Shown here piece by piece: positions 1 through 64,000 of a stretch of 64,000 bases of DNA. Source of the stretch: Candidatus Hadarchaeum sp. (lineage in GTDB: Archaea > Hadarchaeota > Hadarchaeia > Hadarchaeales > Hadarchaeaceae); NCBI RefSeq assembly GCF_038871235.1, contig NZ_JAVZIN010000006.1:32001-96000 (forward strand), given 5' to 3'. Made by a program: the position numbers and the translations under genes. The notes beneath the pieces were generated by a model. The model ran no database searches. It was not told the origin of the DNA and saw nothing but the letters and a program-made list of their open reading frames with translations. How positions within the stretch are numbered: position 1 is the stretch's first letter; every line of letters begins with the position of its first letter.

Positions 1-1
1 T

Positions 2-151
2 CAAGTGAGCATGTTCGATGTGAGATCTCTTTACAACCTGCTAGTCGCGGATAGGGTTGATGAGGCTCTTCAGAACGTGTACCGTGTTGTGGAGAGCCTA
101 GTGAAAGCAGATGTGAAGGAGAAAAAGGATGATAACGTTTGTCAAACTTAA
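2..151 (+). CDS. 3' end of a truncated CDS, probably Mre11 nuclease
   Basis: Open frame from the window edge (QVSMFDVRSLYNLL...NVCQT*, TAA 149-151) overlapping the rad50 start; identity inferred only from the usual mre11-rad50 order. Confidence 0.45.
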   Translation, partial: QVSMFDVRSLYNLLVADRVDEALQNVYRVVESLVKADVKEKKDDNVCQT

Positions 152-2528
152 GAACTGGAAATCGCACCGCGAAACTGAACTTGTCTTCGGTGATGGTACC
201 AATGTCTTAGTCGGCATCATGGGTTCAGGGAAGTCCTCGGTGATGGAAGGGATCACCTACGCTCTCTTTGGAACCCTGCCTGCGGTTCAGTCCCGCCGCA
301 TCAAGCTTGAGGATCTGATCACCAGCCGGCCCAAGCCACTTGACCGGGCCGAGGTTGAAGTTCACTTCTTGAGTCCTGAGGGTGAGGAGTACTCGGTCAG
401 ACGGGTTGTAGAGAGGGGCTCTGGGACGACGCTGGCTGAGCTAAGGAAGGTCAGCGGGGAGCTGATCGAGGGCCCGAACTCCTCCCGCGTTACCGAGGCC
501 ATCGGGTCAATTCTTGATTTGGATTACGACCTTTTTGAACGCGCGATCTATTCCGAGCAGAATCGCCTTGACTACTTTCTGACCCTGCCTCGCGGCAAAA
601 GAATGGAGAGCATCGACGAGCTGCTGGGCATAAACAAGCTGGAGAAGGCGAGGAAGAGTCTGGGTTCGATGATTACACGAATCACCGAGCGAGCGGAGGA
701 GCGGGAGATAGCGGCGCGGAACCTAGGACAGGACCCGGCGATACCGGCTCTGCCGGTTTACCTCCAGGAAATTGCCCAGCTTGAGTCTTCGCGGCAGGAG
801 ATCCAAGTCCAGCTAGGGCAACTGCGGACAGAGCTGGAATCGATCCGGGCCCAAGATCAGCGTTTCCGCGCCCTAGAGCAGCAGCTCAGGAGCCTGGAGC
901 AATCGAAGCGGGCGCTGGAGAGCGCTGCGGAGATGTTGGGCAGGAGTATTGATGAGTTGCGGCAGAGGCTCGGAGCCCACGCAAGTTTACCGGTGGAAAG
1001 AATCAAGGCTGAGTCAGACGAGGTTGAGTCCTCACTCGCCGCTAAAACATCAAGGCTTAACTCGCTACTTTCCAGCCTCACCGAGGTCAGCTCGCAGCTG
1101 CAGGGGCTGGAGGCGAGGAAGGCCATGACCCGAGATGCCGCTGAGAAACTAAGGATCGAGATCGAGCATAAGCGTGCGGCGCGGGCCAAGCTTGAGGCGC
1201 TAAAACCTCTGCAGGCCGCCAATCCCGTCGATAAGATCCAGGAGGAGCTCAGGCGGGCAGACGATGCTCTGGCGGGCTATCGCGCCAGAATAAAAGATTT
1301 GGTCACTGCCTTGGACGAGCTGGAGGAAGCCGAGGCGATTTGTCCGGTCTGCGAGACTCCGCTCACCAAAATGAGAAAGGAGGAACTACTGGAGCAGCGT
1401 CGGAGGGAGCTGAGGGAGCTGGAAGGAAAAAGCCGTGAGGCTGAGTCCCTCTCCTCGGAACTGAAGGAAAAGCTACGCCGTGCTCGTGAGCTGCAACAGA
1501 GCATCCTGCTGCTGGAGAAGGAGGTGGAGCCGCTCCCCAGTTTAGAGAGGGAGCATTCGGAGACGCTGAGGCGGCTTTCCGAGCTTGAGGCCGCCGCTCC
1601 TGAGCTGCTGAAAAAAAGAGAAGCGCTGGTCGAAGAAGTCGAGCGAACCAGAAACGAAGTGGACGAGCTGAACAAGAAGCTCTCCACCTTGAGGCAGGTC
1701 CTTCAGAACAGAGCAGATTTAGACTCCCGGGTTCGTGAACATCAATTTAGACTGGTTGAGATTTCCCAAGTGGAGAAGAAGCTGGAGCAGCTCAGGATGG
1801 TCTATGATGAGGCTAAGGCTGAGAGCGTCCGCCGGCAGGCCGAACAGCTTGTGGGGTCCTTGGAGAGGCTTCGAGCAGAGCTGCAGGGCAAGGAGCAGCT
1901 CATGGCGGAGAAGAGACGGCTGGTAGAAACAGTGAAGGAGAAGCTGAGGTTGGTAAAGTGGTATGAGGCTGAGGCTAGGCGACTCCGGGAAGCGGCCATG
2001 GCCATGAGCACAATTCAGACAGCCCTAGCGAGAACCCAGACTACAATGAGGAAGATGTTCATCGAAGGGGTCAACATGGTCATGAACGACCTCTGGGAGA
2101 GTATCTACCCCTATGGCGACTTCGTGGGCATCAGGCTCGGCGTGGAGAACGGAGACCGGGGCGACTACGTCCTCCAGCTGCGGGACCGGTCGGGAAACTG
2201 GATTCCGGTTGATGGGATTGCCAGCGGTGGCGAGAGGACGGATGCCGCCTTGGCGCTCAGGATTTCCTTCTCCATGGTGCTGGCGCCGAAGCTGAACTGG
2301 ATAGTCTTCGACGAGCCCACCCACAACCTAGACGCCGAGGGAATCCAAGAGCTGGCGAAGGTCCTGAGAGATCGCCTTCCCGATTTCGTCCGCCAGATCC
2401 TGCTGATAACCCATGAGGAAAGGCTGGAGAACGCGGTGAGCGGTTATCTCTACCGATTCACTAGAGACAAGCGGGAGGACGAGCCCACGAGAGTGGAGCA
2501 GGTGACGGCCCCGGAGCTTTACGATTGA
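129..2528 (+). CDS. rad50: DNA double-strand break repair ATPase Rad50
   Basis: Walker A GIMGSGKSS, long coiled coil, zinc hook CPVC, signature ASGGE, Walker B/D-loop FDEPTHNLD, ITH. Confidence 0.92.
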   Translation: MITFVKLKNWKSHRETELVFGDGTNVLVGIMGSGKSSVMEGITYALFGTLPAVQSRRIKLEDLITSRPKPLDRAEVEVHFLSPEGEEYSVRRVVERGSGTTLAELRKVSGELIEGPNSSRVTEAIGSILDLDYDLFERAIYSEQNRLDYFLTLPRGKRMESIDELLGINKLEKARKSLGSMITRITERAEEREIAARNLGQDPAIPALPVYLQEIAQLESSRQEIQVQLGQLRTELESIRAQDQRFRALEQQLRSLEQSKRALESAAEMLGRSIDELRQRLGAHASLPVERIKAESDEVESSLAAKTSRLNSLLSSLTEVSSQLQGLEARKAMTRDAAEKLRIEIEHKRAARAKLEALKPLQAANPVDKIQEELRRADDALAGYRARIKDLVTALDELEEAEAICPVCETPLTKMRKEELLEQRRRELRELEGKSREAESLSSELKEKLRRARELQQSILLLEKEVEPLPSLEREHSETLRRLSELEAAAPELLKKREALVEEVERTRNEVDELNKKLSTLRQVLQNRADLDSRVREHQFRLVEISQVEKKLEQLRMVYDEAKAESVRRQAEQLVGSLERLRAELQGKEQLMAEKRRLVETVKEKLRLVKWYEAEARRLREAAMAMSTIQTALARTQTTMRKMFIEGVNMVMNDLWESIYPYGDFVGIRLGVENGDRGDYVLQLRDRSGNWIPVDGIASGGERTDAALALRISFSMVLAPKLNWIVFDEPTHNLDAEGIQELAKVLRDRLPDFVRQILLITHEERLENAVSGYLYRFTRDKREDEPTRVEQVTAPELYD

Positions 2529-3874
2529 GCCTTGGTATAGGGTTCGAGTTCCTTAACCACTTTATCCACTATCGCCGTGGCCCTGCCGAGATATCTACGG
2601 TAGTCGAGCAGTTCTCCGAGTTCTTCCTTCGGGATAAATTTAGTAATTGCCGGCTCGCGGGAGAGTATCTCAATCAGCGGCTGGTCGTTAGCAATGGCTC
2701 GAGCGCTGCATCGTCTCAGCAGGGAATGGGCCTCCTGCCGGTTCATCCCTCTCTGGGTCAGCTCGATCATCACCGCCTCGGCCATGTTCAGGCCCTTGGT
2801 CAGCTCTAGGTTCTTCTTCATCTGCTCGGGAAAAACGTTCAGCTTGCTGAGGACGAAAATCGCCGTATTGAGCATCTCATCCATCAGGAGAAAAGACTCC
2901 GGCAGCAAAACGCGTTCGCACGAGGAGTTGGTCAGGTCCCTTTCATGCTCCAGCACGATGTTTTCCATCGCGGCTTGGACATGGCCGCGGAGAATCCTCG
3001 CCAAGCCACAGATCTTCTCGCACCGGATCGGGTTGCGCTTGTGCGGCATGGTGCTGCTGCCTACCTGCTGCACGGCAAATGGCTCCGCGACCTCTCCTAT
3101 CTCAGTGCGCTGGAGGTTCCTGATTTCCCGGGCCATCTTGTCCAGCGTTGAGGCCAGCAGGCCGAAGAACAAGATAAGCTCTGCTAAACGGTCACGCTGC
3201 AGGATCTGGTTGGTCGCCGTGGCTGGCGTTAACCTTAGTTCCTGCATGACCAAGCGCTGGACCTTCTCCGCGTGTTCTCCCCAAGCGGCTCCGGTTCCAA
3301 CCGCCCCGCTCATCTTTCCGACGAAGACCCGCGGCTTGAGCTGCCCCAGCCTCTCCAGATGTCGACTGATTTCTGAGGCCCAGATGGCGAGCTTAAGACC
3401 CAGCGTCGTGGGCAGGGCGTGCTGGCCATGAGTTCGTCCCACCATGATGGTGTTTCTGTGCTCTAGGGCCCGGTGAAGCAATATCACCAGAAGATTGCGG
3501 AGTTGCCGTTCGATAATGTTCAGGCCGTCGCGGATCTGAAGCGCCATCGCCGTGTCTAGGATATCGTTGCTCGTCGCCCCGAGATGGACATAGCGTCCAG
3601 ATTTGCCCGAGACCTCGGCGAGGGCCATGGCCACCGCCATCGTTTCGTGCTGGAACTCTTGCTCGAGTTTCCTTATTCTCTCGATCCTCACCTTCTTGAT
3701 CGAGGCACAGCTGGCTATTTTTTTCGCGTCTTTCTTTGGCACCAGCCCGACGTTCGCCAAGGCTTTAGCTAGGGCGGCCTCGACGTCCAGCATCCTCTGC
3801 AGGCTCGATTCAACGTCAAAAATCGATCGCATCTCGTGGCTTCCGTATCTCCATTCGATAGGATGAACGGGCAC
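2519..3874 (-). CDS. purB: Adenylosuccinate lyase
   Basis: GRTHGQHA, GKMSGAVG and the fumarase-family signature SSTMPHKRNP. Confidence 0.95.
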   Translation of the reverse strand: MPVHPIEWRYGSHEMRSIFDVESSLQRMLDVEAALAKALANVGLVPKKDAKKIASCASIKKVRIERIRKLEQEFQHETMAVAMALAEVSGKSGRYVHLGATSNDILDTAMALQIRDGLNIIERQLRNLLVILLHRALEHRNTIMVGRTHGQHALPTTLGLKLAIWASEISRHLERLGQLKPRVFVGKMSGAVGTGAAWGEHAEKVQRLVMQELRLTPATATNQILQRDRLAELILFFGLLASTLDKMAREIRNLQRTEIGEVAEPFAVQQVGSSTMPHKRNPIRCEKICGLARILRGHVQAAMENIVLEHERDLTNSSCERVLLPESFLLMDEMLNTAIFVLSKLNVFPEQMKKNLELTKGLNMAEAVMIELTQRGMNRQEAHSLLRRCSARAIANDQPLIEILSREPAITKFIPKEELGELLDYRRYLGRATAIVDKVVKELEPYTKAQS

Positions 3875-3933
3875 CTTGACTCCCTAATCGAGGAGGGTCG
3901 GCAAAGGATAAAACGCTGTTGTTTTAGTGATTT

Positions 3934-4641
3934 TCAAAGCAGCCGGCGTAGCTCAGCCAGATTTCTAACGGTGAAATCTGCCCTCTCCACCACTTGCCAG
4001 TCCCTTCGCTTTACCAAGATCGTTTTCATGCCCGCGACTTTACCGCCCTCAATGTCAGTGAACGGCTTGTCGCCGACGAAGACGCACTCATCCGGCCTGA
4101 CGCCAAGCCTCTCGGCGGCGATTAAAAAGGGTCCTGGGTCGGGTTTGGTTTTCGGCGTGTCCTCACCACTGATAATGATCACGTCAAACTTATCCATGAA
4201 ATTAAACTGTTTGAGCCTCATCTCCTTGATGCCCTTGGTCCCGTCAGTGTCAGTGACCATTCCCAGCCGGTAACCCCTGCTTCTGAGGTACTCCAGCGTT
4301 GGCCCTGCGTCGGGATAAGGTCGGCTGTTCTCGGCAAAGGTCTTCCAGTAAGTCTGGGTCAGCTCCTCAAGGAGTTCCCGGGGCAGCTCGACTTTCAGCC
4401 CCATCTTTTCCAGCAGCATCGGCCACCAGTCGTTGCGGATGTACTTCCTCTCAAAATTCATCTTGTCATCCAGCTTGGTGATCTGCTGGAAGAGTTCCTC
4501 TTCGTCTGCCTCAACACCACGTTTCAGCAGAAAGTCTCTGAGCTTTTTTGCCACGGCGCGGTGGCACTTCTTCAGACCGGGAAGGTCATCGATGAGCGTT
4601 TCGTCCAAGTCGAAGAGCACCGCCTTGATTCCCACTATCAT
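3934..4641 (-). CDS. HAD-superfamily hydrolase
   Basis: Motif I FDLDETL, KPDP, VGDKPFTD. Confidence 0.9.
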   Translation of the reverse strand: MIVGIKAVLFDLDETLIDDLPGLKKCHRAVAKKLRDFLLKRGVEADEEELFQQITKLDDKMNFERKYIRNDWWPMLLEKMGLKVELPRELLEELTQTYWKTFAENSRPYPDAGPTLEYLRSRGYRLGMVTDTDGTKGIKEMRLKQFNFMDKFDVIIISGEDTPKTKPDPGPFLIAAERLGVRPDECVFVGDKPFTDIEGGKVAGMKTILVKRRDWQVVERADFTVRNLAELRRLL

Positions 4642-5304
4642 TCATCTCACCTCAGTACCACCGCAGAACCTGGTTATATACTCCACCGCGGTTTCCGCAG
4701 CCTCCACCAGCTTTTGCTCTTCCATTCCCGGAGCGCCGCAGATGAGGAGGCAGAGGTCCCTAGTTTCAAGCGTGACTTTTGTTTCTTCTGAGTCGCGGTG
4801 AGGATAAATTGCGATCAGCTTTTCCTCATCCGAGACCACCAGTTCCACGCCGTTCAGCACGATGGGTAGATCCATACCTATGCCCAGAAATTTCTCCCCC
4901 TTGTTAGCGAGTCTCAGTGTGAGGTCACCTCTGAGCTTTCCAGCGTCGAAGGCGCCAAGAGCCACCCCGGTCTGCATCGACGCCAGATTGTAGGAGTCAA
5001 CCAAGGTGTTGATGGTGGGCAGTGGCTTTCCGGCGAGAATTCTCCTGATCAGGGCCTCTGCGGCCGGTCTGGTCTTAGTTGGGTCTATTCCGGCGCGCCA
5101 GAAGAAGTCGCGATAGGCCCTGAAGACTGGCTCGTCCTTCACCGTTTCCAGCCGGTATTTTCTTTTTATCTCCTCAGCGATTTTTTCCTTGAACAGCTGC
5201 AGCTGGTCGCTCTCTCTCTCCACCCTCAGGCCGGTGAGGCGGCGGAGCAGAACCTGCAGACCCGGAAAGCGCTGGAGAAGCAGCGGCTGGATGGTTATCT
5301 TCAT
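4642..5304 (-). CDS. Stand-alone B3/4 domain protein (PheRS-beta editing-like)
   Basis: AYRDFFWRAGIDPTKTRPAAEALIRR, INTLVDSYN, GAFD motifs. Confidence 0.85.
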   Translation of the reverse strand: MKITIQPLLLQRFPGLQVLLRRLTGLRVERESDQLQLFKEKIAEEIKRKYRLETVKDEPVFRAYRDFFWRAGIDPTKTRPAAEALIRRILAGKPLPTINTLVDSYNLASMQTGVALGAFDAGKLRGDLTLRLANKGEKFLGIGMDLPIVLNGVELVVSDEEKLIAIYPHRDSEETKVTLETRDLCLLICGAPGMEEQKLVEAAETAVEYITRFCGGTEVR

Positions 5305-5312
5305 GTTATTCC

Positions 5313-6068
5313 CTAGGCAGAAGTTTTCCTGAAGAGATAGCCACCGATGAGCACCATCGCTGTTGAGAAGCCCAACAGTACCCCGAAGTCCAACCAGAGC
5401 GACAGGTCGGAGATGCCGATTATTGCTCCTCTCAGCCCATCGACGCCATATCTCAGCGGGTTCACGTAGGCGATTGCCTTCATCCAGTCAGGAGCTGTGG
5501 CCAGCGGGAACAGCGCTCCCGAGAGGAAGAAGAGTGGCATGACGAGGAAGTTAGCCACCAGCGGGAAGGCGACCGGGTCGGACATCTTGGAGGCGAAGGC
5601 GAGACCGAGAGAGACGAAGGCAAGCGAGACGAAGAACATGAACACCAGCACCTGGGCGAAGGCGACCAGCGTGGGTGGCCAGACACCAACCAGCGACGCC
5701 GCCAGCAGGAGCAGCAGCCCCTGTAGCATCGAGGTGGTCACTCCTCCTAGGGCCTTCCCCAGCATGATGTGGGTTCGGGCAACCGGGGCCACCAGTATCT
5801 CCTTGAGAAAGCCGAACTGCTTGTCCCAGAGGACGGAAACGCCTGACATTATTGAGGAGAAGATCAGCGTCATCCCGATGATGCCAGGTGCCATGAACTC
5901 CAGGTAGCTCTGGCCACCGGGCAGCTTGAAGGCGGAGCTCATCCCGATCCCGATGATGGCCAGCCAGAGGAAGGGCTGCACCACCGACTGGACGATCCTT
6001 GTCTTGCCCCTGAGGAACCACTTCATCTCCCTCAACCAGAGGGTGTAAATGACCTGCGCGGCGCCCAT
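5313..6068 (-). CDS. ABC-2 type exporter permease
   Basis: About six hydrophobic segments, GFLKEILVAP, NPLRYGVDGLR; adjacent to an ABC ATPase. Confidence 0.9.
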   Translation of the reverse strand: MGAAQVIYTLWLREMKWFLRGKTRIVQSVVQPFLWLAIIGIGMSSAFKLPGGQSYLEFMAPGIIGMTLIFSSIMSGVSVLWDKQFGFLKEILVAPVARTHIMLGKALGGVTTSMLQGLLLLLAASLVGVWPPTLVAFAQVLVFMFFVSLAFVSLGLAFASKMSDPVAFPLVANFLVMPLFFLSGALFPLATAPDWMKAIAYVNPLRYGVDGLRGAIIGISDLSLWLDFGVLLGFSTAMVLIGGYLFRKTSA

Positions 6069-6069
6069 C

Positions 6070-7062
6070 TCATCTCCTCCAGTGACCGGGCATCCTAAAT
6101 CGGCTGGCTGCGTCGGGGCCCTCTTCCCTGATCGCCTTTCCAGTGAAGTTTATGAAGACATCCTCGAGTGACGGTCTCTTCAGGCTGACTTCGTGAACTT
6201 GGCCACCTTTCCTCCTCACCGTTTCGATTATCTTGGGGATGGTCTTGCTCCCGTTACTCACTTGGAGTTGCAGAGAGTCACTAGTGACTTTGACACCTTT
6301 CACCAGCCCGCTTCTTTGGAAGATTTGCAGGAACTTTTTCAAGTTATCGACCTTGAGGTAAACCACATCTCCCTCGAGCTTGTCCTTCAGCGCCTGCGGG
6401 GTATCAAGCGCCACAATTCTACCCATGTCGATGATGCCCACCCGATCGCAGAGGTAGTCGGCCTCCTCGATGTAGTGGGTGGTTAGAACGATGGTGATTT
6501 TCTCCGTTTGGTTCAGCTTTTCGATCTGTTCCCAGACCACGCGCCTGGTCTGTGCATCCAGCCCCAGCGTGGGCTCGTCCAAGAAGAGAATTTTGGGACG
6601 GTGCATCAGCCCTCGGGCTATTTCCAGCCGGCGTTTCATGCCGCCGGAGTAGGTCTTCACCAGAGAATTAGCACGGTTGGTTAGACCGACCAAGCTGAGC
6701 ACCTCCTCGATTCTCGCTTTCCTCTCTTCACTGCTCATGCCGTACATTCTACCGTGGAAGTCTAGGTTTTCCCACCCGGTCAGGTTGCTGTCAAGCGATG
6801 GTTCTTGAAAGACAATTCCAATTGACGATCTGACTTCATCCGGCTCCTTGCAGACGTCATGGCCGACCACCTTGGCCGTCCCCGAGGTGGGGGGCAGGAT
6901 GGTGCAGAGGATGTGCGTCAAAGTTGTCTTGCCCGCGCCATTGGGCCCGAGCAACCCGAAGATTTCACCGTACTTTATCCTCAGGCTGACGCTGTTTACT
7001 GCCACGATTTCTCCGAACTTTCTCGTCAGGCGTTCGGTTTCAATGGCGTAACCGTCGTGCAT
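6070..7062 (-). CDS. ABC exporter ATP-binding protein (DrrA-like)
   Basis: GPNGAGKT, YSGGM, LDEPT, TTH. Confidence 0.93.
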   Translation of the reverse strand: MHDGYAIETERLTRKFGEIVAVNSVSLRIKYGEIFGLLGPNGAGKTTLTHILCTILPPTSGTAKVVGHDVCKEPDEVRSSIGIVFQEPSLDSNLTGWENLDFHGRMYGMSSEERKARIEEVLSLVGLTNRANSLVKTYSGGMKRRLEIARGLMHRPKILFLDEPTLGLDAQTRRVVWEQIEKLNQTEKITIVLTTHYIEEADYLCDRVGIIDMGRIVALDTPQALKDKLEGDVVYLKVDNLKKFLQIFQRSGLVKGVKVTSDSLQLQVSNGSKTIPKIIETVRRKGGQVHEVSLKRPSLEDVFINFTGKAIREEGPDAASRFRMPGHWRR

Positions 7063-7452
7063 CTAATCGCCCTCCAGCAGCTCACGGACAAATTCCCTGA
7101 AACCGCTGATGTGTCGTTTCCACTCTAAAAGTATTTTCTCCTCGGCCTCCTTTCCCGCCGCCGTGATCCGGTAGTAGCGGCGGCTGGGCCCGGCGGTTCT
7201 GGAGCTCCACTCGCTTTTCACAAAACCCCTGCTCTCTAGCCGCCTCAGTACGGGATAGATGGTGCCCGCTTTGGGAATCCATTGCCCCTTGGTGGTCTTG
7301 GCGATGGTCTGGATGATCTCATACCCGTACATGGGCTCACCGTTCTTCCTGAGGATCCAAAGCAGCAGGACGCTTAACAATCCCCGTTTCATCTCCCTCC
7401 CGATGTTTTCCCGCCACCTTTGATCTTCGTTAAGCATCTGAATCTCATCCAC
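7063..7452 (-). CDS. PadR-family transcriptional regulator
   Basis: YGYEI, GTIYPVLRRLE, RRYYRIT winged-helix motifs; first gene of the ABC operon. Confidence 0.9.
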   Translation of the reverse strand: MDEIQMLNEDQRWRENIGREMKRGLLSVLLLWILRKNGEPMYGYEIIQTIAKTTKGQWIPKAGTIYPVLRRLESRGFVKSEWSSRTAGPSRRYYRITAAGKEAEEKILLEWKRHISGFREFVRELLEGD

Positions 7453-7466
7453 CTATGCCATCCCCC

Positions 7467-7494
7467 CATATAAATATGTAGTGTGGCTACATAT
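7467..7494 (-). promoter_or_regulatory. TATA box plus perfect inverted repeat ATATGTAG-N5-CTACATAT, candidate PadR operator
   Basis: Minus-strand TTTATATG at 7467-7474 abuts an 8+8 bp palindrome at 7474-7494 upstream of the PadR start. Confidence 0.6.
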
Positions 7495-7517
7495 CTCTGG
7501 AACTCATTTTTCTCGTT

Positions 7518-8516
7518 TCAGGGGGAGATGATACCTTGCCCCGGCGGAATTTTGACGATGGGTGCCCCGTCAGCGTAGGAGCACCTGATGCCGTACTTCC
7601 TCACGCATTCGACGCAGAGGGCGGGATCGCAGAGCCTCGTGGAAAAATATTTTTCGCCGCCGTCGGGTGCCATAGCCACCATGACCCCCTTTTCGATCTC
7701 CACTGTTTTTTTTCTAGCGATGTGGAAGATGGCCCCCGAGCTGGGCCCGACAAAGAGCCCCTCCTGCAGGAAGAGCAGTCTGGTAGCCTCCTCCGCCTCT
7801 TGCGGGCTCACTGTGTATATCTCATCCACGTATTCTCTCCTCCAGATGGCCGGGACATACTGCGTCTGCAGGTTCTTCAGCCCGGGTATCATGGTGTTTG
7901 GCTCCGGCTGAACCGCGATTATTTTGATCTTTGGATTGTACTCCCGCAGTCTTTTGGATACCCCCATCAGGGTCCCGCTGGTCCCGATGCCGGCGATGAA
8001 GTGGGTGATCCTGCCGGCGGTGTCTCTCCAGATCTCCTCCGCGGTGGTCTCGTAGTGGGCCAGTACGTTGGCTGGGTTGGCGAACTGGTTGGGCATATAA
8101 TATTTCTCCGGGTTTTTGCTGACGATTTCGCGCGCTAGGTCCTCAGCTCCATCCATTCCCTTTGCCTCGTCGCTCAACACGATCTTGGCCCCGAGGGAGA
8201 CCAGCATCTGCCGCCTCTCCAAGGTCATGGTTTCAGGCATCACCAAGACTAAGTTGTAGCCCTTGGCCCGGCAGACCAGCGCCAGCCCAATGCCGGTGTT
8301 GCCGCTGGTGGCTTCGATGACCGTCTTGTCCTTGGTGAGCTGCCCGTTTTTCTCCGCCTGCTCGATCATGTATTTGGCGATTCGGTCCTTCACCGAGCCG
8401 CCAGGGTTGAACTTTTCCAGCTTGAGGTAGAGTTCAACGTTGGGGTTGGGGTTAAGCCGCTTCACCAGCACCAGCGGTGTGTTACCGATCAGATCGAGGA
8501 CATCCTTTGCCAGCAT
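7518..8516 (-). CDS. PLP-dependent cysteine synthase family protein (CysK/CysM)
   Basis: IGNTPL, PGGSVKDR (PLP Lys), TSGNTG, GTSGT; Cys-rich C-terminal tail. Confidence 0.9.
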   Translation of the reverse strand: MLAKDVLDLIGNTPLVLVKRLNPNPNVELYLKLEKFNPGGSVKDRIAKYMIEQAEKNGQLTKDKTVIEATSGNTGIGLALVCRAKGYNLVLVMPETMTLERRQMLVSLGAKIVLSDEAKGMDGAEDLAREIVSKNPEKYYMPNQFANPANVLAHYETTAEEIWRDTAGRITHFIAGIGTSGTLMGVSKRLREYNPKIKIIAVQPEPNTMIPGLKNLQTQYVPAIWRREYVDEIYTVSPQEAEEATRLLFLQEGLFVGPSSGAIFHIARKKTVEIEKGVMVAMAPDGGEKYFSTRLCDPALCVECVRKYGIRCSYADGAPIVKIPPGQGIISP

Positions 8517-8607
8517 CTCCTTCCCTCAATGCTATCATAACGCCCTTATATATTTCATGATGTCTGTCTTATCTATTAATTTTAATTGAGCCTAGGTCGA
8601 TGATTGG

Positions 8608-9393
8608 TTGGATAACTTGTCACGGACATTGTCACTGGGCTGCGTGGAGTTCGCCGTGCCGGGCAGAACTCTTGAGGAGAAACTGGAAGTGCTAGAGTCC
8701 AGAGCGATGTGGCTGGAGCTAGTTAATGATGAGGCGCGCAGCCTTGAGTCAATACAGGCCGCGGTATCCAGCTTCAGCGTCCCGATTTTCTCGGTTCAGG
8801 CGAATAAGTTACATTATCTGAGTCTTCTAAGCGACGATTTAGGCGAGCGCAGAGCGGCCAGAGAGCACGTGGAGGAGACGATGAGCTGGGCGGCGGCGCT
8901 CGGGGCCGAGAATGTGGTAACCACGCTCGCCTTCGGGGATCCCGCTGCCAGAGAACCCTATTCGCTGGCACTGGAGACCTTCAGGGGATTCGGGACGCAG
9001 GCTGAGGAGCTGGGCATCACCGTGTCCATCGAGCCGCTGGGTAAGAACAGGACCTCGTTTCTGCCGGGCATGTCGGAAGTTCACGGCCTCATTAGCGAGC
9101 TGGGAATGGAGCACCTGCGACTGATGGCGGACACGATGCACATCCACGACAACGGTGACGATGTTGTTGAAGTAGTTGCAAGGTATGTTGATGAGATTTC
9201 CGAGCTGCAGCTCCGTGACACCGGGTCGAGGCCGCCGGGTCAGGGCGCCATCGATTTTTCATCACTGATGGACGTAGTGGTTAAAAAGTTCAAAGGGCTC
9301 CTCTGTCTGGAGTATAAGCCGGGGACCAACCTGAGAAAGGATTTTGATCACGCTTGTAAATTTGTTTTTGGCTTCATCGCTGCGGTTCGATAA
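8608..9393 (+). CDS. Sugar phosphate isomerase/epimerase (AP endonuclease 2 TIM-barrel family)
   Basis: IEPL, DTMH, PGQGAIDF, LEY motifs. Confidence 0.8.
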   Translation: MDNLSRTLSLGCVEFAVPGRTLEEKLEVLESRAMWLELVNDEARSLESIQAAVSSFSVPIFSVQANKLHYLSLLSDDLGERRAAREHVEETMSWAAALGAENVVTTLAFGDPAAREPYSLALETFRGFGTQAEELGITVSIEPLGKNRTSFLPGMSEVHGLISELGMEHLRLMADTMHIHDNGDDVVEVVARYVDEISELQLRDTGSRPPGQGAIDFSSLMDVVVKKFKGLLCLEYKPGTNLRKDFDHACKFVFGFIAAVR

Positions 9394-10399
9394 TTACCTT
9401 CAGTGAATCCTTAGCTTCGGCGACGAGCTTGAAGCCCAGTCCTGTTTGCTCCAGCGGCAGCCGATGAGTTATCATGTCCACAACGTTCAGCCTCTTCTTG
9501 GAGAGCAGGCCGAGCGCTTCTTCAAGATCTCTCGGTGCGCCGCCGTAAGAGGTCATGATGGTTACCTCGTTGCGCCAGAATTCAGCCAGAGGCATCGTGA
9601 TCTCAACGCTCGGCTCGGGGACGGCGAAGAAGAGGATGGTTCCACCCCTATCCACGCACTTCAAAGCCTGCCTGCTGGCCGCGGTTGCCCCGGTGCACAC
9701 GATCACTTTATCGGCCAGCCTCCCACCGTTGAGCTGGCGTAGCCTTTCAATCACATCGGAGTTGGCATTTATCGTGGCATCAGCGCCGAATTTCTTAGCC
9801 GCCCTCAGCCGGTAATCGCTGATGTCGGTGGTGAATATCCTCGCTGCCCCCTTCAGACGGGCCAGCTGCAGATGAAGCAGACCGGAGAGACCGCTACCCA
9901 AGATGAGGACAGTATCTCCATCACCGATTCCAGCCAGCCTCTGTGCCCGCACCACGCAGGCCACGGGCTCTATAAAGGTGCCCTCTTCAAAAGACATTCC
10001 TTGTGGTAGGGGGTAGATCCCTTTCTCCACGTTCAGCTTAGGGACTCGGATGAATTCAGCGAAGCCTCCCGGATCATAGTTGGTGGTGTGCAGAGTTTCG
10101 CAAGCGGTCTCGTGACCGCGGCTGCAGTAGTGGCAGGTTCCACAGGGGACATGATGGGAGATGAAGACCCTCTCCCCCATCTTGTATCGGCTGACGCCCT
10201 CTCCCACTTCAACTATTTCTCCAGTGGCTTCATGACCAAGCACCCGTGGGGCGGTTCTGATGCGATACCATTCAAGGACATCGCTGCCGCAGATCCCTGA
10301 AGCCATTACCTTCACCAGGATTTCACCGGGGCCGATTTCGGGCTTCGGCATCTCCTCAATCCTTATGTCGTTATTGCTGTAGTATCTTGCCACGCGCAT
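9374..10399 (-). CDS. Zinc-dependent (MDR) alcohol/polyol dehydrogenase
   Basis: GICGSD, GHE, CGTCHYC...C structural Zn, GSGLSG; start moved to MRVARYY (ATG 10399). Confidence 0.9.
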   Translation of the reverse strand: MRVARYYSNNDIRIEEMPKPEIGPGEILVKVMASGICGSDVLEWYRIRTAPRVLGHEATGEIVEVGEGVSRYKMGERVFISHHVPCGTCHYCSRGHETACETLHTTNYDPGGFAEFIRVPKLNVEKGIYPLPQGMSFEEGTFIEPVACVVRAQRLAGIGDGDTVLILGSGLSGLLHLQLARLKGAARIFTTDISDYRLRAAKKFGADATINANSDVIERLRQLNGGRLADKVIVCTGATAASRQALKCVDRGGTILFFAVPEPSVEITMPLAEFWRNEVTIMTSYGGAPRDLEEALGLLSKKRLNVVDMITHRLPLEQTGLGFKLVAEAKDSLKVIIEPQR

Positions 10400-10448
10400 G
10401 TGCTTCCCAAACAAACTATTGGATGTTAAGAAATACCTTTGCCGCACC

Positions 10449-11345
10449 CTAAGGCTCAAAGATTGGACCCAAAAATCTCCTGAAAAGCAAAGACTGTTTT
10501 TCCCTTTCCTCTCTTTTCAGCTTATACCCGTAGAGCAGCCCGGCGACGAGACCGACCAGATGGGCCACGTTGGCGACGGAACCGCCGACCTCAAAAACGA
10601 CCAGAAGAATGGATAGGATTCCAAAGCCCAGCGTGGCCATCCAGAGCCTCAGCGGTATGATGAAAAAGAGCAGAACGGGCAAACGGGGGGCGAGCACGGT
10701 GAGCGCTCCCAGAACACCAAGGATGGCCCCACTGGCTCCCAGCAGGATGGCCTCGGGAGCCGTGAAGAGCAATTGTCCTGTGGCGGCCAGTATCCCTGAA
10801 CAGAAAAATAAACCGAGGAACCTTTTGCCGCCTATTCTGATCTCCAAAACCGGACCAAACGAGAGCAGAACCAGACAATTGAACAGAAGATGCAGGAAGC
10901 CACCGTGAATGAAGATGGAAGTGATCAGCGTCCAGGGCCTTGAAACCACCGTGGCACCGGATGCGGCCAGATAATAGAGAAAGGTGCCGTGATCTCCGGG
11001 ACGATAGTAGCCCGAGTTCAGAATAAACTGGGCCACGAGCTGAATTACGAAAACGGAGATGATTAATATCAGCAGGGTCAAGCTGGCGGCGGGATATGGA
11101 AGGCGTGGTCTCCTCCGCTTTTCAGGTGGCTTCAAAGTGTAGAAATCGTAGCGGAACTGAAATTGTGGCTGTTCCTGCCCTTTATCGGCTACAGGTTGTG
11201 TCGGGGTTTCAATCTTTTCTGTTTCCCTCTTTCCCTGGCAATCATGGTTTTCCGGGAGCCTGTGGTCGGTGCAGTAGTTTCCCCCGCAGTAGCTGCATCT
11301 GAAGGGCAGGGCCACTTCCCTTCCGCATTTGTCGCAGACGGCCAT
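10449..11345 (-). CDS. Rhomboid intramembrane serine protease with N-terminal AN1-type zinc finger
   Basis: CDKC...CSYC...CTDHRLPENHDC, HLLFN, GASG, AHLVG. Confidence 0.9.
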   Translation of the reverse strand: MAVCDKCGREVALPFRCSYCGGNYCTDHRLPENHDCQGKRETEKIETPTQPVADKGQEQPQFQFRYDFYTLKPPEKRRRPRLPYPAASLTLLILIISVFVIQLVAQFILNSGYYRPGDHGTFLYYLAASGATVVSRPWTLITSIFIHGGFLHLLFNCLVLLSFGPVLEIRIGGKRFLGLFFCSGILAATGQLLFTAPEAILLGASGAILGVLGALTVLAPRLPVLLFFIIPLRLWMATLGFGILSILLVVFEVGGSVANVAHLVGLVAGLLYGYKLKREEREKQSLLFRRFLGPIFEP

Positions 11346-11457
11346 TTTTCCACCTATCGCTCAAAGAGCCGAGTGTCCGAGGCAATTTATCCTTTTCTGC
11401 TCCGCGACTTGGGAAGAATTTATTTTCTGAAAGAACTTTAATTGCAGGGGTAGGGAG

Positions 11458-12339
11458 ATGGACGAGGCGGGCCTGATTTCCAAGGGCATAAGGGTCACCA
11501 AGATATCCATTCTTACTTTAGTTACCTTGGGATGTCTCATGATCATAGCCGGGTTTCTCTCCGGCAGCGTGGCCTTGAAGGGCAGCGGTGTGGACACCCT
11601 CGGTGATGCGTTAGGTTCCGTGATCGTGTTGATCGGGTTACGAATACTGAGCAGGCCACCCGACGAGAGGTTTCAATATGGATATTATAAGGTTGAGACT
11701 TTAGTTTCGATGATCGGAGCCATAATTTTATCCTTGATCGGGGTCTGGATTTTTTACGTTTCCGTCTTGGCCTTCTTCTCCCCGAAGGAGCTGGGATATC
11801 CCGCGGTGACGCTGGTTTTATCTGCCGTTTCCTCCGCGTCCTTCTTCCTGCTGGCGATTTACAAGGCAAGGACAGCTAGGGAGATCAACTCGCTGTCGCT
11901 GAAAACCGATGCGCTGGCCTCGGTGACCTCCGGGATGGCAGCCTCGATCGTCTTCGTCAGCTTGGCTCTTTCCTACCTAGGCATATATCACGCGGACGCG
12001 GTTGCGGGGATGATCATGGCTGCGTTGACCATGGTCCTGTCCTACACCGCGATCAAGGAATCTTCCCTGACGCTGTTGGACGTCTGTACCTGCACTGATG
12101 TTAGGGGTAGCATAAAGGAGATCGCCGCAAAAGTGTCCGGTGTTAAGGACGTTCGCGAGGTTTTGCTGCGGAAGTCAGGACCATTCATTATGGGTGAGAT
12201 GTATCTCCGGGTGGATGGAAGGCTTTCAGTCGAGAGGGCGCATGAGATAGTTGAAGAGGTTGAAAAATCGGTGAGGAGACACGTACCAGCCTTGAAAAGG
12301 CTGACGATAAGAGTTGAGCCCGCTAAGAGGAGACGTTGA
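11458..12339 (+). CDS. Cation diffusion facilitator family transporter
   Basis: RPPDERFQYGYYKVE, about six TM helices, C-terminal dimerisation domain (RKSGP...AHEI...RVEP). Confidence 0.88.
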   Translation: MDEAGLISKGIRVTKISILTLVTLGCLMIIAGFLSGSVALKGSGVDTLGDALGSVIVLIGLRILSRPPDERFQYGYYKVETLVSMIGAIILSLIGVWIFYVSVLAFFSPKELGYPAVTLVLSAVSSASFFLLAIYKARTAREINSLSLKTDALASVTSGMAASIVFVSLALSYLGIYHADAVAGMIMAALTMVLSYTAIKESSLTLLDVCTCTDVRGSIKEIAAKVSGVKDVREVLLRKSGPFIMGEMYLRVDGRLSVERAHEIVEEVEKSVRRHVPALKRLTIRVEPAKRRR

Positions 12340-12409
12340 CCAAGTTTTCGAGTTAATCGATTTTTTCCAGTTCAACATAGCGCAGCCAGAATCCTCCGCA
12401 CATATGGTA

Positions 12410-13213
12410 CTAAGTCTCGCTACTGCTCTTGACCGTGTTGAAAATTTCTTGGGCCTCTTTAGGTGTGGCGTTCTCATGGATGATTGCCCTTATCGCTCTG
12501 GCCATGGCAACGGGGTAATCGTGTTGCCAGATGTTCCTCCCTAGGTTGACACCCACGGCACCCTTCTGCAGCGCGTCGTAAACCCAGCTGAAGACCTCGA
12601 ACTCGGAATCTACCTTGGGTCCGCCGGCGATGACGATTGGTACCGGACAGCCCTTCACGACCTTTTCAAAGCCCTCCTCACAGTAGTAGGTTTTGACCAC
12701 GCGTGCGCCAAGCTCGGCGGCGATCCTGCAGGCCAGAGCAAGGTATCTGGCGTCGCGCTTGCCCAGCTCGGTGCCCACGGCGGTGACTGCCATCGTCGGT
12801 ATCCCGTAATCCTCGCACTCGTTAACGAGATTAGCCAGGTTAAGCAAGGACTGGTGCTCGTGCTCGCTGCCCACGAAGATCGACATGGAGACGGCGCAGG
12901 CGTTGAGCCGTATCGCCTCTCTTACCGAGGTCGTGATGCCTTCTTGATCCAGTTCTTCCTTCCGGGCCATACTGGTGCCACCTGAGACCCTCAAAATGAT
13001 CGGTTTCTGGATGGCGGGGTCGACGCAAGACCTCAGTATCCCACGGGTGAGCATGATGGCATCCACATAGGGCAGAAGCGGTGAAATGGTTTTGCCCGGT
13101 TCCTCGAGCCGGGTGGTCGGGCCTTGGAAGTAGCCGTGGTCGATGGGCAGAAACATGGCCCTGCCGTCGCGCTGGATGAGCTGGGAGAGCCTGTTTTTCA
13201 TTCCCCAATCCAC
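12410..13213 (-). CDS. lsrF: LsrF-like class I aldolase/thiolase
   Basis: MDWGMKNRL, DHGYFQGPT, KTYY (Schiff-base Lys), IAGG, GRNIWQ. Confidence 0.82.
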   Translation of the reverse strand: MDWGMKNRLSQLIQRDGRAMFLPIDHGYFQGPTTRLEEPGKTISPLLPYVDAIMLTRGILRSCVDPAIQKPIILRVSGGTSMARKEELDQEGITTSVREAIRLNACAVSMSIFVGSEHEHQSLLNLANLVNECEDYGIPTMAVTAVGTELGKRDARYLALACRIAAELGARVVKTYYCEEGFEKVVKGCPVPIVIAGGPKVDSEFEVFSWVYDALQKGAVGVNLGRNIWQHDYPVAMARAIRAIIHENATPKEAQEIFNTVKSSSET

Positions 13214-13330
13214 AAAATCACCGCCTTTATTTTCCGCCCGTTATTAAATAACCTTTTCCAAATGTCCCATTATTCGGATGGCGGAATGGGTTTATATAAA
13301 CGGATTGATTTTATCTAATGAGGTTTGTGC

Positions 13331-13429
13331 ATGAGCGACAGGATTAAAAGAATTCTTTCCCTGATAATCATCCTGCTCTTCCTGCTCTCGTCGGCGATAG
13401 CGGTGATCATCAGCCTGCTCAGCAAGTAG
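13331..13429 (+). CDS. 32-aa single-pass membrane peptide (not in the ORF track)
   Basis: MSDRIKRILSLIIILLFLLSSAIAVIISLLSK*; GAGGT RBS just upstream and TTTATATAAA at 13291-13300. Confidence 0.55.
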   Translation: MSDRIKRILSLIIILLFLLSSAIAVIISLLSK

Positions 13430-13464
13430 AAACTTAATTAAGCCGCAGTTAAATTTCATATGAT

Positions 13465-13561
13465 GCGGCCGTGGTCCAGCCTGGTCTAAGCTTTTTAGCT
13501 GCCAAGAGGACTCAGGCCCTCCAAGCCTGTAGCCCGGGTTCAAATCCCGGCGGCCGCACCA
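13465..13561 (+). tRNA. tRNA-Gly(UCC) with a 19-nt D-loop intron (13488-13506) and encoded CCA
   Basis: Acceptor GCGGCCG/CGGCCGC-A-CCA, D stem GTCC/GGAC, anticodon stem CAGGC/GCCTG with loop CCTCCAA, T arm CCGGG-TTCAAAT-CCCGG. Confidence 0.93.
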
Positions 13562-13585
13562 ACCCTTTTTCAGAAAAAGCGTTGG
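13559..13585 (+). terminator. Hairpin and T-tract overlapping the tRNA 3' end
   Basis: CCAAC-c-CTTTTT-cag-AAAAAG-c-GTTGG inverted repeat. Confidence 0.45.
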
Positions 13586-13721
13586 CGGAAAGAACTATTG
13601 TCGATTTGATTTCCCTTCAAGCTGGAGGATGGAAAATATAATCCGATTTGTGAATTTGATTAAAAATAAGGGATTAACTAAACGAAGCATAACTTAAAAT
13701 TTTCTGCCATGCTTGTAAGGT

Positions 13722-13946
13722 TTATGAAATAATTTCGAAACCTTTCTCCTTTAGCTTGCTAATGACTTCGTTTAGATCTTTTCCCTGCCTTTTACAGCCT
13801 TGAGGTATCGTGGTTGCGCGACCAAGCGTTTTTCTAACGATTGGGTTTTTCACACCCAGAAATCCCAATTCATTTAAGATATCTATGAGTTCGGGGTATT
13901 CCTCTGTAAGCTCGTAAACGCTCTTGTTCAAATCAATTTTTTTCAT
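13722..13946 (-). CDS. DUF1858-domain small protein
   Basis: IDLNKSVYELTEEYPELIDILNELGF pattern; usual partner of DUF438 proteins. Confidence 0.75.
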   Translation of the reverse strand: MKKIDLNKSVYELTEEYPELIDILNELGFLGVKNPIVRKTLGRATTIPQGCKRQGKDLNEVISKLKEKGFEIIS

Positions 13947-15156
13947 CCATTAACCTTCTTTCCCCTTCTAATTTTTTGATTTCGGTTATATCCTGAACAA
14001 CTTCCATTGTGCCCAAATAATTCCGGCTTTCATCCCTAACCGCAAAATATCTTATGTGGACAAATCTGCCTTTATAATTTATCCAGAATTCTGCGACGTT
14101 ACGGCTTCCCTCCTTAAATGAGTTTAGGATGGCCTCAACTTTGTCTACACTTTGCGGCGGGTGGCACTGTTGCACTTTTCTCCCTAACACTGATTTCGTT
14201 CTGATGAAAATTTTAGACCCAGTGTTATTGAAGTATCTAACTTTATCATCCTTGTCTACAAAAGTCACGTCCACAGGCAAGGTATTCAACAGGCACATCA
14301 ATTCTTTTAAAGTTAAATCACCGGTAGGAAAAGAAATAGTCCCCTTGTCCTTAACGAAGGGCTCCTCAACCAAGGCACTTTTCAATTCCTCTATTAAGGC
14401 AGAGGTCTCTTTGGGCTTTTCGATGTAAACATATCCCACCCCTTCGCTTTCCTTCAGTATCTCCACCCACTCCTCAGGCCTGAGCATTTCCACCGAAGAG
14501 GGGAAGAGTATGTTTTCCTCCTTAAAGATCATTCCCTCAACTTCACTGATCAAAGGGTTTAGAAATTTATCCACGTAATCCTCGCGCAGGCGCTCTTCCG
14601 TCGTTTCTATGCTAACGATCGCGTTTTTGAGCATATCTCTGATCTCGTTGTCCTTGCCCCACATCACCTTTGAGGGCCCGTAGAACCCATGGCGTTCAAG
14701 GTAAGGGAAAAGAACCTGTTCTTTTCTCTGGTAGTGCACATCCAAACCTTTAAGATCAGAAAGTTTTTCCCTGATTTTTTCCTTCCAATCCGAAAAGTTG
14801 TATTTTTGTCTATTTTTTATATACTCCTTTATCTCGGCGATGATCTTCTCCACCTCCCTGTTTTCCAATTTAAAGAGGTAAACCGGATGCGCTGGAGATT
14901 CCTCTTTAATCACCGCTTTCTTCAATGCCGACTCAAACAGCAAGGCATGGACGTTGCAGAATTTCTTTATTTCCTCCGGGGTTAATCCGTCATTTATCAG
15001 CGATTGCTCGATCTCTGCAATTTCCATAGAAGTTATACTTCCTATTTCTTTCTCAAACTTTTCCTTCGCTTCCTCCACAGATAGACCTCTGTGAAGATCT
15101 AGAATTATTTTTTTGATTATTTCCTTTTTCGCACTTTTTGACAAATTTTCGGTCAT
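13933..15156 (-). CDS. DUF438 / hemerythrin-like / PAS-domain protein
   Basis: EIAEIEQ...FCNVHA, HPV, HYQRKEQVLFP, MIFKEENILFP, C-terminal PAS (DVTFVD...QCHPP). Confidence 0.85.
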   Translation of the reverse strand: MTENLSKSAKKEIIKKIILDLHRGLSVEEAKEKFEKEIGSITSMEIAEIEQSLINDGLTPEEIKKFCNVHALLFESALKKAVIKEESPAHPVYLFKLENREVEKIIAEIKEYIKNRQKYNFSDWKEKIREKLSDLKGLDVHYQRKEQVLFPYLERHGFYGPSKVMWGKDNEIRDMLKNAIVSIETTEERLREDYVDKFLNPLISEVEGMIFKEENILFPSSVEMLRPEEWVEILKESEGVGYVYIEKPKETSALIEELKSALVEEPFVKDKGTISFPTGDLTLKELMCLLNTLPVDVTFVDKDDKVRYFNNTGSKIFIRTKSVLGRKVQQCHPPQSVDKVEAILNSFKEGSRNVAEFWINYKGRFVHIRYFAVRDESRNYLGTMEVVQDITEIKKLEGERRLMDEKN

Positions 15157-15549
15157 GTTTTTACCTAATTTATCTTTTTGCAGAGCTTATTAAGACCACT
15201 CTCACCTTTTTGTCGGATCTCTTAGATTGCGCACACGTGTGCATTATTGGGTGAGCCAAATCGTCGTGCTCGTACCATTTCAGCTCTGGGTTTTTGAAGT
15301 GTCAACAATTTTCTGATCGTGCAAGAACTCTTTTTGTCGAGGTAAACCAAACTACCAACTGGCACCAATTCTCCGAAGCTCCGCACGGATGTTTTTGAGC
15401 TACGTGTAGCTGGCATGCAAGAATAACTTCAATACCTCGCACAAGCCAAAAATATTCGGAAGTGGCAAAAGCATGCCCTAATGGCCGTTGGTCTGGAAAA
15501 TGATAAAGGGGATATTTTTTAACTCTGGTAGCCAAGTTAACTTGATTTT

Positions 15550-17112
15550 ATGAAAAGCTACGTCCCGGATACCAGCGCTCTCATGGACGCCCATCTCACC
15601 CGCTTGGTGAAGAGTGGCGAGCTTCAGGGTTGTCGAATCTTGGTGCCGAAAGTGGTAGTCGCACAGCTCGAACATGAGGCTAAGTTGGGGAAGGATTCTG
15701 GATTCAGTGGGCTCGCGGAACTAAGAAGGCTCAAGCAGTTTTCTGAGGAGGGCAAGATTGAACTGGAGCTGGTCGGTGACCGGCCAACAGCTGAGGTAAT
15801 CGCCGCAACCGTTGGTGCCGGCGTTCGGGAGGTGGCCCGCGCTCAAGGAGCCGTGTTGATAACCAGCGACGAGGTTATGGCAGAGGTTGGACAGATTGAG
15901 GGCCTCGAAGTCTGGCTTATGCGCCCTGTGCTTGCTGAAAGGATGCCAAGGTTGCTAGGATATTTTCGGCCAGGCGTGATGTCAGTTCACCTCAAGGAAA
16001 AGGTGCGTCCAATGGCCAAGGTAGGTCGTCCGGATAATCTGAGGCTGGAGGTGCTGGATGAGAAACCACTGACTGAAACCCAACTCCGGGAGATGATCCA
16101 TGAGATCATCGAGCGAGCCCGACAGGATCCAGAGGGCAGGGTTGAGATCGAGCGCTCTGGTGCCACGGTGGTGCAGTTCCACGAGTATCGCATAGCCATT
16201 GCCAGACCTCCGTTCAGTGATGGTCTGGAGATCACCGCCGTCAGGCCCATCGTCAAGGTAACTCTGGATGACTATCACCTTTCCGAGAAACTTAAGGAGC
16301 GATTGCGGAAGCGAGCTGAGGGGGTGTTGATCGCTGGACCGCCAGGGGCCGGTAAGACCACCTTTGCTCAGGCGCTCGCCGAGTTCTACCGCTCACAGGG
16401 AAAGATAGTCAAGACGATGGAATCGCCGCGGGATCTGCAGGTTAGCGACGAGATTACTCAGTACACAGCGCTGGAGGATGATATGGCGAAGACCGCGGAC
16501 ATCCTACTTATGGTGAGACCAGATTACACCATCTACGATGAGTTGCGCAAGACCTCTGATTTCCAGATATTCGCCGACATGCGGCTAGCTGGGGTTGGGA
16601 TGGTGGGTGTGGTACATTCAACCAGAGCCATCGACGCGGTGCAAAGGTTGATCGGCCGGGTTGAGCTGGGAATGATCCCTATGATTGCCGACACGGTAAT
16701 TTTCATAAAGGAGGGTCAGATAAAGGAGGTCTATTCCCTGAGCACGAGGGTTGGTGTCCCCCACGGCATGGTTGAGGCTGACCTTGCCCGCCCCATGGTT
16801 GAGGTCACCGACTTTGAAACCGGCGAGCCGGTTTACCAGATCTACTCCTTCGGCGAGGAAGTGGTGGTGATGCCCGTGAGGGGTGAACTATCTCGAAATG
16901 AAAAAAGGAAAGCTGAGATGATAAGGTCCGAGATCAGGCGCTTGGTCGGCGGCGATGTGGAGGTGAAGATGATTTCGGCGGACAGTGCGTTGGTGGTTGC
17001 CGACGAGGATGACATCTCCAGGATTATCGGACGTGGCGGTCGTACCGTTGAGAGGCTGGAGCGCAAGCTCGGCGTTCGCATCGAGGTCCGGAGCCGGGAG
17101 TCGGAGGAATGA
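15550..17112 (+). CDS. PIN-domain ATPase with KH domain (PINA / PINc-VapC ATPase family)
   Basis: N-terminal VPDTS PIN, GPPGAGKTT, ESPRDL, C-terminal KH IIGRGG. Confidence 0.9.
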   Translation: MKSYVPDTSALMDAHLTRLVKSGELQGCRILVPKVVVAQLEHEAKLGKDSGFSGLAELRRLKQFSEEGKIELELVGDRPTAEVIAATVGAGVREVARAQGAVLITSDEVMAEVGQIEGLEVWLMRPVLAERMPRLLGYFRPGVMSVHLKEKVRPMAKVGRPDNLRLEVLDEKPLTETQLREMIHEIIERARQDPEGRVEIERSGATVVQFHEYRIAIARPPFSDGLEITAVRPIVKVTLDDYHLSEKLKERLRKRAEGVLIAGPPGAGKTTFAQALAEFYRSQGKIVKTMESPRDLQVSDEITQYTALEDDMAKTADILLMVRPDYTIYDELRKTSDFQIFADMRLAGVGMVGVVHSTRAIDAVQRLIGRVELGMIPMIADTVIFIKEGQIKEVYSLSTRVGVPHGMVEADLARPMVEVTDFETGEPVYQIYSFGEEVVVMPVRGELSRNEKRKAEMIRSEIRRLVGGDVEVKMISADSALVVADEDDISRIIGRGGRTVERLERKLGVRIEVRSRESEE

Positions 17113-17205
17113 GAGCTGTAAAATTTACTCGGTTAAGCTGATTCTAGGGTTCAAATCCTCAATTTAACGCAAATCTTTTTAACAACGGTTGTTCAGTTAG
17201 AGACA

Positions 17206-18594
17206 ATGGCGAGCCTTCTCATCAAAGATGCCAAATATGTGGTGACGGTTGATTCCAAGCGCCGGGTTATTCGCGATGGAGCAGTAGTCATTGATGGAAT
17301 GAAAATAGTCGATGTTGGCAAGTCCTCGGAGCTCAAGCGCAAATACCCGCGAGCCGAGACAATTGATGCCAGAAACAAGATCATTATGCCAGGACTGTTT
17401 GACTGTCATGCCCATTCCTATCAGAACATGATTCGCGGCATGGCCTTTGTGCTGCCGAGGCGACAGCGTGGAGCTTTTCTTCTGGGACCAACGCTGCGTT
17501 TGCAGGGCGTTTACACTCCGGAGGATGCCAAAGCCTCGATGGCACTGAACTGTCTGGAGTACATCAAGTCCGGGGTCATCGGTTTCTGTGATTGGGGAAT
17601 AAACCTGAGGTACAAGATCGACGGTCTCGCCGAGGTAGTTCGTGATTCCGGGATAAGAGGTGTGCTGGGTAAATCAGTCATGGAATTTCCCGATTATGGT
17701 TCATGCAAAAACGTGATTGATAAGGGATTGATCGAGGATAAGGATGAGTGCATTAGGGACACGATAAGGGCGATAAAAAAGTGGCATGGTAAAGCCGATG
17801 GAAGAATTCAGATCTGGTTTGGACCTAGAAGCGTCGGTGCCCTATCAGTGGAAACATACAAGGAGATTGCCCTTTTGGTCAAAAAGTACAAGGTCGGCAT
17901 CACCTACCATCTCGCTGAACTGGGTGAGCTCGACACGGGTTTTATCTGGAACACCTATGGCATGTCGCCGGTGGAATTTATGAAATCGGTTGGCTGGGTC
18001 GGTCCAAACGTGAGCTTCAACCACTGCCTTTACCTAACCGGGATTGACTACAAGATCCTGATGGAAACGGGTACCAACGTCGTTCATTGTCCGGGAACCG
18101 GATTTGACACCCGGGTGCAGGACATGCTCCAGATGGGTATCAATGTGGCCCTCGGCTGCGATGGCGGACATGAGACCAACGACATCTTTTTGGCCATGAA
18201 GCTGGAAAAGGTGCTTCAGAACAGAACCCCGCGTCGGGATCTGACCATCCTATATCCGGAGAAGCTGATTGAGATGGCCACGATCAACGGTGCCAGAGCT
18301 CTGATGTGGGATAAGGAAACGGGATCTATCGAGAAGGGCAAAAAGGCCGACTTGATCTTGGTGGATCTCAACAGGCCGTCGCTGACGCCGATACTGAATC
18401 CCGTTAATGACATCCCCTCCCGCGTCCTCGGTAGCGACGTTGATACCGTCATCGTCAACGGTGAGATTCTGATGGAGAACCGAATCGTGAAGAGCATGGA
18501 TGAGGCCAAGGTTATCGAAGAGGCAAAGAAACGGGCTGAGGAAGTTAGAGAAAGAGCAGGATATGAAATCGAGTGGCACTGGCCCGAGATTTGA
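17206..18594 (+). CDS. Amidohydrolase (MtaD/SsnA/AtzA-like deaminase)
   Basis: DCHAH, HLAE, NHC, LGCDG, GKKADL. Confidence 0.88.
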   Translation: MASLLIKDAKYVVTVDSKRRVIRDGAVVIDGMKIVDVGKSSELKRKYPRAETIDARNKIIMPGLFDCHAHSYQNMIRGMAFVLPRRQRGAFLLGPTLRLQGVYTPEDAKASMALNCLEYIKSGVIGFCDWGINLRYKIDGLAEVVRDSGIRGVLGKSVMEFPDYGSCKNVIDKGLIEDKDECIRDTIRAIKKWHGKADGRIQIWFGPRSVGALSVETYKEIALLVKKYKVGITYHLAELGELDTGFIWNTYGMSPVEFMKSVGWVGPNVSFNHCLYLTGIDYKILMETGTNVVHCPGTGFDTRVQDMLQMGINVALGCDGGHETNDIFLAMKLEKVLQNRTPRRDLTILYPEKLIEMATINGARALMWDKETGSIEKGKKADLILVDLNRPSLTPILNPVNDIPSRVLGSDVDTVIVNGEILMENRIVKSMDEAKVIEEAKKRAEEVRERAGYEIEWHWPEI

Positions 18595-18691
18595 GTAAGA
18601 GCGATTGATATTTTTGGCAGACCAGCAGATTGGCTAAGTTGGTTGGTCCATAAATTATGGAATGTTTTAAAAGAGTTGGGCTCAAAGGGGT

Positions 18692-19867
18692 ATGGAGCTG
18701 AAAAGTATGAGGGACGTAGCCATTATTGGAGCCGGCATGACTAAATTCGGCCGATCTCCCGGCGATCTGATGGAGATTATGGCCGAGGCCTCGTTGCGTG
18801 CAATAAAACATGCCAACGTGGAAAAAGAGGAATTTGACGCCCTGTATGTTTCGAACATGATGGCAGGAGAAACCTCACACCAGACGGCAGTAGCTAGCTC
18901 CTTGGCAGACAGGATTGCCTTAGTACCAGCCGCAGCCGACAGAGTCGAGAATGGGCCTGCGTCGGGAGGTTCCGCGATTAAAAACGCCTTTCTGGCAGTT
19001 GCTTCAGGTTACCACGATTTAGTTCTGGTCACCGGGGGAGAAAAGATGACCACGGCCGACACCGATGTCGTAACCGATCTGGTGGCGACAATGACACACC
19101 CCACGGCTGAATACATCCATGGGGTTACCCTTCCCGCGATGGGAGGAATGCTTACTCGGCTTTACATGGAAAGATACGGTTTAACAGAGAAGCACTTGGC
19201 GATGGTTGCCGTGAAAAATCACGCCAACGCTCTCAAGAATCCTTATGCCCACATCCAGCGGGCCTGCACTATTGAGGGGGCCATGAGCTCAGGAGTTATA
19301 GCCGATCCGCTGCGTCTTTACTATGTTTGCCCAATCAGCGACGGGGCAGCGTCATTGGTGCTATGTCCGCTGGAGAAGGCCAAGAAATATACCGACAAGC
19401 CGGTGAGGATTGCGGGATTTGGTCAGGCAACCGATGTTCAAGCCCTGCAGGAAAGAGACGATCCAACGGTGCTGAAATCCGTTAGGATAGCTGCCCAGAG
19501 AGCTTTCAAGATGGCCGGGGTTACACCTGATGACATCGACGTTGTTGAGTTGCACGATGCCTTTGAGATACTGGAGATAGCCGAGAGCGAGGACATCGGC
19601 TTTTTTGAGAAGGGCAAAGGTCATTTGGCCGTAGAGAAAGGCACCACCGCCCTGGATGGTGATTTGCCCATCAATCCTTCAGGAGGACTAAAGGCGCGGG
19701 GGCATGCGGTTGGTGCTACCGGGGTTGCCCAAGTGGTTGAGCTGGTCTGGCAGCTGCGCGGAGAGGCCGGTGAGCGGCAGGTCAAGGAGCCGAAGAGGGC
19801 CCTGTCTTGCAACTTCGGTGGCTTCGGAAACAACACCGTGATACACATCTTTGAGAGGGGGTGGTGA
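18692..19867 (+). CDS. Thiolase-fold protein (SCP2/archaeal type) lacking the nucleophilic Cys
   Basis: ELHDAF, INPSGGL, GHAVGATG; ENGPASGG in place of ExACASG. Confidence 0.88.
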   Translation: MELKSMRDVAIIGAGMTKFGRSPGDLMEIMAEASLRAIKHANVEKEEFDALYVSNMMAGETSHQTAVASSLADRIALVPAAADRVENGPASGGSAIKNAFLAVASGYHDLVLVTGGEKMTTADTDVVTDLVATMTHPTAEYIHGVTLPAMGGMLTRLYMERYGLTEKHLAMVAVKNHANALKNPYAHIQRACTIEGAMSSGVIADPLRLYYVCPISDGAASLVLCPLEKAKKYTDKPVRIAGFGQATDVQALQERDDPTVLKSVRIAAQRAFKMAGVTPDDIDVVELHDAFEILEIAESEDIGFFEKGKGHLAVEKGTTALDGDLPINPSGGLKARGHAVGATGVAQVVELVWQLRGEAGERQVKEPKRALSCNFGGFGNNTVIHIFERGW

Positions 19868-20211
19868 TGGTGGAGCAAAAGTTTGTAGCTTACAAGTGCC
19901 GGTCGTGTGGCCGAGTGATGAACCCCAAGCATGATCGATGTCTCACCTGCAAAGGTATGGAGTTTGACGAGATTGAGCTGCCCAAGGTTGGGAAGCTCGT
20001 CACTTACACCAAGCTTTATGCATTGCCGCAGGGAATTGAGGCGCTGCCGCCTTTGACACTCGGCATAGTTGATTTCGATGGTGTCAGGGTGCTCGGACAG
20101 CTTACCACCGACGAGCCAGCTATAGGGATGTCGCTGAGGCCCGTCTGGGGAAAGATCAGGAAACTAAATGACAAAGATATTTATGGGTTTAAGTTTGAAC
20201 CTGTAAGCTGA
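19867..20211 (+). CDS. DUF35-type Zn-ribbon/OB-fold protein
   Basis: CRSC...CLTC, GKLVTYT; ATG overlaps the thiolase TGA. Confidence 0.85.
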   Translation: MVEQKFVAYKCRSCGRVMNPKHDRCLTCKGMEFDEIELPKVGKLVTYTKLYALPQGIEALPPLTLGIVDFDGVRVLGQLTTDEPAIGMSLRPVWGKIRKLNDKDIYGFKFEPVS

Positions 20212-20233
20212 GAATAAAAAAGGAGGTAAGATA

Positions 20234-20821
20234 ATGGATTACGACTGGAGCAAAGTGATGAAGCCTTATCCGCCGCGGAGAATAATCCTGCCCAACGGGG
20301 ACGAGATGATAGTGAAGAGCATGGAGAAGAGCGAGATCGAGGAAGTCTGCGATGCATTGATTCCAAATCTGAAGATACACAAGGAATGGTTTGACCTAGT
20401 TACAGCAGAGATGATAACTGAGTTCTATCTCTGGCGTGAGAATAGACCCATGTGGGGTTTGCCAGCTGAGAGTCATTTCAACCTTGTTGGTAGAGTCGAT
20501 GGTGAGGTGGTCGGCGTCACCAACGGTGCCCTGAGAGACCCCAAGACAGGTTGCAGCCTGCACACAACCACGCTGAAACGAGGTCTGCAGATCGGTGCTT
20601 ATCTCTGGCCTTGCAAACTTGAGATGTATTTTGATGTCTTAGGCGTTGATGTGGTGGAGGCAAGTGCGGAGAGCTTGATCGGTGGTCGAAAGCTGTTTCA
20701 GGCCTATGGTTTCACCCCACACCCAGACAAAAAGAGCCACTTTGGTACAATGTTACAAACAATGACAAAACAACAGTGGGACAGGATAAAGGCCGGTAAA
20801 CTTGTAGGCGAGAGGATCTAG
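20234..20821 (+). CDS. Hypothetical protein, possible GNAT-like fold
   Basis: AGGAGGT RBS; LVGRVDGEVVG strand pair and KRGLQIGA resembling the GNAT acetyl-CoA loop; fold is an inference. Confidence 0.6.
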   Translation: MDYDWSKVMKPYPPRRIILPNGDEMIVKSMEKSEIEEVCDALIPNLKIHKEWFDLVTAEMITEFYLWRENRPMWGLPAESHFNLVGRVDGEVVGVTNGALRDPKTGCSLHTTTLKRGLQIGAYLWPCKLEMYFDVLGVDVVEASAESLIGGRKLFQAYGFTPHPDKKSHFGTMLQTMTKQQWDRIKAGKLVGERI

Positions 20822-20843
20822 GTCTCAGCACATCTTGAAACTG

Positions 20844-20866
20844 GGCGGGCTTCTCTCGGGCCCGCC
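20844..20866. terminator. GC-rich hairpin between convergent genes
   Basis: GGCGGGC-N9-GCCCGCC followed by T-rich sequence. Confidence 0.5.
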
Positions 20867-20929
20867 GTTGTCCCTTTTCACCTCAACAGTTTTTATTCAG
20901 AAAAATTGTCCAGTTGTATTGGCCGGGTT

Positions 20930-21529
20930 TTATAGATCATTAGGGGAGTTAATGTTGTTGAACGATTTTAGACTAGGGTCAATTTTTTCCAGATCCTCAG
21001 GTGCGATATAGATGACGTCGTCTAGAAGATTGATAGCATCAATCATCCGGAATTTATTCTTTTTTCTTGCCTCAATTATTGCGCCGGTCAGTTTCTTTGT
21101 TCGGTAGACAGCCTGAAGGGGCTCTATGTAGCCATTGGGCCATCTAAGAATAGCTCCATCGTGTCCCCTAGCGCGGAAATACAAAAATTCAACTACCTCT
21201 GGCTTGATCCAAGGACAATCACAGGCGAGGACGGCAACATACTCTGAGCTAACAACGGGGAGCGATGAAAACAAGCCGATCATTGGACCCTCTTCAGAAC
21301 TTTTATCTACCACAACTTTGGCTTCGGGAAATGTCCTCGCGAGATCTTCCTGATATAGTTTGCAGGAGATGATTATTTCACCTGAAAGTTTCTTTATTTT
21401 CTCGAAGACGTGTTTGATCAAGGGTTGTCCATTAACTTCGTAGAAAGCTTTAGGGCAGCCCATTCTTTTGCTGTCGCCACCAGCCAGGATTAAGACGGCA
21501 AATTTTTCCCTGAAACCATAATTGTTCAT
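20930..21529 (-). CDS. mobA: Molybdenum cofactor guanylyltransferase
   Basis: LAGGDSKRMG, GPMIG, ACDCP, EPLQAVY, NINSPNDL. Confidence 0.88.
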   Translation of the reverse strand: MNNYGFREKFAVLILAGGDSKRMGCPKAFYEVNGQPLIKHVFEKIKKLSGEIIISCKLYQEDLARTFPEAKVVVDKSSEEGPMIGLFSSLPVVSSEYVAVLACDCPWIKPEVVEFLYFRARGHDGAILRWPNGYIEPLQAVYRTKKLTGAIIEARKKNKFRMIDAINLLDDVIYIAPEDLEKIDPSLKSFNNINSPNDL

Positions 21530-21690
21530 GCTAACCGATTGGATATTTGTAATGTCTGTTTATGAGTTTAACCGTAAGTTTTCTGATTTATGGCCGCTAT
21601 GGGTCAAATGATACAGATCATGGAATTTCATCAAAACTCTTTTAAAGAATCCATCTTAGGATAATAGGAACAAAATCAGAGGGCGAAAAT

Positions 21691-22959
21691 TTGGAGACCA
21701 TTGAGAAAAAAATCGATGAGGCTAACAGACTGTGTGTGGAAAGAATTATGGAATCACATCCTGTTCTGGTAGACATTGATCACGCGATAAATGTGATCCC
21801 AGGGATGGAAGAACGAATGGTTCTGCACAGCGGCCCCCCGCTTTCCAGAGGCTGGGATGAAATGGTTGGCCCCATGAGGGGTGCCGTTATTGGAGCCATG
21901 ATTTATGAGGGTTGGGCAAAATCGGAGGCTGAAGCAATCGAACTCATCAGAAAAGGTGAAATAAAGTTTGATTCTACCTCCAACCATAGTGCTGCGGCCC
22001 CGATGGCGGGAATAGTGACACCTTCCATGCCCGCTTTCGTGGTCAAGAACAAAACCTATGGCAACTTTGCCTATTGCAATGTCAACGAGGGACTTGGTAA
22101 GGCCCTGAGGTTCGGCGCCAACGACGAGCAGGTGATAGCACGGCTTCACTGGATAGAGAAGACACTGATGCCGGCCCTGAAAGTGGTGTTGAGGGAGGGC
22201 GAAATTGACCTCAAGGAGCTGATCGAAGCCTCACTGCACCGAGGTGATGAATGTCACAACAGAAACAAGACGGTTTCCCTGTTGTTTTTGAGCGAAATTT
22301 TGCCCCGACTCCTTCGTTCCGATTTGGATAGGAATCAGGTTGCTGAGGTGGTCGATTTCATCCGGGGCAACCCTCACTTTTTCCTAAACCTCTCCATCCC
22401 GTCGAGCAAGTCTTCTCTGGACGCGGCCAACAACATTGAGTACAGCACTGTGGTTACCGGATTCTGCACTAACGGCGTCAACTTCGGCATGAGGGTCAGC
22501 GGCATCGGCGACAGGTGGATTACGGCACCATCCATTCACGCCAAGGGAAAGTACTTCAAGGGCTTTAAGGAGGGCGATGACGCTCCGGTGCTGGGTGACT
22601 CATATTACTCCGAACCTGCGGGCATTGGCGGCTTTGCCATGGCGGCAGCTCCGGCGATAGTCAGTTTTATCGGCGGGGAGCCAGACTTGGGAATTAAGAC
22701 CACACTGGAGATGTACCAGATAACGGTGACCGAACACAAGTACTTTAAGATCGCCAATTTAGGATATCGGGGTACTCCGCTAGGCATCGACATCAGAAAG
22801 GTGCTGAGAACTGGAATCTTGCCTGTGATCAACACTGGCATGGCGCATAAGGATCCGGGAATCGGCCAGGTGGGAGCAGGAATAATCAGGGTCCCGATGG
22901 AGCTCTTCAGAAAGGCGCAGATTGAATTCGAAAGAAGATATGGAATAAAAATTGTTTGA
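21691..22959 (+). CDS. DUF1116 (YlbE/AllG-like) protein
   Basis: LHSGPP, PMAG, GDECHNRN, NGVNFG, GDS, INTGMAHKDPGIGQVGAG. Confidence 0.85.
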   Translation: METIEKKIDEANRLCVERIMESHPVLVDIDHAINVIPGMEERMVLHSGPPLSRGWDEMVGPMRGAVIGAMIYEGWAKSEAEAIELIRKGEIKFDSTSNHSAAAPMAGIVTPSMPAFVVKNKTYGNFAYCNVNEGLGKALRFGANDEQVIARLHWIEKTLMPALKVVLREGEIDLKELIEASLHRGDECHNRNKTVSLLFLSEILPRLLRSDLDRNQVAEVVDFIRGNPHFFLNLSIPSSKSSLDAANNIEYSTVVTGFCTNGVNFGMRVSGIGDRWITAPSIHAKGKYFKGFKEGDDAPVLGDSYYSEPAGIGGFAMAAAPAIVSFIGGEPDLGIKTTLEMYQITVTEHKYFKIANLGYRGTPLGIDIRKVLRTGILPVINTGMAHKDPGIGQVGAGIIRVPMELFRKAQIEFERRYGIKIV

Positions 22960-23036
22960 AACTTCATTTGGAAAATCTAGGAATTTTGAAAATGTATATA
23001 AGCACCTCAGGTAAGTTGTATTCAAAAAGTGATTCT

Positions 23037-23801
23037 ATGAAAAAAATGAAAGTGATTGACCTTACTCAACCTTGGGGAATGAACACGCCGCCGTGGCCGG
23101 GAGGAAAAGCGCCAACGATAAGATATGTGAACATGATCTCCACTGATGGCTACAGTCAGCAAGAGATCACCTTTACCACCCACATTGGAACCCACCTCGA
23201 TGGCCCGCTGCACTTTGACCCAAAGGGCAGGGACCTAGCCAGTTTACCTATGGACAAGCTGGTCGGTGAGGGAGTCGTGGTGGATGTCAGCGAGGTTGGC
23301 CCCTTCGGGATTTACACGCCGAAGCACGTGACGAGCAAGGTTGACGTTAAGAAGGGGGACATACTGATTATCCACACCGGTTTCCACAAATACTACGCCA
23401 ACGCTGAGGAGCCAGATGAGGTCGCCTATTTCTACAAGCATCCCGGGCCGCACAGGGAGTTCAGGGACTGGGTGGCGGAGATGAAGTTCAAGTGGATCGG
23501 AGTTGACTGCGGTTCAGCCGATCATCCAATGAACACTGGCCTTCAGAAGCTCAACCCGCTCGTCGCCAAGGAAGCGGAGAAAAAGCTGGGGAAGCCATTG
23601 AGCGAGATCTTCCCTCCAGAGATGGATCACATGATGCACAACACCCTATTCAAGCAACCCCATGAAATAATTCACGTGGAGAACATTGGCGGGGACATCG
23701 ATAAGGTGCTGAACAAAAGGATGATAATTGGGTGCTTCCCGCTCAAGACAATCGGCGGTGAATCCACACCCTGCCGGGTTGTGGCATTCCTTTTTGAGTA
23801 A
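23037..23801 (+). CDS. Cyclase-family metal hydrolase (kynurenine formamidase/isatin hydrolase-like)
   Basis: HIGTHLDGPLH, HVENIGG; start moved to ATG 23037 downstream of a TATA-like TATATAA. Confidence 0.88.
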   Translation: MKKMKVIDLTQPWGMNTPPWPGGKAPTIRYVNMISTDGYSQQEITFTTHIGTHLDGPLHFDPKGRDLASLPMDKLVGEGVVVDVSEVGPFGIYTPKHVTSKVDVKKGDILIIHTGFHKYYANAEEPDEVAYFYKHPGPHREFRDWVAEMKFKWIGVDCGSADHPMNTGLQKLNPLVAKEAEKKLGKPLSEIFPPEMDHMMHNTLFKQPHEIIHVENIGGDIDKVLNKRMIIGCFPLKTIGGESTPCRVVAFLFE

Positions 23802-23811
23802 AAGAAAAGAG

Positions 23812-23846
23812 GTGGCAGCCCGAAGCTGCCACTGTTTTTTATTTTT
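23812..23846. terminator. Bidirectional terminator-like hairpin
   Basis: GTGGCAGC-CCGAA-GCTGCCAC with an A-rich run upstream and T-tracts downstream, between convergent genes. Confidence 0.7.
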
Positions 23847-24226
23847 CAACGCAGAGCGGCGATGCCATCGATCTCGATCAGCAGATCCTCCATAATGAGG
23901 TTCTTGACCGCGATCAGGGTGCTGGCTGGGGGATCCTTCTTAAAGTACTCCGACCTTATCTGCCTGAATTTAGCCAAGTTTTTGATGTCGGTTAGGTAGA
24001 TCCTTATCTGAACGAGGTCGTCGAGGGTTCCACCCTCAGCGGCTAGGATGGTCCGCAGATTCTCGAAAACCTGTCTCACCTGCTTTTCAAAGTCACCCTT
24101 GCCGACAATTTCCCCCTTGGCGTTTTCAGCGATTTGTCCTGAAATAAAGAGAAGGTTGCCCACCCTGATTGCTGGAGAATATCCCGTAGGTTTGGGCAGA
24201 CCTTCCGGAACGACTATTTTTTTCAC
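23846..24226 (-). CDS. RidA (YjgF/YER057c/UK114) family imine deaminase
   Basis: YSPA, FISGQ, QVFENL, PASTL, IEIDGIA. Confidence 0.88.
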   Translation of the reverse strand: MKKIVVPEGLPKPTGYSPAIRVGNLLFISGQIAENAKGEIVGKGDFEKQVRQVFENLRTILAAEGGTLDDLVQIRIYLTDIKNLAKFRQIRSEYFKKDPPASTLIAVKNLIMEDLLIEIDGIAALR

Positions 24227-24262
24227 TTGCTCACCTCCTAAGTGGAACTGTTTTTGTCGGTC

Positions 24263-25741
24263 TTACTCGCGGACCCATTTCAGCTCCCAGACTTCTGGGT
24301 TCTTCAGCCATGGCGCCGTGGGGATAATTTTCTCGCCTATCTTCTGTACCTTGTCGATTACCTTCTCCTCGTTGACGGTCTTAACCACTCCCTTCTCCAT
24401 GATTATCTTCCCGTTGACCATCACGGTGTCGCAGGAGTCGCCCTTGCCGTTGTAGACGAAACTGTTTATCACGTTCTCCTTGGTCACCGGAACCCAGTAG
24501 ATCTTTCTGAGATTCCACATGACGATGTCCGCCGCCTTTCCGACCTCAAGTGAGCCAATTTCCTTGTCCCACTTCAGCGCCTTGGCACCGTTCACCGTCG
24601 CCATCTCCAGCGCCTTGGGGCTGGGATCGGCGGTTCTCAACATGAAAAGGTCTGGGTCTGGGAATATCATCGGATGCCAGGCTTCGGCGTGCCCGACCGA
24701 TACCGTCCAGATATCCCGCACCAAGTCATGCGCCGTGCCGGTGCTGGATTCATCGTTGCCCAGCGCCACGTTGATTCCCATCTTAACCATTATTGGGAAC
24801 TTGCCTCGCATGGAAACTGCAGAATAAACGCCGTGCATGCTTGAGCCAGGAACGTGTACGACGTTGGAGTTGGTTTCCTTCAGCATCAGCAGTTCACCAC
24901 CGTCAACCCAGGCCATGTGGGCCGCCATGAAGTCGGGGCCCAGGACTCCCTGATCGTAGAGGTATTCAATGTCCCTTCGGCCAAATCGCTTGCGGGTCAT
25001 CTCAACCATGTCGTGTGAGACTCCGGCATGCGTTAATATGCCCACGTCGTATTTGTTCGCCAGTTCTCTGGTGGCCTTGCACAGCTCAGGGGACACATTG
25101 CAGACCTGCTGCAGGTCCATCCAGGCTTTGAGCCGGCCGTTGGCAGCACCGTTGTACTTCTTGATAAATTCCTCGCTGCGCTTGATACACTGGTCCGTGG
25201 TTTCTCTCAACCTGCTGCAGAGTTCAGTGAAGGCATCGTAAGAGGCATAGGATGATTTGGTCGCCTCGTGGATGTCCATCAAATCTCTGCCCAGAACCGC
25301 ACGCACCCCAACATCAGTTACCGCCTTTGCCGCCGAGTCCTCCATTGTCTGAATGGTGCCGCAGTCGCAGAAAGTGGTTGTTCCAGTCTTGAGCCCCTCG
25401 ATCAGGTTCTTAACTGCGGCGTAGTAGTAGTTCTCCTTGGTCAGGTTCATGTAGGTCCAGGAGAAATATCGCTCACACCAAGGTACAACCGGAACATCGT
25501 CCAACATGCTCTTGTCGTAGGCAGATTCCAAGTGGATGTGGCCGTTGATCAGTCCCGGGGTCACAAGATAGTTCTTGGCGTCGATTACGCGGTCCGCCCT
25601 ATATTTCTTTTTCAGCGCCGCCGTGTTGCCGATGTCGATGATTTTTCCGTCGTCAACGGCAATGGCGGCATTCTCAAGAAGTCTTCTCTTCGGGTCCATG
25701 GTAAGGACAAATCTCGCATTCACGATAAGGGTATCCACCAT
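24263..25741 (-). CDS. Amidohydrolase (deaminase-like, divergent)
   Basis: NGHIH, HAGV, AAHM, LGNDE, GKAADI; start moved to MVDTL (25741). Confidence 0.85.
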   Translation of the reverse strand: MVDTLIVNARFVLTMDPKRRLLENAAIAVDDGKIIDIGNTAALKKKYRADRVIDAKNYLVTPGLINGHIHLESAYDKSMLDDVPVVPWCERYFSWTYMNLTKENYYYAAVKNLIEGLKTGTTTFCDCGTIQTMEDSAAKAVTDVGVRAVLGRDLMDIHEATKSSYASYDAFTELCSRLRETTDQCIKRSEEFIKKYNGAANGRLKAWMDLQQVCNVSPELCKATRELANKYDVGILTHAGVSHDMVEMTRKRFGRRDIEYLYDQGVLGPDFMAAHMAWVDGGELLMLKETNSNVVHVPGSSMHGVYSAVSMRGKFPIMVKMGINVALGNDESSTGTAHDLVRDIWTVSVGHAEAWHPMIFPDPDLFMLRTADPSPKALEMATVNGAKALKWDKEIGSLEVGKAADIVMWNLRKIYWVPVTKENVINSFVYNGKGDSCDTVMVNGKIIMEKGVVKTVNEEKVIDKVQKIGEKIIPTAPWLKNPEVWELKWVRE

Positions 25742-25933
25742 GTGTCTCAGTATGCTTAAGAGCCGACCGTTAAAAAGATTTTTGGTCAAAATTCAATTTT
25801 ACCTTTCCGATAATCGGCGTTGAGATTATTGATATATACGAAAAACGAACTTTTCAAAAATAGCTTACTAAATACATTAAAGTTGGGCTGGGTTCGGACT
25901 GTCTGGCTTATATTGAACTAACCCGATAATTTC

Positions 25934-26653
25934 ATGATGCTTAAAGATAGAGTCAGGAGGTTAGCCCTAAAACTGGGGGCTGATTTGGTTGGATTTGGGC
26001 CCGCTGAGGCCATTGAGGAGGCGCCCGCCGGACATAGGGCGCAGGATTTTCTCCCTAGCGCCAAAACCGTCTTTTCAACGGCGGCACGCATAAATTATTC
26101 CGCTGTTGACGGCCTCCCCCTGACAAGACGGGAATATATCAATGCCAATGATAGCTCCCGTGCTCTACTCAACGGTGTCATCTGCGGAATCTCGAGATAT
26201 CTTGAGGAAGAAGGCTATTCTGCGATACCCTTCCTCCAAGGGACAGATCGTAAGGTGTTGATGGGAGACCTTTCCCTGAAACACGCGGCAGTAGTGGCCG
26301 GTCTGGGTGAGTTCGGATTGAACAATCTACTTCTGACACCTCGTTTTGGACCTAGAGTGCTATTGGGTGCCGTGGTCACAGATGCTTTGATTGTTCCAGA
26401 TCCACCACTAAGAGAGCAGCTCTGCGATCTATGTGGGGCTTGCTTGAAAGCCTGCCCTGTTGGTGCGATAAAGGAATTAAAGGATTTTGATAGAAAAAAA
26501 GGTGGAGCCATGGATAAGTACAAATGTTCTCATTATATAAACGAAATTTTGGAGCCAGAGTACGGCCACCACAGCTGCGGCCTTTGTATCAAAGCTTGCC
26601 ACGTTGGAAAAGTGGAAAAGGTGCAAAAAAGTATACAGGCGAAGTTAAAATGA
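25934..26653 (+). CDS. QueG/RdhA-like Fe-S protein (epoxyqueuosine reductase family)
   Basis: GADLVG, KHAAVVAGLGEFG, FGPRV, CDLCGACLKACP, CGLCIKAC. Confidence 0.8.
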   Translation: MMLKDRVRRLALKLGADLVGFGPAEAIEEAPAGHRAQDFLPSAKTVFSTAARINYSAVDGLPLTRREYINANDSSRALLNGVICGISRYLEEEGYSAIPFLQGTDRKVLMGDLSLKHAAVVAGLGEFGLNNLLLTPRFGPRVLLGAVVTDALIVPDPPLREQLCDLCGACLKACPVGAIKELKDFDRKKGGAMDKYKCSHYINEILEPEYGHHSCGLCIKACHVGKVEKVQKSIQAKLK

Positions 26654-26717
26654 GGACATGAAGAATATTATGAGCGAGAACGCAAGGAAACTCTACCGAA
26701 TTTAGCCGTTTAGTAAA

Positions 26718-28085
26718 TTATTTTTTCTTTGGCTGGTACTGTTTTCTCCTCTCAAGAACCTCCGGAGTGATCTTCGTCGCTAGGTCGATGATTTTCTGCT
26801 CGTCAACATTTTTCAGGACACGATTTTCCATCACAATCTTTCCATCCACGAAAACAGTATCAACATCATCGCCGTGGCAGGCATAGACGAGGTGGGAAAT
26901 CACATTGAAGAACTCCCCGAACAGGACGGGCGTGGTGCGCAGCTTATTCAGGTCGACTAGAATCAGGTCTGCTTTTTTGCCTACCTCTAAGGAACCGATT
27001 TCCTTGTCCCATCCCAAGGACTTGGCGCCCTTAATCGTGGCCATCTCGAGAACTTGGTAGGCTGGCAGCACGGTGGCGTCTAGCCTAGTGACTTTCTGTA
27101 GTAGCGAGGCGAACTTCATCACTTCAAACATATCAGCAGTGTTGTTTTCCTTCAGGCCATCTGTGCCCAAGCTTACGTTTGCTCCGTATTCTATCAGCTC
27201 CGGTACCGGACAGACACCGTCGGCAAGCTTCTGGTTGCTTACAGAGCAGTGGGCGATGTTGGTCTTGGTTTGACCCAGCAGCCGCCTTTCCCTTTCGGTG
27301 AGCCAGCAGGCATGGGCAATTAACGTGTTCTTGCCCAGCAGACCAAAGTCGGCAAAGGCCTCTATGGAGTGTTTACCGAACCTTTTCATTGCCAGTTCCC
27401 ACTCGTCCTTCACCTCGCTGGAGTGAATGTGTATCCCTGTCTTGTATTTCCTGGCGCCCTCGACCACCTTGTGGATGTGATCATCAGAACTGTAGAATGC
27501 CCACTCCATCCCAAACCACACTCTCACCCTGCCTTGAGCATACCCGTTTCTGGACTTGACCAGTTTTTCATTATCCCCGTACGACTCATATTTGTGAACC
27601 GGTGAATCGGCAGCCATGGGGGCAAGGACAGCCCGGAGCCCGATTTCCCTTGCGGCGTCGGCGCACCGGTGCATGTATCGGAACATGTCCGCAACACAGG
27701 TTGTCCCCGACTTCAGGGCCTCGGAGTAGGTCAACATGGCAGCAGCATGAGCTATATCTGGAGTGACTACCCAATGCCATGGTGAGATGTAGTAGTCCAG
27801 CCACTCGATTAGGGGCATATCGTCTGCGGTGCCCCTGATCAGATCTGAGTGAATGTGGGTATTTACCAAACCAGGGATGACAGCTTTCTTTCTGGCGTCG
27901 ATAACCCGATCAACTTTATACTTCTTTTTCATAATCTCGTAAGTCTTTCCCAAATCAACTATTCTGTCGTCCTTGATGAGTACGGTGCCATCTTCAAAAA
28001 TTCTTCCGCGTTTGTCCATGGTGACGACGATACCGTTTTTTATTAGGGTAGTTTCTGACACAGTATCAACCTCAGGTTTCAACAA
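26718..28085 (-). CDS. Amidohydrolase (MtaD-like deaminase)
   Basis: NTHIH, HSSE, IAHAC, SNQKL, LGTDG, GKKADL. Confidence 0.9.
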   Translation of the reverse strand: MLKPEVDTVSETTLIKNGIVVTMDKRGRIFEDGTVLIKDDRIVDLGKTYEIMKKKYKVDRVIDARKKAVIPGLVNTHIHSDLIRGTADDMPLIEWLDYYISPWHWVVTPDIAHAAAMLTYSEALKSGTTCVADMFRYMHRCADAAREIGLRAVLAPMAADSPVHKYESYGDNEKLVKSRNGYAQGRVRVWFGMEWAFYSSDDHIHKVVEGARKYKTGIHIHSSEVKDEWELAMKRFGKHSIEAFADFGLLGKNTLIAHACWLTERERRLLGQTKTNIAHCSVSNQKLADGVCPVPELIEYGANVSLGTDGLKENNTADMFEVMKFASLLQKVTRLDATVLPAYQVLEMATIKGAKSLGWDKEIGSLEVGKKADLILVDLNKLRTTPVLFGEFFNVISHLVYACHGDDVDTVFVDGKIVMENRVLKNVDEQKIIDLATKITPEVLERRKQYQPKKK

Positions 28086-28197
28086 ACATTACTGTTCACA
28101 AACTTTTATCGTTGACTCTGTCATAAATCAAACCACTCCCGTGTTGCACAGTTGTTTCATAAAAGTTTAATAGCTTCGCCACCCATCCTCAACAGAG

Positions 28198-29448
28198 GTG
28201 GATAGTATTAGCGAAATCGTGGCAATTGAGAATATAGGTAAGCTAGTTTCTGGAGACATAAATCAACCCATCTTGGATGCCGACACGATATTGATCAAAG
28301 ATGGGAAAATAGCTGAGGTTGGATGGAAGGGAGAAGTTGACGTAGAAGCTGCCAAGACGCGCATCGACGCCATGGGACTGGTGGTGACGCCGGGTTTCAT
28401 CGACCCACACACCCACATGGTCATCGGCGATTGGACCCCGATTCAGAAGGCGATCGGCTGGATGGAGGGTGCTCTTCTGGCCGGAGTTACGACGATGATC
28501 TCCCAGGGTGAAAACAATATCGGCGGTCTACCTATGGACCCAGCGGGCAACAAAGCGCTGGCAATTCTCGCTGCCAAGACCTACAAAAAGTACCGCCCCG
28601 GCGGTGCCCTGAAGGTCCACGGTGGGGCTTTGATGCTGGTCGAGGGGCTGACGGAGCAGGACTTCAAGGAGATGGCCGAGGCCGGCGTCTGGTTGATTGC
28701 CGAAATAGGCGGCTGTGGCCTCTATAAACCGAAAGATGTGGTGCCGATGGTGAAGTGGGCCAGGAAATATGGTTTCAAGGTATCGGCCCATCTGGGACCG
28801 GTTTCAATACCGCTGTCCGCGCCGCTGATGGCTGACGAGATAATTGAGATAAACCCGGATCTGGCCGTACACGTGAATGGCGGCTCAACCTCAGTTCCCT
28901 TCGCCGAGGTGAAAAAACTCGTTGACAACGCTGATTTTCATCTTGAGGCAGTCTTCAACGGAAACCCAAGAGCGGCCGTGGAAATGGTTGATTACATGAG
29001 AAAAAAGGATGCACTGGATAGGCTGGTTATAGGTTCTGACACACCCACTGGAAACGGCATGATCCCGGTGGCGATCCTTCGAATGGTGGTCCAGATAGCA
29101 TCTCTGAATCGGCTGCCAGCCGCGGAGGTCATTGCTGCAGCCACGGGAAACACCGCCGATACTTTTGGTTTGAATGTGGGCAAAATTGAGGTCGGCCGGG
29201 AGGCGGACATAATAATACTGGATCGTCCGGCGGGGTCTCAAGGAAGAGACGCACTGGAGGCCATAGAGATAGGCGACATTCCAGGGACGACCTTGATAAT
29301 GGTTGATGGTCAGATAGTTGCCCTCAGGGGGAGGGATACTAGGCAGACGGCGGGCTGCGTCAAGATCAACGGCGTCGAGAGAAAGATAACCACGATGGAG
29401 GATTACCTCTGGGGTCCATGGAAGTTTGCCATCGACAGGCTGATCTGA
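28198..29448 (+). CDS. Enamidase-like amidohydrolase
   Basis: NIGKLVSGDI, DPHTH, GVTTMISQG, KVHGGA, HVNGG, GSDTPTG, GDIPG resemble Eubacterium barkeri enamidase as I recall it. Confidence 0.8.
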   Translation: MDSISEIVAIENIGKLVSGDINQPILDADTILIKDGKIAEVGWKGEVDVEAAKTRIDAMGLVVTPGFIDPHTHMVIGDWTPIQKAIGWMEGALLAGVTTMISQGENNIGGLPMDPAGNKALAILAAKTYKKYRPGGALKVHGGALMLVEGLTEQDFKEMAEAGVWLIAEIGGCGLYKPKDVVPMVKWARKYGFKVSAHLGPVSIPLSAPLMADEIIEINPDLAVHVNGGSTSVPFAEVKKLVDNADFHLEAVFNGNPRAAVEMVDYMRKKDALDRLVIGSDTPTGNGMIPVAILRMVVQIASLNRLPAAEVIAAATGNTADTFGLNVGKIEVGREADIIILDRPAGSQGRDALEAIEIGDIPGTTLIMVDGQIVALRGRDTRQTAGCVKINGVERKITTMEDYLWGPWKFAIDRLI

Positions 29449-29503
29449 ACGCAGTGAGTGCGCAAGCTATAAATCAAATGGGACTTAGAAAGGTTGTGGT
29501 GGA

Positions 29504-31648
29504 ATGGCTGAGGTGAAGAGAACCATCTGTATGGGTTGCCACTGTGAGTGCGGCGTCTTGGTAACAGTTGAGAATGGAAAGGTAACTAAAATAATTGGTG
29601 ATCCGGATCATCCCCAGAATGAAGGGGCCATTTGTGTAAGAGGAATGTCTTATCAGCAGCTTCTTTATCACCCCGACCGGCTGCGCCACCCGATGGAGCG
29701 TCAGCCCAACGGAGAATGGAAGAGGATCTCTTGGGACGAGGCGATGGATAAGATCGCCAGCAAGTTCAAGGAGCTGATTGACAAATACGGTCCGGAGTCG
29801 CTGGCCTTCGTTTTCTGCGACGGCGACCGGGATAACATAGTCTTCAACGTCGATTGGTTGACAGCGATCCAGAGCCCCCATCTGTTGGGAACCGACGCCC
29901 AGTACTGCATTCGGCCCAACTGGATTGCCGATGGCGTGACGTTTGGCCAGGCGCTGACTTGGGAAAAAGGGCCGGACTACAAGAACAGCAAATGCATCCT
30001 GATCTGGGGCGGAAACCCGCTTGAGACTCACCTCGGTTCCAAAGGACAGGAGATACTCCAAGCAAAATACAACAGAGGTGCCAAGCTCATAGTTGTCGAC
30101 CCGCGATTCACCAATCTGGCTTCCAAAGCTGACATCTGGCTACAGGTGAGGCCGGCGACTGATGCGGCTCTTGCCTTGGGAATGCTCAACGTTATCATCA
30201 ACGAGGAACTTTACGACAAGGACTTTGTCGCCGAGTGGACGGTGGGATTTGATAAACTTCGGGAGAGAGTTCAGGAATATCCTCCTGATAAGGTTGCTGA
30301 GATCACTTGGGTGCCGGAGGAGAAGATCAAGGAAGCGGCCCGGATGTATGCCACGAACAAGCCCGCTTCAGTACATCACAGAATGGGCGTCACCATGAAC
30401 ACCAACGGGCTCCAGACCTGCCGAGCCGTGGACATGTTGATAGCGATCACCGGCAACTTGGATATTCCTGGAGGCAACCTCCTGCCTTTTCCGTCACCCA
30501 CCAGCAGGGTTAGGTCGGCCTATGTGGAGTTTCCCAAACTTTACGCGGAAAGATTGCCTAAGGAAGTGAAGCAGAGGAGATACGGGGTGAAGGAGTTTCC
30601 CTTCGGTTATGATAAGGCCAATCCCTGGAACGATTCCCATCCTGTGCTAGCTTTTGACTCAATTCCTCAGGGAGGAATAAGGGGTATGTTTATCGTCAAC
30701 GATCCAGTAATGGGCATGCAGGGGAGCAAGCAGACGGCCAAGGACTTAGAACATCTGGAGTTTCTGGTGGTGATGGACTTCTGGATGACACCCACCGCCA
30801 GCTTTGCCAACATTGTCCTTCCGGCCGCGACTTGGCTGGAGAGGGACTTGGTTCATGAGCTGCACTACCCAAGCTACGTCGGCGTGGCACCCAAGGTAAT
30901 TGACCCAATCCCCGAGTGCCGAGACGAAAGGGAGGTTTCGATCGAACTGAGAAAGAGGCTAGGTCTGAAGAGCGCCTATCCGGTGGAAAGTGTGAAGGAA
31001 TGGAACGATTACCGCTTGGAAAGGCTGGGCGTGACCTTCGAGGAATTTTATCAGAAATATGGCACAGTTTTGAAGTTCCAGTTTGAGACTGAGAAATATA
31101 AGAAGTTCAAAAAGTTCCCGGGGACTCCCAGCGGAAAGGTCGAGCTGTATTCAAAGACGCTTGAGGAAAATGGAATAGATCCACTTCCCCACCACGAGGA
31201 GCCGCCAGTTGGTCCAGTAACCACGCCGGAGCTGATGGAAGAGTATCCTTTCATCTTCATCTCTGGAAGCAGAAAGGTGCTTTACTTCCACGGCTATGGG
31301 AGGCAACTGCCCTGGCTTCGCGAGATACAGCCGGATCCCGAAGTTGAGATAAACCCTGAGGCCGCCGAGAAGCTAGGAATCAAGGATGGCGATTGGGTCT
31401 GGATCGAGACCCCACAGGCCAAGGGAGAGCGGGTGAAGTTCAAGGCCAGGTTGACGTGGGGGATTCATCCCAAGGTAGTCAACGCCGATTCCCACTGGTG
31501 GTTCCCCGAGCGGAAGGACGATCCACATCGGGCCTGTTTTGAGTCCAACGTTAACGTGGTAGTGCCCAGATATCCACCCTATGACCCCGTCTTCGGCTGC
31601 CCGATCATTCGCGGGGCCATCTGCAAGATCACAAAGGTGGAGGCGTAA
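29504..31648 (+). CDS. Mo/W-bis-PGD oxidoreductase catalytic subunit (DMSO reductase family, acetylene hydratase-like clade)
   Basis: CMGCHCEC...C 4Fe-4S, VVDPR, RPATD, LPAATWLE, TPSGKVEL, HWWFPE; no Tat signal seen. Confidence 0.88.
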   Translation: MAEVKRTICMGCHCECGVLVTVENGKVTKIIGDPDHPQNEGAICVRGMSYQQLLYHPDRLRHPMERQPNGEWKRISWDEAMDKIASKFKELIDKYGPESLAFVFCDGDRDNIVFNVDWLTAIQSPHLLGTDAQYCIRPNWIADGVTFGQALTWEKGPDYKNSKCILIWGGNPLETHLGSKGQEILQAKYNRGAKLIVVDPRFTNLASKADIWLQVRPATDAALALGMLNVIINEELYDKDFVAEWTVGFDKLRERVQEYPPDKVAEITWVPEEKIKEAARMYATNKPASVHHRMGVTMNTNGLQTCRAVDMLIAITGNLDIPGGNLLPFPSPTSRVRSAYVEFPKLYAERLPKEVKQRRYGVKEFPFGYDKANPWNDSHPVLAFDSIPQGGIRGMFIVNDPVMGMQGSKQTAKDLEHLEFLVVMDFWMTPTASFANIVLPAATWLERDLVHELHYPSYVGVAPKVIDPIPECRDEREVSIELRKRLGLKSAYPVESVKEWNDYRLERLGVTFEEFYQKYGTVLKFQFETEKYKKFKKFPGTPSGKVELYSKTLEENGIDPLPHHEEPPVGPVTTPELMEEYPFIFISGSRKVLYFHGYGRQLPWLREIQPDPEVEINPEAAEKLGIKDGDWVWIETPQAKGERVKFKARLTWGIHPKVVNADSHWWFPERKDDPHRACFESNVNVVVPRYPPYDPVFGCPIIRGAICKITKVEA

Positions 31649-31650
31649 AG

Positions 31651-32151
31651 ATGGCAAAATACAAACTGCAGGCCGACGTAAAGAAGTGTATCGGCTGTCA
31701 TTCCTGTGAGATCGCCTGTAAGCAGGAGTTCAACCTGCCTGTGGGCCCAATGCCCATCCGCGTGGTTAAGATAGGGCCAAGGAAGATCGATGGCGGGCTC
31801 AGGACTGATTATGTGCCTGTTTTCTGCAAACATTGTGAGGACGCCCCGTGTATCAAAGCTTGTCCTGAGCACGCGCTGTACAAGAGACCTGATGGCATTG
31901 TTATGGTGGACAAGGAAAAATGCATCGGCTGTCAGCTTTGCATTGATGTCTGTCCGATAAACGCCCCCCAGTTTAATCCTGAGCTGGGGAAGATTGAGCT
32001 CTGTAATCTCTGCGCCCACAGAATTGACCGCGGCGAGAAACCTCTCTGCGTTTTGGTCTGTCCAGCCAGGTGTCTTTACTTCGGCGAAACAACGGAGATC
32101 AACAAAAAGATGCAGGAGATAAAGGTGAAGGACACCCTCGCCATTGAATAG
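31651..32151 (+). CDS. 4Fe-4S dicluster electron-transfer subunit (DmsB-like)
   Basis: Four Cys groups: CIGCHSCEIAC, CKHCEDAPCIKACP, CIGCQLCIDVCP, CNLC...CVLVCP. Confidence 0.9.
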   Translation: MAKYKLQADVKKCIGCHSCEIACKQEFNLPVGPMPIRVVKIGPRKIDGGLRTDYVPVFCKHCEDAPCIKACPEHALYKRPDGIVMVDKEKCIGCQLCIDVCPINAPQFNPELGKIELCNLCAHRIDRGEKPLCVLVCPARCLYFGETTEINKKMQEIKVKDTLAIE

Positions 32152-32173
32152 TCAAGTGATTTAGACGGTCGGT

Positions 32174-32755
32174 TCATTCCAATAAAAGCAGCACAAAGCT
32201 CTTGTAGGGTTCTCTATCCTTTATCACGTTGATTTCAAACCCTGCTTTTCTCGCCGTCTTATAAACATCGATTCCAACGGCTTCCATTGATGGCCTAGCT
32301 TTCCGCGGATACAGACAATCGGCCTTGCTCAATAGGCTGCGGTTCTCCGACTTTTCCGCCACACAAGGGTTGCAGTATCTGCACGGTCCTGAGACGAGCA
32401 GCAAAGCCCGGTAGAAGCCCATAAAGAAGGCTTCCCTCTCCAGCTCCAAGCTTTTTTCGTGGACCTGCCTCTGGTCTTCTTCATCTTTCATGTTTCTAAA
32501 CTCCATGAGCAGACCATATTTGTAGCCCCTCAACCACTTTCTGGTTTCTTCAGGGGTTGGTGTGTGGGGCGGGCAGGTGAGGCGAATTCCGTACATCCTG
32601 CAACCGTACTGGCATTTTATTCTTACATAATCCTCGATGAAGACATTGTCAGTTGAGATCATTTTGACGGAGCTTGCCCCCGTTTCCTTTGCCCTTTCAA
32701 TCAACACCTGCAATGGCTCTGTAACATCTGCCATATGGAATCTACCAGCTGCCAA
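32174..32755 (-). CDS. DUF2284 metal-binding protein
   Basis: KCQYGC...LTCPP, GPCRYC, ARPSMEAVGIDV; start may be ATG 32734. Confidence 0.8.
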   Translation of the reverse strand: MAAGRFHMADVTEPLQVLIERAKETGASSVKMISTDNVFIEDYVRIKCQYGCRMYGIRLTCPPHTPTPEETRKWLRGYKYGLLMEFRNMKDEEDQRQVHEKSLELEREAFFMGFYRALLLVSGPCRYCNPCVAEKSENRSLLSKADCLYPRKARPSMEAVGIDVYKTARKAGFEINVIKDREPYKSFVLLLLE

Positions 32756-32805
32756 AAATCATCATCGGCCCTTGATAAAAATCTTGTCCTGAAAGTGCTG
32801 GGAAT

Positions 32806-34164
32806 TCATTGGTACTGTCTGGGGTAAAATCTTCCGAAGCCCTCCCTGCCCCAGAAACTTCCCTCTCTTGCCACTATTTCTCCTCTGAGCATAGTCAATC
32901 TGGGAATGCCCTTGACCTTGAAACCTTCGAACGGTGACCAGTCGGCCCTATGGTGTAGCTTCTCAGCCCTTATCGTCATTTCCTCGTTCAAATCGATTAT
33001 CGTGAGGTCGGCGTCTGATCCTATCTGAATCGCACCTTTAGCGGGATAGAGTCCGAATATCTTCGCTGGCATGGTGGAGATTACTTCGACTATCCTCTCC
33101 AATGGTAGTTTTCTCCTGTGATAGCCCTCGCTGATCATCAGCATGACTCTAGTTTCAACTCCTGGGACTCCACCCTCGACCTCCCAGATGTTTTCCCAGC
33201 CCTTTTCTTTCTCTGCCTGCAGCGGTGCATAGTGATCCGTGACTAGCACGTCCAAAACTCCATCAGCCAATGCCTTCCACAGCGCTTCAGAATCGGCCTT
33301 GGTCCTTAGAGGCGGGTTTACCTGAAGATAGGGGCCGAATTTTTTCAGATCTTCTTGGTTAAAGATGAGATGGTGGGGGCAGGTTTCCCCGGACACCGGT
33401 AATCCCATTTTTTTAGCCCCTCTGATTAAGTCTGCCCCGGGACCAGACGAGACGTGGAAAATGTGGAGCGGCGTGCTCGTTTCCGAGGCCAGAAGTATTG
33501 CTCTAGAGATGGCCTCGACCTCAGCAATGATCGGTCTAGATAGTGCGTGTGCGATGGGATCGCTTCTTCCCAGTTTCTTGAGTTCATTCATCTGACGGAG
33601 TCTAATGCTTTCATTTTCGGCGTGAACGGTGGCCAATGATTTGGCTTCTCTGATTTTTCTGAAGGAATCAAACATAATCCCGCTGTCCAAGGGCTGCAGA
33701 CCATCAGGGTTGGCCATGAAATGTTTGAAGGAAACGGCACCCATTTTTGAAACATCAGGTATTTCTTCGATGTGTTTTTCCAGACAAATGGCAGCGTGAA
33801 GGGCGAAATCTATTGCACACATTTTTTCCCCATCTGCTTTCATCTGGACAAATGTTTTTTCCAACTCGCCCTTTCTAGGTACGGCAAAATCGATGACCGT
33901 GGTAGTTCCCCCAATTGCGGCCGCTTTAGTACCGTTGGCAAAGTCTTCCCTGTGCAGGCTACCCGGTATGTGTAGATGAACGTGAGCATCCACGGCACCA
34001 GGGATTACTATGTTCCCTTTCGCGTCGATTTTCTCATCGGCTGGTGGTAGGCTGGGTTCCTTGGCTATCGAGATAATTTTGCCCGCGTCGATGGCTAGAC
34101 CGGCTTCAAAGAAATTCCCTTGACTGAAGATTTTTCCATTGATCACAACGGTATCTACCGTCAT
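32806..34164 (-). CDS. Cyclic amidohydrolase (allantoinase/dihydropyrimidinase/dihydroorotase family)
   Basis: DAHVH, FKHFM (carbamylated Lys), VHAEN, HVSS, TDHYAP; start 34164 forms an ATGA overlap with the upstream gene. Confidence 0.9.
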   Translation of the reverse strand: MTVDTVVINGKIFSQGNFFEAGLAIDAGKIISIAKEPSLPPADEKIDAKGNIVIPGAVDAHVHLHIPGSLHREDFANGTKAAAIGGTTTVIDFAVPRKGELEKTFVQMKADGEKMCAIDFALHAAICLEKHIEEIPDVSKMGAVSFKHFMANPDGLQPLDSGIMFDSFRKIREAKSLATVHAENESIRLRQMNELKKLGRSDPIAHALSRPIIAEVEAISRAILLASETSTPLHIFHVSSGPGADLIRGAKKMGLPVSGETCPHHLIFNQEDLKKFGPYLQVNPPLRTKADSEALWKALADGVLDVLVTDHYAPLQAEKEKGWENIWEVEGGVPGVETRVMLMISEGYHRRKLPLERIVEVISTMPAKIFGLYPAKGAIQIGSDADLTIIDLNEEMTIRAEKLHHRADWSPFEGFKVKGIPRLTMLRGEIVAREGSFWGREGFGRFYPRQYQ

Positions 34165-35171
34165 CGTTGTAGCCTCTTTGATGATGCTACCCCAGCAAGC
34201 AGATATAATATGGTCCAAGTGGTGATCCAGTAAAGGGGCCAAGCAGGCAACTGGTAGGGCTGCCAAGCCGGGGTCGGGATCCACTCTACGTTGAAAGCGG
34301 TCACCATATTTTTGCCGACTTCATGGACGATTTTGAGCAGATCGGTTGTAGTGATTCCCAGTGGCTCATCAAGTCCTGGGGCGGCCCCGAGATCCAAGAC
34401 GTCCAGATCCAAGTTGAGGAAGAGGTGATCAACTCCTGCCCCTGCTTTTTTAATAGCTTCTCCAGTGATAGCTATGATTCCATTTTTTTCTATTTCAGTG
34501 TAAGTATATACAGTAGCTCCCTTCTTACGGTACCATTCCATCTGTTCCCTGAAGTTCCTCGGCCCCCTCATACCGATCTGGATAAAATTTTTCATGTTCA
34601 CTCCATCTAGCTCTGACACACGGGCTACCCAGCAGGCGAGAGACCATTTACTATTTTGGTGAGATTCCATGTTGTCAGCGTGGGCGTCCAGATGGATGAT
34701 GCCTAAATTACCACCAAGCCGGCATATGGATTTTGCAACAAGGTACGGGTGTGCCCCGACTGTCAGCGGGATGCATCCGGCTTCCAAAATTTCGAAAATT
34801 CTCTTCTCCGCAAGTTGAAAGTATTCTTCGATGTCCACCTGGTCTAAGGGATAAAATCCGGTAACGTCGCCGCAATCGACAAGGTTAACCTGGCCGAGGA
34901 CATCCATGTCAAGTTCGGGCAGATACCCTCCATATTTTATAGAGGCCTTTCTCAAGCGCATGGTGTCCATTATATTTACGCCAACTTCCCTACCGACCAG
35001 CATCTCGGCGCCTTGAGATGGCAAGCCTAAAAATGCCGCATCTGCACCCTTCAGCTCTCCCTTCTTCCTTGCTGCTGGAACCCCAAGAAAAGTTGGAACA
35101 TCGCCGTAAATGGTGGGGATGAGCATTTTTTGAAATTTTTCCATGGATTTCCTATACTTGATTTTACTCAC
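34161..35171 (-). CDS. Ureohydrolase (arginase/agmatinase family), divergent
   Basis: PTFLG, DCGD, HLDAHAD, QIGMRG, DLDVLD. Confidence 0.85.
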   Translation of the reverse strand: MSKIKYRKSMEKFQKMLIPTIYGDVPTFLGVPAARKKGELKGADAAFLGLPSQGAEMLVGREVGVNIMDTMRLRKASIKYGGYLPELDMDVLGQVNLVDCGDVTGFYPLDQVDIEEYFQLAEKRIFEILEAGCIPLTVGAHPYLVAKSICRLGGNLGIIHLDAHADNMESHQNSKWSLACWVARVSELDGVNMKNFIQIGMRGPRNFREQMEWYRKKGATVYTYTEIEKNGIIAITGEAIKKAGAGVDHLFLNLDLDVLDLGAAPGLDEPLGITTTDLLKIVHEVGKNMVTAFNVEWIPTPAWQPYQLPAWPLYWITTWTILYLLAGVASSKRLQR

Positions 35172-35275
35172 AAAACCACGCCTTAATTTTGGGCGGTTAT
35201 CATAAAAGTTTTCAGTTTTAAGCCGAATGTTTAAAGATACCTTAGTTAGAGTTAATTCTCAGGAGTGAGATTTTT

Positions 35276-35578
35276 ATGCAACAGATAGAGGTGTCAGTAG
35301 TTTACCTGTCTTTTTTCCAGGAGCTCACAGGGACAAGAGAGGAAAGAGTGAAGGTTCAGAAGGGGATGACGCTAAGAGAGTTTCTGGAACTACTGTGCGT
35401 CAGACACGGTGAAGTCTTTAGAAAAACCATTTTTGATCCGAAGACCGGTCGTGTTTTCAGTCATAACCACATAACTCTGAACGGGCAGCTGGCCCATCTC
35501 TTGGATAAAAACCTCGGAGTTAACCTGAGAGAGGGAGACCGCGTGGTTATAGCCCACGCTGTTTCTGGCGGCGAGTAG
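35276..35578 (+). CDS. MoaD/ThiS ubiquitin-like sulfur carrier ending GGE
   Basis: Beta-grasp pattern, LREGDRV, C-terminus VSGGE*; next to an AOR gene. Confidence 0.82.
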   Translation: MQQIEVSVVYLSFFQELTGTREERVKVQKGMTLREFLELLCVRHGEVFRKTIFDPKTGRVFSHNHITLNGQLAHLLDKNLGVNLREGDRVVIAHAVSGGE

Positions 35579-35585
35579 TCCCGGT

Positions 35586-37511
35586 TCAAAATGGAATTTT
35601 GCCCAGCTTTTCCAGCTCTTCAGCCACATAGTCCAAGGCGAGTTCTTCCAGCTTTTTCCGGGGGATAAAACCAGTTTTCGGATCCCATCCTCTCAGGTTA
35701 TAGTATTCATCTAACATTTTATCCAGTTCTACCACGTGCCCTTTGCTTACACCCTCCGGGGCAGGCGTTTTCGTAAATCTTTCAGGCAGAGTGTCGTCCT
35801 CCTTGCTCAAACCTTCTCGGATATTGAAGGCCCTTTGGAGGTTGACTATCCTCTCGCCAATTCTTCTCAAATCCCCGCCGTTTACCTTCATCCCAGTAGC
35901 CAGCCTCAGGATTTTAGCCATATCTTCAAAATAAATCTGCCCCGTGTACAGCGGCAGGCAGGTTCCGGAGCTTTTGCATAGCGATAAACTGTCGCAGAGG
36001 GCGCAGAGTTCCTCGCCGTCTTTTACTTCGTAGGCCTTGTATTTAGGGCTCAGCGGCCGGGCCATCTCGGGAAGATATTTTTCGCCGAACCTTGCCTTGA
36101 TTGGCTCCTCCCTGCCGAGTTCGTCCAGCAACGGAAAGGCCTTGAGATGATCGCCCCCACGATTGGCAACCGCGTGAGCCAGACCCATAGATTTCTGAGC
36201 CCTGCCATCCTGTGCGGCTATTTCCAGCTTTTTCACGGTCATCAGATATTTTTCCGAGCCACGGCCAATTTTTTGTGCCGCCCGGTAACTGCCCTCGGCT
36301 AGAAGGGCGCCAAATCCTTCCCTATGAGCAATTTTAGGAATCAACTTAATCACTGCCTCGTAGTTACCCCAATTCAGCTCTATGCCATCGGTGTCCTCTT
36401 TGGTGAGAATGCCATTTTCGTAGCATTCCATGGCCCAAGATATAGTTCCTCCAGTGGAGATGGTATCTAAGCCCAGCTCATCGCAAAGCTCGTTAGCATA
36501 GATAATCGCATCCAAGTTTTTGATCCCCAACCTAGCGCCCAATGCTGATAGGGTTTCATACTCTGGCTGTTTACCATATATTCCAGCGTAAGGCGGGTTT
36601 TTGACACGAACCGGTTTTTCACAGGTGGCCCAGCAACCGAACCCGCCCCGATCCTTTATCCGGTACTCCTTTCTGATCCTTTCCCCGCCGATTTCCTTGG
36701 CGAAGGGAAATACACCGGTTTGAAAGTTCCTTACAGGCCACCGAGCGATCTCGTTCATCAGCTCCACAAGAATGGGAGTGCCGAATTTTATTCTGTCGAG
36801 AATGTAAAAGTCGTTCTTATAAACTTCGATAATACTTTTCATGAATTCATAAAACTCTACTGGATTTTCCGTTTTCACATCTTTTGTGCCTCTAACCGCA
36901 ACGGCTTTTAAGTTCTTAGATCCCATCACAGTGCCGAGCCCGCAACGAGCCGCGGCCCTTCTCTGGCTGATAATTGAGGCATACTTGACCAGATTTTCGC
37001 CAGCGGGTCCGCAGCAAGCAACTTGAATTCTGTAGTCACCAAGGTCCTTTCTTATTATCTCCTCAGCTTCGCCGGTGGTCTTGTTCCAGATATCTTCAGC
37101 GTCCATGATCTTGACGTTGTCATCGTCAATCCAGAGATAAACAGGGCTACTGGCTTTCCCTTGAAAGACGATGGCGTCGTAACCAGCAAACTTTAGTTCC
37201 GGACCCCAGTGGCCGCAGCAGCTGGAGTCGCCGTAAATCCCGGTAAGCGGGGACTTGGCGCCGACCTCAAATCTGCAGCTGACTGGCCAGCCCGTGCCGC
37301 AAAGCGGTCCCACGGCAAAGATGAGCCGATTTTCAGGGGAGAGTGGATCGATAGCTGGGCCGACTTCATCCCACAAAATCTTGGTGACGAATCCCGCACC
37401 ACCGAGAAAGCTTTCGGCAAGTCCAGCATCCAAAGGCTGCTTGGTGACCACTTTGTTCGTCAGGTCCACCCGGATTATTTTTCCCCCATAGGCTTTGTAC
37501 TTAAAGCTCAT
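35586..37511 (-). CDS. Tungsten-dependent aldehyde:ferredoxin oxidoreductase family protein
   Basis: KSPLTG, GPAGEN, MGSKNLKAV, PEYET, GLDTISTG, DDTLPERF, EYYNLRGW. Confidence 0.93.
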   Translation of the reverse strand: MSFKYKAYGGKIIRVDLTNKVVTKQPLDAGLAESFLGGAGFVTKILWDEVGPAIDPLSPENRLIFAVGPLCGTGWPVSCRFEVGAKSPLTGIYGDSSCCGHWGPELKFAGYDAIVFQGKASSPVYLWIDDDNVKIMDAEDIWNKTTGEAEEIIRKDLGDYRIQVACCGPAGENLVKYASIISQRRAAARCGLGTVMGSKNLKAVAVRGTKDVKTENPVEFYEFMKSIIEVYKNDFYILDRIKFGTPILVELMNEIARWPVRNFQTGVFPFAKEIGGERIRKEYRIKDRGGFGCWATCEKPVRVKNPPYAGIYGKQPEYETLSALGARLGIKNLDAIIYANELCDELGLDTISTGGTISWAMECYENGILTKEDTDGIELNWGNYEAVIKLIPKIAHREGFGALLAEGSYRAAQKIGRGSEKYLMTVKKLEIAAQDGRAQKSMGLAHAVANRGGDHLKAFPLLDELGREEPIKARFGEKYLPEMARPLSPKYKAYEVKDGEELCALCDSLSLCKSSGTCLPLYTGQIYFEDMAKILRLATGMKVNGGDLRRIGERIVNLQRAFNIREGLSKEDDTLPERFTKTPAPEGVSKGHVVELDKMLDEYYNLRGWDPKTGFIPRKKLEELALDYVAEELEKLGKIPF

Positions 37512-37977
37512 TTTTTTCCTCCGTTATCTCCTTAAGTTTCAACGCACGTTTTATTCCTGTTTCATAGGCAATGTCGTTAGGATCAACAAATCTCAACTTC
37601 CCCGGGGGGCAGTGTTTCACGCAGTTTCCGCACTGATCGCACTTTATCGCTGTTCCCTTGTCCGGGTGAAGCCAGATGGCACCGAAGGGACATTCTTGAA
37701 CACAGACGCCGCAGCCGATACACTTTTGGGAGTCGACCACCCACACCCGGCCTCTTCTTTCTATGGCGTCCACCGGGCAGCTTTGGGCGCAGGGCGCGTT
37801 CTCACATTGCCGGCAGACGATCGGGTTGTCGTAGGCGGCGCCGATTCTGACGACGCGTATTCTGGATTTCTGAGGATTCATCAGACCTTCCTTGATGTAG
37901 CTGCAGGCTATCTCGCAGTTTCTGCATCCGGTGCATTCGAGCGGGTCTATATACAATATTCTCCTTGACATTTTCAA
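37501..37977 (-). CDS. 4Fe-4S dicluster subunit of the AOR-family enzyme
   Basis: CTGCRNCEIAC, CRQC...CAQSCP, CIGCGVCVQECP, CDQC. Confidence 0.9.
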   Translation of the reverse strand: MKMSRRILYIDPLECTGCRNCEIACSYIKEGLMNPQKSRIRVVRIGAAYDNPIVCRQCENAPCAQSCPVDAIERRGRVWVVDSQKCIGCGVCVQECPFGAIWLHPDKGTAIKCDQCGNCVKHCPPGKLRFVDPNDIAYETGIKRALKLKEITEEKNEL

Positions 37978-39057
37978 TCAACTCAAATTTATCGCGTTGA
38001 CTGGGCAAAGCGTGGCGCAGAGACCGCAGCCGAAGCAGGCAGTTTCATCCACCCTCGCCACGCCACCTTGCACTTTTATCGCCGCATAGGCACAAGCCCG
38101 TTGGCAGAGACCGCAACCGTTGCACAGATCGTGATTAATGCTTGGAATTATTCGGGAAAATAACGGTTCTTCATTGAGAAGTTTCAATGATAAGCCTCGA
38201 ATTTCCTCCAAACTATTATAACCAAGCGCTTTGATTACCTCACTAATTTCTTCTACTATTTTTGAGAAAACCCCCAATCCTCTGAGGATTGCCGCGGTGT
38301 GAAGGTGAATGCAGGTGGCTCCCGCCATCAGGAATTCGATTGCGTCCTTACCGTTGCTGATGCCCCCACCCCCGACAACAGGTATTCTTACACTTTTGGC
38401 CATTTCAGCGACGCATCTCAGCGCCAGCGGTTTTATGGCTGGTCCGGAGAGATAGCCGTACCCGAATTTTGAGCCCAGCAATGGTCTGCCCGTCCTCGCG
38501 TCGATGGCCAGCACCGGCCCCAGCGTGTTGATTCCGGAGATATAGTCTGCCCCAGCTCTTTCAATCCCCTTAGCGTATCGCGGGATGTCTGATATATTTG
38601 GGCCAATTTTGACTCCGAGGGGGATGACAACCGCTTCCTTGATTTTGCGGATGTTTTCCTGTAGCTGTTCAAGCGAGGGGTTGCTGATGGGCAATTCCAG
38701 CATGTCGGCGCCGGCCTCTTCCAGAAGCTTGGCCATTCTCACTTCCTCATCAATGTCACCAAGAATGCTGACTATTACCGGCTTCTTTCCCTCTTTGGCG
38801 ATCTTCATCTGTCTGCAAATCTGTTCGGCGCTGAGGGCGGACCAATCGTGATTGATCATGGTACCTCCTTGGAGAGCAATCATGCAAGGTCGGGGGGTAT
38901 CCTCCTCTCTTGGATACACAGTTTTAGCCACGATTGCTCCGATGCCATAATGTTCCGCGGCCCTCTTGATCGCAGGACCATCCTTGCTCAAAGGTCCCGG
39001 TGCCAGAACGGTTGGGAATTCCAGCCTTAGGTCCGCGAGTTTTACCGTAAGATCCAG
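37978..39057 (-). CDS. Dihydroorotate/dihydropyrimidine dehydrogenase (PreA-like) FMN protein with C-terminal 2x[4Fe-4S]
   Basis: AKT, VKIGP, INT, SGPAIKP, GGGI, two CxxCxxCxxxC motifs; family-like N-terminus DLTVKLADL...PGP begins at CTG 39057. Confidence 0.82.
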   Translation of the reverse strand: MDLTVKLADLRLEFPTVLAPGPLSKDGPAIKRAAEHYGIGAIVAKTVYPREEDTPRPCMIALQGGTMINHDWSALSAEQICRQMKIAKEGKKPVIVSILGDIDEEVRMAKLLEEAGADMLELPISNPSLEQLQENIRKIKEAVVIPLGVKIGPNISDIPRYAKGIERAGADYISGINTLGPVLAIDARTGRPLLGSKFGYGYLSGPAIKPLALRCVAEMAKSVRIPVVGGGGISNGKDAIEFLMAGATCIHLHTAAILRGLGVFSKIVEEISEVIKALGYNSLEEIRGLSLKLLNEEPLFSRIIPSINHDLCNGCGLCQRACAYAAIKVQGGVARVDETACFGCGLCATLCPVNAINLS

Positions 39058-39070
39058 CGTTTTTTCACCC

Positions 39071-40462
39071 TCAGCGCTCGGGCAGTGTCCAGACGGGATT
39101 TATCGGCGTTTCGATGGCGCGCCTCTGATACTTCTCTGCTTGGCGCTGTGCTCTTTCGAGCAGTTTTTCCTCATCGACGGTTAGAATCTTTTTGTTGTCC
39201 ACCACAATTTTACCATCCACGATGACGGTATCAACATCAGAACCTCGGCAACTAAAAGCTAAAACTTCAAGCTTGTTCAGAGCCGGAGTCAGTTTTGCCT
39301 TACCAGAAAAATCAACGATAATTATGTCGGCTTTCTTGTTAGGTTCCAAGGATCCGATTTCCTTCTCCCGGCCCAGAACCTTGGCGCCGCCCATAGTGGC
39401 CAGATGGAGGGCTTGTGTAGCTGGCAAGAGCCCGTCGTCGAGGTAGTAAAGACGGAGCATGGCCATCGAGAAGGTCATCAGCTCAAACATGTCATAGATG
39501 TTGACGCCGTCTATACCGAGGCCGACTTTGCCGTTCCTTTTGATCAGCTCCACAGCCGGGGCCAGCCCATTGGCGTAAAAGGCATTACTTTTGATGTTGA
39601 AGGACAGGCCAACGTTGTTTCGCCGCCAGATCTCCAGTTCATTCTTAGAAATGTAGATTCCGTGGGCGGCATCAACGTCCGAACCCAGAAAGCCGATTGA
39701 GTCGAGAAACTCAACTGAGCCACCAACTTGGTATTTCTTTTTTATCATCTCAACCTCATAGGTGCTCTGGGCGATGTGAATCTGGATACCACAGTTGTGC
39801 TTATCAGCTATCTCCCGCGCTTTTTTCAGCGTTTCCGGAGTGCAGGAGAAGCAGGTGTGTACCCCCATCATTCCTTGGACGCGGGCGTCTTTCTTGTAAT
39901 TTCTTTTTTTGATGAAATTTTCATTTTCCTTGAGTCCCATTTTCCCTTTGGCGAGACTTACCCGGTCGGTGGTTTCAAAGGAAAGGAAGGCTCGAATTCC
40001 GGCTTCGTCGCAGGCCCTGCCCGCCGAGTCAAGCGCCCCAGGAAGAAGATTCTGTCCTTCTTGAAGATCCGCGGTGCAGGTAATTCCATTTTTCAGCATC
40101 TCCACCGAGGCGAGGAGGATTCCGGTGTAGACATCCTCCTTGGTGCATGTATCCTCAATTTTAGGCCACCACCAGCGCGTGAGAAGGCTGCCGAAATCAG
40201 AAGCTATCTCTGGTGGTAAAGGGATATTCATGTAACGGGTTAAAGAGTTATACATGTGGTTGTGAGGTGTTACGAAACCGGGCATTATTGCTTTACCCTT
40301 GGCGTCAATAATTTCTTCAGCATGATATTTTTTCTTGATCTCCGAAGTCGTACCCACGGCCAAGATTCGGTTTCCCTCAACGACCAAAGCGCCGTCTTCT
40401 ATAACCCTGTTCATCTGATCCATGGTGACCAAAAATCCATGCTCTATGATGAAATCTGCCAT
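39071..40462 (-). CDS. Amidohydrolase (SsnA/MtaD-like)
   Basis: TPHNH, HIAQS, AAHG, LGIDG, KKADI; start moved to MADFII (40462). Confidence 0.88.
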   Translation of the reverse strand: MADFIIEHGFLVTMDQMNRVIEDGALVVEGNRILAVGTTSEIKKKYHAEEIIDAKGKAIMPGFVTPHNHMYNSLTRYMNIPLPPEIASDFGSLLTRWWWPKIEDTCTKEDVYTGILLASVEMLKNGITCTADLQEGQNLLPGALDSAGRACDEAGIRAFLSFETTDRVSLAKGKMGLKENENFIKKRNYKKDARVQGMMGVHTCFSCTPETLKKAREIADKHNCGIQIHIAQSTYEVEMIKKKYQVGGSVEFLDSIGFLGSDVDAAHGIYISKNELEIWRRNNVGLSFNIKSNAFYANGLAPAVELIKRNGKVGLGIDGVNIYDMFELMTFSMAMLRLYYLDDGLLPATQALHLATMGGAKVLGREKEIGSLEPNKKADIIIVDFSGKAKLTPALNKLEVLAFSCRGSDVDTVIVDGKIVVDNKKILTVDEEKLLERAQRQAEKYQRRAIETPINPVWTLPER

Positions 40463-40604
40463 AGTTCCTGTTGAATATAAGCAAAATTCAATAAAAACTT
40501 TTTGAAAATCAGCATCTATGAATAATTGGTCAGAACCTGTGTTGTATCGAAAGATAGTGTTCAAACAAAAAAGTAAAAAAATCCTCTAGAGGTTAGAATT
40601 TTCT

Positions 40605-41642
40605 CTAGAGGGTGATGCTCTGGACTAGTTCTTTTACATTTATTTTGCCGGATATGATGTCCTGTTTTGCCTGTTCCATTTCATCCAGAACGGTTTGTGG
40701 TATTTTGTCCTTGAGGGCATAGAACGGAGTCAACGTGACACCACCTGTCTTTAGATCAGCCGGGTAAATCGACTTGAATTGACCTGCTTTGATATCGAGC
40801 ATTATTGTCTTGTAGTGTGAGTATGAGTCCCATATTGCGCTGGTCACGATAATGTTGGGGTTGATTGAGTGGGTGTCTCCTTCACAGCCAAAGACATAAG
40901 CCTTACCAGTTTCTTGCGCGGCCATGATGGCTCCCAGCACCGGACCGTCGGTCATGGGGGCGAGAAAGTCCGCACCTGATTCGATCTGCGCCATTGCTGC
41001 TTCCTTACCCAGAGTTGCGTCCATGAAGCTACCGGTGACTGCATAGAGGACGGTAGCGTGCGGGTTCACGCTTAGGACCCCTGCCTTAAACCCTTTAGAC
41101 CATTCGACGATTCCCGGAACTTCAAGTGGACAAAGGGTGCCGACAATATTGGTCTTGGTCATTCTGCCTGCTAGAATTCCAAGCAGGTAGTAGGCCTCTT
41201 CCAAGTATGACCAGACAACCGAAGCATTTGACGGGAAATCCGGAGCCAGCAAAGCCGTGGTGACAAAGTACGAATTGGGGTATTTTTGGGCAGCTTCTCT
41301 AGTGGTGTCAACAAACTGAGCGCCATGTTGGATTATCAGATCATAGCCTTCCGCAGCATATCCGCTTGCAATTCTCACGGCGTCTGGTACCGCAACCTGT
41401 TCCGTGTAGGAGAATTTGTCAGCTACTCCCTCGGCCACCAGCCTCGAAACGGCCTGGTAAGCAGGACCGTTCCAGGTAAGATCGGTTATCACGTCCGGCA
41501 GCAGTAGGGCTATTTTCCACTGCTTGGTCGGTTGCGAAGTTGTGGTAGTAGTGCCTCCGGGCTGGGTTGCAACGTAAGCGGCTGCCACTGCGATAATTGC
41601 TATCACTAAAATAACTCCGGCAATCATTCCAGTTTTTGGCAT
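40605..41642 (-). CDS. BMP-family (nucleoside/purine) ABC substrate-binding protein
   Basis: N-terminal membrane anchor plus Thr linker, DLTWN, GYDLIIQHG, AGRMTKT, GSFMD...GKEAA. Confidence 0.85.
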   Translation of the reverse strand: MPKTGMIAGVILVIAIIAVAAAYVATQPGGTTTTTSQPTKQWKIALLLPDVITDLTWNGPAYQAVSRLVAEGVADKFSYTEQVAVPDAVRIASGYAAEGYDLIIQHGAQFVDTTREAAQKYPNSYFVTTALLAPDFPSNASVVWSYLEEAYYLLGILAGRMTKTNIVGTLCPLEVPGIVEWSKGFKAGVLSVNPHATVLYAVTGSFMDATLGKEAAMAQIESGADFLAPMTDGPVLGAIMAAQETGKAYVFGCEGDTHSINPNIIVTSAIWDSYSHYKTIMLDIKAGQFKSIYPADLKTGGVTLTPFYALKDKIPQTVLDEMEQAKQDIISGKINVKELVQSITL

Positions 41643-41815
41643 TCTTAACCTCCACCTGGAAACTTAAAGTTAAGTCAATATAAATGTTTGGCTAATTTTT
41701 AATTTCAGCAACATGGGTTAGTTAAGTTGGTCTATTTGCAAGTAGCTTTTGAGCTGGGATTAGACTAGAAAGTAATCGTTTATTAGCATGTGGAAGAGTA
41801 GATAGGGGGTGAATC

Positions 41816-42214
41816 GTGTTCAAAAATATGGTTCTCTGCATAACCGAAGCGACACCGGAGGAAGTGGTCCAGGTTGCCATAAAGCTCTCTTCAAAGGAAA
41901 CTAAAGTTTACGCGTTACATGTGGTGCGGCTCCTGACTGAGTTCTCCAAAAAGGAGGCCCTTGAAAGATTTTCTTGGGTCATCGATGCCTTTGAGAAGAA
42001 GGGATTGAAGAGCCAGCTGGAAATTATTGAGTCCACGGACGTTGGCCGGGCCATCGTTTCCTTTGCCAAGAAAAACTCATGTGACGTGATCGTTACCGGT
42101 ACCATTCCAAAGAGAGGGCTGCTCGGCGCTTTTTCCGAGAGCATTTCGGATTATATAGTAAAGTATGCTCCCTGCACTGTGATATTAGTGAGAAAAGCAA
42201 GCCTCCCGGTATAG
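41816..42214 (+). CDS. Universal stress protein (USP)
   Basis: ALHVV, DVIVTG, SISDYIVKYAPCTVILVR. Confidence 0.85.
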   Translation: MFKNMVLCITEATPEEVVQVAIKLSSKETKVYALHVVRLLTEFSKKEALERFSWVIDAFEKKGLKSQLEIIESTDVGRAIVSFAKKNSCDVIVTGTIPKRGLLGAFSESISDYIVKYAPCTVILVRKASLPV

Positions 42215-42249
42215 TTATAACTTGATGATGACCAACAGCAGGTAATCTT

Positions 42250-43620
42250 ATGAACTTGCTTTCGATAGCGCCCATCTTAGTCTTTGCTGCAACAATTTTT
42301 CTTGTCTTCAAACATCCCATTGTCAGAATTCCCTTTACTCGGAGGCATATCCACATAGATTATGGTTTGGCCCCGCTGCTGGGTGTGCTTGTTTTATTGG
42401 TGGTTGGTTCCATCAATCTCGATACCATTTCTCGAGGAATATTTGGCTCGGATATGGTGACTCCGTATGCGATAATAATACTGATCATCACGCTGTCCTA
42501 CATCTGCGTTTCCTTGGACTATACCGGGCTTTTTGAATACGTTTCGCTTCACTTCGCTCGCGCTTCAAAGGGATACGGAAGGAGGCTCTTCATCTATTTT
42601 TTCCTCCTCAGCAGTTTGCTCACCTTGGTAACCGACAATGATATAGTGATACTGACAATGACGCCGATAATATTTTACTACAGCCAGCGCGCAAGAGTGA
42701 ATCCGGTTCCCTATCTCATCGCTCAGTTCTTTGCCGCGAACATCCTGAGCATGACTTTATACATCGGCAACCCGGCCAACATCATAGCAGCCGATTCCGT
42801 AGGGGTGACCTTCTTGGAGTTTTCAAAATGGATGCTGATTCCTTCGGTTGTGGCGATGATTACCTGCTTGGCTTTCCTGGTCTTGGTTTTCTGGAAGAAT
42901 CTACCGGTGAAGACGGAGATGCCCGATGTAGACCCAAAGTTGGCCATAAAGAACAAGTGGGGAGCAATTTTTGGCACGGTTCTGTTTATCACCACCATTG
43001 TTTTGATGAGCATCCCTACCAGTATTCTTAGGATGCCGCTGTGGGTATTAACTTCTATCTCAGCAGGAATAATGGTTCTCTTTGACATTTTGTACTATCA
43101 TTTCGTTGGACCTAATATGGCTGGGCATCGATCCAGCATTTCCATCATAGGTTCAAGGATGCCTTGGAAGACGATACCATTTGTCCTAGGCCTGTTCATA
43201 ATTGTTGAGGATCTGGTTTCAAAAGGGTGGACAGATTTCCTCGCCTCACAGTTTACTCCGTTCACCGGAAACCTGTTTGCTTCAGTAGTGGGGTTCATGT
43301 TTTTGACATCCTTTGCCGCGAGCTTCATGAACAATCATCCGATGACCATATTTTTTGTAAGGATATTCCAGAGTTCTTCATTCAACGGTTCAGCCGTGGC
43401 GCGGATGGGGTCAACCTTAGCATTGATAGCCGGGGCCAATTTTGGTGCCAATTTGACGTTGGTGGGGGCGCTCGCAGGAATCATGTGGGTCAGCATTTTA
43501 TCTGAAAAGGGCATCCAGATTTCATTTTCACAGTTCTCCAAATACGGTGTTTTGGTGATGCCATTTGTCATCTTTTCAGCAGGATTGGCCCTGGCTCTTG
43601 AACTAATGTTGTGGACTTGA
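42250..43620 (+). CDS. ArsB/NhaD-family (ion transporter superfamily) permease
   Basis: Multiple TM helices, TDNDIVIL, IGNPAN, NNHP, NFGANLTLVGALAG. Confidence 0.85.
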   Translation: MNLLSIAPILVFAATIFLVFKHPIVRIPFTRRHIHIDYGLAPLLGVLVLLVVGSINLDTISRGIFGSDMVTPYAIIILIITLSYICVSLDYTGLFEYVSLHFARASKGYGRRLFIYFFLLSSLLTLVTDNDIVILTMTPIIFYYSQRARVNPVPYLIAQFFAANILSMTLYIGNPANIIAADSVGVTFLEFSKWMLIPSVVAMITCLAFLVLVFWKNLPVKTEMPDVDPKLAIKNKWGAIFGTVLFITTIVLMSIPTSILRMPLWVLTSISAGIMVLFDILYYHFVGPNMAGHRSSISIIGSRMPWKTIPFVLGLFIIVEDLVSKGWTDFLASQFTPFTGNLFASVVGFMFLTSFAASFMNNHPMTIFFVRIFQSSSFNGSAVARMGSTLALIAGANFGANLTLVGALAGIMWVSILSEKGIQISFSQFSKYGVLVMPFVIFSAGLALALELMLWT

Positions 43621-43750
43621 TTATCATCGGTGTGCTAGCGGTAGCAGGGCATCACGAAGCAGGGTAATATTTTATATACTATTTCGCAATTTGGCAGTTG
43701 AAAATTTGCCTTGTTTTAAACACGTGTTGTTCAAATTTTTGGCGGGTGTG

Positions 43751-44131
43751 ATGTCCTCTGGTTTGGCAGCGTCCGATGTTGTAAGGGCAATGATGCGAGC
43801 CGGTTATCAGCGAGGGGAAATATACGATTTGTTGGTTGAAACTGGTTTAAAAGGGGAACAGGCCCAGCTCTTGATAGAAAGGGTAGCGGTTGAGCTTCAT
43901 CAAACAAACATAGAATCTAGGCCATCACGCATCGCAGCGGAGGTAAGCAAGTTGTTTTTGGATTCATTTAATAACTTTGTCCAAGAAACACGATCTCGGG
44001 ATGACTTATTTTCACTAAAGCAGGACATAATAAAAAATGAGTTAGAGAAACTGGAGCAAGCCTTAACCCAGCTAGCGCAACGAGCGCGGAAGAAAAATCG
44101 AAAGAGAACGAAAAAACCAGCGAAAAGATAA
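43751..44131 (+). CDS. Hypothetical helical/coiled-coil protein
   Basis: Open frame with plausible composition and basic tail; ATG 43751 after GGGTGTG; no family recognised. Confidence 0.55.
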   Translation: MSSGLAASDVVRAMMRAGYQRGEIYDLLVETGLKGEQAQLLIERVAVELHQTNIESRPSRIAAEVSKLFLDSFNNFVQETRSRDDLFSLKQDIIKNELEKLEQALTQLAQRARKKNRKRTKKPAKR

Positions 44132-44143
44132 CAGGAGCCATGT

Positions 44144-45322
44144 TTATAGGACAATTATCAGAAAAGGTTCGGGACTGACGATGGTGATGACGGTGGTAAA
44201 CTTCTTTTCTGAGAATACCCAGCGATAAGCGAGTGGAAGGTGGGCACAAAAACTACCGTAAATAACGGGGATGGTTGGGTAATCAAAGTCGAATATTTCC
44301 TCGATCGGTTCTTCCTCGGTTTCAAGGGTAATTTCCCATTGGCCCCACCAGACAGTGGCTCCAGAGGTTCCCAGAGGAATTGGCGTGGCGGTGGGCAAGC
44401 CCATCAATCCTGCAGGGTCTTGGCGTTGAAAGATAATGTCCTTGGACCTGAGGTCGCGGTAAACCGATATTCCTGGAATTTCTTTCAACGGAGCAGGTGG
44501 TAAGAGTTCGTAGATATTTTCACGGCAAAGGATTCCAAAATTATCACCACGCCCCGCCGACGAATCGATGCCAGTCAGGATTTCAGTGAACACCGTTGCC
44601 CAGTAGTCGGTTGATCCAAAGGTTTCGAGTTCTTGAATGGCCCAAGCGGCTTCAAACGCCGTTTTGGTTTTGGAGCGGTCAAGTACTACTTTTTTAGATA
44701 AGATTAAATCAGTCAAAACTTTGGAGTACTCCAGCGTTGTCCAGAGTCCAATGAGGTTTCCTTTTTTCTTGACAAATTCATCCATCTTTCGTGCCAAAAG
44801 AAAATATCTTGAGTCCACCAGAAGATCAACATTATCAAATGGAATTGAAATCTTGGCGTTGCTGTCCCACGTAGTAATTTTTATCCTCGCCTCTTTGGGC
44901 AGAGAGACCGTGGCGTGCACGAAGCCACCAGCGGCCTCTGAAATTTTTACCAGAGACCGCTCCGCTTCTTCAGGGACAATGAGTTCAATTCTGGCGTCAT
45001 GTTCACTGAATTTAATCTCCGATATTAGTGTGTGAAAATATTTTGTCGCCCGGATTTCGATTTCCTGCAGCCTGTTTTCGGGGTAATCACTGGCTACCTT
45101 GCTTACCTCCCATAGGGCTTGATAAACCGCACGTTTGGCAATCAATTGCAGATTGCCGTGAATCTCCGCGGCAGTCGTAACAAGGAAGGACAGCGAGGAG
45201 TCATAGGCGATGCCCAGCGATTCTTGATGCCGGAAAAACTCTGCCTGAGCAACTACAGCGATGATGACAATCACTATGATTGCCCCAGCAGCGCTGAAGG
45301 GGACGAAGCCCTTTTCTTTCAT
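44144..45322 (-). CDS. Large pilin-associated protein with class III-like signal peptide
   Basis: MKEKG/FVPFSAAGAIIVIVII; last gene of a translationally coupled cluster. Confidence 0.65.
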   Translation of the reverse strand: MKEKGFVPFSAAGAIIVIVIIAVVAQAEFFRHQESLGIAYDSSLSFLVTTAAEIHGNLQLIAKRAVYQALWEVSKVASDYPENRLQEIEIRATKYFHTLISEIKFSEHDARIELIVPEEAERSLVKISEAAGGFVHATVSLPKEARIKITTWDSNAKISIPFDNVDLLVDSRYFLLARKMDEFVKKKGNLIGLWTTLEYSKVLTDLILSKKVVLDRSKTKTAFEAAWAIQELETFGSTDYWATVFTEILTGIDSSAGRGDNFGILCRENIYELLPPAPLKEIPGISVYRDLRSKDIIFQRQDPAGLMGLPTATPIPLGTSGATVWWGQWEITLETEEEPIEEIFDFDYPTIPVIYGSFCAHLPLAYRWVFSEKKFTTVITIVSPEPFLIIVL

Positions 45323-45993
45323 CAGGACCAAAGCTCCAGTTTAACTTCGATGGTGGTGTCCGTTTCCAGCGGCAATGATAAGGTGAACCCAACCCTATTC
45401 CTGAGTAGATTCATCAGCTCAGCCCCTGAAACGGGCAGTGAAAGCAGCACGGTTTCGGAGCATAGTCTGACCCCAGATGGGGAGAGGTTCTCGATAGTGA
45501 GGTTAAAATCAAGCCCGAAAAGATAAGCTTCTGCTGGCTTGGCTGCTGCCGAAAATCGATATCCAAATCTCTTGCCCACGATGTTGTCGAGCGTAGATTT
45601 AAGAAAAGCGGTCAGCAGCTGGTGCATACCTTCGTTGGACCAAATGGTGACAGTAGTTTTATCACCGATTCTCAGTTGCATGTTTAGCATGACATCTTCG
45701 ATTAGCAATTGGCCGATGCTTTTGTGGCGAAATTTTTTCAGGATTAAATGTTGGATCATCGGTAGCTCCGGTTCCGGGTGCTGGAAACCGGCACGGTAGC
45801 TGAATCCTCCGAATTGATCAGCGGTACAATTCAGCAGGGCGAGAAGAGTATTTCGGGCAAAGCTGGCAGCATATCTTTCTGTAATTATTCCAGCATCCGC
45901 TTGGTTGAAGTTTAATAGGATCACAAAGGACAATGAGACCAAAATCGCGAATATTAACAAGTCGGCGGTATATCCCAGTCCCTGCTCTTTCAG
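45322..45993 (-). CDS. Minor pilin-like protein
   Basis: KEQG/LGYTADLLIFAILVSL; probable CTG start at 45993 after GGAGG (the track extends it to 46062). Confidence 0.6.
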   Translation of the reverse strand: MKEQGLGYTADLLIFAILVSLSFVILLNFNQADAGIITERYAASFARNTLLALLNCTADQFGGFSYRAGFQHPEPELPMIQHLILKKFRHKSIGQLLIEDVMLNMQLRIGDKTTVTIWSNEGMHQLLTAFLKSTLDNIVGKRFGYRFSAAAKPAEAYLFGLDFNLTIENLSPSGVRLCSETVLLSLPVSGAELMNLLRNRVGFTLSLPLETDTTIEVKLELWS

Positions 45994-45994
45994 G

Positions 45995-46429
45995 TTATTC
46001 CCTCCTGAAGTGAACAACCATTTCGCAGAGCTGCACTGATTCATTATCGCAGTAAAGGGCAACTGGAATACTTACATTTAGTTTGAAATTTCCGTTCAGT
46101 CCTTGGGATTGATGCTTTTTGGGATAGAGCAATTCACCAGTAAGTGAGCGGATCTCGACCTGTATCTCTACACCTCTTGAAGATAAAATTTTTGAAAAGT
46201 TTTCTAGGCGTTCTGGTAAAACTGCGATTAGGCCGGGGCTGTTTTCAGGTGCAGCCAGAACGCTGCTGATGAGCGTTTCCGCCGTGTTCAGCGCCAGTTC
46301 GAAGTCTTCAATTTCTTGCCTTTTTTCCGAATAGTTTTGATATGAATTGATCATCGCTGTCGTCAGCATTAGCAGCAACATGGTGGTGAAAAGGGTGGAG
46401 ATTAAATCCTCATCCACCTGAAGGGTCAT
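45995..46429 (-). CDS. Minor pilin-like protein
   Basis: N-terminal Q..DLISTLFTTMLLLML hydrophobic helix; ATGA overlap with the upstream gene. Confidence 0.6.
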   Translation of the reverse strand: MTLQVDEDLISTLFTTMLLLMLTTAMINSYQNYSEKRQEIEDFELALNTAETLISSVLAAPENSPGLIAVLPERLENFSKILSSRGVEIQVEIRSLTGELLYPKKHQSQGLNGNFKLNVSIPVALYCDNESVQLCEMVVHFRRE

Positions 46430-46854
46430 CCAACCAACTCTAGCTCCACCACATCAGATTTTCGGATGATAATCCCCTGAGGGCTTCGCATCGAGAGATG
46501 AAAGTTCCCATTGTTGACGGTTGAGCTTAGGACAAGTGAGCGCTCAATTTTATCCACTGAGATGAGTTGAACGGAGATCATTTGGAGACCGTCGATTAGC
46601 TCTCCAGTAATTGAAACTTCAACTTCTTTCGCAACTTGGGGAAGTTCTCGGTAACACTCCGTCTCGCCGGGAAAATCAGCTATTTTTTCTATAGTGTTAG
46701 TCAAGGTTTTTGCGATCAACTCCAGATCTTCCCTGTCAGTCAATCGACCGGCAGCCGAGCCTATCGCGAGGGCAAAACCGATGAAAGCGATGGCGGCAAA
46801 ACCGATGCCCACCTTACCTAGAAGAAAGACGACCGATGATCCATTCCTTTCCAT
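46426..46854 (-). CDS. Minor pilin-like protein
   Basis: MERNG/SSVVFLLGKVGIGFAAIAF hydrophobic N-terminus. Confidence 0.6.
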   Translation of the reverse strand: MERNGSSVVFLLGKVGIGFAAIAFIGFALAIGSAAGRLTDREDLELIAKTLTNTIEKIADFPGETECYRELPQVAKEVEVSITGELIDGLQMISVQLISVDKIERSLVLSSTVNNGNFHLSMRSPQGIIIRKSDVVELELVG

Positions 46855-46855
46855 T

Positions 46856-47266
46856 TCAGACCGCCTCAATTTTTATAAAGAAAACTCCGTTCTGTTGACA
46901 AATTCTTAAAAGGTAACTGCCGCTCCTGAGTTCATTTTCTCCCCCAAATATTGGGAGCGGTAGCAGCTCGGTCCTGACCGTTCCTTCAATGAAAAGCTGA
47001 ACCAGATTTCCCTTTAGCGCGATTTTTCCATCCCCCAGTTCTATTTCAACCAACCTTGAGTCACTCAGTCCGCCAGCGCAGAGGAGACGGCATTGTTCCA
47101 CGAAGAGATCGAAGCTTTCAACTGCCCGCTGGAAGTGAGATATGCGTTGCGCCCTGCTAATTGTCTCAATTCCAAGAGCAACAGTGCCTGCGGCCATGAT
47201 GGCCCCGAGCATCACAACCACCGGCAGAGATTCCACACCACGACTCTCTTTCCCATGATGGATCAT
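46856..47266 (-). CDS. Archaeal type IV pilin-like protein
   Basis: ESRG/VESLPVVVMLGAIM class III cleavage motif; ATGA overlap at 47263-47266. Confidence 0.65.
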   Translation of the reverse strand: MIHHGKESRGVESLPVVVMLGAIMAAGTVALGIETISRAQRISHFQRAVESFDLFVEQCRLLCAGGLSDSRLVEIELGDGKIALKGNLVQLFIEGTVRTELLPLPIFGGENELRSGSYLLRICQQNGVFFIKIEAV

Positions 47267-47640
47267 CTTACCGCGACCTGACCTTGCCAAGGAATGTAAC
47301 CGTTTCTGGTGACCTGGACCGTGACGAGGACGACCTTAGCGCCGTTCATCGGGATGGTGAAGGTGTATTGGTTGGTTTCCTTTCCCAGTGTGCGGGCGTC
47401 AGTTCCTCCGGGATACTTCAACACAATCGTCACACCGCCCAGCGCATCACCGCTGGCTGCATCGTAGACCTTCACCGTGAGCTTTTTGCCGGAAATTGAG
47501 AATCGGACATCCATGTCACGGAACACGTTTCGTTCCGCCGTGCCGACGAACTGCATCAGGATACTCATCGTCATCGCTCCGATTACGAGCGCCATAATCA
47601 ATTTGATCGGGACGCCCATCAGCTGACCTTTTTCCTCCAC
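47263..47640 (-). CDS. Archaeal type IV pilin-like protein with beta-sandwich C-terminus
   Basis: EEKG/QLMGVPIKLIMALVIG class III signal peptide. Confidence 0.68.
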   Translation of the reverse strand: MEEKGQLMGVPIKLIMALVIGAMTMSILMQFVGTAERNVFRDMDVRFSISGKKLTVKVYDAASGDALGGVTIVLKYPGGTDARTLGKETNQYTFTIPMNGAKVVLVTVQVTRNGYIPWQGQVAVR

Positions 47641-47769
47641 CTAACCCGCCGGTCAGTTGCGGGCAGCTTCTTTATATCAAAATAAAAATCGTGGCTCAAA
47701 ATCACAGCGGAGGTCGCAATTGGGGTTTGTTTTTATAAGGAGGTAATTTTGTTTTTAGAAGTGAGCACG

Positions 47770-48033
47770 ATGGCAAAGACATACTATGTGTATATACTGC
47801 GGAGCCTGAAGGACGATAACTTCTACACGGGACACACCGCCGACCTCAAGGAGCGATTGGCCCAGCACAACCGTGGCGATGTCCGATCGACTAAGGCGAG
47901 AAGGCCGCTGGTCCTGATCTACTGGGAATCTTTCAAGACGCGCAGCGAGGCGATGAAACGGGAGCGCAAGATAAAGTCGATGTGCCGTGAAGCCAAGTTG
48001 AGGCTGATCGAGAATTTCAAGAAATTGGAATAG
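47770..48033 (+). CDS. Small GIY-YIG nuclease family protein (UPF0213-like)
   Basis: YYVYIL, FYTGHT, RLAQHN, AMKRERKIK. Confidence 0.88.
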   Translation: MAKTYYVYILRSLKDDNFYTGHTADLKERLAQHNRGDVRSTKARRPLVLIYWESFKTRSEAMKRERKIKSMCREAKLRLIENFKKLE

Positions 48034-48071
48034 TCTTTTTAGTATCTTTATTATAGCTTTATTGGGATTTA

Positions 48072-48572
48072 ATGCGAGATGGAGCGCTGAAGTGGTCGTT
48101 GAGGCTGCTAGGAATCGCTCTGGTGGTGGTCCCGATACTCGTGGCCTTTTCTGCCAGCAATTGGGACCCTAAGGAGGCGGTGCTGCCCAGCGAGCAGGAA
48201 CTAAACCAGATTTCAGGAAGAGTAGGTGAAATCTTCGGCGGCGGATTCTCTGAGGATACCATAGTTCTTGGTCAACCTACTTTTAGCGGAAATAGCGTCA
48301 GCGTCCCAGCGACTTTCAAATCTCCCTTCAAAGTGCCGGTTAAGCTTGAGGAGTTCACCCTGACAGTTTCTGATCAGGGTATGCAGCCCATTAAGCTTCA
48401 GATGGAGGAGGACGAGTTGGAGATCCCAGCGAACGGGACGGTTACTTTCACGCTGGTTGGGGCCATTCCAACGACTCCGCCAAGTAATCCACGAGTGACT
48501 GCCGTCAGCGTTACCCTTGAGATTTATGGAGTCATTATAAACTTTAGCCGAGGTTCGGGAGGCCAGCTATGA
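48072..48572 (+). CDS. Membrane-anchored hypothetical protein with beta-rich domain
   Basis: N-terminal hydrophobic helix followed by a beta-rich region; overlaps the next gene by ATGA. Confidence 0.65.
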   Translation: MRDGALKWSLRLLGIALVVVPILVAFSASNWDPKEAVLPSEQELNQISGRVGEIFGGGFSEDTIVLGQPTFSGNSVSVPATFKSPFKVPVKLEEFTLTVSDQGMQPIKLQMEEDELEIPANGTVTFTLVGAIPTTPPSNPRVTAVSVTLEIYGVIINFSRGSGGQL

Positions 48573-49183
48573 AGCCCAGCAGTACTTCAGCCACGCGTTC
48601 CATGAATTTCATCGGCCTAGCTGCCGGGGTTCTGATGGTGGCTCTTCCTTTTCTCGGTCCATGGTGGATGGCCACCGTGGGAACAGGGGCGATGGAGATA
48701 GCCCTTTCTCCATTTGATTTATCGATATCGGTACTGGGACAGCCCATTCACTCGCAGCTGGTGGACCTCTTTCTGCTGGCGAGCAAGATAGCTATGATAA
48801 TCGCTGGGGCCTTCTTGGTCTTGGGGTCGCTGTTTCCGAACAGCTGGTGGTCCAGTCGCCTGGTGAGGTTTGGAGTGATGAAGCCTTTCTGGGCGGTTGT
48901 AGGAATAGTTGTTGTGCTGATTGTGGGGTCGTTTTTAGTTAATAATGTTCTGCCCCACCTGCTGGCCAACATCATCCCTGATGGAGCCTCAGTGGAGATA
49001 ATGGTTCCTTACCTAGTTGGCTCAGCAAGTGCTACAATTCAGATAGGTTCGCAGGCATCAATAGTTGCCCCCATCAATCTATCGTTAACGCCTGCTTTCT
49101 GGGTAGCCATTGTCGCCGCGGTGCTAGGCATCGCGGCTAGGATCAGTTACCGTCGCTTCAAAAAGCATAGAGAGCAGCAGTGA
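48569..49183 (+). CDS. Hypothetical multi-pass membrane protein
   Basis: About four hydrophobic segments, LPFLGPWW motif. Confidence 0.65.
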   Translation: MKPSSTSATRSMNFIGLAAGVLMVALPFLGPWWMATVGTGAMEIALSPFDLSISVLGQPIHSQLVDLFLLASKIAMIIAGAFLVLGSLFPNSWWSSRLVRFGVMKPFWAVVGIVVVLIVGSFLVNNVLPHLLANIIPDGASVEIMVPYLVGSASATIQIGSQASIVAPINLSLTPAFWVAIVAAVLGIAARISYRRFKKHREQQ

Positions 49184-49279
49184 ATAACGGCCCCCCACGG
49201 CTTTTACTGTGGATTTTTGTGGTGCTAGTTTAAGTCCGGCTAGTTGATTATTTCAGGTTTTAAATCGATTTCGCTGTGT

Positions 49280-49329
49280 AAGAAGATTTTATTGTAGTAG
49301 ATTCAGTGTGAAATCTTCTTCAGATTTCA
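49280..49329. promoter_or_regulatory. Two overlapping inverted repeats upstream of the permease promoter
   Basis: AAGAAGATTT-N21-AAATCTTCTT (49280-49320) and TGAAATCT-N5-AGATTTCA (49309-49329); TTTAAATA at 49352-49359. Confidence 0.45.
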
Positions 49330-49380
49330 ACCGAATCGAATTCACAAGTTATTTAAATAGAATATAGTAAGAAAATCTGT

Positions 49381-50553
49381 ATGACTAAAATTTCTCAGGA
49401 AGCTGAACAAGAGCGCTGCGTGGTACAAGAGAATTCAACTAAAAATTTATTTAACTTTCATATCAAAATTCCCAATCCATTTTTAAGACATGATAAAAGC
49501 GGTGAGGGTGGAGATGGCAAGGGCAGATTTCGGATAGTTAGTTCTCGTAGATCAAGAATCGTTTTCCCCGTGTTATCAGTAGTGGGCGCACTTCTATTGG
49601 GAGCATTTTTCATCGCTCTGTCGGGCCATGATCCGGTGGCGGCCTACGCCTCGCTGTTCATGGAGGCCTTTGGGAGCGTAAATGGTATAACCGACACATT
49701 GGTTAAAGCAGCCCCGCTGTTGTTGGCCGGAGTTGGTCTGGTAGTGGCCTATAAATCGTCCATCTGGACTATAGGTGCCGAGGGTCAGATTTTATTTGGA
49801 GCGCTTGCGGCCGTCTGGTTAGGCCTGAACTTTAAAGGAGTTCCGAGTTTTCTGCTGATTCCCACTATCATGGTGGCCAGTTTTTTGGCGGGAGCGGGGT
49901 TGGCTATGATAGCCGGAGTGCTCAAGGCAAAGATAGGTGTTAACGAAATTATCACCACGCTCATGTTGAACAACATCGCTTCTTACTTCATCCTTTACTT
50001 GGTCAGCGGTCCAATGAAGACTCCGGAAGTCGGTTACAACCAGACCCGGATTATCACCTCCGAGGCCTTTTTGCCGATATTAGTTCAGGACACGAGGCTA
50101 CATGCAGGAGTCTTGCTGGCAATTCTGGCTGCTATCTTTGTTTACATTCTGGTAGAAAAGACATCTTTGGGTTACAAGATTAAGGCCGTCGGACACAGCC
50201 CCAAGGCAGCCAAGTATGCAGGGATTAGCATGTCGCGGAATATCTTAATAGTAATGTTTGTGAGCGGAGGTCTCGCCGGCCTAGCAGGCATGGGCGAGGT
50301 CTTGGGCGTCCACCACCTGCTGATGCTCGACATCTCTCCTGGCTATGGTTACACCGCCATTCTGGTGGCCCTGCTGGCTAGGTTGAACCCCATCGCAACC
50401 ATTGCCTCGGCCTTTCTCTTTGCCGGGCTGCTGAACGGCTCGGTGGCCATGCAGCGTGGGGCTGGGGTACCGTCTTCTCTGGTACTGATTATTCAGGCCC
50501 TAGTCGTCGTATTTGTGCTGGCGAGCGAATATGCGACTCGGGAGAAAAGGTGA
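49381..50553 (+). CDS. Nucleoside/purine-type ABC transporter permease 1
   Basis: IGAEGQ, VNEIITTLMLN, AAKYAG, GYTAILVALL. Confidence 0.88.
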   Translation: MTKISQEAEQERCVVQENSTKNLFNFHIKIPNPFLRHDKSGEGGDGKGRFRIVSSRRSRIVFPVLSVVGALLLGAFFIALSGHDPVAAYASLFMEAFGSVNGITDTLVKAAPLLLAGVGLVVAYKSSIWTIGAEGQILFGALAAVWLGLNFKGVPSFLLIPTIMVASFLAGAGLAMIAGVLKAKIGVNEIITTLMLNNIASYFILYLVSGPMKTPEVGYNQTRIITSEAFLPILVQDTRLHAGVLLAILAAIFVYILVEKTSLGYKIKAVGHSPKAAKYAGISMSRNILIVMFVSGGLAGLAGMGEVLGVHHLLMLDISPGYGYTAILVALLARLNPIATIASAFLFAGLLNGSVAMQRGAGVPSSLVLIIQALVVVFVLASEYATREKR

Positions 50554-50562
50554 GGTGGGCAG

Positions 50563-51498
50563 ATGGTCACTGAGGCAGAAATCATCACCGGGCTCTTGTC
50601 GAGCGCGGTGAAGCTGGCCGTACCCCTGCTGCTGGCAGCCATTGGTGAAATTTTCTCCGAGCGTTCCGGTGTCCTTAATCTCGGGATGGAGGGGATGATG
50701 CTGGGTGGAGCCTCGGCCGCCTTCATCGGAGCCTATTTCTTCAACTTGTGGGTCGGTCTGCTGCTGGGGATGCTGGTCGGCGGAATCATCGGAGTGATCA
50801 TGGCTTTCATGAGCGTAATCCTGAGGCGGAACCAGATTGTGGTCGGCGTGGTGCTGACGATTTTCGGCGCTGGGTTGAGTTCTTTCTTGTTTCGAATGTG
50901 TTTTGGTACCGCGACTTCCTATCCTACCATAAGCGGCTTTCAGGGAGTGGAGATACCGGTTCTGGGCCAGATACCTTGGCTGGGCCCGATTCTCTTCCAG
51001 AACAACATCTTGGTTTACCTGGCCCTTTTAGCGGTGCCCGTGGCGGGAATTTTCCTTTACAAGACGACGCACGGCTTGAGGATCAGGGCGGTTGGTGAGA
51101 ACCCGAGGGCCGCCGATTCCCTCGGCGTGAACGTGGTTCGGATCCGCTTCATTTGCGTCGTCTTCGCCGGCGTGATGGGCGGGTTGGCTGGGGCTTATCT
51201 CTCCATAGGGCACATGAATATATTTCGGGAGGGAATGACCGCGGGCAGGGGCTACATCGTCCTCGCCCTGGTCATCTTTGGAACTTGGTCTCCCTACCGG
51301 GTTTTGGCGGGCTCACTGCTCTTCGGAGGAATAGATGCGCTGGGCTCACGCTTTCAGATTTTCAAAGTGGGTATTCCCTACCAGTTTGTGCTGATGTTGC
51401 CCTATGTGTTCACCATCATCGTTCTCATTCTCGTCTCGTTGAGAAAGGGCCTGACCAGAGGTGCACCGGCGGCCCTAGGAACTCCCTACGAACGTTGA
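50563..51498 (+). CDS. Nucleoside/purine-type ABC transporter permease 2
   Basis: ERSGVLNLGMEG, RAVGENP, AGRGYI, APAALG. Confidence 0.9.
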   Translation: MVTEAEIITGLLSSAVKLAVPLLLAAIGEIFSERSGVLNLGMEGMMLGGASAAFIGAYFFNLWVGLLLGMLVGGIIGVIMAFMSVILRRNQIVVGVVLTIFGAGLSSFLFRMCFGTATSYPTISGFQGVEIPVLGQIPWLGPILFQNNILVYLALLAVPVAGIFLYKTTHGLRIRAVGENPRAADSLGVNVVRIRFICVVFAGVMGGLAGAYLSIGHMNIFREGMTAGRGYIVLALVIFGTWSPYRVLAGSLLFGGIDALGSRFQIFKVGIPYQFVLMLPYVFTIIVLILVSLRKGLTRGAPAALGTPYER

Positions 51499-51533
51499 GG
51501 GAAAGTTTTATTGTAATGGATGATTTCCGGTAT

Positions 51534-51788
51534 CTATAGATTGGCATGCTTTTTCTCATACCTTATCTCTCCACATACCTCGATCTTGATAATTCTATGA
51601 TAGGGGATGTAGGTCTCGCCTTCGGGCATCATTACTTTCATGAATCCGGAGCCCAGCTCTATGATGTTCTTTCCGTGAATTTCACGCCTGTTTTCGGGTG
51701 CGCCGCGGTGGATGATTGTTATCCTGACATCACCGAGTTTTTCCTTACCAGCCCATTTGATTTTATTTAGAACTTCTCTGGCCCCCAT
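51534..51788 (-). CDS. DUF504/UPF0248 (MJ1316-like) RNA-repair-associated protein
   Basis: REVLNKIKW, HRGAP, IPYHRI. Confidence 0.82.
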   Translation of the reverse strand: MGAREVLNKIKWAGKEKLGDVRITIIHRGAPENRREIHGKNIIELGSGFMKVMMPEGETYIPYHRIIKIEVCGEIRYEKKHANL

Positions 51789-51812
51789 AGGATCACCCGG
51801 GCACTGCTAGTT

Positions 51813-52457
51813 TCAAATCAATTCAATAGCTGAAAGGATCACTTCGTGGGCACCGTCATCCGCGGACGGGCCGTGTCCTGGATAGAGACTTTTTGGTCTT
51901 AGCTCGGCCAGCTTTTTCAGAGACTTGGCGAGGGCACGGTAATCCCCTGTGGGCAGGTCGGTTCTACCCACATCTCCGTAGAAGACGGTGTCTCCGGAGA
52001 AAAGTGCGCCGAGGCGGGGCTCGTATAAGCAGATGCTGCCCTGCGTGTGGCCGGGAGTGTGGATAACCTCGAGCACAGAGCTTCCCAGTTCTATCCTATC
52101 ACCATCGTGGAGTTCCCGCGCTACCTCCAGTGGTTCGGGATGGACGCCAAAAAAGTGAGCCATTGTGACATGCCGGTCCCCCTTCCGAAGCAAAGCGGCT
52201 TCGGATTCATAGATGGCTATCTCGCATCCCGCCTTGAGGAAATCCACATCCCCTCCAGTATGATCAAAATGACAGTGGGTATTGATCAGGAGCTCGATAT
52301 CGCTCGGCTTCAATCCCAGTTTCTCCAGATTTTGGCGGACGATTTTAAAGTTCTGTCCCGTCCCGGCATCTATTAAGGTGACGACATCATCGATAATCAG
52401 GTACATGTTGGAGTCATAACCTAGGCCGCCAATTTGATGCAACATCATAGAAATCAT
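51813..52457 (-). CDS. MBL-fold metallo-hydrolase
   Basis: THCHFDH, TPGHT, SGD, PGHG. Confidence 0.9.
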   Translation of the reverse strand: MISMMLHQIGGLGYDSNMYLIIDDVVTLIDAGTGQNFKIVRQNLEKLGLKPSDIELLINTHCHFDHTGGDVDFLKAGCEIAIYESEAALLRKGDRHVTMAHFFGVHPEPLEVARELHDGDRIELGSSVLEVIHTPGHTQGSICLYEPRLGALFSGDTVFYGDVGRTDLPTGDYRALAKSLKKLAELRPKSLYPGHGPSADDGAHEVILSAIELI

Positions 52458-52652
52458 CTTTGATCATCGCCAGTAAAAATAAACTCCACGAGATAAAAAA
52501 TCAATCGGGCAGCAAGTTGATGAGATCGTGGGACTTGCAGAGAGGACAAAAACGAGGGGCAGGTAATCCACATCTCTATGAGTGATAGCTGTATCTTCTG
52601 CGGTCTTCCTCTAAATGTAGCCCAAAAACAAGGCAAATAGAGAGGATTGCGA

Positions 52653-53756
52653 CTAAGTGATCACGTTTTTCAGACCAACTTCTTCGGCAATTCCCAGCGC
52701 TTTGGAGAATTCTTCCCGCGTCAGATGTCTGTTTATTTCTTCAAACTGATCAGCACGGTAGCAAGGTCGATATTGATCCATGATATTGACTCTGACCATG
52801 GAGCCCAAGTTGTCGGCGATCCATTTTAAAACTGGCCGGGTGCAGCATTCGAGATGGTTGGGTAGCACGAGGTGGCGGATGATTAACTCCGCATCCTTAA
52901 AGGCCAGCCGGTGATTGCGTGCCACGATTTCAAAGTAGCGAGGAACTTTTGAGTAGCGTTGGGCACATTTATCGTTGCCATACTTGAAATCTGCTAAATA
53001 AATGTCCTGGGTCCCGGAGAGAAGTTCCATTGATTCAAGGGAGAGATACATGTTTGAGTTCCACACGCTCGGGATATTAGCTTGGCAAAGTTTCAGCGCC
53101 TCTAAGATGGTGGGTAGGTTTGGGGTTGGTTCTCCTCCTACAAAGTTTACGTTTCTGGCTCCCTCTTCAGCGGCATTTTCGATCAGCCTAGCTACAGAAG
53201 TTGGCGAAACCGGTACTCCCTCCTCCGGATACTGTGAGATGTCCCAGTTCTGGCAGTACTGGCATTTGAAGGTACAACCGTTAAAGAAGATGGTGTAGCT
53301 TGGTACAAGCTCCGGCTCCTCACCATGGTGCATGAATTCTGAGGAGATTCGAGAAGTTTCACCGACACCACAGGTTCCCTTTTCCCCAGCAACTCTATTG
53401 GCCTCGCATCTTCGCTCGCAGAATCTGCAGGATTTCAGAATTCTGCGGGCCAGCTCTATTTTTAGGTCCAGAAGTGAAATCTTCGGCTTGTTCAGAGTTT
53501 CCAATTCCAGCTGGTTTGAGTCTAACTTGGACAGGATAGCACGCAGTTCCTTCAATCCTTGGGCGTGGGCCTGCCAGAGATCATCCGTGTCTGAGGAGAG
53601 ATCCACGCCAACATCCACGTGTTTACAAACTTGGAACCTAGCGGGAAGCTTTTTTTCCATCACGGCAAAATAGCGGTGCAGCGCTGACCTCGCTCTCTCG
53701 TCCTTGAGCACCTCGACAGCATCAGGTCGAAGAATGCGCCACAAAGGAGCCACCAA
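52653..53756 (-). CDS. Radical SAM protein, PflX-like
   Basis: CRFCERRC...C auxiliary motif, CTFKCQYCQN, GGEPT, DFKYGN. Confidence 0.88.
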   Translation of the reverse strand: MVAPLWRILRPDAVEVLKDERARSALHRYFAVMEKKLPARFQVCKHVDVGVDLSSDTDDLWQAHAQGLKELRAILSKLDSNQLELETLNKPKISLLDLKIELARRILKSCRFCERRCEANRVAGEKGTCGVGETSRISSEFMHHGEEPELVPSYTIFFNGCTFKCQYCQNWDISQYPEEGVPVSPTSVARLIENAAEEGARNVNFVGGEPTPNLPTILEALKLCQANIPSVWNSNMYLSLESMELLSGTQDIYLADFKYGNDKCAQRYSKVPRYFEIVARNHRLAFKDAELIIRHLVLPNHLECCTRPVLKWIADNLGSMVRVNIMDQYRPCYRADQFEEINRHLTREEFSKALGIAEEVGLKNVIT

Positions 53757-53803
53757 TTAGCATTAAATAAGCTACAGTGTTAAAGAATTTCGCAGAGGAT
53801 GAT

Positions 53804-54670
53804 ATGATCGTCATATCCGGTTCTGCCTCGCCAAAGCTCTCGGCAAAGGTGGCGGACCTGCTCGGCGCCGAGTTGGTCAGTGCTGAGGTTAGACGTTTTC
53901 CTGATGGAGAAATTTACGTTAGGGTGGATGCGGAGCTGAGGAGAAAGCCGGTAGCGGTCATCCAGTCGACCTGCCCACCCCAGAACGATAATTTGATTGA
54001 ACTGCTGCTTCTGCTGGACGCTGCTAAGGATCTCGGAGCGAAGAGGATCATAGCGGTCGTGCCCTACCTCGCCTATTCCCGTCAGGACAAACGGTTCAAG
54101 CCCGGGGAGGCCATAAGCCTGCGCACGGTGAGCAAGTTAATTAGCCAGTCTGGAGCGGAGGAATTGATCACCGTGGATATTCACCAGGAGGAGACGCTCG
54201 GCAATTTCTCCATTCCGGCGTTCAACCAGAGCGCCATGCCCTTGATTGGACGTTACCTGAGGGGTCTGAATCTCAAGAACCCACTCATCATCGGTGCCGA
54301 CCAGGGATCCATAAAGCGTGCTACTAAAGTTGCGCTTGAGCTGGGGGCCGAGCATTATTTCCTAGAGAAGCGGAGGATCTCGCCAGAGAATGTGGTGGTT
54401 TATCCCAAGAATCTGGAAGTTCAGGGACGTGATGTCGTGATGGTCGACGATATTGTCAGCACTGGCGGAACCATAATCGGCGCGGCCAAGATTCTCCAAG
54501 AACAAGGAGCCCGAGATGTTTACGTTGCCTGCGCGCACCCGGTCTTGGCTGGAAATGCTGCGCAGAGGTTGAGGGAGGCCGGCATTAAGCAGATAATCGC
54601 CACCGACACCATAGAGAAGGATGTGAGCGTGGTTTCGGTTGCGCCCTTGATCGCAGAGCTTTTGAAGTAG
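53804..54670 (+). CDS. prs: Ribose-phosphate pyrophosphokinase
   Basis: FPDGE, YSRQDK, VDIH, DDIVSTGGT; start moved to MIVISG. Confidence 0.93.
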   Translation: MIVISGSASPKLSAKVADLLGAELVSAEVRRFPDGEIYVRVDAELRRKPVAVIQSTCPPQNDNLIELLLLLDAAKDLGAKRIIAVVPYLAYSRQDKRFKPGEAISLRTVSKLISQSGAEELITVDIHQEETLGNFSIPAFNQSAMPLIGRYLRGLNLKNPLIIGADQGSIKRATKVALELGAEHYFLEKRRISPENVVVYPKNLEVQGRDVVMVDDIVSTGGTIIGAAKILQEQGARDVYVACAHPVLAGNAAQRLREAGIKQIIATDTIEKDVSVVSVAPLIAELLK

Positions 54671-54679
54671 GGTTTTTGG

Positions 54680-55711
54680 ATGTCAAGACTAATGTTCGTG
54701 CTCTCCGGTGAGCATAGGACGTTGCCGGCGGCGGAGGTTGAGGCAGCCATCAAGGCCGAGCGCAGGTCTTTCAAGGAGGTGGAGCAGCTTGATCAGGTCC
54801 TCGTGCTGGAAACGAAGGCAAAGCCGGAAATCTTGGCGTCGCGTTTGGCCCTGTGTCGCGAGATCTGCTACCACCTTTGCACCTCTGGAGCCGCCGAGAA
54901 GGAGATACTGGAGGCGGTGGGTAGCTCTGACATAGTCGACCTCCTTCCCCATGGAAAGAGCTTCGCGGTCAGGATTGAGCGGGTGAAGCGAAGTGCCCCA
55001 TCAATTGACACAGTTGAGCTGGCAAAAAAAGTTGCTGGCATGATTGCTGCGGAGATTGATTTCAAGGTTGATCTACTCAACCCTCAGCTGGAGCTACTTG
55101 GTGTGTTAACCGAGGATTCCTGTGTTTTCGGAATTACTGTAGCGGCGGTGGATAGGAGACAGTTCACCAAGAGAAAACCCACGGCAAGGCCAGCTTTTCA
55201 TCCAGGCACGCTAAAGCCAGCGTTGGCTAGATGCATGGTGAACCTAGCCCGTACACCCAGAGGCGGAACCTTTTTGGATCCCTTTTGCGGTGTTGGCGGC
55301 ATATTGCTTGAGGCAGGCATCATCGGCGCTAGGCCCATTGGTGTGGATATTGATGGAGAGATGGTCAATGGGGCTAGGGCCAACCTTGAGTCCATGGGCA
55401 TCAAGGATTTTCAGCTCATGGTTGGTGATGCCCGCAAGCTGCCGGCACTGGAGGCGGATGCTGTCGCGACCGATCCTCCATACGGTCGTCAGTCAAGCAC
55501 CGCCGGGATGAAGCTTGAGGAGCTCTACCGCGAGGCGCTGCCATCGATCGCCGGGGCGCTGAAGGAGCGTGGATACTTATGCATAACCTCGCCTGCCGGA
55601 CTTGAGCTGAATGATCTAGCTGCAAGCGCTGGTTTGGTTGAAGTGGAGCAGCATGAGCAGAGAGTACACCGTAGCCTGACGCGGCAGATTTATGTTTTCA
55701 GAAGAAAGTAG
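54680..55711 (+). CDS. trm11: tRNA (guanine-10-N2) methyltransferase Trm11/TrmG10 (THUMP + MTase)
   Basis: LSGEH, THUMP region, DPFCGVGG, TDPPYG. Confidence 0.85.
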   Translation: MSRLMFVLSGEHRTLPAAEVEAAIKAERRSFKEVEQLDQVLVLETKAKPEILASRLALCREICYHLCTSGAAEKEILEAVGSSDIVDLLPHGKSFAVRIERVKRSAPSIDTVELAKKVAGMIAAEIDFKVDLLNPQLELLGVLTEDSCVFGITVAAVDRRQFTKRKPTARPAFHPGTLKPALARCMVNLARTPRGGTFLDPFCGVGGILLEAGIIGARPIGVDIDGEMVNGARANLESMGIKDFQLMVGDARKLPALEADAVATDPPYGRQSSTAGMKLEELYREALPSIAGALKERGYLCITSPAGLELNDLAASAGLVEVEQHEQRVHRSLTRQIYVFRRK

Positions 55712-55756
55712 CCGTACCTATTTAGCCCTATGCCGCGCTTTAATTTTCAGGTAGCC

Positions 55757-56674
55757 ATGAAGTTAATCTTTTTGGGAACCAGCGGTAGCATCCCGACTTC
55801 GAGGCGCAACATTCCATCGATAGCTTTGAAGATGAACGGAGAACTGTTGCTTTTCGACGTTGCCGAGGGAACGCAGCGCCAGATGGCCATTGCCCATCTC
55901 AGCCCCATGAAGGTATCCTCAATTTTCATTACACACCTTCACGGCGATCACTTCCTTGGACTGGCTGGCTTGGTGCAGACGATGGCACTACTCTTTCGTA
56001 GCGATCCGTTAGAGGTCTATTGTCCAGCGGGAGAGCGGGAGAGACTGGAGACTTACCTGAGCATACCACACTATACCCTTACTTTCGATGTTATCGTTCG
56101 GGAGCTTAACCCGGGTGATGAAATCCGCCGCAGAGGCTACCGGATACTGACCTCCGAAGTCGACCATCCTGTGCCTTCCTTGGCTTATGCGGTAGTCGAG
56201 GATGACCGCCCTGGCCACATTGATGTTAAAAAGGCAGAGGCGTTGGGGCTGAAACCCGGCCCGGATTTTGCGCGTCTGAAGGCGGGACAGAGCGTTAGGT
56301 TGAAGGACGGAACAGTAGTGAAACCGGAACAGGTGGTGGGACCACCCCGTCCCGGCAGGAAAATCGTGTATACTGGAGACACTAAACCGACCGAACGAAT
56401 AGTCAATTTAGCTAGGGGGGCCGATGTTCTCATTCATGACTGCACTTTGGACGATGAACTCGCGGACAAAGCCGAGGAGAATTCCCACTCGACTCCGAGC
56501 CGCGCGGCCGAGGTGGCCAAGCGCGCTGGAGTCAAGCTGCTAATTTTGATGCACATCAGCCCGCGGTATGAGGATGATTCTACCTTGCAGGAGCAGGCAA
56601 AAAAGATCTTTCCGAATACATTGGTGGCACGTGATCTAATGGTTATTGAAGTCCCGTTTCACAACAATACTTAG
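55757..56674 (+). CDS. rnz: Ribonuclease Z
   Basis: FLGTSG, THLHGDH, flexible arm PGP, TGDT, HST, HISPRY. Confidence 0.94.
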   Translation: MKLIFLGTSGSIPTSRRNIPSIALKMNGELLLFDVAEGTQRQMAIAHLSPMKVSSIFITHLHGDHFLGLAGLVQTMALLFRSDPLEVYCPAGERERLETYLSIPHYTLTFDVIVRELNPGDEIRRRGYRILTSEVDHPVPSLAYAVVEDDRPGHIDVKKAEALGLKPGPDFARLKAGQSVRLKDGTVVKPEQVVGPPRPGRKIVYTGDTKPTERIVNLARGADVLIHDCTLDDELADKAEENSHSTPSRAAEVAKRAGVKLLILMHISPRYEDDSTLQEQAKKIFPNTLVARDLMVIEVPFHNNT

Positions 56675-56809
56675 GCAACCTCGTTTTTAGGGACAATTTT
56701 TTCAATGGGGTAACTTTATATGCTGGCAGCTTAAATAAAATGAGAAGTTCTAGGATGTTGCGGGAAAAGTTTTTGGAGGGCCTTTCTACCGTTTTTGATT
56801 TTCTAGAAC

Positions 56810-59188
56810 TTGGTGAGAAGTATGAAAAGCAGAAGAACAGGGGGCACAGGCAAGCAGTCCGGTTTACCTTTAGTTCTGAATCTCATAAAGACTACGCCGC
56901 TGTCCATCGTAGTCCATGATCCCAAAGGGAAAATCGTGGCATGGAGCCGGGGAGCTGAAAAGCTTTTGGGTTACTCGGCAAATGAAATGGTTGGCACCAG
57001 TTTTTACAACCTTCTCTCCAGCGATGCTGGAGTGAAAGAAGAAAAGATTGTCGCTAAGATGTCATGTGGCGAACTGGGTCGCTGTGAGTCTCGATTGGTT
57101 ACAAAGGATGGCCGCATTCTTGACGTATGGACAATAGTTTCACCTTGGTGCGACGTTTCAGGTCAAGTGATTGCTATCTTTAGGTTTATCGAGGACATCA
57201 GCGAGCGCAAGGAAATTGAGAGTAAAATTATGATGTCCGAGAAGGAAAAACGTTTGATTCTAGACGGAATTCAAGAACTGATTGCTTACCAAGATCTGGA
57301 TAACCGCGTTCTTTGGGTAAACGCGGCGGCGGCTAGATCGGTTAGCCAGACGTCAGAAGAATTGGTGGGAAGGTTCTGTTACGAGATATGGCACCAGCGA
57401 AAGGCGCCCTGTGAGGGCTGTCCTGTGGTGATGGCCAGAGTAACAGGACGGCCACAGGAGGCCGAAATAGCTTCTCCCGATGGTAGGTTTTGGCACATCC
57501 GTGGCTATCCGGTTCAGGATAAAAGCGGCCAAGTTTCTGGAGTGATTGAAATTACATCGGAAATCACCGAGCGCAAGCTGGCTGAAAGGGAACGTCACGA
57601 ATTTGAGAAAAGGTATCGGGACATCATTAACGGCACTTCAGATGTCGTGTTACAGATAGATTTGGAGGGCAACTTTATCTACATGAATAAAAGCTTCGAA
57701 ACGGAAACCGGTTATTCCTTTGAGGAGATTAGAGGCAGAAATATCAAAGAGTTCCTCGTTGGGGAATCTTATCAAAAAGCGATGGAAAGATTGGAGAAGA
57801 GGAAAAAGGGAGAGAAGTCTTTGCCTCCATTTGAAGTGCAGGTAAAGGCCAAAGACGGCAGGATAATATTTTTCGAATTAAACACCTCACCAATATTTAA
57901 GGAAAAAAAGCTTGTTGCTATAAATATCGTAGCCAGAAATATCACTATGCGCAAAGAGATGGAGGAAATGTTGCGCGTGAGCGAAGAGAAATACCACTCT
58001 TTGATCGAATCGTCAGGCGATCCGATATTTCTGCTCGACAGGGAGCTAAAATTTCTTTACGCCAACAAAGCATTTTTGGCTCGTTTGGGCCTTTCGTGGG
58101 ACGAAGTAGTAGGCAGATCCTTTGCTGACCTTTACCCAGCCCAAGCGGTGGAAAGACTTAGTGAGGCCGTAAACAATATCTTGGAAACGGGAAAGCTGGT
58201 ACAACAGGAGTTTTGGAGCGAGAAACTTCAAGGAGTTTTCCTCCGGACGATTAGTCCGGTTAAGAATCCAATGACGGACGAAATCACAGCATTTACCGTT
58301 GTTTCTAAGGACATAACAGCACTCAAGACGATGGAGGCTTCCCTGCGCGAGTACGGGGAAAAATTGAGAGCGATAGTCGATTTCTCCCCTGATGGCATTC
58401 TGATCACTGATTTAAGGCATAAGATAATTGATTGCAACCGAGCCGCGCTCAAAATGCTTGGAATTACAAATAGGGATGAGCTGATCGGTAAGGATATTCT
58501 GGACATGATCTCACCAGAGACAAAAAATAAGATGGAAGGCGATATTGAGGAAACCAAAAAATTGGGAATTAAACGAGATATGAGGTATGGTTTAATGAAC
58601 GGCATTGAAATCCCTGCCGAGATTTCCATTTCCACTATCCCCGATTCAACAGGCAAACCGCAGTCCCTATTGTTCGTGATAAAGGACATCACGGAACGGC
58701 TGAGAATGGAGGAGAGGATGAGGGAGTTTATCTACAAGGTGAACAACATCTTGCCCGGAGATCTTTGCCTTCACAGCTCCCATAGAGCGACCTACAACAT
58801 CTTCACGCAATTAGTGATGCATGGAATCGCTGGGCTCTGTTTTACTAGAGAGAAACCTGATGAATTAGTCAACTATGGCATCCCTAAGGATAAGATCATA
58901 GTTATCTCGACGATTCCTGTGCAAGGGTATGAGAACGTTGATGGACTTCAGCAGGTTAGTCTGAGGATTTCTGAATTTCTCAAGGAACATGAAAATTCCG
59001 TGGTCTTGCTAGATGGCCTTGAGTACTTGGTTAGTAGGTCGGGATTTGATTTGGTTTATCGGTTCCTACAGGAAAAGCGCTTCAACTTCCTAGAGAGCAA
59101 ATCAGTAATGCTCATTCCTGTTAACCTATCCGTTTTCACCGACAAGGAACGTGCTCTCATTTCTGCCGAGGCCAACATAATCGGATAG
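56810..59188 (+). CDS. Multi-PAS (about five) sensor with C-terminal DUF835 domain
   Basis: Repeated PAS/PAC ends (DISERK, EITERK, NITMRK, DITALK, DITERL); GLCFTRE and VLLDGLEYL typical of DUF835. Confidence 0.82.
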   Translation: MVRSMKSRRTGGTGKQSGLPLVLNLIKTTPLSIVVHDPKGKIVAWSRGAEKLLGYSANEMVGTSFYNLLSSDAGVKEEKIVAKMSCGELGRCESRLVTKDGRILDVWTIVSPWCDVSGQVIAIFRFIEDISERKEIESKIMMSEKEKRLILDGIQELIAYQDLDNRVLWVNAAAARSVSQTSEELVGRFCYEIWHQRKAPCEGCPVVMARVTGRPQEAEIASPDGRFWHIRGYPVQDKSGQVSGVIEITSEITERKLAERERHEFEKRYRDIINGTSDVVLQIDLEGNFIYMNKSFETETGYSFEEIRGRNIKEFLVGESYQKAMERLEKRKKGEKSLPPFEVQVKAKDGRIIFFELNTSPIFKEKKLVAINIVARNITMRKEMEEMLRVSEEKYHSLIESSGDPIFLLDRELKFLYANKAFLARLGLSWDEVVGRSFADLYPAQAVERLSEAVNNILETGKLVQQEFWSEKLQGVFLRTISPVKNPMTDEITAFTVVSKDITALKTMEASLREYGEKLRAIVDFSPDGILITDLRHKIIDCNRAALKMLGITNRDELIGKDILDMISPETKNKMEGDIEETKKLGIKRDMRYGLMNGIEIPAEISISTIPDSTGKPQSLLFVIKDITERLRMEERMREFIYKVNNILPGDLCLHSSHRATYNIFTQLVMHGIAGLCFTREKPDELVNYGIPKDKIIVISTIPVQGYENVDGLQQVSLRISEFLKEHENSVVLLDGLEYLVSRSGFDLVYRFLQEKRFNFLESKSVMLIPVNLSVFTDKERALISAEANIIG

Positions 59189-59352
59189 AAGAAACATGAA
59201 GTACTGGGCGGGCTCAGGCTGAAGTTTCCGTTCATTATTTTCACGTAACCCTCTTTTCTTCATCGCCCATTGTTATTGAAACTTAGTTATTTTTTAGCAT
59301 TTTGATCAATTTTCTTGGCGGTTTACTCTGGATAAGGGATTCAGATAAAGCG

Positions 59353-61631
<2,279 letters not shown>

Positions 61632-61714
61632 GTTCAGCACCATTGTTGGTAATTAAAAGTAAACGATGCACGAGATGCTTTAAATTTTATGCTTGCGGTG
61701 GGGCCCGAGTTTTA

Positions 61715-62131
61715 TTAGTGGATATCTCCGCTGTTTAGCTCCTGGACTGGCTTTCCTTCGCGAGTGCGCGGGGCGAGATAATCGATGAGCCGTTCAATGT
61801 CCGAAGCTTCGAGGTGAACTTTGATGGGTCCAAGGGGCGACTCCCCGTCGGTAAAGCTGATTTTGCCGACAAAGGCGACCTGTTTGTTCAGCAGGAATTC
61901 AGTGGTATTGTCCTTTCTGTTTGCAAACATGGTTGCTCTGGCCGTGTCTAGTATGGCTTGCTGTCTCAGCAGCTGGTGGAGCTTGGAGAGGGCCGTGACG
62001 TCGGTGGATTCTCCTATCAGTTTTCGCCCGACCAGCTCTAACTTCAGGGTCGGAAATATGTTTTTTACTGCAGCTTCAACCTTTTCGCGTGACTCGGTTG
62101 CCCTGACCTCGGTCTCCACCCGAAGTTTCAC
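61715..62131 (-). CDS. UPF0201 (DUF54) putative RNA-binding protein
   Basis: TESREKV..A..NIFP, ILDTAR, LNKQVAFVG, LAPRT. Confidence 0.82.
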   Translation of the reverse strand: MKLRVETEVRATESREKVEAAVKNIFPTLKLELVGRKLIGESTDVTALSKLHQLLRQQAILDTARATMFANRKDNTTEFLLNKQVAFVGKISFTDGESPLGPIKVHLEASDIERLIDYLAPRTREGKPVQELNSGDIH

Positions 62132-62694
62132 AGGCTTTCCCCCAAGATCTTTTTTAATAATTCTTCTGCTTTTTTCTGCAGCTCTTGGAGGCTGCCTTCA
62201 TTCACGATGAGGAAGTCAGCCAGAGCGAGGGCATCGCCTAAGCCCCAGCCCAATTCTCGTTTATCCTTCTGGTGAAAACTTTTGATGTCGACGGTGTCGT
62301 CCTCTCTTCCTCGGGACGATGTTCTCAGATATCTGGTCCTTTGGCTTGACCAGCAACCGATGAGATGAAAATTTTTACCGAAGGATTTTCGAAATACCTC
62401 AACCTCAGCCATGCCTCTAATACCGTCAACGATGACTGCCCGCTGATCCTTTCCTATTCTTTTGATGACGGGAATACAGCGCTTGGCGATAGTTCCCATG
62501 CCTTCCCTCTTACGCAGCTCGTTGGAGAGCCTAGCAACGTTCCGCTCAGTTATCCTTTTTCCGCGGTTCCTCAATTCCTCCCAAACGACATCCCCCATCC
62601 TAACACTGGGAACGCCGAGTTTGGCAAACACCTTGGCAACTTCAGTCTTACCTGATCCTGGCAGGCCGACAATGCCGATTACTTGCGGAGCCAT
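62128..62694 (-). CDS. UPF0200 nucleotide kinase-like protein (dephospho-CoA kinase-related)
   Basis: GLPGSGKT, MGD, VDGIR, RGREDD, RELGWG; usual neighbour of UPF0201. Confidence 0.8.
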   Translation of the reverse strand: MAPQVIGIVGLPGSGKTEVAKVFAKLGVPSVRMGDVVWEELRNRGKRITERNVARLSNELRKREGMGTIAKRCIPVIKRIGKDQRAVIVDGIRGMAEVEVFRKSFGKNFHLIGCWSSQRTRYLRTSSRGREDDTVDIKSFHQKDKRELGWGLGDALALADFLIVNEGSLQELQKKAEELLKKILGESL

Positions 62695-62927
62695 TACAAT
62701 TCGACCACGATCAGCGTAGTGGTATTAGTAACACCAGGGATGCTTCGGATGTCACCGAAGATGGCCTTCGTCAGCTTTTCCAGCGAGTCGACTTCAATCC
62801 TAGCCACAATGTCGTAGGGGCCGGCGACGGCTTCGGCCTTCTTCACCCCTTCAATGAGCTTTACCTTTTTGAAAACTTCGGCAGTCTTTCCAGGCTCCGC
62901 CGAGATCAGGCTGTATGCGTTTACCAT
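62694..62927 (-). CDS. Stand-alone Lrp/AsnC ligand-binding domain protein
   Basis: VAGPYDIVA, IRSIPGV..T.TLI; no HTH. Confidence 0.85.
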   Translation of the reverse strand: MVNAYSLISAEPGKTAEVFKKVKLIEGVKKAEAVAGPYDIVARIEVDSLEKLTKAIFGDIRSIPGVTNTTTLIVVEL

Positions 62928-62988
62928 TTCGATACCTCCAATTTATATCTTCACATTTTCCTTAAAAAAGCCAAGGGAAAATTTCCAT

Positions 62989-63999
62989 CTATGCTTTCAG
63001 GTATTCTTTGATCTTTTTCAGTACGATTTCCCTAAGCCTCTCCAGTTCCGCTTCGTCGCGTCCCTCAACAACCAAGCGCGCCTTGGGCTCGGTCCCAGAG
63101 GTTCTGACGAGGATCCAGCTGCCGTTTTTCCTGTTGATCCTGACCCCGTCAACTTCCACGACTTCATGAATTTCGTCCACGCTGGACAAAAGGTAATCGC
63201 GCATCTCATGCATGAATTCATCCTTAATCTCGTCGGGGCATTCGAAGTCGTTGTAGTATGTTGGGTAATTAGGGACTCTTTCCGCGATTATCTCCGACAA
63301 CGGCTTCGACTCGGTAGACAGCAATTCCAGTAGCTTGGCAGCGCTAAAGACACCATCCGCCCATGGCCCAAGCTCCAGAAAGACAAGCTTCCCGGGCTCG
63401 GCGGCAAAGCAGGCGTGGCGCTCCAGCATGGCTTCGGTGAAATCACCTAGCCCAGTTCTATAGACCTTACCACCCGCCCTCGCCACCACCTCGTCAATGG
63501 CCACGGAGGTATTGATGCTCGTCACCACCGTTCCACCGTTTGATCGCGCCACGGCAAGTTCTGCAAAAAGGGCGATAATCGTGTCAGCTTTCACAAAGTT
63601 TCCCTGTTCATCAACTACAGCAATCCTGTCAGCATCACCATCGTGCGCCAAGCCGATGTCGGCATTAGCCTCACGCACCGTGGCCATGAGGTCGGTCAGG
63701 TTCCATGGCTGCGGCTCCGGAGGCCTGCCTGGGAAGTGACCGTCCGGATGGGCGTTGAGCGTAACAACCTTGCAGCCCAGCTCGCGCAAAAGCCGCGGCG
63801 TTACCAGAGAACCAGCCCCGTTAGCGCAGTCAACTACCACCTTAAGACCGGGCCTCACTTTCACCAATTTTTTGATGGCGTTGAGGTAGGGGGTAATCGG
63901 CTCGTATCTTCGCACAGTGCCAAGTTCATCCCACTTGGAAATCTTACCCCCACTCCCGAAGAATATCCGCTCTAGGGAGACCTCGTCTTCGGTTAGAAA
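62989..63999 (-). CDS. Phosphohexomutase (PMM/PGM/GlmM family), 5'-truncated by the window edge
   Basis: VDCANGAG, DGDADR, RTSGTEP; frame stays open to the end of the window. Confidence 0.9.
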   Translation of the reverse strand, partial: FLTEDEVSLERIFFGSGGKISKWDELGTVRRYEPITPYLNAIKKLVKVRPGLKVVVDCANGAGSLVTPRLLRELGCKVVTLNAHPDGHFPGRPPEPQPWNLTDLMATVREANADIGLAHDGDADRIAVVDEQGNFVKADTIIALFAELAVARSNGGTVVTSINTSVAIDEVVARAGGKVYRTGLGDFTEAMLERHACFAAEPGKLVFLELGPWADGVFSAAKLLELLSTESKPLSEIIAERVPNYPTYYNDFECPDEIKDEFMHEMRDYLLSSVDEIHEVVEVDGVRINRKNGSWILVRTSGTEPKARLVVEGRDEAELERLREIVLKKIKEYLKA

Positions 64000-64000
64000 T

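Follow-up and report, generated by a model that had tools for sequence, protein, structure and literature searches.

Candidatus Hadarchaeum carries a two-module gene island that may degrade a purine-like N-heterocycle

Does a crowd of ring-opening and redox enzymes in one archaeal genome amount to a catabolic system, and for which substrate? The question is raised by a cluster of about 24 kb in Candidatus Hadarchaeum, a hot-spring archaeon with a 1.2-Mb genome; the original prediction had correctly placed it in an archaeon. This cluster, or island, occupies positions 17206-41642 of the window, the 64-kb stretch of DNA that was analysed. The reading favoured here, with modest confidence, is an accessory region, confined or nearly so to its genus within the phylum and probably gained by horizontal transfer, whose two modules would catabolise a purine-like N-heterocycle (bicyclic, oxo- or amino-substituted) anaerobically.

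Genes were identified by Pfam and NCBIfam profile searches and by PDB sequence searches (Table 1). These recovered every enzyme family originally predicted, each in its expected place, but the predicted list had left out the thiolase, DUF35 and 195-aa genes, the QueG/reductive-dehalogenase-like protein and DUF2284. The first three are probably interposed genes outside the system, and have no counterpart in the Hecatella or bacterial clusters described below. The amidohydrolases comprise four of the TRZ/ATZ type (A1-A4), one enamidase-like enzyme (Ena) and one hydantoinase-like enzyme. Six of the genome's 20 PF01979 matches fall within these 24.4 kb of 1205 kb, where about 0.4 would be expected (Poisson P ~4e-6, by our own arithmetic).

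Table 1. Genes of the island and nearby permeases (positions in the window).
Feature	Position	Strand	Family evidence
A1, TRZ/ATZ-family amidohydrolase	17206..18594	+	PF01979 162 bits
Thiolase, DUF35 OB-fold, 195-aa ORF without family	18692..20821	+	Pfam
MobA-like molybdenum cofactor guanylyltransferase	20930..21529	-	PF12804 103 bits
AllG/DUF1116 protein	21691..22959	+	PF06545 272.8 bits; PDB 3clq 3e-112
Cyclase, kynurenine-formamidase-like metal hydrolase	22956..23801	+	PF04199 119 bits; PDB 4co9 1.6e-10
RidA-family enamine/imine deaminase	23846..24226	-	PF01042 109.5 bits
A2, TRZ/ATZ-fold amidohydrolase	ORF 24263-25789; from likely start 24263..25741	-	
QueG/reductive-dehalogenase-like 2x[4Fe-4S] protein	25934..26653	+	Pfam Fer4 families
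A3, TRZ/ATZ deaminase-type amidohydrolase	26718..28085	-	PF01979 242 bits
Ena, enamidase-like cyclic amidohydrolase	28198..29448	+	PDB 2vun 1.1e-105, full length
Cytoplasmic Mo/W-bis-PGD oxidoreductase (MoPGD)	29504..31648	+	PF00384, PF01568, PF04879
DmsB-like 4x[4Fe-4S] electron-transfer subunit	31651..32151	+	PF13247 92 bits
DUF2284, Cys-rich predicted metal-binding protein	32174..32755	-	PF10050 147.9 bits
HyuA-like hydantoinase/dihydropyrimidinase	ORF 32806-34284; from likely start 32806..34164	-	
Arginase-fold ureohydrolase, agmatinase/guanidino-acid hydrolase type	34161..35171	-	PF00491 121 bits
MoaD/ThiS-fold small protein beside AOR	35276..35578	+	PF02597
Tungsten-type aldehyde:ferredoxin oxidoreductase (AOR family)	35586..37511	-	PF01314 445, PF02730 268 bits
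Polyferredoxin-type FeS subunit, upstream of AOR	37501..37977	-	Fer4 families
PreA/UacX/PydAc-like FMN (DHO_dh) reductase	ORF 37978-38991; extended 37978..39060	-	PF01180 116.6 bits + Fer4
A4, SsnA-like amidohydrolase	ORF 39071-40564; from likely start 39071..40462	-	
BMP/PnrA-family substrate-binding protein	40605..41642	-	PF02608 137 bits
Two BPD_transp_2 permease genes	49381..51498	+	PF02653 135 and 134 bits, C6:81687-83426

The genes of the island fall into six or more transcription units, which alternate between strands; the BMP, A4, PreA-like, FeS and AOR genes are contiguous on one strand. As predicted, no XDH, FdrA or carbamate kinase was found within the 64-kb window. The genome has five XDH-family large subunits, all outside the window, as is its carbamate kinase (C3:24022-24987). 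PreT had also been predicted to be missing, but a GltD/PreT-like gene lies at 59353-60795, inside the window and outside the island.

Two modules can be distinguished, L (20930-32151) and R (32174-41642). In module L, the MobA-like protein scores 121 with NF001457 against a cut-off of 164. AllG is 41% identical to E. coli YlbE, and its partners AllF/AllH were not found adjoining it. Its gene overlaps that of the cyclase by 4 nt, a sign of an operon. The cyclase carries HxGTHxDxPxH, which we take to be a metal-hydrolase signature. RidA is encoded downstream of A2, and a RidA gene is again found beside A2 or AllG at the relatives' loci L007, L008 and L057. The QueG/reductive-dehalogenase-like protein falls under the cut-offs of both TIGR02486 (57.8 bits) and TIGR00276 (49.2 bits); among the relatives' loci compared, only those of Hadarchaeum keep it. 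Ena, divergent from A3, is the first gene of an Ena-MoPGD-FeS operon, and across 20 homologs its HxH, His and Asp positions do not vary. The Mo/W-bis-PGD enzyme has no Tat leader, opens with an Fe4S4 Cys motif and finds its top PDB match in acetylene hydratase (2e7z, 7e-108). The DmsB-like protein scores 139 with TIGR02951 (cut-off 214).

In module R, the BMP gene is the first of a minus-strand operon. Two permeases beyond the island are possible membrane partners of its product. The PreA-like reductase ends in a 2x[4Fe-4S] domain and lacks an FAD/NAD domain; it scores 171 with NF006183 against a cut-off of 335, and has an N-terminal extension in which the homologous start position is ACG. The AOR matches PDB 1aor at 6.5e-147, and 16 Cys of its FeS subunit are invariant in six orthologs. 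The MoaD-like protein reaches 44.9 with TIGR01687 (cut-off 49.5). The PDB matches of the ureohydrolase are agmatinase, guanidinobutyrase and 3-guanidinopropionase, and its His, DAHAD and LDLD are presumably metal motifs. The hydantoinase scores 382.8 with TIGR02033 (cut-off 393.25), has all of its ligands (HxH, Lys, His, His, Asp) and is the genome's top match to E. coli HyuA (36%, 239 bits). Its start ATG overlaps the ureohydrolase stop as ATGA, again a sign of an operon, of which DUF2284 is the last gene.

Altered active sites, another predicted feature, are present in two of the four TRZ/ATZ enzymes. A2, which is 492 aa long from its likely start at M17, reads HAGV, with Val replacing the catalytic Glu of HxxE; its family has the consensus HAAV at this position (22 sequences). 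A4, 463 aa from its likely start, reads HIAQ, with Gln at the Glu position (HxxQ). All 26 homologs that share at least 43% identity with it have HxxQ too, and remoter homologs keep HxxE. Both changes are family traits. A2 belongs to a distinct subfamily of TRZ/ATZ-fold amidohydrolases, and A4 to a distinct SsnA-like one. HxxE is kept in A1 (HLAE) and A3 (HSSE). Every NCBIfam match of A1 is under its cut-off, as are the top scores of A3 (390 and 382 bits). The membership of A1 in the system is uncertain; its position fell outside the flanks compared in relatives.

The island is not a chance neighbourhood, for its families recur as sets in Ca. Hecatella orcuttiae and in a bacterium. This bears out the predicted connected toolkit: instead of scattered homologs, 14 of 23 families are found in two Hecatella clusters and eight on one 15.3-kb bacterial contig. 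The right half corresponds, in shuffled order, to a Hecatella cluster of BMP (30% identity), the PreA/UacX-like reductase (57%), A4 (70%), hydantoinase (55%), ureohydrolase (47%), the ferredoxin FeS subunit (58%), AOR (70%) and MoaD (43%). This cluster, too, is headed by BMP, with a permease and an ATPase; the PreA-like gene adjoins A4, and the AOR is followed by MoaD. For each of these genes, the paralogs in the island's own genome are less similar than the ortholog (at most 36-50%; at most 48% for the AOR), which points to transfer or retention as sets. The left half is found on a different contig, with AllG (58%) adjoining RidA (59%), A3 (54%) adjoining A2 (82%) and Ena (64%), and the MoPGD ortholog (58%) about 8 kb from Ena. 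A three-subunit XDH lies within this locus. The bacterial contig combines both halves: Ena, the PF04199 cyclase, DUF2284 (34-36%), RidA, A2 (65%), a MobA-like gene (28%), a HyuA-like gene and A4 (49%). A second bacterium has an A2 homolog at 55%.

Within the phylum, 66 Hadarchaeota genomes were surveyed, eight of them from this genus. Orthologs of A2 (at least 87% identity) occur in seven of the eight and those of Ena (at least 84%) in six; neither was found in the rest of the 66, which leaves the phylum's 19 other genera without them. A4 orthologs (at least 77%) are present in seven of the eight, with one 62% match in another genus. Since A2 and Ena are, within Hadarchaeota, restricted to the genus, and A4 almost so, horizontal acquisition of the island is suggested. 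Sampling of 401 genomes from Hecatella's phylum and 79 from that of the bacterium turned up the A2 family in a single genome each. A core flanking gene, the only one set against its Hecatella counterpart, shares 51% identity with it.

The reactions, substrate and electron coupling that we infer are as follows. In module R, the BMP-type protein would bind a base or nucleoside for import, and the ferredoxin-type FMN/[4Fe-4S] PreA/UacX-like reductase would dearomatise the ring. A4 may then open the six-membered ring and the hydantoinase the remaining five-membered or dihydro ring, while the ureohydrolase would remove a guanidino- or ureido-type side group as urea. The tungsten AOR and its polyferredoxin could draw low-potential electrons from an aldehyde, perhaps a product of the pathway itself, and pass them to the reductase, or recycle them. 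In module L, deaminations would fall to A3 and perhaps A1, and the Mo/W-bis-PGD enzyme with its FeS subunit would carry out a hydroxylation or dehydroxylation; the equivalent Hecatella cluster has an XDH-family enzyme alongside the ortholog. Ena, A2 and the cyclase could perform further amide or ring hydrolyses, RidA would hydrolyse enamines or imines, and AllG might transfer a carbamoyl group. Because the Hecatella modules lie on separate contigs, the two may serve different substrates.

The claim that the genes match no canonical pathway was too strong. A PF01180 reductase, an SsnA-like and a HyuA-like enzyme form the core of a bacterial route published in 2025, the reductive uric acid (2,8-dioxopurine) pathway (10.1101/2025.05.19.654654; 10.1101/2025.04.24.650524). 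In the first source, XdhD is followed by YgfK or UacX, then SsnA, then HyuA; UacX is a PF01180 enzyme with FMN, no FAD domain and ferredoxin as proposed donor, and SsnA co-localises with the reductive urate enzymes in genome neighbourhoods (10.1101/2025.05.19.654654). Unlike that pathway, the island has different downstream enzymes: it contains no equivalents of YgeW, YgeY or UacY, and a search of the genome yielded no YgeX homolog. A4 scores 300 with the SsnA profile TIGR03314 (cut-off 455.5), and lacks the HxxE Glu that E. coli SsnA keeps. Arginase-fold enzymes normally cleave guanidino groups, not ureido groups, so the island ureohydrolase is a poor fit to urate itself. From these comparisons, the island is best classed as a divergent paralog of the reductive urate pathway and not as a member.

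The island had also been called a candidate undescribed system, which is not supported either, since contig C5 of the same genome carries a closer SsnA-reductase-hydantoinase set. Its SsnA-like gene (C5:35000-36316) scores 388 with TIGR03314, also under the cut-off, which makes A4 the second-best SsnA match of the genome; it is also the top match to E. coli SsnA. Because it outscores A4, a canonical urate route, if present in the genome, is more likely encoded on C5 than in the island. What is undescribed in the island is the HxxQ and HxxV subfamilies, the ureohydrolase, the AOR/FeS pair, the Ena and Mo-bisPGD operon, and the substrate.

A pyridine or pyrimidine substrate is unlikely, but several enzymes would suit it. 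The archaeal pathway would then parallel nicotinate fermentation or the reductive pyrimidine route: the Mo-bisPGD enzyme would hydroxylate the ring, the PreA-like enzyme reduce it, and Ena or the hydantoinase open it; later, the ureohydrolase would free urea from a guanidino acid and the AOR would oxidise the resulting semialdehyde, a fitting substrate. The full-length match of Ena is to the E. barkeri enamidase, and in the tree Ena is nearer nicotinate-cluster enamidases than nucleoside-type clusters, its clade being sister (support 0.87) to one with nicotinate-type clusters; a pyridine-type substrate is thus possible for module L. The guanidinobutyrase and 3-guanidinopropionase relatives of the ureohydrolase are also consistent with this, and PF01180 with Fer4 is also the architecture of PydAc, a ferredoxin-dependent dihydropyrimidine dehydrogenase (as cited in 10.1101/2025.05.19.654654). 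However, the Ndh subunits, Hgd, B12 mutase and AA_synth of 19 N-type neighbourhoods are absent from the island. Two ring hydrolases, A4 and the hydantoinase, by one reductase suit a bicyclic substrate better, as for SsnA and HyuA, and the three to four deaminase-type genes and the nucleoside-type BMP protein point to nucleobases.

It is just as improbable that no single pathway exists, and that independent small operons for the salvage, detoxification or scavenging of different modified or damaged bases and guanidino compounds were gathered in one accessory region. The number and alternating strands of the transcription units, the unrelated thiolase and DUF35 genes and the separation of the Hecatella halves agree with such a gathering. 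The genome's 20 PF01979, 7 AOR-type and 5 XDH-type genes also make proximity less informative than in most genomes. Against this, the same family sets recur together in Hecatella and a bacterium, whose contig unites the halves, and no own-genome paralog is as similar as the Hecatella ortholog. Ordinary housekeeping is far less credible still. Some top NCBIfam names (dihydroorotase, dihydroorotate dehydrogenase, agmatinase, 5'-deoxyadenosine deaminase) would suggest PyrC/PyrD, a SpeB agmatinase, a DadD-type MTA/5'-deoxyadenosine deaminase and Moco biosynthesis, but all such matches are under equivalog cut-offs, and separate candidates occur elsewhere: contig C13 has a PyrD-like pair and C8 an agmatinase-like gene. 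The narrow distribution of A2, Ena and A4 also disfavours housekeeping roles.

Weak evidence for the favoured reading comes from one metatranscriptome library, whose sequences, contigs only and perhaps a product of DNA carry-over, map on the cyclase, A2, Ena, MoPGD, DUF2284/hydantoinase and BMP genes. Also in its favour, PreA-like, AOR and FeS genes form sets at two other places in the genome, C6:13545-18976 and C3:109215-112705. Contig C16 brings together AOR, FeS, MoaD, M20, RidA and TRZ genes.

The minus-strand half of the island holds the core of a known pathway side by side: a PreA/UacX-like reductase, the SsnA-like amidohydrolase A4 and a HyuA-like hydantoinase. According to the accessible parts of the published accounts, the reductive uric acid pathway proceeds through 2,8-dioxopurine, which is produced by XdhD (10.1101/2025.05.19.654654; PMC12507026; 10.1101/2025.04.24.650524). 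This compound is dearomatised by YgfK or, in C. difficile, by the PF01180 enzyme UacX, which carries FMN, lacks an FAD domain and has ferredoxin as its proposed donor (10.1101/2025.05.19.654654). The pyrimidine ring is then opened by SsnA and the hydantoin by HyuA, and the final steps to pyruvate are carried out by YgeW/YqeA or UacY, followed by YgeY and YgeX (10.1101/2025.05.19.654654; PMC12507026). As far as the same parts go, anaerobic reductive purine breakdown was resolved in 2025 in bacteria only (10.1101/2025.05.19.654654; 10.1101/2025.04.24.650524), and the published survey of SsnA covers bacterial phyla only (10.1101/2025.05.19.654654). For Hadarchaeota, no paper on purine or amidohydrolase metabolism was found among the matches listed, judged by titles and the opening of abstracts.

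An ORF map and searches of Pfam, NCBIfam and PDB sequences recovered every family named in the original prediction, at the positions it had listed. Three features it had not listed are a thiolase/DUF35 pair with a 195-aa ORF, a QueG/RDH-like FeS protein and a DUF2284 gene. Its claim that the window contains no PreT calls for correction, as a GltD/PreT-like gene is present. This putative FAD/FeS oxidoreductase is 33-35% identical to the C-terminal parts of YgfK and YgfT and is followed by a 281-aa ORF; together they span 59353-61643 and are probably an NfnAB/SudAB-type pair. A tRNA-Gln(CTG) gene lies 3.6 kb left of the island, and its length of 97 nt makes an intron likely. Rfam at gathering thresholds reported no match, this tRNA included.

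Features of the island and its surroundings (window positions)
Feature	Position	Strand	Family or description	Match
tRNA-Gln(CTG)	13465-13561
A1	17206-18594	+	TRZ/ATZ-type amidohydrolase
Thiolase/DUF35 pair and 195-aa ORF	18692-20821
A2	24263-25789 (as ORF)	-	TRZ/ATZ-type amidohydrolase
QueG/RDH-like FeS protein	25934-26653
A3	26718-28085	-	TRZ/ATZ-type amidohydrolase
Ena	28198-29448	+	Enamidase-like	E. barkeri enamidase, PDB 2vun, E 1.1e-105, full length (residues 9-388 of 416)
DUF2284	32174-32755
Hydantoinase-like gene	32806-34284 (as ORF)			TIGR02033, 382.8 vs cut-off 393.25
A4	39071-40564 (as ORF)	-	TRZ/ATZ-type amidohydrolase
MoPGD			Mo/W-bis-PGD oxidoreductase, cytoplasmic; DmsB-like FeS subunit alongside	Best solved relative acetylene hydratase, 7e-108
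AOR			Aldehyde:ferredoxin oxidoreductase; polyferredoxin alongside	PDB 1aor, 6.5e-147
Also confirmed			Arginase-fold ureohydrolase, cyclase, AllG/DUF1116, RidA, PF01180 + 2x[4Fe-4S] (PreA-like) protein, MobA, MoaD, BMP
GltD/PreT-like gene	59353-60795	-

Almost all of the island enzymes fall below the NCBIfam equivalog or subfamily cut-offs. The sole pass is the hydantoinase-like gene against a generic dihydroorotase subfamily-domain model (TIGR00857, 296.9 vs 279.05). The genome measures 1.205 Mb and is 94.75% complete; six of its 20 PF01979 matches lie inside the island's 24.4 kb, against an expectation of about 0.4 on our own arithmetic. That the island consists of housekeeping genes is a very improbable explanation.

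Several gene boundaries can be refined. The ureohydrolase stop overlaps the hydantoinase start in an ATGA, so the hydantoinase gene is taken as 32806-34164, and the AllG and cyclase genes share 4 nt. Database representatives of A2 (492 aa) and A4 (463 aa) put the start positions at 25741 and 40462, respectively. Upstream of the PreA-like gene, its frame stays open for 23 further codons, which are conserved at the protein level. At the homologous start position (39058-39060, minus strand), the window and two related genomes have ACG and a third has ATG, and a GGTGA-like ribosome-binding motif lies upstream of the ACG. This suggests a non-canonical (ACG) start codon for the PreA-like gene, common to three Hadarchaeum genomes.

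The PreA-like protein has the architecture of UacX and PydAc: PF01180 covers residues 3-252, two Fer4 motifs follow at 282-336, and the total length is 337-360 aa. No FAD/NAD(P)H domain was found in it. An SsnA-like amidohydrolase directly adjoins the reductase. The accessible text on UacX cites PydAc of Clostridium chromiireducens as a ferredoxin-dependent reductase (10.1101/2025.05.19.654654). Compared by architecture, this dihydropyrimidine dehydrogenase likewise joins a DHO_dh-fold FMN domain to ferredoxin-type clusters, and in both systems a reductase without an NAD(P)H/FAD subunit stands alongside a cyclic amidohydrolase. The reductive pyrimidine pathway differs in using PydB/PydC, whereas the island has two ring hydrolases and a ureohydrolase.

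The hydantoinase is the genome's best match to E. coli HyuA (36% identity) and retains HxH, Lys, His, His and Asp, which we take to be the ligands of a binuclear site. The ureohydrolase belongs to the arginase/agmatinase family (PF00491, 121 bits); H141, D162/H164/D166 and D255/D257, read from its sequence, are, by pattern match, presumably the six Mn ligands.

The original prediction had also held that several members carry altered active sites, and this is borne out for A2 and A4 only. All four TRZ genes, aligned with E. coli GuaD and SsnA, keep the HxH, the later His and the Asp. At the HxxE position, A1 (HLAE) and A3 (HSSE) are intact, as is E. coli SsnA (HAAE), while A2 has HAGV and A4 has HIAQ. 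The hydantoinase and ureohydrolase have their expected ligands, as do the cyclase and Ena. The consensus of the A2 family is HAAV (22 sequences), and HxxQ is found in 26 of 26 A4 homologs with at least 43% identity; remoter homologs have HxxE, except for P0281, a partial sequence at 47% identity with HxxQ. HxxV and HxxQ are thus family traits and not changes in single proteins. A metagenome scan with the A2-family alignment, which used the common HxH and GxD motifs as its patterns, returned only generic TRZ/ATZ relatives at 25-35% identity, and the sole closer match (47%) was a C-terminal fragment. A candidate fusion of A2 and AllG (P0170, with AllG and amidohydrolase Pfam domains) contains long frameshift-type stretches, and is evidence of adjacency, not of fusion.

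A4 departs from the metal and catalytic motifs of E. coli SsnA at HxxE, and it scores 300.1-300.2 bits against the SsnA family (TIGR03314/IPR017700), below the cut-off of 455.5. By neighbourhood, it does resemble SsnA. The available part of the survey asks for a YgfK/UacX-type reductase and HyuA nearby (10.1101/2025.05.19.654654). In the island, as in the archaeon Ca. Hecatella orcuttiae (Hecatella), which belongs to another phylum, the PreA-like gene is directly downstream of A4 and the hydantoinase lies in the next operon.

A second set of such genes is found on another contig of the same genome (C5:33334-39373), with a hydantoinase-like gene, the best SsnA match and then a PreA-like gene, plus YqeB-like and MocA-like genes. 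Its amidohydrolase (C5:34991-36337) is the genome's best match to E. coli SsnA (30%, 202 bits) and its top match to TIGR03314 (C5:35000-36316), at 387.9 bits likewise under the cut-off. To judge by sequence, the C5 set resembles the bacterial core for reductive urate breakdown more closely than the island does, and the island itself is not a canonical copy.

The comparison with the urate pathway (E. coli ygeW-xdhD, the C. difficile UacX/UacY variant and C. sporogenes) can be drawn out further. The core logic and the families are the same, Mo-cofactor genes lie near the core, and the lifestyle is anaerobic. However, the island lacks XdhD and has MoPGD in its place, and it lacks YgeW/YqeA, UacY, YgeY and YgeX. 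Instead it has the arginase-fold ureohydrolase, DUF2284, AOR with polyferredoxin, and MoaD, in an archaeal host. E. coli SsnA has HxxE, whereas A4 has HxxQ and scores below the family cut-off. Elsewhere in the genome, the XDH with the greatest similarity to E. coli XdhD (39%) lies at C11:8484-10811, and a homology search of the genome found no YgeX.

Much of the island recurs in distant organisms. In Hecatella, 14 of the 23 island gene families are found in two clusters. The first holds AllG (58% identity), RidA (59%), a three-subunit XDH, A3 (54%), A2 (82%), Ena (64%) and MoPGD (58%). The second, in shuffled order, holds BMP (30%), a permease, an ATPase, a TRZ gene, PreA (57%), A4 (70%), hydantoinase (55%), ureohydrolase (47%), FeS (58%), AOR (70%) and MoaD (43%); the island genes are nearer to each of these than to any of the paralogs that accompany them in their own genome. 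Eight families lie on a single 15.3-kb contig of an uncultured bacterium, which joins both halves of the island. The order there is a PAS-LuxR regulator, Ena (49%), a PF04199 cyclase, DUF2284, RidA, A2 (65%), MobA, a second regulator, an MtmB-like gene, a HyuA-like gene and A4 (49%). The MtmB-family gene (9904-11376), in a non-methanogen, immediately precedes the HyuA-like and A4-like genes.

The distribution is restricted. Among 66 Hadarchaeota genomes, A2 orthologs (at least 87% identity) occur in seven of the eight genomes of the genus and nowhere else, the next best match being 39%. Ena (at least 84%) is likewise confined to the genus (six of eight), and A4 (at least 77%) is in seven of the eight, with one 62% match in another genus. 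AllG is more widespread (29 of the 66), and most of its close copies belong to the genus. In samples from the two phyla concerned, the A2 family turned up in one of 401 genomes for Hecatella, with at most three candidates per genome scored, and in one of 79 for the bacterium. A single core flanking gene was compared and shares 51% identity with its Hecatella counterpart. Taken with the restricted distribution, this suggests that the modules have spread horizontally, as sets. Homologs of the flanks share a contig in only one other genus, about 9 kb apart compared with 25 kb here, which is too weak for an insertion-site call. A second arrangement occurs within the genus (locus L008, contig C27). 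It consists of A2 (87%), a hydantoinase-like gene, a paralogous Ena (55%), RidA, the cyclase and AllG (81%), followed by a second AllG (48%) beside an FdrA-like gene, in a genome with 14 strong TRZ matches.

AOR matches both family domains (AFOR_N 268.5 bits, AFOR_C 445.2 bits), which it shares with P. furiosus AOR and with Aromatoleum AorABC (8c0z, 2.7e-109). As in AorABC, an FeS subunit accompanies the enzyme; here a polyferredoxin gene is immediately upstream. Unlike AorABC, the island AOR has no FAD subunit and has the PreA-like reductase as a neighbour. In contrast to both relatives, its gene sits among heterocycle hydrolases, an arrangement kept in Hecatella. PreA-like, AOR and FeS genes also occur together at C6:13545-18976, on the window's own contig 13-18 kb upstream of the window start, and at C3:106733-112705. 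AOR, FeS, MoaD, M20 peptidase, RidA and TRZ genes are neighbours at C16:2785-10941. Conservation in Hecatella and these further neighbourhoods support the proposed link of AOR to the reductase. Near the end of C8 (72027-75219), genes for XDH-type FAD and 2Fe-2S subunits precede an AOR-family gene of 587 aa, an unusual combination in which the latter stands where a MoCoBD large subunit would be.

Ena resembles the nicotinate fermentation cluster of E. barkeri in its full-length match and in the association with a molybdenum enzyme. The partner differs, being of the bis-PGD (DMSO reductase) family and not the XDH family. The E. barkeri enzyme belongs with nicotinate dehydrogenase, 6-hydroxynicotinate reductase and downstream enzymes of the glutarate branch, and the island and the Hadarchaeum loci contain no other family of the nicotinate-type clusters. 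The metal-ligand His/Asp columns are invariant in 20 homologs, and relatives at 96-98% identity are found in Ca. Hadarchaeum/Hadesarchaea MAGs. No literature on enamidase in archaea was found.

Enamidase neighbourhoods at 79 loci, one genome per species, were compared with all island proteins. The Hadarchaeum loci are syntenic, as expected, and the bacterial ones show two contexts. The first, nicotinate-type, has XDH subunits, a 3-hydroxyisobutyrate-dehydrogenase-like gene, a B12-binding mutase and AA_synth. The second has a TRZ amidohydrolase (37 loci), an ABC ATPase (36), a creatininase-family protein (30) and BMP (16), as well as PfkB and PNP; with its enamidase-like, TRZ and creatininase genes, it might be the 'xanthinase pathway'. 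Hosts of this second type include Oscillospiraceae, Blautia, Chloroflexota and Spirochaetota, and a small version is present in the genome studied here at C2:34490-37902.

A midpoint-rooted tree (MAFFT and FastTree) was built from 75 sequences, 73 of them locus-derived, after ORFs under 330 aa were dropped; by our own rule, 19 were labelled as nicotinate-type and 37 as second-type. The island Ena groups with Hecatella and a second Hadarchaeum paralog (FastTree support 0.96), and this clade is sister to the nicotinate-type and XDH-linked clade (0.87). The second-type clade is separate (0.91) and includes the genome's other Ena on C2, beside creatininase-like and BMP genes.

AllG, a function name taken from Pfam and RefSeq annotation, scores 272.8 bits against PF06545 (cut-off 27) and aligns end to end with E. 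coli YlbE at 41% identity. The subunit is shared with AllFGH, the oxamate carbamoyltransferase of anaerobic allantoin degradation in E. coli, and a carbamate kinase is present in the genome at C3:24022-24987. The operon partner differs, being a cyclase-family hydrolase. No AllF (FdrA) or AllH (YlbF) partner is adjacent; the genome's only FdrA-like match is at C3:46428-47594 (29%), and its only YlbF-like match is weak (C1, E 8e-8).

The reading we favour, with a little better than an even chance of being right, is that the island serves a two-module anaerobic breakdown of a purine-like substrate. In the right-hand module (32174-41642), BMP would import a purine-like base or nucleoside, the PreA-like protein would reduce the ring, and A4 would open its six-membered part. 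The hydantoinase would open the remaining ring and the ureohydrolase take off a side group as urea, while AOR and polyferredoxin would feed or recycle low-potential electrons. In the left-hand module (20930-32151), A3, and perhaps A1, would deaminate, and MoPGD would provide a redox step; the equivalent Hecatella cluster has an XDH in addition to a MoPGD ortholog. Ena, A2 and the cyclase would carry out further hydrolyses, with RidA, and AllG may transfer a carbamoyl group. The conserved arginase-fold enzyme and the change from Glu to Gln in A4 suggest a substrate other than 2,8-dioxopurine, perhaps differing by an amino (guanidine-forming) group. The island would work like the reductive purine pathway, yet A4 falls short of the SsnA family in score and motif, the accessory enzymes differ, and the setting is archaeal and, by prediction, tungsten-linked.

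Four observations weigh against a purine-like substrate handled by two modules: C5 carries the set that is closer to SsnA, equivalents of the later urate enzymes are missing from the island, the tree position of Ena is compatible with a pyridine-type substrate, and the two modules are unlinked in Hecatella. The tree placement leaves room for a pyridine or pyrimidine as the substrate; this is unlikely, and the other enzymes of the nicotinate cluster are missing here. A patchwork of independent operons is also unlikely; the separation of the modules in Hecatella speaks for it, and the bacterial contig that joins both halves speaks against it.

A bolder version of the purine-like reading is offered tentatively, and is unlikely as a whole. 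On this view, the island and its Hecatella and bacterial counterparts encode a reductive pathway that is complete in itself and so far undescribed, acting on a purine-like base with an amino substituent, such as guanine, 8-oxoguanine, a 2-amino-8-oxopurine or a pterin. An aldehyde formed in the pathway would donate electrons, through the tungsten AOR and polyferredoxin, to the ring reductase, which would make the process a redox-balanced fermentation. The HxxQ (A4) and HxxV (A2) enzymes would be new ring-cleaving subfamilies of the deaminase fold, and not deaminases. Ring opening would leave a guanidino group, which the arginase-fold enzyme would remove as urea, and the whole set would move horizontally between thermophilic archaea and bacteria.

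If true, an archaeal, tungsten-linked variant would carry the reductive purine pathway into hot, anoxic settings, in which the remains of nucleic acids are a likely source of food. Two amidohydrolase subfamilies whose catalytic residues have changed would also join the enzymes worth characterising. The island provides a concrete case for asking whether an AOR can be coupled to a ring reductase. In one RNA-library run, short contigs fall on six island genes, a weak signal that may reflect DNA carry-over.

Finally, such a pathway would give a function to part of the genome's load of paralogs, which comprises about 20 amidohydrolase matches, seven ORFs with AOR as best match, and five XDH-family large subunits. 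The genome is unusually rich in such families and also has about nine ORFs with PreA-like as best match (some of them weak) and five hydantoinase-like ORFs. With its 1.2 Mb, it looks specialised for N-heterocycle breakdown, and the load suggests that the organism lives largely on such compounds.
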